Assembly (NCBI RefSeq): GCF_044704955.1
Contig: NC_091999.1
Coordinates: 58,218,001-58,282,000 of the forward strand
DNA from: Pristiophorus japonicus
Taxonomy: Eukaryota
Direction: 5' to 3'
Length of the DNA: 64,000 nt
Shown: in pieces, positions 1-64,000 of the stretch
Layout of the letters: every line of letters begins with the position of its first letter
Numbering within the stretch: the first letter of the stretch is position 1
Position numbers and translations under genes: made by a program
Notes under the pieces: generated by a model
Database searches by the model: none
Seen by the model: the letters and a program-made list of their open reading frames with translations, nothing else
Told to the model about the DNA's origin: nothing

Positions 1-627
1 GCCTGAGACACGTAAACGCGGTCGACTGTGGACCATCCTACTCCAGGCCTCACCCAAGTAAAGGCGCTGGAGTCGGGATGGAGATTTCGCCAGACGTCCA
101 CCAAGTCGAAGGACCCGACCAGGTCCCTCAACTTCTCCATCACCGTCATGCTCTGCGGTGCACTGGAGCGGTCCCTCGCCTCGAGGGTGCAGTTAAAATC
201 CCCCCCCGAGGATAATGCAGTCGCCGACGTCGACGGAGCCAAGAAGAGCGAACACTTCTTCGAAGAAGCGCACTTGCTGCGGGCCGGGCTGACGGGCGTA
301 CACGTTCACGAGATGGAGTGGCACGTCCCCCAGGCGAACCGTTACGTGCAGCAAGCGGCCTGGAACGGGATCCACGACCCCCAAGATCTCCGGCTGAAAA
401 TGCGGGGCCAACAAGATGGCCACCCCACTAGAAGTGGTAGTGAGGTGCCTCATGCGGACCTCTCCTTGCCATTCCAGGAGCCACGTGGCTTCATCTCCCG
501 GAACGGTGTAGGTTTCTTGCAGGAAGCACACCGCATATTTCCCCTCCCGCAGGAGCGAAAAATTGTCAAATCTACGGCGTGCCTCTCTGCCGCCGTTGAT
601 GTTGAGGCTGGCTATGGTTATCTTCAT
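1..627 (-). pseudogene. Tx1 ORF2 N-terminal AP endonuclease, copy A (frameshift in a G-run near 205; continues beyond window)
   Basis: Motifs SLNING, LQET, SSGVAILL, NVYA and GGDFN. Confidence 0.85.
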
Positions 628-657
628 GACTAGAGCATAGTGCAACCTCTACCTAAC

Positions 658-2752
658 CTATTGTGGGGGGGGAGTGGAGTCGTTTGTTGATCTCCACTCC
701 TTCAGCAGCCCAGCGAGGAACTTTTTGAGCCGGCGCAGCTCAAGGCCTTGCGCCTTTGATAAGGGCCCGCCCGCGGCCATGGTTTTAGCTGCGGTGCGGA
801 CGGAAGCGACGAGCAACACTGGCTCAGACCATCTTTCCCGGGCCAGACGGGCTTGGTCGCGGCGACCCCGGCACTGGACCAAAAAGTCCCGTAGTTCCTT
901 TACAGGAATGAGGAGGGTCTCAGCGGCGGCCGCGAGCAGATCCACCGCCTCACTGGCGATGGTCTCTAGATCTTCTCCTGCGTCCCCCACCGAGTCCCCG
1001 TCCACCTCCGGGAGGTTGCCGCTATCAGCCGGCCCGTCGACCGCACGAGATACGGCAAACGGCCCGGCCGCTCCATCTGGCCCTGGCTCTGCTCCGATCC
1101 CACCCCCAGGATCGTCAGCAGAGGTGTCCCCACTGGGCTCTTCTAAAATTGGTGCTGGGTCGGGAAGCTTCAGCGGAAGGGGTTCCTCCTCCGCCCCAGG
1201 ATCCGGGGAACATGGAGAGACCTGGTTTAGGAAATTCTCCAGGTCCATCAAGTCCCTCAGCTCCAAAGTAGGGGGCGAGCTTTGTTGTTCTTCCCCCTCC
1301 CCACCGCCAACCCCGGCCCAGCGTGTGGATGTATATTACAGTTGTCTGCAGTGTCAGTTTCTGCCGAGTCGAGCAAATCCCGGGGGAAGTTGGGTATTGG
1401 CTGGGCGGGCTCAGGTTTGGCCTTTTCGGCCCCGCCCGCCTCAGTCCCCGAGACGCTCGACCCAGCGGCCACACATTCTTCCACGGTCCCCACGCCCCCC
1501 ACGACAGGCAGATCTTTCACGCCATCCCCGGGAGGCAGCGGCTGGGCAGCCTCGAATGTCTCACCCACCCCGGGGACAGACTCCTCTCGCCTACAGCGCA
1601 GCTTGGGGGCGCTGGTGGGGGACGCGGGACACGCGGCGGGCACCGCCTCCTCCGCGGAGGGATGTTGTTCCCCCTCCGCCTCATTGGAGCGGCGCCTCCT
1701 TTTGTTCCTGGGAGTGAGCGGAGGCAAGGAGACCCCCATGTCTGCCAAGGCCTCCTGCTCCACTCCCCCCTTTTCCTTATCATGCCCGCGCCCGAACCCC
1801 TCTGCGGTATTGATCGAGGGCTCGGGCACGGGCTCAGGGCACCCCGCGCTCGCCGGTGACGGGGTTGGGCTGAGCGCGATAAACAGATTGTCTGGCGCAC
1901 CGAAGGGACCCGGCTCGAGATGTTTCGTCTTCTTCCGCGCCTTCCTTCCGGCCGGACGCTCTCCCTCCCCCCCGCCGGATGCCGTGAAAACAAAGGCCCC
2001 CGACGATGCCCGCGCACCTACGGCTTCCGGCACGCGAACGCAACTAGGGGGAGGGGTGTTGGCGGCGCCAGCCTTGGCCGCCTTCGGTGGTTTGGCGGCT
2101 TTGGAGGCGGGGCAGTTCTTGCGAACGTGCCCCACCTCCCTACAGGCATGGCAACGCACGCCGTCCGACGTCCAGAAGACGCGGTAGGCAGTCCCCTCGT
2201 GCACCACATTAAAATTGCCCTCTGTTGTCTCCTCCCTCGGCAGCCGGACAAAGAGCTGGCGGCGGAAGGAGAACACATGGCGCAGGCTGTTCTCCCTGAG
2301 GCCGAGCGGTATGGGGTTGATCCCCGACCTTACCTCCCCCAGTTGGTGTAGGTGAGGGAGGAGGAGCTCAGCGGGAACAAAGGGCGGGACGTTCGATAGA
2401 ATGACCCTCTTTGCGGTGGCCTCGAGAGGGTCCACCGGCAGGAACGTCCTGCCCACCGTGAGCCCCTTTTCGACGGCCAGGGACACCGCCCGCTCCGACC
2501 CCAGGAAGAACACGGCCTTCCCAGACATCTTGGAGGCTGCGACAATGGTCGAGGTGCCGACTACCCCAGCCATCGCACGCACGCACTGCTCGATGCTCAT
2601 TGTGGGGTGAGTGTAGCTCTTGACCCCGTGTTTTTTAGTTATCAGTCTGAATGGTGGCAGGCAGCAGGAGACGCAGGAGGTGCCGTGGAAGCGCTTGCCA
2701 CCTGCGCATATGGCCTAGCTGGCCCTGCCACCGGCGTGGATGCGGTCGCCAT
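658..2752 (-). pseudogene. Tx1 ORF1 (gag-like, zinc knuckle), copy A, frameshifted
   Basis: ATG at 2752. ORF-track pieces 1257..2600 and 658..1266 are in different frames. CX2CX4HX4C knuckle followed by a long Pro/Ala/Glu-rich tail. Confidence 0.85.
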
Positions 2753-3846
2753 CACGGGGTCCCTTTAACGGCTACACCCACCCCAAAGTCACAGGCCTTA
2801 ATGGTCTTAAATGGCCGCGTTTAAATATTTGAACAGAGGGAGCTCTGAAAGAGGCACACCTCTCCCCTAGTTGGCAATTGGGGAGGGGCCTTGCTCCCTC
2901 TGCTCAGTTGTCTTAATTGTTTGTTTTTTTTTAATTAGGAGGAAAGGGCTCTCAGAGAGAGAGGGGAGAGACAGAGAGAGAGATAGAGTGAGGGGGTGTG
3001 GGAAAGAGGGAAGCTGCGAGCGCAGGTCTCCCCTCACAGCAGTGGGTGGGTGCACTCCCAGATGTCAAACAAAACAGTCTTTGGGGTGGTCTTCGGGTGG
3101 GTGGAGAAGATGTCTTCACCTGGGGCAGCTGGAGCCACACAGGTACACACTCCCAACCATGTTAATTAGGGTGATTGAGTTTCTTCAGCCTGGTAGCTCC
3201 ATCTATCCCAGGCTAGGCAATGGGAGAGGGGTGCTTCAGTGGAGTGTGGGCCTAGCTGTAGGCAAGACCCCCACACACACTTCCACACACACACACACAC
3301 CCTCCGCGATGTTCCGGCCCTCGATAGGTCTTCTTTCCTCCCCCCACCGATACAACAAAGTCTATTGGGGAATGCACCAAAACACACCCACATCTGATTG
3401 AAGAAGTCTTTCCCTCCTTCCACACAGTTGTTTTTTCCCCCTTTCTCCAAATCTTTGTAGAATTAATCAAGTTGTTGCAGTCTTCTGCTCTCCTCCTATC
3501 CCTCTGGAAGAATGGTAATATAGCCCCTTCCTTCCTCCTCCTATTCCTGGGCTGGTCTCAGGGCTCACTCAAGGCCTCCCAGACAGGAGCAAAGCAGGGA
3601 GTTCCTTCTCTCTCAGCAGCACAGCTCCAAGTGAATAGGCCACGCCTCCAAAGCGCCACCATTGTTCCTTGTGCATAAACTCCTTTAGGAGTAAACAAAA
3701 AACATTAAACCGTGCCCCCGATCTGGGGGAAACGCCAACATTTACAATGTCCTTTTTTTTTTGGGCACAGAATTGAATTTTTATCCAAGTGCCCCCTACA
3801 AAAGGGGAGGGGGACACGAAAAGCACCGGCAATTAAACACCTAAAG

Positions 3847-5848
3847 TCAAATTAAAATTTGGTTGCCGGGCGTGATGATGCACTCCAGTCCCTCCGGTGC
3901 CCACCTCTCGCGGAAGGCCGCGAGCGTACCGGTGGACACCGCGTGCTCCATCTCCAAGGACAGCTTGGACTGGATGTAAGAGCGGAAGAGAGGCAGGCAG
4001 TCTGGCTGAACGACCCCCACGACCGCCCGCTGCCTGGACCGGCTGATGGCCCCCTTGGCCGTGCCCAGGAGCCGTCCTACGAGGAGGCCCTCGGACCTAC
4101 CCGCTCCCCTCCGCACAGGGTGCCCGAAGATCAGGAGTGTGGGACTGAAGTGCAGCCAGAATTTCAGGAGCAGCCCCTTTAAATAACAAAATAGGGGCTG
4201 CAACCTCGTGCACTCAATAAAAACATGGAACACGGACTCTTCTAGACCGCAGAAATTACAGGCGGCCTGGGAGCCCGTGAACCGGCTTAATAATTTATTG
4301 CACGGGACTGCTCCGTGCACCACCCTCCAGGCCAAGTCCCCGATAAATACTGGGAGGACGCCTGCGTAGAGTGCCCTCCATCGGTGACCCCCGCCTCTTC
4401 CGGACGGCAAGATGGTACGCCATGGCGTGTCCGGACGGCAGGCGAGGTTGGCAAAGTTGAGAGTGTGCAGGAGCAGCCCGTACAGGAAACCCCTCCGCGC
4501 GGAACTGAAAGGCACGGATGGGATTTCCCCGAGGCGGCTCAAGTTGTGAGGCGCCGGCCCCCGAGGGAGGTTCCGGGGTTTGGCGCCAATGGGGAATTCT
4601 GTCCGGACGGGGGTCAGTTCGGACGGGATCTCCCCACGTGCTTGAGCCTCCTCGATGCACCAAACGGAGTCGGGGACCAGAGCTGTTTTTAGCGACTCGA
4701 TGGCATCGGCCGCGTGGCGGACGTTGGCAGAATTTAGGCGCCGCGCCAGCGTGTCTGGCGCCATCCAGCCCGCTCCTCCGCCATCGAGCAGGTCCCTGAC
4801 TCTGGTCACCTCACCAGCCACAGCCCTCTCATCCGACCGCCACAAAAAACCTCAGTCGTGGAGGTACGGATTCCCGAGCAGCGGTTCCTGCAGGACGGCC
4901 GCCAGTCCAGCCGGCGGAGAGCTGCGCTTGGTGGAGACTTTGTTCCAGACCCTGATGAGTTCCTTGTAAAAGACAGGCAGCTCCCGGAGGGCGGTCCTGA
5001 CGCCCCCACACTCACAAACAGGAGCTGCATGTTGTTGTTGAGGCCGTGCTGCTGGCGAAATAAATACATTGCCAGAGCACGCCACCTAGGAGGAGGCTCG
5101 ACGTAAAGATATCTCTGCAGGGTCTGAAATGGAAAGTCGCGAGCTGGGCGCTGACGCACAACAACGACTGACCACCCTCCCCAAGCGGGAGACTCAAGAC
5201 CGCGGCAGAGATCCAGTGCTTCCTGTTGTTCCAGAAGTCCACCAGCTTCTTCTGTATCTTGGCGACAAACGCAGGGGGAGGGCTCAAAGTGACCAGCCGC
5301 TACCACAGCATAGCGGCCACCAGCTGGTTTATGACTAGCGCTCAACCCCTGTAGGACAGCACTTGGAGCAGTCCTGTCCAGCGGCCTAGGCGAGCGGCGA
5401 CCTTGGCCTCCAGCTCCTGCCAGTTCGCCACCCACACTTCCTCGCCGGGGCTAAGGTAGACTCCCAGATAGAGGAGATGGGTCGTGCTCCAGGCAAAAAG
5501 CCTGAGCTCCTCCGGCAGGGAGTCCACCCGCCACTGACCCACCAGGAGTCCGGAACATTTCTCCCAATTGATTCTGGCGGAGGACGCGGTCGAGTAAATC
5601 TCCTGGCACTCACACATCCTCCGCAGGTCAGCGGGATCCTCTACCGCGAGGAGCACGTCATCGGCGTAAGCCGAGAGGACGACTTCCACGCCCGGCCCTT
5701 GCAGAGCCAGTCCCGTCAACCTCGTCCACAAGAGGCGCAGGAAAGGCTCCACCGCATATTTCCCCTCCCGCAGGAGCGAAAAATTGTCAAATCTACGGCG
5801 TGCCTGTCTGCCGCCGTTGATGTTGAGGCTGGCTATGGTTATCTTCAT
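3847..5848 (-). pseudogene. Tx1 ORF2, copy B: endonuclease N-terminus fused by deletion to the RT C-terminal half, plus C-terminal zinc finger; frameshifted
   Basis: ...EGKYAV|EPFL... junction at about 5751; LSAYADDV; INWEKCSGL; YLGVYL; CxxC...HxxxxC; stop at 3847. Confidence 0.88.
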
Positions 5849-5878
5849 GACTAGAGCATAGTGCAACCTCTACCTAAC

Positions 5879-7932
5879 CTATTGTGGGGGGGGAGTGGAG
5901 TCGTTTGTTGACCTCCACTCCTTCAGCAGCCCAGCGAGGAACTTTTTGAGCCGGCGCAGCTCAAGGCATTGCGCCTTTGATAAGGGCCCGCCCGCGGCCA
6001 TGGTTTTAGCTGCGGTGCGGACGGAAGCGACGAGCAGCCCCGGCTCGGACCATCTTTCCAGGGCCAGACGGGCTTGGGCGCGGCGACCCCGGCACTGGAC
6101 CAAAAAGTCCCGGAGTTCCTTTACAGGAATGAGGAGGGTCTCAGCGGCAGCCGCGAGCAGATCCACCGCCTCACTGGCGATGGTCTCTAGATCTTCTCCT
6201 GCGTCCCCCACCGAGTCTCCGTCCCCCTCCGGGAGGTCGCCGCCAGCAGCCGGCCCATCGACCGCACGAGGTACGGCAAACCGCCCGGCCGCTCCATCTG
6301 GCCCTGGCTCTGCCCCGATCCCACCCCCACGATCGTCGGCAGAGGAGTCCCCACTGAGCATTTTTAAAAGTGGTGCTGGGTCGGGAAGCGACAGCGGAAG
6401 GGGTTCCTCCTCCGCCCCAGGAGCCGGGGAACACGGAGAGACCTGGTTTAGGAAATTCTCCAGGTCCACCAAGTATCCCAGCTCCAAAGTATGGGGCGAG
6501 GGTTGTTGTTCTTCCCCCTCCCCGCCGCCTCCCCCCGGCCCAGCGTGTGGATGCATATTACCGTTGTCTGCAGTGTCAGCTTCTGCCGAGTCGAGCAAAT
6601 CCCGGGGCAAGTTGGGTATTGGCTGGGCGGCCTCAGGTTCGGCCTTTTCGGCCTCGCCCGCCTCAGTCCCCGGGACGCTCGACCCGGCGGCTACGGATTC
6701 TTCCGCTGGCCCCACGCCCCCCACGACAGGCAGATCTTCCACATCATCCCCGGGAGGCAGCGGCTGGGCAGCCTCGACTGCCTCACCCTCCCCGGGGACA
6801 GATTCCTCACGCCTACAGCGCAGTTCGGGGGCGCTGGTGGGGGACGCGGGACATGCGACGGGCACCGACTCCTCCGCGGAGGGATGTTTTCTCCCTCCAC
6901 CTCATTGGAGCGGCGCCTCCTTTTTTTCCTGGGGGTTCGCGGAGGCAGGGAGACCCCCATGTCTGCCGAGGCCTCCCGCTCCACTCCCCCCTTTTTCTTG
7001 TCTTGCCCACGCCCGAACCCCTCGATGATACTAGTCAAGTGCTCGGGCACGGGCTCAGGGCACCCCGCGCTCGCCGGTGACGGGGTTTGGCCTTGCGCGG
7101 TAAACAAGTTGTTTGGCGCACCGAGGGGATGTTTCGCCTTCTTCCGCGCCTTCTTTCCGGTCGTGAAAACAAAGGCCCCCGATGATGCCCGCGCACCTAT
7201 GGCTCCCGGCAAGCGGATGCTACTAGGGGGAGGGGTGGCGGCGGCGCCAGCCTTGGACGCCCTCGGTGGTTTGGCAGCCTTGTTGGCGGGGCAGTTCTTG
7301 CGAACATGCCCCACCTCCCTGCAGGCATGGCACCGCACGCCATCCGACGTCCAGAAGACGCGGTAGGCAGTCCCCTCGTGCACCACATTAAAACAACCCT
7401 CCGTCATCTCCTCCCGCGCCAGCCGGACAAAGAGCTGGCGGCGGAAGGAGAACACATGGCGCAGGCTGGTCTCCCTGAGGCCGAGCGGTATGGGGTTGAT
7501 CCCCGACCTTACCTCCCCCAGTTGGTGTAGGTGAGGGAGGAGGAGCTCAGCGGGAACAAAGGGCGGGACGCTTGAAATGATGACCCTCTGCGTGGTGACC
7601 TCGAGAAGGTCCACTGGCAGGAAAGTCCCGCCCACCGTGAGCCCCTTTTCAAGGGCCAGGGACACCGGTCGCTCCGACCCCAGGAAGAACACGGCCTTCC
7701 CAGACATCTTGGAGGCTGCGACAATGGCCGAGGGGCCGACTACCCCAGCCATCGCCCGCGCACACTCCTCAATGCTCATTGTGGGGTGAGTGTAGCCCTT
7801 GACCCCGTGTTTTTTAGTTATCAGTCTGAATGGTGGCAGGGCAACAGGAGGCGCAGGAGGCGCCGTGGATGTGGACGCCGCCTGCGCATAATTCCTAGCT
7901 GGCCCTGCCACCAGCGTGGATGGGGTCGCCAT
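5879..7932 (-). pseudogene. Tx1 ORF1, copy B, frameshifted near 6890
   Basis: ORF-track pieces 6691..7935 and 5879..6865; CCHC knuckle; close paralog of copy A ORF1. Confidence 0.85.
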
Positions 7933-8872
7933 CACGGGGTCCCTTTAAGCGCGACACCCACCCCAAAGTCACAGGCCTTAATGGTCTTAACTGGCCTCGT
8001 TTAAGTTCTTAAAAGCGGGAGCTCTGAAAGAGGCACACCTCTCCCCTAATTTGCAATTGGGGAGGGGCCTTGCTCCCTCTGCTCAGTTGTCTTAATTGTT
8101 CTTGTCTTTTTTTCCCAATTGGGAGGAAAGGCTCTCAGAGAGAGAGGGGGGAGACAGAGAGAGAGACAGAGTGATGGGGTGTGGGAAAGAGGGAGGCTGC
8201 AAGGGCAGGTCTCCCTTCACAGTAATGGGTGGGTGCACTCCCCAGATGGCAAACAAAACAGTCTTTGGGGTGATCTTCGGCTGGGGGGAGAAGATGTCTT
8301 CACCTGGGGCAGCTGGAGCCACACAGGTACACACTCCCAACGATGTTAATTAGGGTGATTCAGTTTCTTCAGCCTGGTAGCTCCAGCTATCCCAGGCTAG
8401 GCAATTGGGTGAGGGGTGCTTCAGTGGTGTGTGGGCCTAGCTGTAGGCAAGACCCCCACACACACTTCCACACACACACCCCCCCCCGCGGTGTTCTGGC
8501 CCTCGATTGGTCTTCTTTCCTCCCCCCACCGATACAACAAAGTATTTTTGGTGAATGCACCAAAACACACCCACCTTTGGCTGAAGAAGTCTTTCCCTCC
8601 TTCCACACTGGTAAGTTGTTGTTCTTTTTTCCACCTCTTTCCAACTCTTTGTTGAAATAATGAAGGTGTTGCAGTCTTCTGCTCTCCTCCTCTCACTCTA
8701 GATGAATGGTAATGAAGCCCCTTCCTATCTCCTGTTCCTGGGCTGGTCTCAGGGCTCACTCCAGGCCTTCCAGACAGAAGCTAAAGCAGGGAGTTCCTTC
8801 TCTCAAAGCAGCCAGGCTCCAAGTGCATAGGCCACGCCTCCAAAGCTCCATCATTGGTCCTTGTGCATGAAA

Positions 8873-9065
8873 CTCTTTTTGGGAGTAAACAAAAAACATT
8901 AAACCGTGCCCCCCCCCCCCCGATCTGGGGGAAACACCAAACATTTACAGGCCCTTTTATTTTTTGTGGTATTTTTTGGGGGGGTTTTTTTGGCACAAAA
9001 ACATATTTTTTCTCCAAGTGCCCCCTATAAAAGGGGAGGGGGACACTAAAAGCACCGGCAATTAA
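8873..9065 (-). mobile_element. Tx1 copy C: 3'UTR only (5'-truncated)
   Basis: Matches 3680-3836 (the 3'UTR of copy B). Homology ends at GCAATTAA, next to CR1 sequence. Confidence 0.75.
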
Positions 9066-9760
9066 TGTTAGTTTGCAGGTGCAGCAGGTAATCAGGAAGG
9101 CGAATGGAATGTTGACATTCATTGCCAGAGAGATGGAGTACAAAAGCAGGGAGGTCCTTCTGCAACTGTATAGGGTATTGGTGAGGCCGCACCTGGAGTA
9201 CTGTGTGCAGTTTTGGTCACCTTACTTAAGGAAGGATATACTAGCTTTGGAGGGGGTACAGAGACGATTCACGAGGCTGATTCAGGAGATGATAGGGTTA
9301 CCTTATGATGATAGATTGAGTAGACTGGGTCTTTACTCGTTGGAGATCAGAAGGATGAGGGTTGATCGATAGAAACATTTAAAACAATGAAAGGCATAGA
9401 CAAGATAGAGCAGAGAGGTTGTTTCCACTGCTCGGGGAGACTATAACTAGAGGGCACAGCCTCAAAATACAGGGGAGCCAATTTAAAACTCAGTTGAGAA
9501 GGAATTTCTTCTCCCACAGAGTTGTGAATCGGTGGAATTATCTGCAAAGGGGAGGAATTGAGGATAGCTCATTGAATGTATTCAATTCACAGAAAGATAG
9601 ATTTTTAACCAATAAGGGAATTAAGAGTTATGGGGAGCGGGCGGGTAAGTGGAGCTGAGTCCACGACCAGATCAGCCATGATCTTGTTGAATGGCGGAGC
9701 AGGCTCCAGATGCAAGATGGCCTACTCCTGTTCCTAATTCTCATGTTCTTATGTTCTTAT
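9066..9760 (+). mobile_element. CR1 LINE 3' fragment inserted in the IgM secretory tail
   Basis: QVQQVIRKANGML...VRPHLEYCVQFWSPY; terminal (ATGTTCTT)n repeat at 9743-9760. Confidence 0.93.
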
Positions 9761-10119
9761 GAAGGTGTCCATCAGAACAAGGAAAATGCTTTACCACTGG
9801 ATTTATTGACGGTTCTGTTGGTGATTATCAAGGAGATCGCTTCATGTCCCACCACACAGGTGTGAGAGGCGCCGCTGGCCCACTCCTCGGCTGCAATGGA
9901 TAGCAGGCTGTACATGAAGAAGGAGCTGCTGCCGTTCTCCGCCATCACCTCGGTGTTCTGGTAGTTGCGGGAATCCACCGGCTTTCATTGACGGTCCATT
10001 TGACGAAGATTTTTCGGGGGGAGAACCTCTCACTAAGCAGGTGAGGCTGACCAACCTCTGAGCAGAGACTTCTGCTGAGGGCAGGAGGACAGACACGGCT
10101 GGTTCCCGCGGATCTTTCG
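9761..10119 (-). pseudogene. IGHM: IgM Cmu4 exon plus truncated secretory tail
   Basis: AG acceptor at 10120-21. Translates as KDPREPAVSVLLPSAE..LTCLVRG(F)SPRKIFVKW...[27 protein letters not shown]...[16 protein letters not shown]. Two 1-bp deletions, a deletion in the tail, and truncation by CR1. Confidence 0.93.
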
Positions 10120-11011
10120 CTGTAGAACAGTTACAACAAAGGCCAATGAACTGGATAGTTCCAGAGACAATGGGGGAATTTCAACCCAATACAGCGGGCG
10201 GGTTTTGGGCGTGGAGGTTGTTAAATTGGTAAAAATTAGAATCCCTACCTCAACTCGCCTACTTCCAGTTGTAATATTATATTTGAGTAATATATTTAAA
10301 TGATACTTGAATCCTCTATTTTAACCACCATTTGGTGTTTAACAGTCGTTGGTCCGGTTTGACACACTGTGTAAATCTCAGCAGTTACAGCAAGGTGGGG
10401 ATTGCTGCTCCCAGGTGGTAATTGCCCTTGCACCTACCTCCTGGATCCAGGATCCGCGACCTCCTCACTCGGCTTCCAATCCTCCCGTTTTCACTGGTGG
10501 CCTGTGAGACCAACGCCCACAACTCGCCTTCTTCATTTAAATTCAGCCAATTTCCGGTGGTTAGATGTGAGAGAAATGGACACCGCGTTGAATTTTGACG
10601 CTTTTCATTTTCCCCTCTGTTGCCTCTCTGGTTTTCCATCCCTTATCCGAGGGAACGTAATCTTTCTCTCTGAAATCTTGAAGCATTGGACTGGAAAATG
10701 ACAAAGAATTTAATGCACAGAACGAGGAGATTTGGCCAACTGGTCTATGCCGGTGGTTGTGATCCACACAAGCCTCCTCCGAGCCCACTTCATCTAAACC
10801 TAATAATATACCGTTCTATTTCTTTCTCGCTCATGGACTTATCCAGTTTCCCCTAAAATACATAATGTCAGGTCCCAGAGTGCTGAGATGGTGGAATTAC
10901 CAACCTGAATGATCAGAGTAGCCATTAAACACTTTATATAATCAATTGGCCCTTGCACACGCATCGAAATTGTCGCAGTGTCTTACTTATTGCAACAATC
11001 TCCCCGCTCAC

Positions 11012-11319
11012 CCTTTTCCTTGTGGATGGAATCTCTGAGAGGAGTCGGCATATCCTGATGGCTCACCACGCAGTAGAACTTATTCCCACTCAGCCAGTCT
11101 TGTGTCGAGATGTTTTAGTTGCTGATCACACTGTTGGGATCCTCTCCGGGTTGGACGGCAATCTCTGATTTCAAAGACTCGTTTTTTCGTGTCCAGGTCA
11201 CGGTGAGCCCATAAGGAGCGTTAGACACGACGCACGTTAAGGTCACCGTCGCCTCCAGTAAAACCTGTTCCAGTGACGGTGGGCGAAGAGTGATTTTTAA
11301 TCGCTGCATGGGACATCCA
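11012..11319 (-). pseudogene. IGHM: IgM Cmu3 exon
   Basis: AG/GT bounded, 308 nt (frameshift). [30 protein letters not shown]...W...[26 protein letters not shown], with an in-frame TAA. Confidence 0.93.
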
Positions 11320-12019
11320 CTGCGAAACAGGAATGAAAGTCAGGAAAAGCCGCATCTTCAGAATCAGGACACCAATAATTAGCCTTAACTCTTTCAAGGG
11401 GAATAACTCACTTTTGAGATATCAACCTCTCGCTATTGCTTGAACACCGTCGTTATGGAAGGACAATGAATTGGCAACGATTCCGGGGAATCTGGAATAT
11501 TTCCTGTGTATTTGAGCCAGAGCTACCTGTAATGGCCTGTGAAGCAAATACCTGGCGTAAAATGGGAATACATTGGGACGCAATTGTGATAGGCACTGAA
11601 TAGCGCTCTTCCTGAAATCCCTTGCTCCTTTACGCCCGTCTATAGATTCTTGCACCCAAGTGCATCTCCACTGGTTATAATAGCTGAAGCCCGAATATCC
11701 CCAAGTTCAAGAGGTCTACACCTGCATTACCCTGGTTCAAAACCAGTGTCAAATTAATTTCAGGATTTATGGGACAACAGGAAACAAAGTTAAGTTTCTA
11801 GTCTTTTGCTGCTATTTTTGTTGCGATGAAAATGTGCAGGAACCAGTCACATCCACCGTCAGAGGAGAAGTGCAAGGTCCGGAGAATGGAGTTGCAAGGA
11901 ATCTTTTGTGGTGGGGCATCATTTGTAATGATGTGAGGTAGTTTGTTAATATCTGTAATTACTGAACATTTATCATGTCTGGTGAGAGAGATTCAGAAAG
12001 CACTATGACCTCAGGGCAT

Positions 12020-12560
12020 TAATAGCAACAAAGGAATAGGAGAAGGTCATTCAGCCCATCCATCCTGTCCCGCCATCCAGTTAGATCATGGCTGATGAAC
12101 ACTCAACACCATCTTCACGCCTTGGTTATGTAACCCATGATAAACTTGCCGAACAAAAATCTATCAATTTCAGTTTTCAACTTTTCAATTGAAAGCAAGT
12201 GTCAGCAGCTTTTGGGGAGGGAAATCCCGAATTGCAATATTCTTCCTGTTAGAAAATCCTTTCTGACATCACCTCTGCACGGCCTAACTCTAATGTTAAG
12301 GTTTTGCTACTTGTTCTGGACTCTCCCATCAAACTAAATACATGTTTCTATATCTACTCGATACAATTCCATTTATCAACTTAAACACGTCAATTGGACC
12401 ATCTCTTAACGTTCTATTCTCACCAACTGATCATTTTACATTATTAGCCCCGGTATAATTCGGGTAAACCTGCAGTTTAGCACCTCCACGTATATCCTTC
12501 CTCAGGTGCGGAGCCTAGATTTGGGCTCAGTACTCTGAATAGGGTAGATGCCCATTCTTG
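12020..12560 (-). mobile_element. Old CR1 3' fragment
   Basis: Reverse complement of the CR1 3'UTR/ORF2 end (ggtcattcagccc...gatcatggctgat). Confidence 0.65.
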
Positions 12561-12734
12561 CAGTGGGTTCCTGGACAGTTAGCAGTGAAGGATTCCAGAC
12601 TCCTATTGCCATTCCGTATATGATCAGCTAACTCAGGATATACCTGAGACTAAGGACACTTCACTCACTGCCTGACACCAGAGCAAGGGGAAAGCTTCTT
12701 TGGCGAGGTTAATAAATCCTGAGCAATGAGGAAT

Positions 12735-13155
12735 CCTGAACCAAAAGATCGTGGGTTGAAGTCCCACTCCAGATATTTGATCACAATATGTAAGCTGAGT
12801 CTCTCAGTGCAGTACTGGGGGCGTGGTGCATTGTCGGAGGTGCCGTATTTCGGATCATGTGTTAAACCAAGAATCCGTCTAGCCTCTCAGGTGGAGGTAA
12901 AAGTTCCCCTGGAATTATTTCAATGAAAAGCAGAGGAGTTCTCCCTGGTGGCCTGGGAATATTAATCCCTCAAGAAATAACACTAAACAAAAAAAATGGT
13001 CGTTATCACACTGCTGTTTGTGGGAGCTTGTTGAGCACTAAATGACTGCCGCACTTAGTACATTACAACTGTGACCACATTTCACAACTTAATTCATTGC
13101 CTGGCAAGCGCTTTGGTTCAGTCTGTGGTCGCTGAAGGCGCTGTATAAAGTCAAA
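12735..13155 (+). mobile_element. DeuSINE (SacSINE1/AmnSINE-like) SINE
   Basis: Deu-domain-like core (gtgcagtactg...gtcggaggtgccgt...tcaggtggaggtaaaag...ctgtttgtgggagcttg) and an L2-like tail (gcgctgtataaa). Confidence 0.75.
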
Positions 13156-13273
13156 ATTGTATCACAAGAATACACAAACTGCATGATTGGGAATTAGGAA
13201 TATTCCTCTGCTTTCTACTAATTTCAATCAGCGCTCAGAATGGTCTGGAACCTCCCTCGATTGTGCCTCTTAC

Positions 13274-13580
13274 CCTATGATCTGCTGAAGTTACGGCTTT
13301 GTGTGCCCCCTTCATGAGTGACCTGGCAGGTGTAGACCGAGCCGGTGAACCATTCCCTGTCTGGGAGTGTCAGACGACTGGCCGTCAAAACGTTTCCGTT
13401 CATCTCAAAGGCGGGAGAGGTGATGAAGCCCGAATCCAGGAGTTGTCCACTCTTCAGCCAATTCACGGTCAGTGACTTTGGCCTTAATTCGATGATTGAA
13501 CACATGGCGCTTACATATCTGCTGCAGATGATTTGTTCAGTGGAACTTAGCAAGAGGAGAACAATTGGAGGAACGATGAT
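13274..13580 (-). pseudogene. IGHM: IgM Cmu2 exon
   Basis: PPIVLLL..SAMCSII..PKSLTVNWLKSGQLLDSGFITSP...SRLTLPDREWFTGSVYTCQVTHEG. TAG just before the GTAAG donor; no AG acceptor at the 5' end. Confidence 0.92.
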
Positions 13581-13712
13581 CCGTTCAGGACGTTCACGAG
13601 AAGGCATTTTATTGACATTGCTTGCAAAATAAATGATTAAGAAAGGCAAAGTCTCCTTATATTTTAACAAGTTCTTTGCTGTCAGATCCACACTAACCTG
13701 GCATTTGCAGAG

Positions 13713-14010
13713 AGCAAAATTGTGCGCAGTATACTCAGTGTAATATGCAGACCAGAACTGTGCATAATATTGTTAGTGCGATATGGGGACCAGAACCATG
13801 CACAGTATTCTAAGTGTGATATGGAGAGCAGAGCTGTGCATACTATTCTAAGTATGATATGGAGAACAGAACTTTACACAGTATTCTAAGTATGAGATGG
13901 AAACCAGAATTGTAAACTAAAACCTAAATGTGATAAGGAAACTAGAACTGTGCACAGTATTCTAAGTATTATATGGAGACCAGAACTATGCACAGTACTC
14001 TAAGTGTTGT
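13713..14010. repeat. 38-bp minisatellite (about 8 copies) derived from CR1 ORF2 sequence
   Basis: Unit accagaactgtgcacagtattctaagtgtgatatggag at 13751, 13789, 13827, 13865, 13903, 13941 and 13979. Confidence 0.85.
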
Positions 14011-14085
14011 CTAAACAAGTTTCTATACAAGTTGAACATAACTTCTCACCTTTTCACAGTTTGCCCTGTATCCCACATCATTAAC

Positions 14086-14384
14086 CTGACATTGTGATGT
14101 TCCACAGCGACCCACCACGTCGAACTTCGCAGCAGATTGTGCTGCTCCCCACCTCGGACTCGGTGATGGTTAATTGGCTGCTCAGGGTGTTGGTTCAATT
14201 CTTTTTGAGCAATGACGGGTAGGTCTTCAATCCAGTCGTGGTCGGCTCTTTATCTTCCTTCCAGAAAAGGCTGATGATGTCAGGGGAGTCGTCCATCACC
14301 AAACAGCCCTACGTGATGGAGCCATCGGTGCTGGGTTGTTCACAGGAGGAGAGCAGGGCGCAGAGGGTGGGGGAGACGGTGTTA
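14086..14384 (-). pseudogene. IGHM: IgM Cmu1 exon
   Basis: AG/GT bounded. VTPSP(P)[25 protein letters not shown]...[50 protein letters not shown], matching shark Cmu1. Two stops and a 1-bp deletion. Confidence 0.93.
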
Positions 14385-15239
14385 CTGGGAAGGAATGGCC
14401 CATTGAACAAGTTAGACTCTGTAATCCGTGCTTATAAAAGAAATAAACAAATCGAAATTTGACTGCAGAATAAACTAATTCCACCATTTCTCCATCAAAG
14501 GCTACACGGGCATTTGAGCTTCTGTCAGTTCTATCGTAAGCACCTGTCAATGCGCTGGTCAGGAACGCACCACTCTATCACCGAGCTCTATCACATTACA
14601 CAACAAGAACCTTTACACAACTCGTCAATAAAGAAGCCTTCATTGGATCGTGCAATAGCAGAACAGAGACGTGTTCCTGTTATTTCGGCCTGCATTTATT
14701 TCTCAATGAGCACCATTTTTTGTCCTTTATTTAATTGCAGTTTGGGGAAATTTGCTCTGTGCACATTGCCTGTGGTGTATCCCTACAAAACAACAGTGAC
14801 TGCACTTCAAAGGAGCAGCGGAATTCCTGCTTAGGACGTTAGCAAAATACCCTCCAAACTTGCCTACCACATAATTCAACAGGTAGCATTTCCATAGTCT
14901 AGTTTCTAAGATGCATGTTGTAAATGAACCGCGATTGAGACGAATGTCTTCCTTATTTTCTCAGCATTTGAGTGAGAGCGATGTCCTTCAGCGCACTGTG
15001 ATCTGAGCACTATTCCATTCAATTATATGCATGTCTCTTGAGTAGCCTGCTTCCTGCCACTCCATTCATAATCCGAATAAAATACCATTCCAAAATCCGG
15101 TTAATTTGAAGTTTACTTCTTAAATGGCCCGTTTCAATTCCCATTGTTGTTCTTGTTATATAACAATAACATGGACTTGGTTACAGGGAATACAATTTCG
15201 AAGTTCGAAAATGATGCAAAACCTGGCAACGTAGCCAAT

Positions 15240-16060
15240 AGTGAGCATGATAGCAGCAGACTCCATGAGAAGACAGATGGACCAGTGAAATAGGTTGGGA
15301 CATGGCAATTGCAATTAAATGCGAAACATTGAGAAGCGATGCACATTGGGTGGAAGTTGGAGAGGCAGTATAATCTAAATAGTATTGTTTTGAGGGGATG
15401 CACGAATAGAGAGATCTGGATGTACATATTCACAAATCTTTGAAGAGGGCAGGGCAAACTGGTAAGGCTGTTAGGAAAGCGTATGGGATACTTGACTTTG
15501 TAAATGGGGCATTGACTACAAAAACAAGGCGGTTATGCTAAGCTTACAGATCACGTGTTAGGCCTCAGCTGGACTATTGCGTACAATTTTGTCACCACAA
15601 TGTAGGAAGGATGTCAAGCCCTTGGGGAGCGTAGAGGGGAGACTTTTACCTGGATGATGCCAGGGATGGGGTCTTCAGTTGTGTGGAGAGATTGGAGAAG
15701 CTAGAATATTCTCCTTAGAGCAGAGGTTAAGAGGAGACCTAAGAGAGATATTCAACATTATGTCAGGTTTTGATATACTAAGTCGGGAGAAATTGTTCCG
15801 CTGGAAAGTAGGTGGGTAACCAAATGTCGCCGTTTTAAAATAATTGTGAAAAGATCAGAAGGTGAAATTAAGGTGATTTTTTTCACACAGAGCGTTGGTA
15901 ATTTCAGGAATGCACAAGGCAGTATCTCCAGTACGTCAGGAGGACTCATTTGCACGTTAAACTCTGGGGAGTTGGACTAAATTGGACAGCTCTTTCAAAG
16001 CCGGCACAGGCACGATGCCTGAATGGCCTCTTCCAATGCTGTGAGATGCTATCAGTCTAC
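15240..16060 (+). mobile_element. Degenerate CR1 3' part
   Basis: Decayed KA..ILG / RPQLDYCVQF / RGDL.E.F motifs and a CR1 3'UTR. Confidence 0.75.
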
Positions 16061-16689
16061 ACAAGTCAGTGGGAATAGTTCTTCTAGATTTCATGGAAGG
16101 AAACACTTCATATTTTGGACACCTATACCAGATCTATTTTTATTGTTCGTAATAATAAAAGAGGATATTTAAAATAAAGGGATCTTATAAATCTGACGCA
16201 AATTAGTCAATCACATGCTGTTAGAAAGGCTTAAATTCATTGCGAATGATGACTTATTGCAGGTTGACTCTCTCTCTTTAAATGTTTCACAGCATTGCAG
16301 CTCAGTTACTGTGTGCCTTGTGTTGTGACCCAGGCCAATAGCTGCATCTCGTCACAGTTTGTCCCTGCCTTTAACCTTCTCAGGAAGAATTGGACAACAT
16401 AATTTTTCTAAACATGAGGTCCCCATGATGGTTATTTGAAGTGGGAGTTTCGATATTCTCTATTTTAATTGTGGAAATAACTTGTAACCTCCCATCAGAT
16501 CAGAACAGGCGCTGCTTTCTGGAGCGTTATTCACTTCCTGAAACTGTTTGTTCTGAAAGTGAGCTGAGGATCAGGCCAATCATGTTCATTAGTAATCTGA
16601 TGCTCAAAATGTTCAAACATTAATAACTCATTAAAAATTGAGCAGTTTATCTGCTATCTGTTAGATGCTGATAACGGTGCCTAGAACAC

Positions 16690-17200
16690 TGCCTGACCAA
16701 GCACTCTCAGGTCAGATACAGCACGGATAAGAGAGCAAAGCTCCCGCTATGCTGCCATGTGGGTCAGGACAGGTATAGCAAGTGTTGCACACAGAGTAAT
16801 ATGTTATCTATACTATCCCGTCAAACATTCCCAGCTCAAGTACTGCAGAGATGTGCCACGAAATGTCTCCCCATAAAATGCGTTATCAAATTGACCGATT
16901 AATTAAGCACAATTATGACGAGTACAATGAAAAGCTTCCAAAACACTGTCCCATTAAAGCGCACCACCCCTCCAAAGCTCTGATTAAATAGAAGATCATT
17001 CTATATTGAAGGACCCAATTAAATTCCACGTCCTTGTAAAGAAAAGGTTAAAGACTGATTAAAGCTACCTCTGCAATGTCCCATCAAGCATTGGCAGATA
17101 AGATAACGCACGGGTTAGTTGCAGAGTAAAGCTGTCATATCAAACACTGTCAGGGCAGGTACAACCGGGTTAGAAACTGATTAAAACTCCTTCGACTGTC
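16690..17200. repeat. Degenerate ~66-bp minisatellite (same family as 29845-30185)
   Basis: Recurring gtcccatcaaacact...caggtacagcacgggttaga...gagtaaagct. Confidence 0.6.
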
Positions 17201-18697
17201 TCCCCGTGGTGTTTCGGAACTGCTCCTTCTGACTGTCACAATCTGGATTACTGATCTCATCTCTACGGCGACTCCTCAACCTTAAAGTCAATCTTTCCCG
17301 TTTCTCACATATACCAGTTTCTTAAATAACTGAATTAAGTGACACTGCCCGCAATACAGGATCACAACCCAGAAGGTTTACAACCCGTCAGGAGGACTCC
17401 TGATTCTCACCCAGTGAGCAGGCGCACAGAAACAGAACAGACACAAACGGTGCAAAAAGGGTGCTCCATGCAGAGAGAGACCAGTTCAATCTGTTAATTT
17501 CAATGAAGCTGTTTGATTTCTAGTTTATTTCTTTTCAATTTCCAACCACCTCAACGCTGCAGATTCTTTGAAATTAATCTGATATTAATTTGAGAGACTC
17601 TTCAACATCCAGCCATTTCCCCATCTCTGTCAACTATCTTGTAAACCGTGTAAAAATTAACTTCCCTGAAAGCAAGTATCTGGAAATAATTCACATTCCA
17701 CGGGAATTTGCTGCCTGTCACACGGGACTCGGTGACAGAGTAAGAATGTCACAATCCAGGAGACATATCCAGTGATACCTAATCAGCCACTGATTTTATA
17801 TATTTTCATCAGTAAATATAACCTGTAAAATCGTCGCGGAAAAACAGGAAATTAATTCACTAAAATCTGCAGCGACACCTTGTCGAACTCAGCACAGCCG
17901 AGTTATAAATGTATTGTTTTCTAAATTAATATATGAATGAATTAAACATTATCTCCAACCCTTGAAATTTTGCAATAATTGTAATACTGACCAGTATGCA
18001 ACACAATTGTAAGGGCTCGCTTATGTTTTAATGAATTAGCATTGATGTTACATTCTAATTTAATGTTCATGTTAGCTGAATATTGAAAATAATCTGAGTG
18101 CCAGTCTGGCCCTTCCTCCTCAGAAGCATACCTACCTGGAACTTTTGAAATTAAATTAATGTGCTTGAATTTCAGCCATACAAATACAAGTAATTATTAA
18201 TAATTCTAAAACCTTTTCTGCCTGATAACTTGTGATATATTATGGTTTACTTAAAATACCATAACAATTAATCAATATTACAATATTAAGCAGCATATTA
18301 ATACATAACTACTCAGAAATATACCTTATTTTTACTTAAATGGAATCAAAATTGAATAATTGACAATAATCAGGCAGTTCTACTAATGTCCCGCTCTCGA
18401 CCGACACCTTTTTAAACTCTGCATGTTTCTAATGTAGCATAAACTGCGTCTATTCGCAGAGAACATTTCACATGATGGATTTGGGGGTGGTCTAATTTAA
18501 ATAGTTCTCTGTCCAGCCGGGGTCACAACTCCGATGGGCTGTAAACCGCTTGTTTACTAATGCTGGAATCTCGAGCTGAAATATTCTCCTCAATCTTAAA
18601 CCCCAAAAATGGTTTTATTAATTAAAATCCATCCTTGCGTTTTGCAGTCAGTAGCAGAGCCTCCGCTACTTAATAACACAGACAATCTTTTAAAGTT

Positions 18698-18780
18698 CAT
18701 AGAGACATAGAAAATAGCTGCAGGAGTAGGCCATTCGGCCCTTCGCGCCTGCACCGCCATTCAATGAGTTCATGGCTGAA
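18698..18780 (-). mobile_element. CR1 3'-terminal fragment
   Basis: catagagacatagaaaatag...ggccattcggccc...ccgccattcaatgag. Confidence 0.75.
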
Positions 18781-19599
18781 TACTCCAGTTATTCACAAAA
18801 TGCCCGTAAGTTAATGATTAAATATATTCTGCTACTTCTTGAAAATAGTTTCCAGAATGGTCAGTGTAAAACTAGAGGATAACAATTCATTCAGACCATC
18901 TGGGGCACTGAAACTGAATGAGCAAATGGAGGAGAGACATTGTTCATCAATTTAATATTAATAAGAATTAAACATAGCTCTCAGATATGATTTGTGCTTT
19001 GTCTACCGTTCTATTCCGCATACAGCAGCGTTTTGGGAGATAGGATTTTGTTTTAAATTCAAAATAAGATGAACCTTTTGTAAGTAAATTAATCTGCTTG
19101 AATTTCAATGGATTATTTGCTGTCTCCAGCCATACGCAGTCGGAACCTGCCTTGAATTTCAATATAATTACATGAACAATTCTTTGACTGCCAGCGACGC
19201 CTGTCTCTCAGCTTTTGTTCTTGCAAAGTGTTCAAGATTAACTTAGTGATAATTCTATCAAACAACACACAATATTGATTCAATAACAAATTTCTGCTAC
19301 ACAGTGAGAATGTCATACCCCGGCAGATATATTAAATTGATAAAATGGAATTTGCAACACGGCTTTAAGTTATAATTAATTGCACTCAGTCATTCATCTG
19401 TGTAAACAAGAGGTAGCAAGTAATTGAACTCCCGACTCAAACTGAACACAGCGGTGGAATCAGTATGTTGTTAATGAAATAATTGCAGGCATAATTAATA
19501 ACTGTATCCAGCCTCTAAAAGTTTCTGCTTCCCTTAATGGTGCCCAGTGTAGAGCAGGATTTTTGAAGGCGAATAATATTAAGTAAATGAACATTGGAC

Positions 19600-20830
19600 T
19601 TATAGCATATTTGAATAACATTCAGAGATATTATTGCATTATAATCGGTTGGTTAATAGTAATTTAATCCAACTACAACCTGAATAAGTTAATTATGTAG
19701 ATGGCAACTAGTTACATTTCACATATTAATATACCAGCATCGTCAACATTGATTAATAGTTGAATATATAATTATCACTTCAATAATTGTGATGTTAAAA
19801 TACCTTTCAATAATTTCTGATGTGTAAACCCGTCCTGTTCTTTGCCTACCGCCTGTTTTCAAACAGTTTCAAAATACATATCGTGTTTGGATTCGATCAG
19901 AAACCTGCTGCTGTCACCGATATTAAACATTGTAGAAACGCCAAACAGTTTCACAAATTCTAGGTATTCTGAGTAACACAGGCACAAACTCTCCTCAGCA
20001 GATCAACACTAAATCACATCGCTGAGGGGCGGAATCCCTCGACAGAACCTTTCATGGAGCAGATCCGTAATTCTATAAACCCTTTCAGCAGAATCAAATG
20101 TATCATTGCAAAAAATCTCATTACACAATCATCAAACCCGCCTAACACTGAAATAACGAAAGATTGAATTCAACAGAAATATAAAATACTGACAGAGAAT
20201 TGTGATTGGACGGATCATGTTAAATACATTAATTTTGATATTATAGCGTATTTCAATAATAATCGGTGATATTACTACGTTATAATAATGTTAATTTAAA
20301 TGTGTTCCAGCTGGAAATATGTTAATTTGTCAGTTCATAATTACAACTCATGTATTGAATCTGATCATTCGGGAACATTCGGTCAGTAGATGACAATGTA
20401 ATTTTCATGAAAAAACTTAAAAGACCTTAAGGTTATTTACTGACCTCTAAGCTTTCTGTTTTGTGCCTACAATGTTCTTTTAAACACATTCAAACACAAT
20501 GTTTGCATTCGATCAGAAAAACTCCAGCAATCAGAGGTCACCAAGATTAAACATTGCAGAAACGTCAAACAGTGTAATAATCATAAGGTATTTAAAGTAA
20601 CCTCGACACACAGTCTCGTCAGCAAATAAATACCAAATCACATCAACAACATTTTCTGTGGAGAAACAGTTGAATTCTATAATCACTTTGCAGCAGAATC
20701 ACATTGATAATTGCAAAAAAATCTCAAAACAAAATCCACCACATCCAAGTTTCAGTGAACGAAATAATTATTAAAATAAACAGAAATATAAAATAAAGAC
20801 ACAAATACAAGTGTTACTGAATCAGTGAAT
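19600..20830. repeat. Old tandem duplication (unit about 620 bp) at the start of the J-Cmu intron
   Basis: Collinear matches, e.g. tttgcctac/gtgcctac, attcgatcagaaa, attaaacattg.agaaacg.caaacag, attgcaaaaaatctca, aacagaaatataaaata. Confidence 0.75.
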
Positions 20831-20839
20831 GCTCCTTAC

Positions 20840-20889
20840 CTGCAGTCACCGTCACCATGGTTCCTTGTCCCCAGTAGCCAATTGCGTAA
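20840..20889 (-). pseudogene. IGHJ: IgH J segment, probably pre-joined to D2 (DJ)
   Basis: YAIGYWGQGTMVTVTA followed by a GTAAG donor; preceded by a 12-spacer RSS. Confidence 0.92.
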
Positions 20890-20917
20890 CAGAGTGAGAC
20901 ACGTTGTGTCAAATACT
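20890..20917 (+). other. 12-bp-spacer RSS 5' of the (D)J, degenerate
   Basis: Heptamer CAGAGTG (20890-96, critical CAC broken), 12 bp, nonamer TCAAATACT (6/9 to ACAAAAACC). No nonamer at 22-23 bp spacing. Confidence 0.7.
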
Positions 20918-21238
20918 CCGGCGGACTGTTAACTGTAAAATACAGAGATTAAATTCCACCCAGCTCTAAAAACCCGATTCCGACTATCGTAAGAGTGAAT
21001 CAGCGAGATATTTCATTTTGTACCGTTCATTATATTTACAAAAATGATTGGAATACTTCTGAAGCATCTGTGCATGTTCAACATGGCAATCAATAGTAAT
21101 AAAGAAGAAAACTGTTATACATTTAAATATATATATATATATATATAACTTATTTCTAATTATTTTTATTTAAGCCTCAGTTCCTTCGACGCTCCTGGCG
21201 TGGTAATGGTCGCAGGTTTGAGCAAACTCCCTGTCTGG

Positions 21239-21276
21239 GGTTTTTGTATGGAGAGCTCGCTCTGTATTGCACCGTG
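21239..21276 (-). other. 22-bp-spacer RSS 3' of V(D)
   Basis: CACGGTG + 22 bp + perfect ACAAAAACC. Confidence 0.92.
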
Positions 21277-21596
21277 ACCCACTCCCGTAGTCCTTCCTTG
21301 CACAGTAATAGATGGCGGTGTCTTCGCTCCTCATGTTCTTCATGTCCAACGTGAAGATGTTGTTTGAAGTGTCTTTGGATGCAGTAAATCGGCTCTCAAT
21401 CCCTGGGACGTTATTGTTGCTCGCTGGAGTGTAGTAGTAAACCAGCCAATCCAGCCCCTGTCCGGGAACCTGGCGGACCCAGTTCATGCCATAGCCGCTA
21501 AGATCGAACCTGCTGGTTTGCAGGTCAGTCGCAGGGAGCCTCAGGAAATCCTGGTCTTTGCCTCGGGCTGAGTCAACACCACATCCGACTGGACAC
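21277..21596 (-). pseudogene. IGHV: IgM VH exon, apparently joined to D1 (VD)
   Basis: [20 protein letters not shown] (1-bp deletion) ..[15 protein letters not shown]...[32 protein letters not shown], then KDYGSG before the RSS. Confidence 0.93.
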
Positions 21597-21724
21597 CTGT
21601 AAAAATAATCAAAATACCCCGAGGATCAATCCTCGAGAAATGATTCCTGACTCTGTAAAATTCCATAGAGAGACTATCACTGAGACAGTAACAATGAGAG
21701 AATTGGACAATAAAAACGACTCAC

Positions 21725-21770
21725 GGGAAAGTAAAGCCAGCAACAAAACGAAAGCAATCGCCGACCTCAT
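21725..21770 (-). pseudogene. IGHV: VH leader exon
   Basis: MRSAIAFVLLLALLS plus phase-1 GTGAG donor, 46 nt. Confidence 0.9.
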
Positions 21771-21935
21771 CCTCCTGGCAATGTGTGGTGACTGGTTCCG
21801 GCAAGAACTCACTGAGCAAACCCACTCCCAGACTGTTGTATTGCGCTCCCAGTGGCCGGCAGCTAAATACCCGGGAGATGGGGGCGAGGTTAAAGGCGCC
21901 ACCCATTGATTCCCTGATCGAAGCGGTTTCTGTAT

Positions 21936-21945
21936 CCACGTCACT
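21936..21945 (-). promoter_or_regulatory. CRE-like decamer in the VH promoter
   Basis: AGTGACGTGG about 170 bp upstream of the ATG, with no octamer nearby. Shark VH promoters are reported to use a TCR-like decamer instead of the octamer. Confidence 0.5.
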
Positions 21946-23485
21946 CTTTCCACATCACCAACAGAATGAACTCACATCTGGACTGTAAATTAAATCCCTT
22001 TATTCCTCACTCTTTCACAGGGGATGTAAATCTTTGAGATTGAATTACATTATCAGGATCTAAACACACGGCCAGTTTGTGCTTTTACATCTCCCGCTAT
22101 CTATCCATGCAACTGTACCAGTAAAGTATCCCCTATAATCTGAATTGATATCACTCTATGTACCCGAGTGCGGTAGATGGGTAATGTGATTCTATTTACA
22201 GTGTACTTGGCTGAAGCTACACTTTTGTTCTGGAGATGAGATCATACTCCTCACATTATACAATTGTCTCTCACTGCATTTCACTAACTGCCCCTGAGTC
22301 TGTGACTCTAAGACAGCCGTTTAGCTGTAAAATTTAGCTGTAAAATAAGTCCGCTTGTCTGATGATTAAGGAGTGAGTTGACGAAGACACATAAGAAAGT
22401 GGGGCCTGCCCGCTTCAGACCAGCGTTTTATGAGAGAAGCTGGTGAATCAGAATCGATAATGTGATCAGCAAACCTCGACATCCAAATCCTTGCAGCTAA
22501 CTTTAATAGCGACCGAATGTGTAACAGACACGGGTAACAGGAACACGGTCTATCAGGACATAGTGATATGTTACAGAATATCACAGGAATAAATGCTTCA
22601 TCTCCAGCAGAAACAGATCACAATCTGGGCCTTTCACCACCCACTGGTAGCCGGGCTGTGAGAGGGCTTGTTCAGCGATCCAAATCAGTTCAAATTACAC
22701 TGCACACTGCGCGGCTACTAATCACGAATAATGGAGACATTAGTTTAGACCAGACGCAAAATTCTGTGAGAATATTAAAGAAGTGCAGCTGGCACTTCTC
22801 TGTGAGAATATTCAAGGCACTTCAACCTGTTTTAGTTACTTTGCGAATCCCACTCCTCTCATTACAGTGTGGGGTGAGGACATTAAACCTCTCTCCAGCA
22901 CTTCATGCTGTACTGAATAAATCGACTGAAAGACTTACCATGGTCTTTATTTGGAAATAGTTTTCATTAGGTACCGTGTGGATCAATTCATTATTTTCCG
23001 ATCCTGTTTTGTAATATTGTGAGCATGCAATTTACGTAAAATCATTCTTGAGATGTTATACTATGTAAAATGTTTCTTATTTTAAAAGTTCGACTGAATA
23101 ATGTAATATTTAAATAGTTAAATACCATCTTTCTCTCATTCTTGTTCACGCTAATCTGACCCGCACAATATTTGGCAGTAACCCAACCGACTGCCGTCAG
23201 CGAGCCTCGAACACCAGTGTCATTTTCAGGAAGCATCTGGGGTTCTGTGCACTCCATCAAAGGTCAGTTTTCTCTCTACTGACCGCATGCCTGGAAGCCA
23301 ACTTCAAAACATTTACGTTGTGAAAAGACCTATTTATATACACATCTACCCAATAACAGAACTGGTGTCAAGTAAAAATGTTTTCGTTGTGTAAATGTGT
23401 GTAACTATTCACATATTGCAGGAAAGGAAATATATCCAAAGTCTCAGACATCATGTCATTAGCAGCAGTCAGCTGGAGTATCAGT

Positions 23486-23670
23486 NNNNNNNNNNNNNNN
23501 NNNNNNNNNNNNNNNNNNNNNNNNNNNNNNNNNNNNNNNNNNNNNNNNNNNNNNNNNNNNNNNNNNNNNNNNNNNNNNNNNNNNNNNNNNNNNNNNNNNN
23601 NNNNNNNNNNNNNNNNNNNNNNNNNNNNNNNNNNNNNNNNNNNNNNNNNNNNNNNNNNNNNNNNNNNNNN
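23486..23670. other. Assembly gap
   Basis: Run of N. Confidence 1.
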
Positions 23671-24285
23671 CCACAAAGGTCAGTGCTGGGTCCACTATTG
23701 TTCACAACTTATATTAACAATTTAGATTTTGGAGTCAAACACACAATATCTAAATTTTACCAATGCACTTGGGGCGGGCGGGTCGGCGTGTAAATACTGT
23801 GGAACACTGCAACTAATTAAAAGAATATACGAACTGACTAATTAATTTCAACACAGACTAGTATGAGTTATTACAGTTTGGTGAGAAAAATAAGGAGGTC
23901 ACTTATCACGTTTAAAATAAGAATCTATGTGGGATGGAGGAACACAGGTCTCTGAGAATGCAAATATACACATCACTAAAGGGAGCGACGCAGGTTAATA
24001 ATGCTATAAAAAGAACACCTACACTCGGGTTTATTTCTAGAGGGATAGAATTGAAACGTGCAATAGTTATGCTAAACATGGTTAGACCACACTTGACGTA
24101 CTTTGTATAATTGACCAATCCCCCGCCATTTCCCTGAAGCCCTGCATATGTTTCCATTCAGATATGTGGATAGTGCAGGGAAGGGGAGTTGAGGTAGAAG
24201 AGCAGCCATGATCCCGTTGAATGACGGAACAGGCTCGCTGAATCATATGGCCTACTCCTGCTCCAATTCTTATGTTCTTATGTTG
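23671..24285 (+). mobile_element. Degenerate CR1 RT/3' fragment
   Basis: PQRSVLGPLLFTTYINNLD; CR1 3' end ttcttatgttcttatg. Confidence 0.8.
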
Positions 24286-24329
24286 TGACTTCCGAGGAAA
24301 TATGGACATTAGATACTCAATCTCTCCTG

Positions 24330-24825
24330 GTAGAACAGCCTCACGCCCCCGCCGCCGTCCCAGGAATCAGATCAGTCTGATGAACCTGAGATGCACTCCC
24401 TCCAAGGCAAGTGCATCCTTCCTTAGATAAGGAGAACAAAACTGTACACGATACACCAGGTGTAGTCTCAGCAGAGACCTATATAAGTGCATGAAGGCTT
24501 CTTTTTTCTAATACTCCAATCCCTTTGCAATAAAATGCTGCTTACCATTTGCTTTCCTAATAGCTCACTTTGGCTCCATGTTAGCTTTCTGTGATTCGTG
24601 TACAAGGCCATCCAGGTCTTTCTGAATAACAATATTACCCAGTTTCTCAGCATTCAAAAAATTTTCTGCGTCTCTATTTGTCCTACCAAAGTGCGTAACT
24701 TCACACTTCTCCACATTATACTCAATCTGCCATGTTCATGCCCACTCACTTAACCTGTCAATATCCCTTTGCAGCCTCCTTACTTCTTCCTCACTGTTTA
24801 CTGTCCCATCTACCTTTGTATTGTA
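24330..24825 (-). mobile_element. CR1 ORF2 fragment
   Basis: Reverse complement of the WAxxWQ..YNVEKCEV.HFG and LHLVYRVQFCSPYLRK-like segments. Confidence 0.75.
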
Positions 24826-25899
24826 AAGTACGCTAATTTAAGTCATCTTTCTATACACGTGTAGAAGCTCTAACAATCTGTTTGTAGATTTTGATAGCTT
24901 ATTTAATTTTATATTTTCTCCCATATTATCAGTTGCATGTGCATCTTTTGCAGAATTCCAAAATCTTCCCAATTTTTGGGCTTACTACTCTTTTTGTCAA
25001 CATTCCATGGCTGTTAATTTAATCTAATACTATCTTTAACTTCCCTTGTTAGCCACGGTTGCACCATTTTTCCTGTGAGGTTTTTATTCATTATGGAAGT
25101 TTATCTAATCTGACGGCTCTGTATGATGAGCTGAAGGTGAATTTGCAATAATAATTTTGCTAATTCCGCCCTTGATACTTCCTGATCATCTGCACCTCTT
25201 GTGGTTTGTTCTAAAAAAAATCCTCTGGGTAAACGTTCAAGCTAGTTATTGTTGTGGGTGTTATGAATCATGTTTGAAGTAAGCTCTGGAGCTTGCAGTA
25301 GATGTCGTTTATCAGCAGGTGGCGACAATGATCATATTGATACATGAGTCATGTGGAGACGGATGTTGCTGAGCATTTCAGTCACCGTCCATTTTGTCAA
25401 AACAAGTAAAACAATATAATTAATGCTTCTCAGTCAGTCAAATTTGAAGGGAGCATGTATCCTTAGAAATAATCTGAAGGGCAAATAAAGATTGAATTTT
25501 TTTCAATCCAAATTTTAAGAAGATTGTCGGGCTCTTGTCGAGGATGCAGAGGAGATTGGTGCAAGGCATGAGGGAGTTCAGTTTTCTGGAGACGAGAGAG
25601 GATGGGTTTATTCTTATTATAGCAGGGAATGCTTAGGGGAGAATTAACAGATGTTTTCAAAATTGTGAAGGGGTTTCATTGAGTTGATAGTAAGGTGGGG
25701 ATTCTATCGGCAGGTCTATCGGTAACCAGAACATAAAGATTAAGATGAATGAAAAAATAAATCCAGACGGGAGATAAGGAGATTTTTTATGCAGCGAGTT
25801 GTAATAACCTGGAATGTAGTGTCTGAAAGGGTGATGGCAGCAAATTTAATTATAACTTTCAAATCGGGAAATCAATATATATTTGAAAAGGAAAGATGA

Positions 25900-28520
25900 T
25901 CTGGTGTAATAAAAAGAGAGACAGTGTCGAAGATAATATAAACAGTGACAATGCCTGGCGTATTATAAGAAGAGACAGGGTCTCGTGTGATATAAACTGA
26001 GACAGTGTCTATTGGAATATAAACAGAGACAGAATCTAGTGTAATACAAACAAAGATAGGGTCTAGTGTAATATAAACAAGGATAGTGTCAGAAAGAATA
26101 TAAACAAAGATAGTGTCTGGTGTAATATAAAGAGAGACATGGTCTAGTGTAATATAAACAGAGAGAGGGTCTAGTGTAATATAAACAGAGACACATTCTA
26201 ATGTAGTATAAACAGAGACAGTGTCTAGTATATTATAAACAGAGACAGGGTCTAGTGTAATATAAACAGGGATAGTGTCTGGAAGAGTTTAAACAGAGAC
26301 AGGGTCTTGTGTGATATTAACAGAGACCGGGTCCAGTGTAATATAAATAGAGACAGGGTCTAGAGTAAAATAAACAGAGACAGGGTCTAGTGTAGTATAA
26401 ACAGAGACAGGGTCTAGTGTATTATAAACAGAGACAGGGTCTAGTGTAATATAAACAGGGATAGTGTCAGAAAGAATATAAACAGAGGCAGTGTCTGGTG
26501 TAATATAAACAGAGACAGGGTCTAATGTAGTATAGCAGAGACAGTGTCTAGTATATTATAAACAGAGACAGGGTCTAGTGTATTATAAACAGAGACAGCG
26601 TCTAGTGTAATATAAACAGGGATAGTGTCTGGAAGAATATAAACAGAGACAGGGTCTTGTGTGATATGAACAGAGACCGGGTCCAGTGTAATATAAATAG
26701 AGACAGGGTCTGGAGTAAAATAAACAGAGACAGGGTCTAGTGTAGTATAAACAGAGACAGGGTCTAGTGTATTATAAACAGAGACAAGGTCAAGTGTAAT
26801 ATAAACAGGGATAGTGCCTGGAAGAATAAAAACAGAGACAGGGTCTAGTGTAATATGAACAGAGACAGGGTCTAGTGTAATACAAACAGAGACAGGGTCT
26901 AGTGTAATATAAACAGGGATAGTGTCAGAAAGAATATAACAGAGGCAGTGTCTGGTGTAATATAAACAGAGACATGGTCTAGTGTAATATAAACAGAGAC
27001 AGGGTCTAGTGTAATACAAACAGAGACAGGGTCTAGTATAACATAAACAGGGATAGTGTCAGAAAGAATATAAACAGAGGCAGTGTCTGGTGTAATATAA
27101 ACAGAGACATGGTCTAGTGTAATATAAACAGAGACAGGGTCTAGTTTAATATAAACAGAGACAGGGTTGAGTCCAATATAAACAGGGATAGTGTTAAGAA
27201 GAATATAGACAGAGACAGTGTCTAGTGTAATATAAACAGAGGCAGGGTCTAGTGTATTATAAACAGAGACAGGGTCTAGTGTAATATAAACAGGGATAGT
27301 GTCTGGAAGAATATAAACAAAGACAGGGTCTAGTGTAATATAAACAGAGACAGAGTCTAGTGTAATACAAACAGAGACAGGGTCTAGTGTAATATAAACA
27401 GGGATAGTGTCAGAAAGAATATAAACAGTGGCAGTGTCTGGTGTAATATAAACAGAGACATGGTCTCGTGTAACAAAAACAGAGGCAGCGTCTAGTTTAA
27501 TATAAACAGAGACAGGGTCGAGTCCAATATAAACAGGGATAGTGTTAAGACGATTAGACACAGACAGTGTCTCGTGTAATATAAACAGAGACAGGGTCTA
27601 GTTTAATATAAACGGATACAGGGTCTAGTGTAATATGAAGAGAGATAGGGTCTAGTGTAAAATAAACAGAGACATGAGCTAGTTTAATATAAACAGAGAC
27701 AGGGTCCAGTATAATATGAACTGGAAGAGGGTCTAGTGTAATGTAAACAGAGGCAGGGTCTAGTGTAATATAAACAGAGACAGTGTCTAGTACAATATAA
27801 ACAGAGACAGGGTCTAGTGTAATATAAACAGAGACAGAGTCTAGTGTAATATAAACAGGGATAGTGTCTGGAACAATATAAACAGAGACAGGGTCTAGTG
27901 TAATATAAGCAGAGACAGGGTCTAGTTTAATATAAACAGAAACATGGTCCAGTGTAATATAAACAGAGACAGGGTCTAGTCGAATATAAACAGAGACAGG
28001 GTCTAGACTAATATAAACAGAGACAGTCTCTAGTGTAATATGAATTGGGAGTGGGTCTAATGTAATGTAAACAGAGGCAGGGTCTAGTGTAATATAAACA
28101 GAGACAGGGTCTAGTACAATATAAACAGAGACAGTGTCTAGTGTAATATAAACTGGGACAGGGTCTAGTGTAATATAAACAGAGACAGGGTCCAGTGTAA
28201 TAAAAACAGAGACAGAGTCTACTGTAATATAAACAGAGGCAGGGTCTAGTGCAATATAAACTGGGACAGGGCCCAGTATAATATAAACACCGACAGGGTC
28301 CATTATAATATAAACAGAGACAGGGTCGAGACTAATATAAACAGAGACAGTGTCTAGTGTAATATAAACTGGGACAGAGTCTAGTGCAATATAAACAGAG
28401 AAAGGGTCTAGTACAATATAAACAGAGACAGGGACACGGGTAATATAAACAGAGACAGGGTCTCGTGTAATATTAACAGGGACAGGGTCTTAAGAGAGCC
28501 AGGTTCTAGTGTAATATTAG
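25900..28520 (+). repeat. 27-bp minisatellite array (about 95 units)
   Basis: Unit gtaatataaacagagacagggtctagt; gives spurious YITLDPVSV-repeat ORFs. Confidence 0.95.
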
Positions 28521-28679
28521 ATAGAAGTACAGATAGATGGATAGAAGTACGAATCGACGGACGGACGGACAGACGAATGGACCGACCGACCGAACGAAAG
28601 ACAGATAGACAGTCAGACAGACGTGAAGATTCGCATGGCTGGAATGTTACCATCAAATTATTCCAGGCATTCTATATGT

Positions 28680-29600
28680 TTAAATTACTCTGGACCCTGT
28701 TTAATTATAACTACACTCGATCATCTCTCTTTTCGGATTGCACAAGGCCCTGTCTCAGTTATTACTGCACAAGTCTCGGGATCAATTTTATTACTGTGGA
28801 TACTGTCTCAGTTACACTGCACTAGACCGTGTCTCTGTTTATATTATGCTCGGCTCTGTATCAGTTATCACAGTACTGGACCCTCCGTTATAATACTTTA
28901 GACCCATTCTCAGTTACTACTGAACTAGATGCTGTCTCTGTTTATATGACCGTACACCATGTTTCTGTCAATATTTCACTAGTTCATGTCTCTCTTTATA
29001 TTACACTCGATATGTCTCAGTTTATATTGCACTAGAAAATGTCAATGTTTCTACTACAATAGCTCATGTATTAGTTAGTATTAGAGCACGTTATCCTTTG
29101 TTATATTATGTTGGACCCTGTCACTATTTATATTATACTATCCCCTGTCTCTTTATAATAGATTGGTCCTGTCTCTGGTTATATCACACTAGACCCTGTC
29201 TCTATTTATATTACACTCGACCCTGTCTCTATTTATATTACACTAGGCCCTGTCTCTGTTTATATTATACTAGACTCTTTATTTTTTACATTACACTAGA
29301 CACTGTCTCTGTTTATATTACACTAGACACTGTCTCTGTTTATATTACACTAGACCCTGCACTTTTTATATTACACTAGATATCGTCTCTGTTTATATTA
29401 CACTAGCCCCTTTATTTTCTATATTACACTAGACACTGTCTCTGTTTATATTACACTAGGCCCTGTCTCTGTTTATATTACACTAGACGCTGTGTGTTTA
29501 TATTTTATACTGGTCCCTGTCATTGTAGATATTACACTATATCCTCTCTCTGTCTATGTTATACTTGGACGTGTCTCGGTTATTACTGCACTAGACCCTG
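28680..29600 (-). repeat. Same 27-bp minisatellite in inverted orientation
   Basis: Unit actagaccctgtctctgtttatattac; more degenerate near 28.7-29.1 kb. Confidence 0.9.
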
Positions 29601-29689
29601 GGGTATAGATGTGTCTATATAGGTCAAATCGAGCAATCCATTTGGCTGAGGGTCAGACGTCGCACCGATGAAGCTATGGCGACTAAATC

Positions 29690-29840
29690 ACGTTCATGAC
29701 GCTGCTTTGTTGTAAACAATGACGTCACCCATTGTTTACGTGTTGCTGACGTGATGATGTCAAAGAGGTAAACACGAAATGCAATATACAGGAAGTTGCA
29801 CTGACAAAAACAATTTTCTGCGATAGTGATGTCACACTGT
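29690..29840. promoter_or_regulatory. Candidate enhancer/promoter: CRE + FOX + ETS cluster
   Basis: GTAAACA 29712, TGACGTCA 29720, TGTTTAC 29733, TGACGTGA 29747, TGATGTCA 29755, GTAAACA 29768, CAGGAAGT 29789, AGTGATGTCA 29825. Confidence 0.45.
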
Positions 29841-29841
29841 G

Positions 29842-30185
29842 CCATCAAACATTCCCAGGGCAGGGACAGCGCGGGTCTATGCAAAGAAAAGCTCCCTCGA
29901 TGCTGTCCCATCAAACACTCCCAGCTCAGGTACAGCACGATTCGAAAAACAATAAAGCTCCCTCTATACCGTCACATCAAACGCTCCCAGGGCAGGTACA
30001 GCACGGGTAAGCTATAGAGTAAAGCCCCCTCTACACCGTCCCATCAAACTCTTCCAGAGCAGGTACATCACTGGTCTATGCAGAGAAAAGCTCCCTCGAA
30101 ACCGTCCCATTAAACACTCGCAGGGCAGGTACAGCACGTAGTTAGATGCAGAGTAAAGTTCCCGCTACAGAGTCACATCAAACAC
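29842..30185. repeat. 66-67-bp minisatellite (about 5 units)
   Basis: ccatcaaacactcccagggcaggtacagcacggg...agagtaaagctccctc at 29842, 29908, 29974 and 30041. Confidence 0.85.
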
Positions 30186-30984
30186 CCAAGATCATTGAGT
30201 TCACATGATATATTTTATTATAAAGCTGCCTCTCCGCACACCCACCAATTTGGTTTGAGGCCTGGAAATAGACCTTAGAGAATATTTTTGTTTGACATTG
30301 GCTTCTTATTGTGAAGTAAAAATAATGACGCATTCTTTAGAGGCAAGGCAAAAGGTGGGGATAGTAGAGAGAGGCAGAGAGGGAGGGGATACAGAGAATT
30401 GCCACGAATACATTTGAGCTGTGACTATGTACGGTGACTAGAATCTTTCCCTATTCTGGCCGCGGATAACATCGTTGATTTGTTCACCAATAACTGAAAA
30501 TAAATATCCCAAACATCAATTGTTGCTGGAATCCGTTGAGACATTAGCGTTTCTTTCTCTGTTTATTTCTATTCTGTCGTTCACTATTCTAATCTGGGAC
30601 TTCTATTTCTGCGTTTATTTACATAAACACCTCACAGGTTTCCATGAAGTGTTCATGGCAGCAAAAGCAGATCCACAAAGTCATTTACTGATTAGTTTTA
30701 ACTCACAGCACGATTTATTTTATGAATATTGGTAGTTGGTACAAAGAAATGGAAATATCTCCAGCTGTGACATCGGTTTTTGGTTTGTTCAATTAGAAGA
30801 GATGTGATTTATATCAAAGGGAACATATTAAAATTAATAATTCAATTCTGAAAATTCTGCTACCAATGTCAATGGAATCTCGCTGAACAGATCAGTAATT
30901 CACTGGATGTCCATTTAGCGTAAGATTCCAGCCACTTAAAATAAACACGTTAAAACAGCGAACAGAGGAGTCACCCATTGCAAC

Positions 30985-31460
30985 GTGTATTTTAAATGTT
31001 GACGTTTAGAAATAACTTTCACGACTTTCACGTCGTCAGAATGTCCAAAAGTGCTTTATAATGAAGTACGTTTGAAGTGTAGTCACTTTTGTAATGCAGG
31101 AAACGTGGAGTCAAATTGCACACAGAAAGCTCCCACAAACATAATGTGATAATAATACAGAATCTGTTCTTTAGCGATGCTGGTTAATGGATAAGTATGT
31201 GTAATGGACTTCGGGGTGAACTCCCCTGCTATTTAAAATTGTGCCATTCAATCTCTTACATCCAACTGTAAGCGAAGACTCAGCAGATGTAACGTCTCAT
31301 CCGAAAGACTGCTCCACCGTCAATATAGCCCCCCCTCCCCTTCTCCTTCGGTACTGGTACCGGGAGTGCCAGCCGAGATTATGTGCTCAGTCTGTAGAGA
31401 GGGGTTGAGAACCCACAGCCTTCTCACTCAGAGGTGAGAGTGATCCCATTGTACCGGGGC
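30985..31460 (-). mobile_element. DeuSINE (SacSINE1-like)
   Basis: Reverse complement of the element at 12735-13155 (tgaagtgtagtcact, agctcccacaaac, aacgtctcatccgaaagac). Confidence 0.7.
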
Positions 31461-31824
31461 TTTAGCACGTCACAGCTTAATTTTTTAGATGTTGTCATTT
31501 AGTTCAGAGTGTCCAAAGATCAGTGCCTGAGACGAGTCTTACACAATCGGTTTAATTCCTGGGGATAATGCTCTTATCTTGCCTGGGATGATATTCTGGC
31601 ACTGTTGTAAAATGGGATCAAATCTTAGCGAATCCTCATCTGGATGTTCATGAGGTGCATCAGTAGAACAGCTGGAAACTGGGACGGTGCTCCTTATATC
31701 CGAGAATGTTAAGGCAGATTTAATAGTGGCGATCAAAATTATGAGGAGTTTTAATCAAGTAAATAGTTAGAAAACTTTACCACTGGTAGGACGGACAGTA
31801 ACCACAAGCCAGAGATTTAAAATG

Positions 31825-31942
31825 TATTACTGCACTAGACCCTGTCTCTGCTGAGATTACACTAGACCCTGTCCCTACTTACATTGCACTAGACCCTGTC
31901 TCTGTTTACATTACACGAGACCCTGTCTCTATTTATATTACA
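31825..31942 (-). repeat. Short block of the 27-bp minisatellite
   Basis: About 4 units of actagaccctgtctct... Confidence 0.8.
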
Positions 31943-31944
31943 GT

Positions 31945-33200
31945 CGCTTAAACAAAGGGGACTACAGTGGGATGATGGCAGAGTTGTCTAAAGTAGACTG
32001 GAAACGCAGACTAAACGGTGGCACAATTGAGGAACAGTGGAGGACGTTTAAGGAGCTATTTCATAGTGCTCAACAAAAATATATTCCAGTGAAAAAGAAG
32101 GGCGGTTAGAGAAGGGATAACCAGCCGTGGATAACCAAGGAAATAAAGGAGAGTATCAAATTAAAAACCAATGCGTATAAGGTGGCCAATGTTAGTGGGA
32201 AACTAGAAGATTGGGAAAATTTTAATCGACAGCAAAGAATGATTAAGAGAACAATAAAGAATGGAAAGATAGATTACGAAAGTAAATTTGCGCAACACAT
32301 AAAAACAGATAGTAAAAGCTTTTACCGATATATAAAACGGAAAAGAGTGACTAAAGTAAATGTTGGTCCCTCAGAAGATGAGAAGGGGGATTTAATACTG
32401 GGAAATGTGGAAATGGCTGAGACCCTAAACAATTATTTGGCTTCGGTCTTCACAATGGAAGACACAAAAACCATTGCAGAAATTGCTGGTCACGGGAATG
32501 TGAGAAGGGAGGACCTTGAGATAATCACTATCACAACGGTGGTAGTGCTGGATAGGCTAATGGGACTCAAGGTAGAAAAGTCCCCTGGTCCTGATGAAAT
32601 GCATCCCAGGGTATTAAAAGAGATGGCAGAAGTTATAGCAGATGCATTCGTTATAATCTACCAAAATTCTCTGGACTCTGGGGAGGTCCAGCGGATTGGA
32701 AAGCAGCTAATGTAACGCCTCTGTTTAACAAAGGGGGCAGACAAAAGGCAAGTAACTATAGGCCGGTTAGTTTAACATCTGTAGTGGGGAAAATACTTGA
32801 AGCTCTCATGAAGGAAGGAATAGCGGGACATCTAGAAAGGAATAGTGCAATAAAGCAGACGCAACATGGATTCATGAAGGGGAAATCAAGTTTAACTAAT
32901 TTACTGGAATTCTTTGAGGATATAATGAGCATGATGAATACCGATGAATGTGGTATATTTAGATTTCCAAAAGGCATTCGATAAGGTGCCACACAAAAGG
33001 TTACTGCAGAAGATAAAGGTACGCGGAGTCAGAGGAAATGTATTAGCATGGATTGAGAATTGGCTGGCTAACAGAAAGCAGAGAGTCGGGATAAATGGGT
33101 CCTTTTCGGGTTGGAAACCGGTGGTTAGTGGTGTGCCACAGGGATCGGTGCTGGGACCACAATTGTTTACAATATGCATAGATGACTTGGAAGAGGGGAC
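31945..33200 (+). mobile_element. CR1 ORF2 fragment (linker and RT domains)
   Basis: [51 protein letters not shown]. Confidence 0.92.
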
Positions 33201-35390
33201 AGATTCAATCAAGTTAGTCAGATATGACCTTCCCTGAACAAATCCGTGCGGACTCTTCCTGATTAATCAATGTGTTTCCAAATAAAGATTTATCCTGTCA
33301 TTCAGGATTTTTCCAAAAAAAATTCCCACCACTGAGGTTAGGCTGACTGGCCTTTAATAAATCGATCTATCCTTGTCTCCCTTTTTAAACAAAGGTTAAA
33401 CATCAGAGGTCCTTCAGTCCTCTGGCACCACACCTGTAGCCAGTGTGGATTGGAAAATGATGGTCAGAGCCTCTGCTATTTCCTCTTTTGCTTCGCTTAA
33501 CAGCCTGAAATACATTTCATCTGGGCCTGGGGATTTATCCACTTTCAAAGCTGCTAAATCCCTTAATACTTCTTCTCCAACTATGTTTACCTCGTCCAAT
33601 ATTTCACACTCATTCCTCATTGCAAAATCTGCATCGCCCCTCTCTTTTGTGAAAACAAATGCAGGGTATTTATTAAGAATTATATTCACATCTTCTGCTT
33701 CCACACACAGATTTCCTTTGTGGTCTTTAATAGGCCCCATTCTTTCTCTAGTTATCCTCTTAATGTATTTATAATGTCTACCTGTCCTGAAACCTTCATG
33801 GGTCTGTGGATATGCACTCCTAGGTCTCTTTATTCATTTACACTTCTCAGTATCCTACGATTCATTGTGTATTCCCTTGCCTTGTTAGCCCACCCAAATG
33901 CAAGACCTCACACTTCCGCGGATTGAAGTCCACTTGCTACTATTCTGCCCACCTGATCAGTCCATTGACATCTTCCTGCAGCCTATAACTTTCTTCTTCA
34001 TTATCAAACACAAGGCCAATTTGTGTTTCATCTGCATACTTCCTAATCATACCCTATAGATTGAAGTCCAAATTATTGATAAAAAAGGGACCTAGTAGTG
34101 AGCCCTATGGATTCCCCACTGGAGACAGCCTTCCAGTCTCAAAAACACCCATCAACCATTAACCTTTGCTTCCTGACTCTGAGCCAATTTTGGATCCAAC
34201 TTGCCACTTTGCTTTGTACCCAATTGCTTATACTTTTGTGACCAGTCTGCCTTGTGGGACTTTATCAAAATCGCTGCTAGAATTCATATACACATATTCA
34301 AATGCACTGCCCTCATTAAATTTTTTGAGGGGCTATATAGGAGAGTCAATCGGTAGACAGACCTGGCTTTCCCTTAACATATCCATGCTGACTGTCCTTG
34401 ATTAATCCGTGTCTTCCCAAATGAAGATTTATCCTATCCCTCAGCATTTTATCCAAACATTTTCCCACCAACGAGCTGAGGCTCTCCCCAGCTTGTAGAG
34501 GATCTAGGTCCCAGCTTTGTTCAGGTGCATCCCGACTGGCTTGTCCAGGTCTCACCGCCCCCAGAAACAGTTGCAATACCACAGGAATTTAAAGTCTTCC
34601 CTCCTGCATCGTCTCAAGCCACATATTCACCTGCTCGATCCTCCTATTTCTGTACTCACTAGCACGTGGTACTGGGAGTAATCTGGAGATTACTACATTT
34701 GATATCCTGTTTTTTAGTCTCCTTTCCAGCTCCCTTAAAACTGCCTGAAGGACGTCATCCCTCTTTCGACCTTTGTCATTGCTGACAATTAGACCACGAC
34801 TTCTGCTATGCACCCCCCTCCCCCCGTTCCCTCACAATGTCCTGCACCCTTTCAGTGACAAACCTTGACCCTGTAACCAGGGAGGCAATAACTATCCTGC
34901 AGTCACGTCTGCAGCCTCCAAACGTCCTTATTACTAGGGGGATCAAGGGGTATGGCGAGAAAGCAGGAATGGGGTACTGAAGTTGCATGTTCAGCCATGA
35001 ACTCATTGAATGGCGGTGCAGGCTAGAAGGGCCAAATAGCCTAGTCCTGCACCTATTTTCTATGTTTCTATGTCTGTCTATTCCCCATGTATCAAATGAC
35101 CTACCACTATTGCTCTTCCACTCTTCTTCCTTCCCTTCTGTACAGCTGAGCCACCCATGGTTCCATGGACTTGGCACTGGCTTCACTCCCCAGAGCAACC
35201 ATCATGCTCCTCATTAACCAGAACTGAAAATCGGTTAATGAGTCAGGCGATTCCTGTCCTACATGCCAGTTCCTCCTTGTCTGTGTGACGATCTTCCATT
35301 CCCTCTATGCCTGCACAATTTTAAGCTGCTGGGTGACTACCTCCTGAAATACGTTATTCTCGAAGCTCTCAGCCCCGCGGATAGACTGCA
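33201..35390 (-). mobile_element. Rearranged minus-strand CR1 fragments (ORF2 pieces 33.2-34.5 kb; ORF1 esterase remnant 34.5-35.4 kb), with a plus-strand CR1 3' end nested at about 34930-35072
   Basis: KSPGPDEMYFRLL, SQHGYVKGK, VVISRLLPVPRASEYRNRRIEQVNMWL. Confidence 0.8.
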
Positions 35391-35617
35391 TTGACGCTAG
35401 CAACTGCTCAAGCTCCGAAACCCGATGCTCAAAATGCACATAAGGAATCTATATGGGTAGAGCTGCAGAACACCAAAGGGCAATACACGTTAGTGGGAGT
35501 TGTGTACCGACATCCAGACAGTAGTAGTGATGTTGGGGAGGGCATCAAACAGGCAATTAGGGAGCTGGCGACACTTCCCGCAACGTGGTCATCCAGATGT
35601 TCCCACATGGCCCAGTA

Positions 35618-35895
35618 TGTGTATTCCATGGGACTGTGCTGCCTGACCAGGATGTACATTCCATGGGACTGTGCTGCCTGCCCAGGATGTACATTCCATG
35701 GGACTGAGCTGCCTGCCAAGGATGTGCATTCCATGGGACTGAGCTGCCTGCCCAGGATGTGCATTCCGTGGGATTGAGCTTCCCTGCCCAGGATGTACAT
35801 TCCTTGGGACTGAGCTGCCTGCCCAGGATGTGCATTCCATGGGACTGAGCTGCCTGCCCAGGATGTGCATTCCAACCGACTGTGCTGCCTGCCCA
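35618..35895. repeat. 35-bp minisatellite (about 8 copies)
   Basis: Unit gtacattccatgggactgtgctgcctgcccaggat; contiguous, no spacers. Confidence 0.9.
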
Positions 35896-36624
35896 AGATA
35901 TAAATTCTCTACAGACAGTTCTAGTTTCTCTGGAACATTCTTTACTCTCTTGCTTATCCTAAGCTGTATGATTAGTCCACTCCACTGCTCTGCCTCATAA
36001 CCCTGCAAATCTTTGCAACTCAAATATTTATCTCTTTTGCACGTAAAGAGTGAATCTGCCTCCACCACCCTTACAGGCAGTGCGTTCCAGGCCATAACAT
36101 TTCGCTACTGAATGTTTTTCGCTCTTGTGGCATCTGGTTCATTTGCCAATCATGTTAAATCGGTGTCCTCTGGCTACCGAGCCGTCTGACACTGAAAATG
36201 TTTTCCTTCATTAAGAGGGTTGGTGGGCTGGAGGAGGTTACAGAGATAGGGAGTGGCGAGGTGTTGGCGGGATTTGAACAAGAGGAGGAGAATTTTAAAG
36301 GCTGAAGCTACCCGCCGTCTCCCCCAGGGCAGAATGTGGTTCTCTATTAACAGGAAGGATTTTTGTTTCACAACTAAAGATGCATAATGAGGGGAAATCA
36401 ATCTGTGTACCTTTAACTAACAGCGATATGGAAAGAGAGAAATGAATGGCCTTTAAACACCTGGTTATCGACCCCCGAAACTGTAAATTATTTCTCATTA
36501 TATAACCATAGAAATTTACAGCACGGAAGGAGGCCATTTAGGCCCATCGTGTTTGCGCAGACTGATAGAGAGCTATCCAGCCTAATCCCACTCTCCAGCT
36601 CTGAGTCCGGAGCCTTGTAGCTTA

Positions 36625-36943
36625 CAGAGGCGTGGGTTCGGTGCCATTGGGCAGCGCGGGCCAGACCACACAGTGATATGTGTGCACACTAGGTCCGTGC
36701 AACAGAGCACATCTAGGATAACCCTTGCCACTGGAATAAGACCTAGCTCTGTCAAGCCCGTGTGGCGGCTGGTGTGTAACGGCCACCACACGTTAAAAAA
36801 ATCCATGCACAAGCATCTTCCACCCGTCAGGATGTAGTTTGGAACCTGGAATATTAGGTTCTTCATTGAAACATCTGTGAACTCATCCTTCTTTTTGGCG
36901 TGGAAGCAAGTCATCCTCGTTTCGACGCACTGCCAATGATGAT
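36625..36943 (+). mobile_element. SINE-like element with an RTE-type 3' tail
   Basis: Ends gtggaagcaagtcatcctcg...actgcc.atgatgat, matching the reverse complement of the (CAT)n-tailed RTE end at 60.4 kb. Confidence 0.55.
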
Positions 36944-36949
36944 ACTTTG

Positions 36950-37470
36950 TAGCGGGTGAGTATGCAATGTGTTGTGTGAGTACAGATTAATATTTGTCCG
37001 TATATGTTGTTTTGTGTGGGTACACTTTGTATTGTGTGAAGTCACGATATATTGTGTGAGGAGAACTTGTGTTGCATGAGTACAGCTTTTATTGTGTGAG
37101 CACACCTTGTATTGTGTGCGTACTGACTTTGTTGTATGAATACAGCTTATATAGTGTGAGTATTGATATTATGGTGTGAGTTTACATTTTATATCGTGTG
37201 AGTATAACTTTTATGGTATGAGCACACGTTTTATCGTGTAAGTACATCTTGTATTGTGAAAGTAAAGCTTTTGTTGTATGTGTACTCCTTGTATTGTATG
37301 AGCACCCCTTTTACTGTATGTGTACACCTTTTATTATGTGAGTACACCTTGGGGTTGTGTGCGTAAACCTTGTAATGTGTATGTACACCTTGTATTGTGT
37401 GAGAATAGATTGTATTGCGTAATTTCAGCTTGTATTGTATAAGTACAACATGTATTATGTGAGTAAACCT
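36950..37470. repeat. 20-bp minisatellite, left part
   Basis: Unit ttgtattgtgtgagtacacc. Confidence 0.85.
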
Positions 37471-37471
37471 T

Positions 37472-40400
37472 GCTCTCTGATCGGGAGGAGCATCAGTTGG
37501 AGGAGCTAGAGGGAGTGGGAGGATCGAGGCGGATAAAAGTTCTGCGGCAGATCGTCAGGAATAGCAGTCGCAGGAACAGCTGGTGTAGCGTCAAAAATCA
37601 AAAAGCAAAATAGAAGTAAAAAGAAATCGAAGGGTAATGTCACAGCCAAGCGGGTAAGTTTTTGGCTGGTTGATTGGTAAGCATTTTTTCTTTATCTATT
37701 TCTTTTCTTATCAGTAGGAAACCTTTGGCATTGTTGCCAAATTATGTTAATCTAAAGGTTAAGTCATGGCAGGAGAGCCCAGAGCCGTGTCCTGCTCCTC
37801 CTATGGTATGTGGGAAGTCAGGGACACTGGCTACTATGTGTGCGTGAAGTGTGTCGAGCTACAGCTCCTGTCAGGTCACATTGAGGCACTGGAGCTGTGC
37901 ATGGATTCACTCTGGAGCATCCGCGATGCTGAGGATGTCTTGGATAGCATGTTTAGTGAGTTGGTCACACAGCAGGTAAAGATGACACAGACAGATAGGG
38001 AATGGGTGACCATCAGGAAGAGCAGGGGAAGGAAGGTAGGGCAGATATACAGTTTTGGATACTGTTGAGGATGGTGGCTCATCAGGGAAAGGGAGCAGCA
38101 GCCAAGTTCATGGCAGCAGGGGTAACTGTGCTGCGCAGGTGAACTGGAAAAAGAGTGGAAGGTATATAGTGAGAGGAGATTCAATTATAAGTGGAAGAGA
38201 TAGGCATTTCTGCGGCCGCAAACGAGACTCCAGAGTGGTATGTTGCCTCCCTGGTGCAAGGGTCAAGGGTGTCTTGGAGCGGGTGCAGGGCATTGTGGAG
38301 GGGGAGGATGAACAGCCAACTATCGTGGTGCATATAGGTACCAACAATACAGGTAAAAAACTGGATGACATTCTACAAGCTGATTTTAGGGAGCTAGGAG
38401 TTAAATTTAAAAGTCGGGCCTCAAAGGTAGAATCTCAGGATTGCAATCAGTGCCACGTGCTATTCAGAGTTGGAACAGCAGGATAGTTCAAATGAATACG
38501 TGGCTTGAGGACTGGGGCAAGGGGGAGGTATTCAAATTCCTGGGACATTGGAACTGGTTCTGTGGGAGGTGGGACCAGTACAAACCGGATGGTCTGCACC
38601 TCGGCAGGACCGCGACCTAGGTCGTCGGTGGTGTGTTTGCTAGTGCTGTTGGCGAGTGTTTAACCGAATATGGCAGGGGGATGGGGATCTATGTAGGGAG
38701 GCAGAGGGAAGTAAAAAGGCGGCAGAAGCAAAAGATAGGAAGGAGAAAAGTAAGAGTGGAGGGCAGAAAAATCAAAAAGCGACATATTAAAATATAATTC
38801 TAAAAGGACAAAGAGTTTTAAAAAAACAAGCCTGAAGGCTTTGAGTCTCAATGCGAGGAGCATTCATAATAAGGTGGATGAATTAACAGCGCAGATAGCT
38901 TTTAACGGATATAATGTAATTGGGAATTTCGGAGACATGGCTCCAGGGTAACCAGGGCTGGGAACACAACATCCATTGGTATTCAATATTCAGGAAGGAT
39001 AGACAGAAAGGAAAAGCAGGTGGGGTAGCGTTACTGATTAAAGAGGAGATTAACACAATAGTAAGGCAGGACATTACCTTGACTGATGTGGAATCTATAT
39101 GGATAGAGCTGCGAAACACCAAAGGTCAGAAAATGTTTTCGGGAATTATGTACAGACCACCAAACAGTAGTAGTGAGCGTGAGGATGGCAAGAAACAGGA
39201 AATTAGGGATGCGTGCAATACAGGTACAGCAGTTATCATTGATGACTTAAATCTACATATGGACTGGGTAACCAAACTGGTAGCAGTACTGTGGAGGAGG
39301 ATTTCCTGGAGTGTATTTGGGATGGTTTTCTATACCAATATGTCGATGAATCAACTAAAGAGCAGTCCATCTTAGACTGGGTCTTGTGTAATGAGGAAGG
39401 ATTAATTAGCAATCTTGTCATGCGAGGGGAAGAGTGACCTTAATATGGTATAATTCTTCATTAAGAAGGATAATGTCACAGTTAATCCAGAGTCTAGGGT
39501 CCTGAACTTAAAGAAAGGTAAGTTCGATGGTATGAGACATAAATTGGCTAGGATAGAGTGGCGAATGATACTTAAAGGGTTGATGGTAGATAGGCAATGG
39601 CAGACATTTAAAGATCACATGGATGAACTACAACAATTGTACATCCCTGTCTGGCATTAAAATAAAACGGGGATGGAGGCTCAGCCGTGGTTTACACGGG
39701 GAATTGTGGATATTGTTAAATCCAAGGAAGAGGCACATAAATTGGCCAGAAAAAGTAGCAAACCTGAGGACTGGAAGAAGTTTAGAATTCAGTAGAGAAA
39801 GACAAAGGGTTTAATTTTGAGGGGTAGTGGGATACCGCAAGTTTCAGTGCTGGGACCCCAACTATTTACAATATATATTAATGATTTAGACGAAGGAATT
39901 GAAGGTAATATCTCCAACTTTGCAGATAACACTAAGCTGGGTGGCAGTGTGAGCTGTGAGGAGGATACTAAGAGGCTGCAGGTTGAATTCGCCGGATAAG
40001 TGAGTGGAAAAATGCATGGCAGATTGAGTAAAATATGGAGAAGTGTGAGCTTATCCACTTTGGTGGCAAACATAGGAAGGCAAATTATTATCTGAATCGT
40101 GAAATATTAGTAAAAGGGGAGGTGCAACGAAACCTGGGCATCATGGTACATCAGTCATTAAAATAGGCAGGCATGTACAGCAGACAGTAAAGAAAACAAA
40201 TGGCATGTTGGCCTTCATATCATGAGGATTTGAGTATGGGAGCAGGATGGTCCTGCTGCAGTTGTACAGGGCCTTGGTGAGACCACACCCTGAGTATTGT
40301 GTGCAGTTTTATCTCCTAATCTGAGGAAGGACTTTCTTGCTTTTGAGGGTGTGAAGCGAAGGTTAACCGGACTGATTCCCGGGATGGCAGGACTGACATA

Positions 40401-40852
40401 TGAAGAAAGGTTGGATCAATTGGCTTATATTCACTGGAATTTAGGAGAATGAGAGGGAATGTCATCGAAGTATATAAAATTCTGACGAGATTGGTCAGGT
40501 CGGATGCACGAACTTTGTTCCCGATGTTGGGGAAGTCCAGAACCAGGTGTCACAGTCTAATGAAAAGGGGTAAGCCATATAGGACCGTGATGAGGAGAAG
40601 CTTTTTCACCCAGAATATCGTGAACCTATGGAATTCTCTACCACAGAAAGCTTTTGAGACCAGTTCGTTGGATATATTCAAAAGGGAGTTAGATTTGGCC
40701 ATTACGGCTAAAGGGATCAGGGGATATGGAGAGAAGGCAGTAATGGGGTACTGAAATTGCATTATCAGCCCTGATCATATTGAATGGTGGTGCAGTCTCG
40801 AAGTTCCGAATGGGCTGCTCCTGCACCTATTTTCTCTGGTTTCTATGTTTCT
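37472..40852 (+). mobile_element. Near-complete CR1 LINE (5'UTR, ORF1 zinc finger + SGNH esterase, ORF2 EN/RT with internal deletion at about 39820, 3' repeats), decayed
   Basis: MAGEPRAVSC..CVKC; IVRGDSII; VHIGTNN; DGLHL; LNARSI; ISETWL; YRPPNS; GPQLFTIYINDLD; FADNTKL; 3' ttctatgtttcta. Confidence 0.92.
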
Positions 40853-41845
40853 ACACATTGTATTGTGTGTGCACACCTTGTATTTTGCGAGGACAATCAG
40901 AGTTGCATGAGTACATCTTGTATTGTGCACGTACACGTTGTACTGTGTGAGTAAATCTTGTATTTCGTGAGTACATTTTGTATTTTGTGAGCACTTTGCA
41001 CTTTGTGAGTACACCTCGCATTTTGTGCGTATGCCTTGTATCATGTGAGTAAACCTTGTATCGTGTGAATACATCTTGTATTGTGTGATTACACCTTGTA
41101 TTGTGTGATTACACCTTGTATTGTGAATACACCTTGAATTGTGTGATTACATCTTGTATTGTGAATAGACCTTGTATTGTGTGATTACACCTTGTATTGT
41201 GTGATTACAACTTGTAATGTGATTACCCTTGTATTGTTAGTGTACAGCTTGTATTGTGTGATTACACTTTGCATTATGTGAATACACCTTGTATTGTGTG
41301 AGTACATCCCGTAATCTGCCAGTTCACGTTTTATTGTGTGAGAATAAATTGGAATATTTGAGTACACATTGTATTGTGTGAGTACACATTTTATTGAACG
41401 AGTACATCTTGTATTGTGAGAGTACATCTTGTATTGTGTGAGTACACCTTGTATTGTGTGAATATATATTGTATTGTGGCAGTACACTTTAAAGCAGGTG
41501 AGTACACATTGTATTGTATAAGTAGACATTGTATTGTGTTAGCACATCTTCTATTGTGCGAGTACATCTTGTATTGTGTGAATATATTATCTATTGTGTG
41601 AGTACAGCTTCTATGGTGTGAGTACATCATGCATTGTGTGAGAATCCATTGTAATGTGTGACTGCAACTTGCATTGTCAGTTTATGCATCTTGTGTTGTG
41701 TGAGTACACCATGTATTTTGTGAGGATACATTGTATTGTGTGATTTCACATTGTATTGTGTGAGTAGTGCTTATATTGTGTGAGTACACCTTGTATTGTC
41801 TACCGACACATTATTTTGTATTAGTACACCTTGTATTGTGTGACT
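40853..41845. repeat. 20-bp minisatellite, right part
   Basis: Same unit as 36950-37470; the array is split by the CR1. Confidence 0.9.
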
Positions 41846-41864
41846 TCAATAGAAATACAAATTG

Positions 41865-43600
41865 GGATGCTGGAGTTTTGTCAGCGCTCAGAGGGCGGGA
41901 TCGGTGGAGAGTCAGCTATCAAAATAAAAACATTGACAGTGGGTTGGGACCGAGCACCATGCTACTTTCCCAGATGTCCGGTCTGTAAACTCTCAGCAGA
42001 CCCGCCACGCTGCAGCAGGCGAGGCAATTTAGGTCATTGTGACCTTGTTAAGAGTTTATTAAAAATAATGTTGAGCTGAACTTCCCATTTTGCCAGGTTT
42101 TCAATGAGATTCACACGGCTCGGGAAGCAGGACATCGGGCGATCTGTTACCATGAATTCATTTCTTTACCTGTTAGCTACAAATATGTTGTAATACTCCC
42201 ATCTCACAGCTGTTTGTATTTCAAGATTAAAACGTCTTGCTTACTGGGTTTGGGAGGCACATTGAACTTTGTGGACGTTGCACGTCCTAGGAACAATCTC
42301 TCATTGGAAGTTTCACTTTCGGAACAATCTCTCACCATTGATAGATCACTTCTGTCCTCTCAAGGTCACTTGCCATCTATTACATTAGCCTTTGGCAATT
42401 TAAGCTTTCTCACCTTGCTCCTCTGAATCCCATCACGATTAGCGCCAGCACCATAATCACAATTAACACAAGCAGCACCAACAACAACATCCTTCTCCGC
42501 AATCAACTGATGCTGCACAGGAGAGAGGGCATCAGAACTCGGCCATATTGCTGACCAGGACGGGAGGGATGGCCTGACCATGATTTACTTCAGCAGACGC
42601 TGTACAGCCTGCCTGTCACATAATGCGCCATTTTGACACCACTCCAAAAGAACATCATACAGCGTCGTTACAGTGCCCAAGCCACAGCTTTCACACTCGT
42701 TGCCATTGCGGGGGGTATCGTTATGTTTCAACATTCACACAGCTCATAGCATCACATCTGAAGGTGCGCATAAATCTGTCCAAGAACACAAAGTGATGAA
42801 ATTAAAGGTGTCAATGTTTGACAGCACATTAACAGAAACCTTGTATGATCATTGGCTAAACTACACATGCCTACCCTTGTGTGTTGTTAGTTGGTATAAT
42901 TGCAACAGGATGAGGGTGACTATGGGGCGTGGCTAGCGAGATGGAGAAGTTATAATGTAGATAGAGAGGGATAGGTGGATGTGCAAGGAAAGTTGATGTG
43001 CGTAAGAATGTGCAGGAAGTGATGGGGCTGTGGTGAGTGGCACAGCAGGATAAGGTTGAGAATGGCTTTGCAATAAAGGGTGTGATCCACTTAGATCATG
43101 GAAAGATTTGCACCACTGCAGTCTGGTCCTGCTGACGATATCACTGCCTTTGATTCCACTACAATGTGCAACCGTGCTGATTTGGTTTCCTGGGGAGGTC
43201 GCCCCTGCCCATAGTAAGTAACGAAAACGTCTCTCTGTGCTGCATAGGAGAGCCTGGGTGAAGCCGTGCATCTTTCTGCAGTGCGTGTCACTGTTTGTAG
43301 CAATTCAATGCTGTGGAACACTCAGAGCACAACTATTAAATTCAATTTCGAAAAGGACCCTTTCAGGAAACCGTCTGATGACGCGTCTCCAAATGACGTC
43401 ATCAGGCCCCCTTCCTTCAAACCGCCCGAGCAATGCTCTGGGCGGGCTTAACAAGCTTAATCAATGGATAATCTTATCTACATAACTGGCTGGAGCCAGC
43501 AGCGAGATCGGAACCTGCACGGAGCCACTGAGGTAGGCGAAAATGCGGCCATAAAACGAGCTGCAGGTTCATTATCAGCCGCTTTACACTACCTCTTGAA
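41865..43600 (-). mobile_element. Degenerate Harbinger-type DNA transposon remnant with a Myb/SANT-like exon
   Basis: 43090-43270 translates across frames to ..PRLS...RDV...SRTRLQWCKSFHDL, resembling the RTxxQCRKxFNDL Myb/SANT motif. Element limits are uncertain. Confidence 0.45.
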
Positions 43601-43629
43601 GTGAAGATGTGCCTGCTTGAAATGATTAT

Positions 43630-43778
43630 GGGTGAAATTGGTCTTTCATGGTAGAGGTAATCAGTAAACAGTTTTACAATTATCCCGGTTATCTGCCCAT
43701 TGACATCGAAGGAGAAGAAATTACGATTGAGCATATAACAGGTGGCCTATTCGCTACAGCCCGTCACTAATTTCACCC
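43630..43778. mobile_element. Small MITE-like element
   Basis: Terminal inverted repeats GGGTGAAATT ... AATTTCACCC; no clean TSD. Confidence 0.45.
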
Positions 43779-44329
43779 CAGTGTTCCTTCTGATTTTTAT
43801 ATTCCCGTGTTGCTAAGGACGGAGGCAATTTACAATATCCAGGTGTATATATCGCCCGGTATACGCAGTGCCTGACATTCAGTGTCTAACACCTGAGATT
43901 AATTCTTCGGCCCTGACTTTCAATATTGAGGTAGGATTGCAATTTGCAGCTATTACCTAAAACTGGCATCGCTGATCACTTGTCCTTATGGAAGCTGGTC
44001 GATTTTCATTTCCAGCTCCAACACCAAACTGCTCAGTTGGGATCGACCTTTTGTGTTCCACGTTCTACATATCTCAATCAATGCAAGCAGTCTGTTTCTC
44101 GCTCCCTTGTCCTATCTTTTCATAATTTGAAACATTTCTATCACATCATCCCATAATTAGGGTTCTAATCAATAAAAAAACAATTTTGGAAGATTTATTG
44201 ATATTTGTATACCATCATGCCAATCAGCATCGCGTGATTTTCTCTCTCTATTGCCTCACTATCCTTCCAACACTGCAATACTTTATACCGTATTCTTAAC
44301 TAAATCTCGTTAACCATGCTTTCCGTATA

Positions 44330-44770
44330 CTGACTCCAACCATCCGTTTCATCCATCATGCCCTGTGCTTGCTGACCTACACGAGTTCCTGGTCGAACAA
44401 CGCTTTGATTTGAACGTTCTCACCGTTGGCCAAATCCTTCCATTGCACCACACCTCCAGACTTTGTAACCTCCTTCAGCCCTACCATCTTTGATCATGAA
44501 TGCATTCCTTCAATTATGGCCTATCCCCCATCCCCAATGTTCTTCATTCCACCATTGGTGGCCATGCCTTCAGCTCCCTAGTCGTTAAGCTTTGGAATTC
44601 TCTCTCGAACCGTGCTATCTCTCTCTCGTCATGAAAGACGCTCCTTAAACCTATCTCTCTGATCAAGCATTTGGTTATCGTTCCGTATATTTGGCTCAGT
44701 ATGATACTCCTGTGAAGCGTCTTGGGACGCTTTACTACGTTAAATTCGCAATATAAATGCAATTTCTTGT
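44330..44770 (+). mobile_element. L2 LINE 3' end
   Basis: ccctgtgcttgctgacctacac...ccatgccttcagct...ttggaattc...tactacgttaaa..atataaatgcaa. Confidence 0.7.
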
Positions 44771-47085
44771 ATTATATAGTTTCATTATTATCTCTTGGCT
44801 TTTATTTTCTATTCCACTAGAGATAAAATCTAGGGGTTTATCCCCATTTAATTAGTTGCTTCTATTATTGGGGATTGCAATCTTCAATATTTTCGTTGTC
44901 GTACAGTGTGCATGAAAAGACAACATTGAAAAGTTGCACATGAGTAACAGATGGGTCCCCGGTTGTAAGGAACATTCGACATGTGAGGGTTGATGTGTAG
45001 GTCATTGGTGAGGAATTTATCATTTCTGGTGAAGGGCCTGTAACCGAAGCCAGGTTCTTTCTGTGTTCTTTATAGATGCTGATTGAGTTGTTGTGCATTT
45101 CCATCTCAGTGGTTTATTTTCAGAGCTGCAACATTTGCAGTTTCATTTCAGAGGGTTTTGGTTCATTTTTGTTACCCACTTTTTATTGTTATTTCTCATA
45201 ATGCGCTAATGTTGGCCTTTAAATCGGATCTTTCGGCGGCTTCTAGTGGGTTTCCTAGCAGAAATGATTGCGTTGCTGATAATGAAAGACTGAATATAAA
45301 CTGAATACAGACTACATTTTGTAAACCAATGTAGATATCAGACGAGAACGATCACATGTATCGGATAGAATTTTTAAAAAGTGAGGCTGTTAAATCAATT
45401 ATTCAATCAATGATTACATTTATCGAATAAGTTAACTTAAGCGATTATGTTTAATTTATACAATAATTATTAATTGAGAGAGTCAGTATCACTATCAAAT
45501 AAGGTGAATAGTTTATTTACTGGATAGAACGTTGTTCAGGTATGGCTGCTTAGTGTTAATGGGTAATTTCGCGATGCTCGATTCTGAGACACTCCTGATG
45601 GCCAGAAGTGGATGAGCAAGGAAGATGGCATGGAAGACATGCTGCTTGCGCGTTCAGCATAAAACCGGGCTAGATAACCGAGGAGTGATGGGTTTGACAG
45701 GAAAATCGTTAAGGCTGAGTAGACAGAATTAAAATTTAACATGGATCATAGGACCAGTGTTTAAGACATAATGAACGTTGAGGGAGTCGGAGGGGTCGAC
45801 ATTCATCGGGGAAGCTGGAACAGGTCTTGAAACGGTCATTAGGGTGAGAGTTGGGCACAGGGCCTAGTCGTAGGCCAGTAGAACAAAACAAGTTTTGGCT
45901 AAGATTTATTTAAAAAATGTACATTAGTAGCCACGCGTAATTAAATAAACTATAAATAAGTTTGATGTTTTTGTCTTGTAAATATTATATTTAGTTGCAA
46001 AGAGAAGCTACAATATTTTAGTGATAGATGAACATTTGATATAAAACAATAAGCTGCATGAAATTTCCATTTAAATATGTTCGCATCTAATTGAGTGTGA
46101 CACAAAACTCTGAGAAAAAATTGAGATAGAAAGAGTGATGAACAGGAAATTCACGTGGCATGTAGCGTCCGGATATTGGGAGATCTCAACCCAGGAGCAG
46201 CATCGGGACACCCGTTTGGTGACCCGAATTGCCGGCCTGGCGTAAATGAGGCCGTTGCTTCAAAATCACAGGGACAGCACTGATCTTCGAATTCAACTCG
46301 ACCTTCCCGTACTATCACCATATCCCTTGATACCTCCAATATGCAAAAATCTATCGATTGCAATCTTGAATAATAATATGCTAAACATATTTTTGCTTGC
46401 TCTTGGTGACTAAAGGAAAGTGACTTTCCATTTTTACATGTTGGCAAATGTTTGTGCGAATTTATTTCATTACATTAATAGAAACTGCTAACTATTTACT
46501 TACACAATTCCGGCATAAAGGGCGTTATAGCGCTTTAGTTTGATGTTACACAGCTGCTCACTTTACACTATAAAAAATCGCCAAATCTTCAACCAACTAT
46601 TTTCCTCAAATTCAGTAACGGTTTCTATTTAACTAGGAATAATAATACTGAATCAGTATTGTAGGACTGGGGTGAATTCCTACTTTTGCTGCCAGGCAAA
46701 AAATGTGTCGCAGGCAATCCGAGCCCCTTTGCACACCAATCTATTTTCATCGACTTTGCCCATTATAATGATCGCTGTTTGTGTTAAACATTGAAGTAAA
46801 TCGAAATGAAACACAGCCGATGCTACACTCTTGATAAAGTATAAGGATCCATCATCTCTTGAACAGAGCATTCGCGCACACATTCCCCCTCCCATTTCTC
46901 TATCTGCGATTATATATCGAAAATCTATAACCACACATATTCTCGAACTTTTTTACTTTATTAATATTGACAGAACATGCAAGTATGTCATACTTCTACA
47001 CTTACTAGTAGGATACCCACCGGTTTATAAGAACTATGGATCAACCCAGGATAATTCTCAGCACGGAGTGCAAAAGGATAACTGA

Positions 47086-48872
47086 TGGGGCCAAATTGCC
47101 CATTTTTAGAGGCCCGTTAGTGCCTCCAGGGGTGCCAACGGGGCAAAAGACAATTTTCGCAAGGGGTGGGGGACACTCCTGGCTCCTGGTAAATTGCACG
47201 GGAATTTGGAGAACGCTTCCCGCAAGGCTGGCGCGCGCTGCAGCCAGAAGTTAAAGGTAATGTCGCCAGAGCCCGGCGACATCATCTTCCTCGTTTTGAC
47301 AACTCTCGGGTTAGCACTACATGTCCCCCTCTGGCATGGTGAAAGGGTACTGCACAAAATAAAGTTCACTTGGATTGTGACATGTAAAGAGGATTGGCTA
47401 ACCAGCAGAGAACAGAGTGTCGGGATGAATGGTTCATTCTCTGGTCGGCAACCAGTAACTAGTGGGGTGCCGCAGGGATCAGGCTGGGACCCCAACTATT
47501 TACAATCTATATTAATGACTTGGAAGAAAGGACTGAGTGTTACGTAGCCACGTTTGCTGACGATAAAAAGATGAGAGGAAAAACAAATGTGTGAGTGGGA
47601 TACAAAAAATCTGCAAAAGAACATTGAAATGCTAAGTGAGTGGGCAAAAATTTTGGCAGATGGAGTAAAATGTCCGAAAGTGTGAGACAGTTTGGCATAA
47701 AAAAATCAAAGAGCAAGTCATTATTTGAATGGCAAAAGATTGCAAAGTGCCGCAGTACAGCGGGACCTGGGCGTAATTGAACATGAAATACAAAAGGATA
47801 GTACGCAGGTACAGCAAGTGATCAGTAAGGCCAATGGTATCTTGGGCTTTATTGCAAAGGGGATGGAGTATAAAGACAGGGAAGGCTTGCTACAGCTATA
47901 AAAAGTTTTGGTGAGGCCTCCCCTGGAACACTGTGTGCAGATTTGGTTTCCATATATAAGCAAGGGTATCATTGCTTTGCAGGCAGTTCAGAGAAGTTTC
48001 ACTAGGTTGCTTCCGAGAATTCTGCAGTTGATTTATGAGGAAAGGCTGAGAAGGTTGGCCCTATATTCTATGGAGTTCAAAAGAAGGAGAGGTGATCTTA
48101 TCGAAACGTATAAGATTATGATCGTGTTTGACAAAATGCATGGAGAGAGACTGTTTCCACTGATGGGGGAGACTAGAACTAGGGGGTATGATCTTAGAAT
48201 AAGGGGCCGCCCATTTAAAACAAAGATGAGGAGGAATTTATTCTCTCAGAGGGTTGTAAATCTATGGACTTCGCTGCCTCAGGGAGCTGTGGAAGCTGGG
48301 ATACTGAATAATTTTAAGTCAGAAATAGACAGTTTCTTAAACGATAAGGGGATAAGGGGTTATGGGGAGCGGGTGGGGATGTGGAGTTGAGTCCATCATC
48401 AGATGAGCCATGAACTTATTGAATGACAATGCAGGCTCGAGGGGCCGTATAACCTACTTCTGTTCCTATTTTTTATGTTCTTATGTTCTTATGGTCCGAG
48501 CCACAATCGTGGAGCCCGTTATTCTCTTTTGGATGCCAGGCTGCAGGACCGGTACCACGCAGTCCTGGTGGTTTAGTGGAGACCACCAGAGGTTTGCAAA
48601 GTGCACAGAGGCCCTCCCCTTTAGGCGAAGGGTAGGGGCATTAAACCGCATCAGCGTTATGTTGAGCATCTGTGTAGCACTGCACTACTCACCCTGTTAG
48701 CGCAGCTGGTACCGCCACTAAAGTAAGTGGAACGCGCGAGTTTGCACTCCACTTCATTTGAGCGGCAATAAGCCAAATTCTGCAACCGGGGCGGGACTTC
48801 CACACTGGGCGCAGGATGTCCCAACCCCAGCTGGTTACCACCCCAATCAGGGTGCAGGGCAATTTCGCTCCG
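47086..48872. mobile_element. Harbinger-like MITE carrying a nested CR1
   Basis: TIRs GGGGCCAAATTGCCC / GGGCAATTTCGCTCC, flanked by TGA at 47083-85 and 48873-75. Confidence 0.6.
47385..48493 (+). mobile_element. CR1 3' part nested in the MITE
   Basis: [32 protein letters not shown]; 3' (atgttctt)n. Confidence 0.9.
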
Positions 48873-49536
48873 TGAGCTTTCGCCGATTTATATACCTAGA
48901 TGTGAGATCAGTCGCTCTGAACCTATCAATTCTGAGATTATTCTCATGTTGTGTTTCTGTTGTCATGTGCCACATCACCTGTAAATGGAAATGTGGCACC
49001 ATAGACACTCCAGTCTCGCTGGGGTTATAGTTGTGTGTATGTAGAATATATAGAGTTTGTTTGGTTATAAAGATCAGAAGTCAACAGAATCGAGAACAGT
49101 TTGGAGGCGTGTTAGCTCCAAACAAGCGAGAAATCTTACACATACCCTTTGATGCTCCTTAAATTGCATTAACATGAATCCTCCTGCTTACTGAGTATTC
49201 TCTTGTAGTATCCCAATGGTCTCATCTAAACCGTGGTCGGCTCTATCAAATAATACATTCTCATAACACCAACTTATTAATACTGACGATTGTATTTTAA
49301 GTTACTTTCCTGTTACATTATACTGTATCCTACAGTTGACAACTAATTATCGGGAAAAATGTCGAGATACAGGTGACACTGGAAACGCACTAATAATTTT
49401 TGGGGTATCTTTTGTAAACGGTGTTCTGCTGTGGTTGGATGAAGTCTCAAAATGTCACAGAATAACTGTCACACTTATGTGTTTGCTGAAACTTTGACTG
49501 GTAGCTTCCCAATGTTAACTTTCTTCTTAGTCTCAG

Positions 49537-50444
49537 TTAATTTAGTGGCAATTGTGATCCTGTCCCAAGGAAGGTGCGGTCTCTCCAGATGTACCACTCG
49601 GTACCTTGTGTCCATGGCGGTGACGGATCTTCTGGTCATTATCACAGCTGTGATATTCAATCGGATTTGTGGCATTTATTTTCCAGGTAGTTTTTTGTCC
49701 CTGACCCCGGCGTATACTCTTAGTCCTGTGGTAATTTATGCAGCCACGGAGAGTTCGGTCTTGTTAACGGTCGCGTTCACCTTTGATCGATTTGTAGCCA
49801 TTTGTTGCCAGAAGCTGAAAACAAATTATTGCACCGAGAAAACAGCGGCTGTGGTTATAGGAACGGTCTGTTTACTGAGCTGTTTAAAAAGCGTTCCTTG
49901 GTACTTTATATACGAACCGCTCTATATAATCAACAAGGTCCCGTAGTTTTGAAATATTAAATCAAGCTTCTACACTTCACTCGTGTGGATAGCGTATGAT
50001 TGGTTTGCTCGTCTTTTCAACACAGGCCTCCCATTCTTCCTGATCTTGCTGCTGAATGCTCTGACCGTCAGACACATTGTAGCAGCCAACAGAGCCCGCA
50101 GGAGGCTCCGGACCCACATCAATGGAAAGAACGATAGTGACCCAGAGATGGAAAGCCGGAGAAAGTCCATCATTTTACTCTTCACCGTCTCGGGCAGTTT
50201 AATCCTGTTATGGATGACGTATGTTGTAGATTTCTTGTATGTGAAAATTACAAACGGATCTTATTTCGCAGGTTCCAATTTCAATGAACCCAATTTCATT
50301 CGCCAGGTAGGTAGAAACATGCTCCAGCTCCTAAGTTGCTGCACCAACACGTGTATTTATACAGTGACACAGAAAAAATTTAGGGAGAAGTTAAAGCATG
50401 CGGCAAAATATTTTTGCAATCGAATTGTAAATTTAGTAAACTAG
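49537..50444 (+). pseudogene. GPR139-like class A orphan GPCR, main coding exon with two nonsense codons
   Basis: Acceptor ctcag at 49535-36. NLVAIVILSQGRCGLSRCTTRYLVSMAVTDLLV, FTFDRFVAICC, LPFFLILLLNALTVRHI, RRKSIILL, LLSCCTNTCIY. TAG TTT TGA at 49944-52, in frame between the two ORF-track halves. First exon not identified. Confidence 0.85.
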
Positions 50445-50633
50445 AAAAGCTTTAAGAGTCGGCTTCAATTACTACTCGGATTATATCTTGGTGTCTTTCT
50501 TTTCTTCGGCCTGACATTCTGTCATGACATTGGTCTTTGTCGGCCTTGTAAAATGTGCAGCCGATTCGCTATTGCCAGCTTTGCACTACCGCTCCCTTCA
50601 AGACTGTCCCCTTCGTCCGTGACTATTTTCCCC

Positions 50634-51055
50634 TTAAGAACATAAGAACGTAAGAAATATGTGCAGGTGTAGGTCATGTGGCCCTTCCAGCCTCATTTGC
50701 TGGTCAATAAGGTCATGGCTGAACTTGTACATCATCTCCACTTCCCATTCCCATATTCGTTTTGAGCCCAAAAATCTATTGACCTCTGTCTCGAATATAC
50801 AACGACTGAGCCTCCGCAGCCCCCGGGAAGATAAAAATTGCAAATATTCACCATCCTCTGAGTAAGTAATCCCTCCTCATCTCAGTCCTAAATGGCCGAC
50901 CCGTTATGCTGCGTCTATCACCCCTAGTCCTAGAATTTCCAGCGAGGGTAATCATCCTCTTATCATCGACGCTGCCAAGCCCTGTTAAAATTGTCCCCGT
51001 TTCAATGGGATCACCGAATTCCTCTAAACTCCAGAGAATATAGGCCTACTCTACT
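50634..51055 (-). mobile_element. CR1 3' fragment
   Basis: taagaacataagaac terminal repeat; reverse complement of the ORF2 end. Confidence 0.8.
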
Positions 51056-51449
51056 CAAGCTTTAATCTCTCGGTCTGACACGAGGCCACTTCCTTCTCCA
51101 TTTTAACCCTGTGGAAATCAAAGGATAATGCAAAATGATCTGGCAAATCGTCAGGTCAGTAAAGTTCACAAAGGAACACGAACAAATGTGTAATAAATTC
51201 CTTTGTGTATTTTCTTAACATGGACTTTAAACCTATTAAAGTGTGCGCTCCTGGGCAAAAAATACCAAAGTTAAGTTCTCAAGAAGAAACTTCATCATTG
51301 GAAGGTCTGCCCTCCTATTACTGTTCCAAATTGGCACAATGTTTTCCTGACGCTGCACATTAGGTTTTGATACAGTCACAGCCACGGTCTCGACCATGTG
51401 GTACATCGAAATGTCTGTCAGCAAACACAGTCGCAACTGCAATCTTTAC

Positions 51450-53040
51450 ATTCCCCAGGGCCTGATGGACTGCATCCCAGAGTACTTAAGGAGGTGGCCT
51501 TGGAAATAGTGGATGCGTTGACAATCATTTACCAACATTCCATTTACTCTGGATCAGTTCTATTGGAGTGGAGGGTAGCCAATGTAACCCCACTTTTTAA
51601 AAAAGGAGGGAGAGAGAAAACAGGGAATTATAGACCGGTCAGCCTGATATCGGAAGTGGGTAAAATGATGGAATCAATTATTAAGGATATCATAGCAGTG
51701 CATTTGGAAAGAGGTGACATGATCGGTCCAAGTCAGCATGGATTTGTGAAAGGGAAATCATGCTTGACAAATCTTCTGAAATTTTTTGAGGATTTTCCCA
51801 GTAGAGTGGATAAGGGAAAACCAGTTGATGTGGTATATTTGGACTTTCAGAAGGCGTTCGACAAGGTCCCACACAAGAGATTGATGTGCAAAGTTAGAGC
51901 ACATGGGATTGGGGGTAATGTACTGACATGGATTGAGAACTGGTTGTCAGACAGGAAGCAAAGAGTAGGAGTAAATGGGTACTTTTCAGAATGGCAGGCA
52001 GTGACCAGTGGGGTACCGTAAGGTTCTTTGCTGGGGCCCCAGCTGTTTACTCTGTACAGTAATGATTTAGATGAGGGGATTAAATGTAGTATCTCCAAAT
52101 TTGCGGATAACACTAAGTTGGGTGGCAGTGTGAGCTGCGAGGAGGATGCTGTGAGGCTGCAGAGCGACTTGGATAGGTTAGGTGAGTGGGCAAATGCATG
52201 GCAGATGAAGTATAATGTGGATAAATGTGAGGTTATCCACTTTGGTGGTAAAAACAGAGAGACAGACTATTATCTGAATGGTGACAGATTAGGAAAAGGG
52301 GAGGTGCAAAGAGACCTGGGTGTCATGGTACATCAGTCATTGAAGGTTGGCATGCAGGTGCAGCAGGCGGTTAAGAAAGCAAATGGCATGTTGGCCTTCA
52401 TAGCAAGGGGATTTGATTACAGGAGCAGGGAGGTGTTGCTACAGTTGTACAGGGCATTGGTGAGGCCACACCTGAAGTATTGTGTACAGTTTTGGTCTCC
52501 TTACCTGAGGAAGGACATTCTTGCTATTGAGGGAGTGCAGCGAAGGTTCAACAGACTGATTCCCGGGATGGCGGGACTGTCCTATCAAGAAAGACTGGAT
52601 CAACTGGGCTTGTATTCACTGGAGTTCAGAAGAATGAGAGGGGACCTCATAGAAACATTTAAAATTCTGACGGGGTTAGACAGGTTAGATGCAGGAAGAA
52701 TGTTCCCAATGTTGGGGAAGTCCAGAACCAAAGGTCACAGTCTAAGGATAAGGGGTAAGCCATTTAGGACCGAGATGCGGAGGAACTTCTTCACCCAGAG
52801 AGTGGTGAACCTGTGGAATTCTCTACCACAGAAAGTTGTTGAGGCCAATTCACTAAATATATTCAAAAAGGAGTAAGATGAGGTCATTACTACTAGGGGG
52901 ATCAAGGGGTATGGCGAGAAAGCAGGAATGGGGTCCTGAAGTTGAATGTTCAGCCATGAACTCATTGAATGGCGGTGCAGGTTGGAGGGCCGAATGGCCT
53001 ACTCATGCACCTATTTTCTATGTTTCTATGTATCTATGTT
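51450..53040 (+). mobile_element. 5'-truncated, relatively young CR1 (RT to 3' end)
   Basis: SPGPDGLHPRVLKE...NYRPVSL...[13 protein letters not shown]...SGVP*GS...FADNTKL...; 3' (tctatgt)n. Confidence 0.95.
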
Positions 53041-53715
53041 TAACAATGGCCTAGAAATCCCAGTCGAGGTCTTCCCGAAGGCGATCGACTAAAAAATGTT
53101 AAAAGTTGCACAAATACCTGCAATTGCTGCGACTACCATCAATTCAGGCCTAAGGCCTCCACGCTGTGCAGCAGAGGCGTGCACGTCTCAACGTCCATAA
53201 GCTTGAGCTGGAATCACATGGCCCTGGGCAGCCAATCAAGGTACAATATTTTCTCATTTAAAATAACGGGAACTCCATAAGTTGGATTTCCGGTTATTTT
53301 GATTGAGAAACACACCCGCCAAACATCAAAACAAAAAGAAAAAAAAGAAAAAATACACCACATATTTTATATTTATTTAAATTAAAGCTATTTTTGTCCA
53401 ATAAAAAAATCTTTCCAATTTTAAAAAAAGTTTTTTTTATTTCCAGTTTAAAATAAACTTACCTCAGTGGGCAGGGCTTTTAACAAAAAATGTATTTTAA
53501 ATTTTATTTTTCTATGAGTTTCATGATTTAAAACTCTTATGCCTATAAAAGAAGGCTTTGCGCCTGCTTTTATTAGCTTCAAGTTTTCAGGACATTTGCA
53601 ATCTTGCCGATGCGAATGTGCTGGCTGCTGAGATGTGGAGGATCTGTCAAGTTGGAGCTTGACAGATGGGAAAAGACGACTTTCAACCATGCACATTGTG
53701 CACAGAGCACATTGT

Positions 53716-54015
53716 ACCAAGTGAACAGTAATAAATGACGCTGTCAGACACCTGGCAATATTGAATGTTTAAAGGAACCGTTCCTATGGCATTGTCTAAT
53801 GTAACTACAGCAGACACTTCCCAAAGGCAGTTACATTATTTCTAGATCGAGCTTTGCAGTATTTATTGCGGATTTGCCTCTGGCTGCTGAATGCATGAGA
53901 AAAAATGAAGGGTGAGGAGGTGATGTCGGATAATTACACTTCAAAGTGAAACTTTGCCCGTCACCCAAGGTGTTACTCGGTGGGTCCTGAAACAAGGACA
54001 CTATTTCCTCACTGG
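53716..54015 (-). pseudogene. TCR alpha/delta-type V segment, heavily decayed
   Basis: QDPPSNTLGDGQSFTLKCNY...IQQPEANPQ*IL...TVPLNIQYCQVSDSVIYYCSL. Frameshifts and stops; RSS not recognisable because a repeat abuts it. Confidence 0.75.
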
Positions 54016-54403
54016 ACTTGATAAGGAACATTAGCAAGTAAAAGGCATCATGTTATCAGAATAAACAACACTCAAGCAATGGAGGCTGGACCCACACGTG
54101 CAATTTCATAAATGCCAGTAACACATACACACAGCTCAATGCATTGCGCAAAGCCTACCCTCAGTGTAAACAGGAGAGCATCTGGAAACAAATACCTGAA
54201 TGGCACCTCGGGAACAGATCTCTGCAAACCATAAGTGGAAAACAAAGCTTCTAGCACATATTGACAGGTGCTGATGGGTTTTATAACATTGTCAACCTTT
54301 CATTGTCCATTCAAAAAAACAGGACGAATCAGCGTCAGAAGACAGGATTGAAATCATGATACTGAGTTTGGAGTGAAGATCTTTATCAAGAAGCACAATC
54401 ATG

Positions 54404-54446
<43 letters not shown>

Positions 54447-55734
54447 TTACATTGCTCTCTGTCTCTCATTATCTCTGTGTCAGTCTCTCTATCTATGTAT
54501 CTCTCTCGCTCTCTCTTTCTTTATCTCTTTTTCTCGCTCCCTGTACCGCTTGCTCAATCGCTGTATCTCTCAACCTCTTTGTATCATTGTCTCTGTTGGT
54601 GTAGAAGGAAAACGTCTCTTACTCAAGGTGGACTCCCTGATATAAGGAATCGACACCCACCCGCCCGTATAGCGACCACAGAATCACTCAGACGAAACTT
54701 CGTTTCAACTGGTTTGTATTCAAGCATGCAGGGGAAGTTTTCATGGATGGACCTTCCCAGAACAGAGGTTTTGCAAATACACTTCTACAATTTTAGAGGT
54801 GTGCGCCCCTCTTAAAAAAACATCGATTGGCATACTGCTATCAACGAACTTACATTGATGTGTCGACCTTTGTCAGACTGGCTCTGAGTAGTGCTTCCCC
54901 ACCTCTCCATCTTGCATCACATGTCACCCTTCTGGAATGTGTTATTCTGTGGTGTCAAATTTGCCTCAATTCCTCGTGAAGTGTGAATTGAAATAGCTTC
55001 CCAGGATTTGCTATCTTGTTCCCAAATACATACTTTCTTATCCTGTTCCCAAGAGAATTCTAGTGAAAATGTTCGAGTTCCCTTAAGAATCTCATGAGAT
55101 TGAGATGCTGTCCAATCTTGTTTCAAACTGTTAATTCTCCACTGACTTTGATGGATGTGTTATTCTGTACTGAATGTATGTTTCCCTCAGTCTTTATTAA
55201 GGTTAACACAACGAATGGTTCATCACGCTTTACTGTGAAGCACAATTTGCTGTTTCCGCCACTGAAAACCCATAAAAAGCGAGAGTATAAGCGTGCTGTA
55301 CATACATAAGTGAGTTTTTCATACAACCGGTCAATTTAATATATATTATAATCCCTACCGTAAGACAGAGGAACTCCTGATTCCTCAGAACCTCCTAATA
55401 CTGATAAGGCCTACAATCTAGACCATGTGTTAGATCAATTCACTACCTTCAGTAGCCACTTTAGTGACCATCTGTCCGTCTGTCCACTCCCACTTTAGTG
55501 ATGGTATTTTATCCCCTTACAGTCTCTCTTTATCTCTCTCGATTTCTTTACCTCTGTATAATTTGTATCTATCTATATATATATATATGTCTATACATAT
55601 CTGTATCTCTGACAGTCTGACTTTCTCTCTATCTCTCCCTTTAACTCTCGCTCTCCCTTTCTCTTTCTCTCTGTTTCTCTGAATCACTCTGTATCTCTTT
55701 ATCCCTGTGTCTGTCTTATGCTATATCTATCCCC

Positions 55735-55788
<54 letters not shown>

Positions 55789-56273
55789 AAATCTATACCT
55801 GTATCTCTCTATCTATATACCTCTTTGTATCTCTGTCTCTCTCCATAGCGGTCTCTCTATCTCTCTATCTCGCTCAGTATCTCATAAGCCCTGCTTTACC
55901 CTGTGCCTGATTTTCTCAATGTCTCTCTATCAGTTTAACCCCTGTTTTCTCCCTATTTCTGAATTATCAGTGTCTATCTATCTGATCACGCCCTGTTTTT
56001 TTCACTCCTGACTTTCTCACTGTCTCTCTGTCTCTCTGTCTGATTACCCCTTGTCTCATTCGCCATCTCTGACTGTCTCAGTGTCTGTCGATCTGATTAC
56101 CTCCTGTTTCACTCCCTCTGTCTGATTATCTCAGTGTCTCTCTATCTGCTTACCCCACGTTGCTCTCTTTCTGACTGTCCCAGTATTTATTTATCTGATT
56201 AACCCCTCTCTCTTTCCCCGTCTATGTGTTTCAATGTCTATCCATCTGTTTACCCCATGCTTCTCTCTCTCTC

Positions 56274-56340
<67 letters not shown>

Positions 56341-57721
56341 GTCTGTCTCAATGTCTGATTAACATCTGTGATCTCTCTGTTTCAGACTACATCAGTGTAT
56401 ATCGATCAGATTACCCGTATTTCTCTCTCACTGTCTGTTGCCTCATTGTCTTCCTATCTGACGAATTCCTGTTATCTCTCTGTCTGACAGCCTCTGTCTC
56501 TCTTTCTGTCTGATTACCCCCTATTTCTCTCTCTGTCTGTCTGTCAAAATGTATCTCTATCTGAATAATACCTGCTTCTCCCTCTCTGTCTGACTGTCTC
56601 ACTGTCTCTATCTGATTACCCCTGTTTCTCTATCTTCCTGACTGTATCGAAATTTCTTTTTCTGATTACCCCTGTTCTATCTATCTCTCTGCCTGATTGT
56701 CTCAATGTATCTCTATTCGATTAACATCTGCTTCTGTCTCGTAGTATCTGATTGTCTGAGTCTCACTCTATCAATTTACCCCTGTTTCTCTCTCTATAAT
56801 TCGGTCTCAGTATCTCTCTATATGATTAACGTTGTTTGTCTTTCGGTCTTTCTGTCTCAGAGTCTCCATATCTGATCAGTGCCTGATTTTATCTCCCTGA
56901 CTGTGCCGTTTCATTCCATCTGATTAATCTGTTTTTCTCTTTGTGTCTGACACTATCAGTGTCCCTATCTAAATACTCCATCCTTCTCTCTCTGTGTGTC
57001 TGTTACCTCAGTACTTCACTTTCTCATTATCCCCTGTTTCTCTCTCTGTCTGTCTGTCAAAATATCTTTCTATCTGAATATTACCTGCTTCTCCCTCTCT
57101 GTCTGACTGTCTCACTGCCTCTATCTGATTTCCTCCTGTTTCTCTATCCTCCTGACTGTAGCGAAATGTATTTGTCTGATTTCCCCTGTTCTCCCTCTCT
57201 CTGTCTGATTATCTCAATATCTCTATTCGATTAACCCCTGGTTCTGTCTCGTAGTATCTGATTCTCTCAGTGTCACTATCTAATTTACCGCTGCTCGTCT
57301 GTCTACCTGTCTGTCTCAGTATATCTATGTATGATTAACACTGTTTGTCTTCCGGTCTTTTTGTCTCAGAGTCTCACAATCTGATCACTCCCTGATTTTA
57401 TCTCTGTCTGTCGCAGTTTCACTCCATTTGATTCATCTGTTTTTCTCTCTGTGTCTGACAGTCTCAGCGTCTCTTTCTGAATACTCCCTCCTTCTCTCTC
57501 TCTGTGTGTCTGTTACCACAGTACCTATCTTTCTGATTGACCATTTTTCTCTCTCTGTCAAAATATCTCTCTATCTGAATATTACCTGCTTCTCCCTCTC
57601 GGCCTGACTCACTGTCTCACTATCTGATTAACCCCTGTTTCTCTCTCTCTGTGTCTGACTGTCTCGGTGTTTCTCTATTCAATTAACGCCTCCTTCTGTC
57701 ATTAATGTCATACGAGAAGAG

Positions 57722-58145
57722 ACAAGATCAACTGGGCCTTTATTCACTGGACTTTAGGAGGATGGGAGGGTATCTCATAGAAACGGATACGATTTTGACG
57801 GGACTGTACAGCTAAGATGCAGGAAGAATGTTCCCAATGTTGGGGAAGACCAGAACCAGGGGACGTAGTCTTAGGATAACGGGTAAGCCATTTAGGAGAA
57901 ACTTCTTCACTCAGAGAGTTATTAAACGATGGAATTCCCTGCCGCAGAGAGTTGTTGATGCCAGTTCATTGGATATATTCAACAGGGAGTTCGATATGGC
58001 CCTTCCGGCTAAGGGGATCAAGGGGTATGGATAGAAAGCAGGAAAAGGGTACTGAGGGAATGATCAGTCATAATCGTATTGAATGGCGGTGCAGGCTCGA
58101 AGGGCCGAATGGCCTAATCTTGCAACTATTTTCTATATTTCTATG
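57722..58145 (+). mobile_element. CR1 3' fragment
   Basis: MFPMLGKTRTRG..RNFFTQRV..WNSLPQ; CR1 3'UTR. Confidence 0.88.
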
Positions 58146-58389
58146 ATTGGCTGTAAACCTATGTAATTTACTGCTGTGTCTCTCTGTGTCTGTCTGTCTC
58201 AGTATTTCTCTATTTGATTATCACTGTTTATCATTCGGTCTCACAGTGTCAGAGTCTCTCTAACTGATTACTCCGTGCTTCACGCTGTTTGACTGTCTCA
58301 GTTACAATCCATCTGATTAACCCGTTTTTCTCTCTCTGTCTGTATCTCAGAGTCTCTTTCTATGTCTGCCATTCCCAGTGTATATCTAT

Positions 58390-58611
58390 NNNNNNNNNNN
58401 NNNNNNNNNNNNNNNNNNNNNNNNNNNNNNNNNNNNNNNNNNNNNNNNNNNNNNNNNNNNNNNNNNNNNNNNNNNNNNNNNNNNNNNNNNNNNNNNNNNN
58501 NNNNNNNNNNNNNNNNNNNNNNNNNNNNNNNNNNNNNNNNNNNNNNNNNNNNNNNNNNNNNNNNNNNNNNNNNNNNNNNNNNNNNNNNNNNNNNNNNNNN
58601 NNNNNNNNNNN
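58390..58611. other. Assembly gap
   Basis: Run of N. Confidence 1.
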
Positions 58612-59235
58612 TCTAGCTGAATACATCCTGCGTCTCTCTCGCTCTCTGTCCGACTGTGTCTCAGTGAGATTCTATATGATTGCCCCTTGTTTCTATCTCT
58701 GTATGACTGTCGCAGCATATCTCTATCTCTTTACTCCCTGCTTCTCACTCTCTGTCTGGCTATTTCAGTGTCTCTCTATCTGATTAATATTTGCGACTGG
58801 CTCTCTGAATCTAACTGCCTCAGCGTGTCTCTATCTGATTACTCCTCTCTCTCTCTATCTCTGTCTGATTGTCACATTGTTGCCCTCTCTGATTAGTCCC
58901 TGTTCTCTGTGTGTCTGACTATGTCAATATCTCTCGCTCTATGATTACACCCTGTTACTGTCTGTGCCTGACTGTTTCAATTTCTCTCTGTATGATCACC
59001 CACTGTTTCAGTCTCACTGTCAGATTACCTCAATGTCTTACTATCTGACTACGCCTGATCTTCTCCCTGTCTGACTGTCTCCGTGTCTCTCTATCTGATC
59101 ACTCCTGTTTTTCTCCCTGTCTGACTCTCAGTGTCTCTCTATCTAAATACCTATCGTTTTCCCTCTAATTCTGAATGTCGCAGTGTTTCTCTATCTGATT
59201 TCCCATTGCTTCTCTCTCTCTCCGTATGCCTCCTC

Positions 59236-60228
59236 TAATTCGTTAGGTAGTATCAAATTACAAATGTCAGTATCCAAGTACTAAATAATGTGCTCCTGAG
59301 TCTGCTTTGTAGCTCCACTGTGGCCTGATGGGGTTGCATTAATATTTCTCCTATATTGATGGAGGCTGCATCTATCATGACCAGTTCTGAGGCAGTTAAA
59401 TGGTCCCGCAATCTTTGTGATGAAGTTCAGATTCTACAGGATGTACTGTGGGGTTTACTATAAGGAATCCATTTCAGTTCTACCAGGCATTTGGCCATCG
59501 GTCGTTAAGGCTGAGGGGAGATCGTTGAGGGGCTTTGGTAGTGCCCCAAAATGGCCTTCTACATTTAAGACGGGTTGGTAGCAGATTGTTCAATTCTGCC
59601 TGGATCAGCATATTTTTGTATCAGCATGTATTTTCTGGAGAATAATTATTTGCGACGTGTGTGTGGTAGTGCAATGTTTGTAAGCACGGGGAGCCAAGGT
59701 GTTGGTGTCGATAAAAGCGTACCGGTGATTATTCTCATAGTAGAATTCAGCTGGACATCAACGGATTTAACAACCGAAATTGATATCCAAGCCGGAAAGC
59801 GGAACTCCACTGCAGAGTAAACCAGTGCGAGTGCTGTAGTACGGGGGGAGGGGGAGGACTTGAGGGTCTGATCCTCATGTGGTTCCGGCGAGTTTCTCGA
59901 TCATGTTAATTCTACTCTTCAGTTTCTTGCCAAGGCACTGGAGATGTTGTCTATATGACAGTGTTTGATCCAGCGTGAATCCTAAACAGGAGGGTTTTTT
60001 TTTGGCATCGTTTACCGCTATTCCACATAAGGAGCCTTTCAAAGCTTGGTATGCTTGATGGGTGTGAAGGTGGAATGCCGAGGTGACAATCTTTTCCGGG
60101 TTTGGCCGGAGATGCCATCAGCAGAAGTAGGTTTCCATCGTCTTGTAGGAGTTAGTTTTTCAATGTCCTGTATCTGCTCTTCTGGGTGCCAGGGTAAACA
60201 GGGGAGCTTCGGATTCGAAGCACGGAGT
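59236..60228 (-). mobile_element. Vingi/Ingi-clade LINE 3' part, decayed
   Basis: TLDQTLSYRQHL...SRINMIEKLAGTT*G...RTTALALVYSAVEF...DVQLNSTMRIITGTL..TPTPWLPVLTNIA. Confidence 0.75.
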
Positions 60229-60229
60229 T

Positions 60230-60399
60230 ACACAAGAACATAAGAAATAGCAACAGGAGGAGGCCACCTGGCCCCACAAGCCTACTCCACAATATATAAG
60301 ATCATGGTTGATTTGATCATGGACTCAGCTCCCTGCCTGCTCCCCCTGACCCTTTTATTTCCTTATCGATCAAAAATCTGTCAAATTCTGTGTTAAATG

Positions 60400-60430
<31 letters not shown>

Positions 60431-60512
60431 AGGCAGTCCCTTGGAATCGAGAAAGACTTGCTTCCACTCCGGAAGTGAGTTCTTTGGTGGCTGAACAGTC
60501 CATACGAGAGCC
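60230..60512 (-). mobile_element. Stacked CR1 3' end (60230-60395) and RTE 3' end with (CAT)n tail (60403-60512)
   Basis: caagaacataagaaatag...; catcatcat..aggcagtcccttggaatcgag...ttgcttccac. Confidence 0.65.
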
Positions 60513-61289
60513 TGTGTAGCTGTCCAGTCCGCTAGCTTTTAGTGATTGCTGTACTCGGACAACTAAATTTTTAGGGCTCAAAATGTTCTTTGTTCCTGGG
60601 AGGTGAATGACTACAGCGAGGTTTTACTAGCCAATCCCCAGGCGCCTTGAGTGTATTAGCAGAGAAGCAGGTTAAGTGAGGAACAGATTCCCTACAATGA
60701 AAGATATTATTCAACCAATTGTGGTTTTTAACAACCATCCGTCAGCTTTCATCCTACTTTCCTTTTGGCAACTCACATATTTTCAGCTGTATTTTACATC
60801 AGTTTCACGGCTTGGGGAGCTTCGAACTTACGAACTGCGAGTTACTGGTCTAGTACTCTTACTGCTGGGCTGGTTGTTCCACTGTAAGATTGATATCTGT
60901 AGAGCAAGATGGCCCATTATAGAAATCATATTAAAGTTGGAAGCTTTAACTACTGATATGGACAAAGACGAACCTAGCAATTGTAACTGCATTTATGATT
61001 GGAGACTTGAGATTTCGATTGAAGCTAATAAGTTTAAGCGATCTAATCGAGTTTTTGTTGTAAAGTAGCTTTACTGGAGAGAAGATGAAAAGACTGATTC
61101 CTCTGCTTGTGGGAATCGGTAAAGAAAGGTCATAAAATTCAACATATTAACAAGAGAGTGACAGAAGCTCGGAAAAATATTTGCATGGACGCGAGCGTGG
61201 GAGTTGTTGGAGCATGGGACATTTTGCCATAAATAGTGTTTGAGGCAGAGAACATTACGCCTTAAAAAAGTTGCAGCGGTATTTTCGTT

Positions 61290-62580
61290 ATGTTACTCCA
61301 TTTGTAATCCAGAGTCCTGGGCGAAGCAGTTTATTGCACGAATTAAAATGGTACCTGCGTAGTTTGGGAATTTAAATTCCGATTTTTAAAAAATAAATGA
61401 GAGTCTGGTATCAGAAAAGTGACCATAAAGTGATCGGCTTTGGCAAAAACCCCAACGGGTACACTAATGTCCCGTCAGGGAAAGAAATCAGCCGTCCTTA
61501 CCCCAAAAGTGACTCCAGTCCCACACTCAACGTGATTTAGCTCTTTGAAATGGCCCTGCATGCCCCCCAGTTGTATCAAACGCTTGAAAGGAGCAGAACT
61601 GCAGTGGTTCGAAAAGCAGATGGCTCACCAGCAATTTCTCAAGTGGAAACCAAGGGATGGGCAATAAATGCTGACATGCCAGTGAAATCCATATCCCTAT
61701 AATTAATAACGAAAGGAAAGGTTTAAGATGCAGTTGCCTAATTTCAGACTGTTGAAACCGACAACCCTCCACGACCTGTCTGCTCCTTCAATTCTGGCCA
61801 CTGTGCAATCCCAATTTAATCGCTCCAAAATTAGCCGCCGTGTCTTCACCTGCCTCGGCCCTAAACTCTGGAATTCCACCCCTAAATATCTGCCCTAATA
61901 TCTCCGTATGTAGCTAGGTGGCAAATGTTATAAGAACACAAGAAATAGAAGCAGTATTAGGCCACCTGGCTCCTTGAGCCTGTTGCGTCATTCAACAAGA
62001 TCATGGCTGATCGGATCATGGACTCAGCTCCACTTCCCTGCGCTCTCCCCATGACCATTTATTCCCTTATCGCTCAAAAATCTGTCTATGTTACCTCTTT
62101 AACAGGGTCAATTTGTAAAGCGAGAGCAGTGAAGGAAACAATTAATGTTGTTCTGGCAGCTGTGCGGGAGCTTCCCATTAAAGGAGCTGTTTGCTGACCT
62201 TTACCACTAAGCATAGCCGATAAAAGGGGGATGTAGACGGGAAGCGAGCCATGAAGGATTTGAACACAATGATGTGGTAAATTAAAAGAACTCCTTTAAC
62301 CTCAATAAAATGGAGAGTCACTGGCAGGTTTGAGCAGAATGCGATGGCGCGAACACCAACAGGTAAATCATAATACAAAAGCAAAATACTGCGGATGATA
62401 GAATCTGACATAAAAAATAAAATGCTGGAAATCTCAGAGGGCCAGGCAGCATCTGTGGAGAGAGAAACAGAGTTGACCTTTCAGGTAGATGAACCTTCAT
62501 CAGAACTGGCGATTGTTCCGAATGAAAAGATTCTTATGGAGCACTGAAAGGGGGAGGGGAAGAAAGAATAAAAGAGAAAC
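61290..62580. mobile_element. Cluster of old SINE, L2, CR1 and Penelope-like fragments
   Basis: SINE-like tail gggcaataaatgctg (61660), L2 3'UTR (61780-61925), CR1 end (61930-62090), Penelope-like aaaagcaaaatactgcggatg...cagcatctgtggagagag (62377-62510). Confidence 0.55.
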
Positions 62581-63143
62581 TAGGTAAATCATATTGCGTC
62601 TGAAGAATTTTCAGCATCAGTCCTAAGCTGACCTTTCATAGTTTGAACTTGCGTCCTCAGGTTCTACTTCCGCGGTTTCATTTAAAGTAATAATCAGAGT
62701 TAACTTTTTTATGCACTTCGCGATCTTGATAACCTGTTGGAGTAATTGCAGTCTGGAACTCGGGTGATGGTTGGAACATGCTAGTGTCCAATTATTTCAT
62801 CATTCAGCTGCGAAACTAATCATTACAACGCCGTTACTGAGCAGTGAAACACGTTGCAGACGCCGCAGCATGAATTAACACTTTTGTCTGCATCTGATGA
62901 TAATTTCAAAGAAAGGAGGAAGGGATCATTGGGTGAAGAGATAGAGAGAGAGAGAGACAGAGAGAGAGAGAAAGAGAGAGAGTGAGAGAGACTGTGTATT
63001 TAGATATCTGCCGGTCTATCTGGTTAGTTATCTACCCAGCTATATATTATCGAGCGTTTTCGTTTTATTGTTTGATTTCTATTGTAACATCCCAATGCCG
63101 GGTCTTAGAGCTGATTCAGTGAGAGGTAATTAAATTCCATTGC

Positions 63144-63182
63144 TTGTTTTGTACGGACTGACTGCGCCCGTGCAGCAGTGTG
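63144..63182 (-). other. 23-bp-spacer RSS of the TCR V segment
   Basis: CACACTG + 23 bp + ACAAAACAA. Confidence 0.85.
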
Positions 63183-63608
63183 GGGGTCAGCGCAGAGTGA
63201 TGCACGGCAGATTCAGAGACAAGAGCCCCGGATATATTTAAAGGAACTGTTTACTAGTCTTGGTCCAAAGCAGCAGAAAATCATCCTGGGAAATCAGGAG
63301 ACCGCTTGCCGTACATGTTCAGTAAATATCTCGGATCTTCCCCGGGATATTGGAAATACCAGAAGAGAATTGGGGCAGTGTACGTTGCTGAGTAATTACC
63401 GTTCAGTTTTAAGGTCTGACCCTCCTGAATCATTACTTCAGACGGATGCTGGGACACTGAATCTTCGCCACTCCTTCCTGGAACAAAATACAGAATGTGT
63501 TAAAAGTCTGATAGTAAATATAACCCATGGAACACAAACTGACCCTTTAAACATAGACTCACCGGGCAGCATGGCAATTATTATCAGTAGTGAACATGGG
63601 GAACACAT
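63183..63608 (-). pseudogene. TCR alpha/delta V pseudogene (leader 63563-63608, V exon 63183-63477)
   Basis: Leader MCSPCSLLIIIAMLP|GTGAG; AG acceptor. EDSVSQHPSEVMIQEGQTLKLNGNYSAT..LFWYFQYPGEDPRYLL...G*FSAALDQD**TVPLNISGALVSESAVHHSAL. Both Cys lost, 3 stops. Confidence 0.88.
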
Positions 63609-64000
63609 GGTGTCTAGTTTAGATTTCGATATACAATAATTGAATGTTTTAAATATGTTGCCGTTTTTGGTCTGATAATATAGAGCAAACCCAAATCAGC
63701 GGCAGTCATCATTTATTTCAAAACTGAGGTGCGTTTCTCAGGGCTTGGATTGGATGTTCTCTCAAATCCAACGCCAGCTGTGGATGAATCACTGTCAGTT
63801 GAGGACCAATTACTGATGGCTCCCTCCAAACTCTTTCCTTCCCAGTCAGTGCCTGTGTGTCTTTCTATCTGTCTCACACTCCTGCACCGTGTCTCTGTCA
63901 ATCGGACTGCGTTTCTGGCTTTGTATACCTTTCGGTCGACATCAATGTCTCTATCAATAGATATATAGATCTCGCCATAATTAAGGTGAAAAAGTAAATA

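What the first reader, a model, noticed from the sequence alone, without database searches (positions are those of the whole stretch)
9761..63608. IgM minilocus co-oriented with, and downstream of, TCR alpha/delta V segments
Seen: two TCR alpha/delta-like V pseudogenes (53.7 kb and 63.2 kb, the latter with a 23-RSS) and a complete V-J-Cmu1-4 cluster, all on the minus strand within 55 kb. Established: shark TCR delta chains can use IgHV segments, and Ig-like V segments or defective Ig clusters have been reported in the nurse shark TCR alpha/delta locus. Inference: this is a relic of an Ig-TCR hybrid region. The VD with its near-perfect 22-RSS could once have joined 12-RSS TCR D/J delta segments, and upstream 23-RSS TCR Vs are 12/23-compatible with the 12-RSS DJ (TCRV-Cmu chimeras by deletion). 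All segments here are now defective.
Basis: partly seen in the sequence, partly recalled or inferred. Interest (0 to 1): 0.75.

Follow-up and report, generated by a model that had tools for sequence, protein, structure and literature searches.

The report
Dead shark antibody beside T-cell pseudogenes
A broken, partly pre-joined shark antibody gene lies 32-41 kb downstream of two broken T-cell-receptor V genes, a mixing already described in other sharks, and it is most likely a leftover of block duplication rather than a working or once-working antibody/T-cell hybrid gene.

Summary
The minus strand carries an IgM minilocus in the germline-joined VD-DJ form and two TCR alpha/delta-type V pseudogenes 32 and 41 kb upstream; every coding part is broken. 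The arrangement is in print: Flajnik et al. 2025 (PMC12227049) report TCR alpha/delta V exons between IgH clusters in four elasmobranchs. In their great white table, 6 of 9 IgM clusters have a co-oriented TCR V within 100 kb upstream and 0 of 9 have one downstream. A Pristiophorus japonicus gene model carries the same two germline junctions at roughly 5-10% DNA distance, so the joined cluster was copied after joining. The gap at 23486 could not be bridged. The scan noted the same motif on other DNA of this genome (e1-9098443, e1-9845814). Worth keeping: the one-sided 'TCR V upstream of IgM' polarity, and RSS-like sites in the J-C intron. Interest 0.2.

The parts
63563..63608 (-). TCR V pseudogene TV1, leader exon
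   Evidence: ATG and GT donor
63183..63477 (-). TV1 V exon, TCR alpha/delta type; three stops, both core cysteines lost, no frameshift
63144..63182 (-). TV1 23-RSS, CACACTG / ACAAAACAA (nonamer 3 mismatches)
   Evidence: read-through tail matches relatives
53710..54020 (-). TCR V pseudogene TV2; three frame changes, a stop, heptamer TACAATG, no nonamer; 31% identical to TV1
21725..21770 (-). IgM VH leader exon
21296..21596 (-). VH exon; stop near 21541 and a frameshift near 21518
21277..21295 (-). D1 remnant fused to VH (germline VD join)
21239..21276 (-). D1 3' 22-RSS, CACGGTG / ACAAAAACC
20890..20917 (-). D2 5' 12-RSS; reads CAGAGTG from the coding end, predicted dead
20840..20889 (-). D2 remnant fused to JH (germline DJ join), GT donor intact
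20485..20737 (-). three RSS-like sites with intact CAC in the J-C intron, inside a unit of about 350 bp that has a decayed second copy at 19790-20170
14086..14384 (-). Cmu1; frameshift near 14368, two stops
13274..13620 (-). Cmu2; stop at 13277-13275; the evident acceptor is out of frame with the Ig domain
11012..11319 (-). Cmu3; frameshift near 11293 and a stop near 11116
9760..10119 (-). Cmu4 and secretory tail; two frameshifts, one lost codon, tail cut off by a repeat
49452..50444 (+). single-exon class A GPCR pseudogene (two stops at 49944-49952) lying between the IgM cluster and the TCR V genes
23486..23670 (.). assembly gap, 185 N, not bridged
58390..58611 (.). assembly gap, 222 N, inside one CT-rich satellite that continues on both sides

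Best explanation
This is a dead IgM minilocus, already joined as VD-DJ in the germline, with two dead TCR alpha/delta-type V genes upstream, and it likely arose by segmental duplication of a 'TCR V plus IgM cluster' block from the shark antigen receptor complex, with no hybrid product predicted now. Steps: (1, shown) V is fused to D1 and D2 to JH, which leaves one 22/12 pair 386 bp apart. (2, shown) The same two junctions sit in a second gene model about 5-10% away in DNA, so joining came first and copying second. (3, inferred) The TCR V genes travelled in the same block, because IgM clusters in great white have TCR V genes on their upstream side only. (4, shown for the lesions, inferred for their effect) Stops and frameshifts hit V, Cmu1-4 and both TCR V genes, and the 12-RSS lost CAC, so RAG would not complete VD-to-DJ or TCR V-to-DJ joining, and no reading frame would survive if it did.
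For: [quoted passage not shown] Table S1 recount: 6 of 9 great white IgM clusters have a co-oriented plain TCR V 28-89 kb upstream, 0 of 9 have any TCR-type V within 100 kb downstream, up to 7.4 Mb from the TCR alpha C model; three of the six are labelled 'IgM pseudo?'. VD-DJ is a listed germline form (PMC5192425 passage). JH-to-Cmu1 distance is 6.46 kb against 6.3-6.8 kb in nurse shark. P0159 shares both junctions and 42 of 50 residues of translated intron, 109 of 118 of the Cmu2 exon, 60 of 68 of V-D. A catshark model (P0006) also reads from V through a D into the same spacer-nonamer tail. Contigs of run X6 join Cmu3 to Cmu4 and, like X5, carry intact letters where the window is broken, so intact Cmu relatives exist elsewhere.
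Against: No second copy of the whole block (TCR V plus this VD-DJ cluster) was seen; P0159 covers only the Ig part and could be an orthologue if the window is from a related species. The great white table lists gene models only, so unannotated pseudogenes are missed, and the catshark and stingray sheets show no such clean polarity on reading (not counted). At several lesion sites (9984, 10068, 11116, 13277) every laid DNA contig carries the intact letter, so those lesions were not seen independently of the assembly (contigs drop variants). The gap at 23486 separates the cluster from both TCR V genes and is unbridged. Shark IgH loci are open to RAG in thymocytes (PMC2435157), which keeps rare hybrid joins possible in an intact ancestor.
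Confidence: 0.62

Rival explanations
1. The cluster sits inside the true TCR alpha/delta V array, and while intact its VD used the 22-RSS to join 12-RSS TCR delta D or J segments, as IgM and IgW V do in nurse shark.
For: IgM/IgW V to TCR delta trans-rearrangement is established (PMC12227049, PMC5931798, PMC6795676 passages). The 22-RSS is near consensus and its local partner is dead, which frees it. Scan notes place TCR V segments and a NAR-TCR cassette on the same piece (unchecked).
Against: Those notes lie 38.6 and 47.8 Mb away. The VH has a stop and a frameshift, so the RSS is not being kept for a product. No TCR D/J/C in the window. The VH has its own DJ and Cmu, unlike a TAILV.
Confidence: 0.17
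2. Upstream TCR V genes joined by deletion to the 12-RSS DJ and gave TCR V-JH-Cmu chains while the block was intact.
For: Orientation and spacers are formally compatible: TV1 23-RSS and D2 12-RSS face each other 42.3 kb apart. The one-sided polarity in great white puts TCR V genes where deletional joining could work.
Against: The 12-RSS lacks CAC; a better 22-RSS lies 386 bp from it; rearrangement is confined to the minilocus in nurse shark; TV1 has lost both cysteines and TV2 its RSS. Searches listed no paper reporting such a chain, but the primary J Immunol and Immunogenetics papers were not readable.
Confidence: 0.05
3. The neighbourhood is an assembly artefact: the gap at 23486 joins an IgM cluster to unrelated TCR V-bearing DNA.
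For: The right flank is a retroelement fragment, the left flank is cluster-specific DNA, and no listed contig bridges the gap.
Against: The gap has a non-round size (185 N), which suggests an estimated distance and not a Hi-C join (inference from common practice). The same spacing and polarity occur in another shark's assembly.
Confidence: 0.08
4. TCR V orphans and the IgM cluster arrived separately in a repeat-rich region that collects dead multigene-family copies.
For: A broken GPCR and many retroelements lie between them; TV1 and TV2 are only 31% alike and TV2 looks more decayed.
Against: Does not explain 6 upstream against 0 downstream in great white, nor the scan's similar note on another piece (e1-9098443, unchecked).
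Confidence: 0.08

Closest known systems
Elasmobranch antigen receptor complex (AgRC), Flajnik et al. 2025, PMC12227049 (seen: first two of eight parts of the text, passages, all of Table S1; the supplementary PDF was not read)
   Same: IgM clusters, some pseudogenes, with TCR alpha/delta V exons tens of kb away; e.g. great white 'IgM pseudo?' at 14.94 Mb with co-oriented TCR V 28 and 54 kb upstream.
   Different: A species not among the four tabulated; linkage to TRAC/TRDC, PSMB5 and UrIg2 is untested here. The parts I read do not remark on the one-sided polarity.
Partially germline-joined shark IgM clusters (VD-J, VD-DJ, VDJ); PMC5192425 and PMC2193156 (passages)
   Same: V fused to D1, D2 fused to JH, one RSS pair left about 400 bp apart, own Cmu exons.
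   Different: Here the remaining 12-RSS and all exons are broken.
IgHV-TCR delta trans-rearrangement and TAILV (named in PMC12227049; primary papers PMC3222143, PMC7039070, PMC7909615 not held, so details are recalled)
   Same: An IgH V with a 22/23-type RSS in TCR V-bearing DNA.
   Different: This VH has its own DJ and Cmu1-4; no TCR delta D/J/C nearby; no chimeric read seen.
NAR-TCR cassette
   Same: Ig-like and TCR V elements in one block of the same region type.
   Different: No NAR V or NAR D/J in the window; the order is reversed (TCR V upstream of the Ig V).

Membership tests
Shark IgM minilocus | VH, two D, one JH within about 2 kb, about 400 bp apart | tested here: met
   VD and DJ 386 bp apart; leader to JH 0.93 kb because two joins are already made (definition)
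Shark IgM minilocus | JH 6.3-6.8 kb from Cmu1; four Cmu exons and a secretory tail | tested here: met
   6.46 kb; four C1-type exons; tail truncated
Shark IgM minilocus | membrane exons | tested here: inconclusive
   motif scan found none in the window; they may lie before base 1
Germline-joined VD-DJ cluster | no RSS between V and D1 or between D2 and JH; joins inherited, not somatic | tested here: met
   sequence; same junctions in P0159
TCR alpha/delta V (TV1) | split leader, V-set exon, 3' 23-RSS, nearest relatives TCR alpha/delta | tested here: met
   (25.7 bits, just under Pfam's cut-off of 26)
TCR alpha/delta V (TV2) | same features | tested here: inconclusive
   groups away from VH with 100/100 support and scores E 1e-15 to TV1-like proteins against 0.12 to shark VH; references were chosen by likeness to TV1; RSS lost; PDB uninformative
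Working 12/23 pair (TCR V to DJ) | both heptamers start with CAC (rule recalled from RAG biochemistry) | tested here: not met
   D2 signal reads CAGAGTG
TAILV | IgH-like V belonging to the TCR delta locus without its own Ig J and C (definition partly recalled) | tested here: not met
   own DJ and Cmu1-4
AgRC | TCR alpha/delta V exons between IgH clusters | tested here: met
   subject to the gap at 23486
AgRC | linkage to TRAC/TRDC, PSMB5, UrIg2 | not testable with these tools
   no whole genome held; only unchecked scan notes of TCR elements on the same piece
NAR-TCR | NAR V with D/J upstream of a supporting V delta | tested here: not met
   tblastn of 155 V-type proteins and motif scans found three V regions only; no NAR V was among the named queries, so a very decayed one could be missed

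The most novel reading that the evidence does not exclude
Shark IgM clusters spread as a fixed cassette with TCR alpha/delta V genes on their upstream side, and in intact copies those V genes join by deletion to the cluster's 12-RSS D2-JH, making the unreported reverse chimera (TCR V on an IgM constant region); this window would be a fossil of that cassette.
Probability: 0.06. Interest if true: 0.7.

Novelty: new member of a known kind. Interest (0 to 1): 0.2.

Why it matters
As it stands, little: one more dead IgM cluster with TCR V genes beside it, in a region type published in 2025. It does suggest a cheap test. If TCR V genes sit on the upstream side of IgM clusters across sharks and share their duplication history, the antigen receptor complex grew by copying mixed TCR V-IgM blocks. 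That would explain how TCR V genes came to lie megabases from their constant region. If such V genes were ever found joined to JH-Cmu, the known one-way Ig-to-TCR exchange would be two-way.

Tried and rejected
No whole genome is held, so flanks could not be annotated. Run search: 4 DNA holders of one sample at 0.62-0.66 of the words; no RNA holder listed. Laying 4 of the 7 runs on 9600-25600: no listed piece spans the gap at 23486, which proves nothing; X5 and X6 have next to no cover on the VD-DJ region, which says nothing on expression; summed depth is not a copy number and was not used as one. The TCR V side has no read or contig data in this report. Word-indexed protein search with TV1 found nothing. 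PDB searches with TV2 pieces were uninformative. Relic JH segments behind the intronic RSS-like sites: rejected, 111-390 of 500 shuffles scored as well. Somatic origin of the joins: rejected, because P0159 has the same junctions. Co-orientation as evidence by itself: rejected (1 in 4; 13 of 21 great white TCR V rows are on plus). Scan look-ups near the window, by sequence, in relatives and by words gave nothing. Papers not held: PMC3222143, PMC7909615, PMC7039070, PMC3360817; they may already describe the polarity, the intronic RSS-like repeats or reverse chimeras. The supplementary PDF of PMC12227049 and the elephant shark supplementary note were not read.
Full report
Observation. The window is cartilaginous-fish DNA; the closest named protein is a Pristiophorus japonicus Ig heavy chain gene model, P0159, 93% identical to Cmu2. 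No whole genome is held. On the minus strand lie a VH with leader (ATG 21770), fused without an RSS to a D, then CACGGTG-22-ACAAAAACC (21276-21239). 386 bp further comes a 12-spacer signal (20917-20890), a D remnant fused to JH (donor after 20840), and 6.46 kb further Cmu1 to Cmu4 with a secretory tail cut by a repeat near 9760. So the cluster is VD-DJ. The VH is 62-68% identical to horn shark, bamboo shark and catshark VH. Two more V exons lie 32 and 41 kb upstream of the VH start. TV1 (63608-63183) matches mostly TCR alpha chains in the PDB (best E 1e-11), an Atlas cluster named TVA4 at 0.97, and chondrichthyan V domains at about 50%. TV2 (about 54020-53717), read with X at three breaks, scores E 1e-15 against TV1-like proteins and 0.12 against shark VH; in a tree of 46 rows both fall apart from VH with 100/100 support. 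The 40 reference rows were picked by likeness to TV1 and held no IgL, beta or gamma V, so TV2's label is likely, not proven. tblastn with 155 proteins and a motif scan found no other V in the window.

State of the parts. VH: a stop and a frameshift. Cmu1: a frameshift and two stops. Cmu2: a stop before the donor. Cmu3: a frameshift and a stop. Cmu4: two frameshifts and a lost codon. TV1: three stops, both cysteines lost, nonamer with 3 mismatches. TV2: no usable RSS. The D2 signal reads CAGAGTG from the coding end; by the recalled rule that RAG needs CAC it is predicted dead. Against full certainty: at 9984, 10068, 11116 and 13277 all laid DNA contigs of runs X1 and X3 carry the intact letter; at 14368 only 164 of 389 depth units in X1 do. 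Contigs drop variants and the holders share only 0.62-0.66 of the words, so single lesions are unverified; their number and kind across seven exons make a pseudogene the plain reading. Run X6 has contigs that join Cmu3 to Cmu4 and carry intact letters, so intact relatives exist elsewhere.

History. P0159 reads CARKDYG at the V-D junction and LCYAxGYWGQG at the D-J junction, as the window does, and matches 42 of 50 residues of translated intron, which a simulation puts at roughly 5-10% DNA distance. The joins are therefore inherited and older than the split of the two copies (a paralogue, or an orthologue if the window is from a related species). That model also skips Cmu1 and Cmu3, which suggests it is broken too (inference). 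VD-DJ is a listed germline form in sharks (PMC5192425, passage; PMC2193156, passages), and a somatic intermediate in nurse shark (PMC2435157, passages).

Context. Flajnik et al. [quoted passage not shown] I recounted the great white sheet (39 rows: IgM, TCR V, NAR-TCR and the TCR alpha C model; IgW, IgL, UrIg2 and psmb5 rows left out; one IgM merged with its V row; the lone IgM V not counted as a cluster). 6 of 9 IgM clusters have a co-oriented plain TCR V within 100 kb upstream (nearest co-oriented V at 28, 41, 61, 64, 81 and 89 kb) and 0 of 9 have any TCR-type V within 100 kb downstream. In one of the six the nearest V is opposite. The window's 32 and 41 kb fit this range. The table holds gene models only, and the clusters are not independent. 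I read this as block duplication; that step is inferred. Unchecked scan notes place a NAR-TCR cassette 47.8 Mb and broken Ig and TCR V segments 38.6 Mb before the window on the same piece, and a pre-joined IgM beside TCR V pseudogenes on another piece. My reading was already this one.

The chimera idea. For: IgM/IgW V to TCR delta joins are established; IgH loci are open to RAG in thymocytes; the 22-RSS is the best signal in the window; TV1's 23-RSS faces the 12-spacer signal 42.3 kb away. Against: the 22-RSS is what D1 leaves in any VD-DJ cluster (recalled layout of shark D signals) and has a partner 386 bp away; that partner lacks CAC; nurse shark IgH rearranges only within a minilocus; no TCR D, J or C is in the window; no frame survives. 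Searches listed no paper that, by title or abstract start, reports a TCR V on an IgM constant region, but four primary papers were not held, so this is not a claim of absence from print.

Gaps. The gap at 58390 lies within one CT-rich satellite present on both sides. The gap at 23486 has cluster-specific DNA on the left and a retroelement fragment on the right; no listed contig spans it. It remains open, and both TCR V genes lie beyond it.

Side observation. In the J-C intron, 20485-20737, three RSS-like sites with intact CAC face like a D/J 5' signal (22, 12 and 13 or 23 spacers). A relaxed scan of 20401-20835 gave 6 overlapping hits on that strand and 0 on the other, against a mean of 0.3 in 2000 resamples, none reaching 6; the region was chosen after seeing the hits. 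No J homology follows them. They lie in a unit with a decayed second copy, 79% column identity. I recall repeats with cryptic RSS in nurse shark J-C introns (Zhu 2012) but could not read that paper; searches gave nothing on it.

Verdict. Observation confirmed; interpretation partly supported; a new member of a known kind; interest 0.2. The boldest open reading, a TCR V-IgM cassette able to give reverse chimeras, has about 6% probability and would deserve 0.7.

Noticed in passing
window 20485-20737 and 19790-20170: Three RSS-like sites with intact CAC in the J-Cmu intron, all facing one way, within a unit of about 350 bp that is duplicated at 79% identity; no J homology behind them. Joining to them would delete JH. 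May be the known switch-region repeats (recalled, not checked).
   Followed up: partly
window 49452-50444 (+): Single-exon class A GPCR pseudogene with two stops (Pfam 7tm_1); probably of the shark GPR139/142-like expansion (label from scan note e1-9183729 and recall, not tested).
   Followed up: partly
window 11135-11579: DNA contigs of X1 and X3 skip 445 bases that include the first half of Cmu3: another broken copy or allele of this cluster.
   Followed up: no
window 21936-21945 (-): CRE-like element about 170 bp upstream of the VH ATG and no octamer nearby (nearest 23958-23965), as recalled for shark VH promoters, which resemble TCR promoters.
   Followed up: no
window 529-3836 and 5750-9065: Two 89% identical copies of a GC-rich non-LTR retroelement (zinc-knuckle ORF1, endonuclease/RT ORF2 pieces) just downstream of Cmu4, where membrane exons might be expected.
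   Followed up: no
window 25900-29600: Long 27-bp-type tandem array with an inverted arm (about 28680-29600 against 25900-28500).
   Followed up: no
PMC12227049 Table S1, great white sheet: TCR V gene models lie upstream of 6 of 9 IgM clusters and downstream of none within 100 kb; not remarked on in the parts of the text I read.
   Followed up: partly
window 53692-53715 (-): A 9-base stretch that includes part of the TV2 heptamer is repeated 16 bases later, leaving a CACAATG copy without a nonamer.
   Followed up: no
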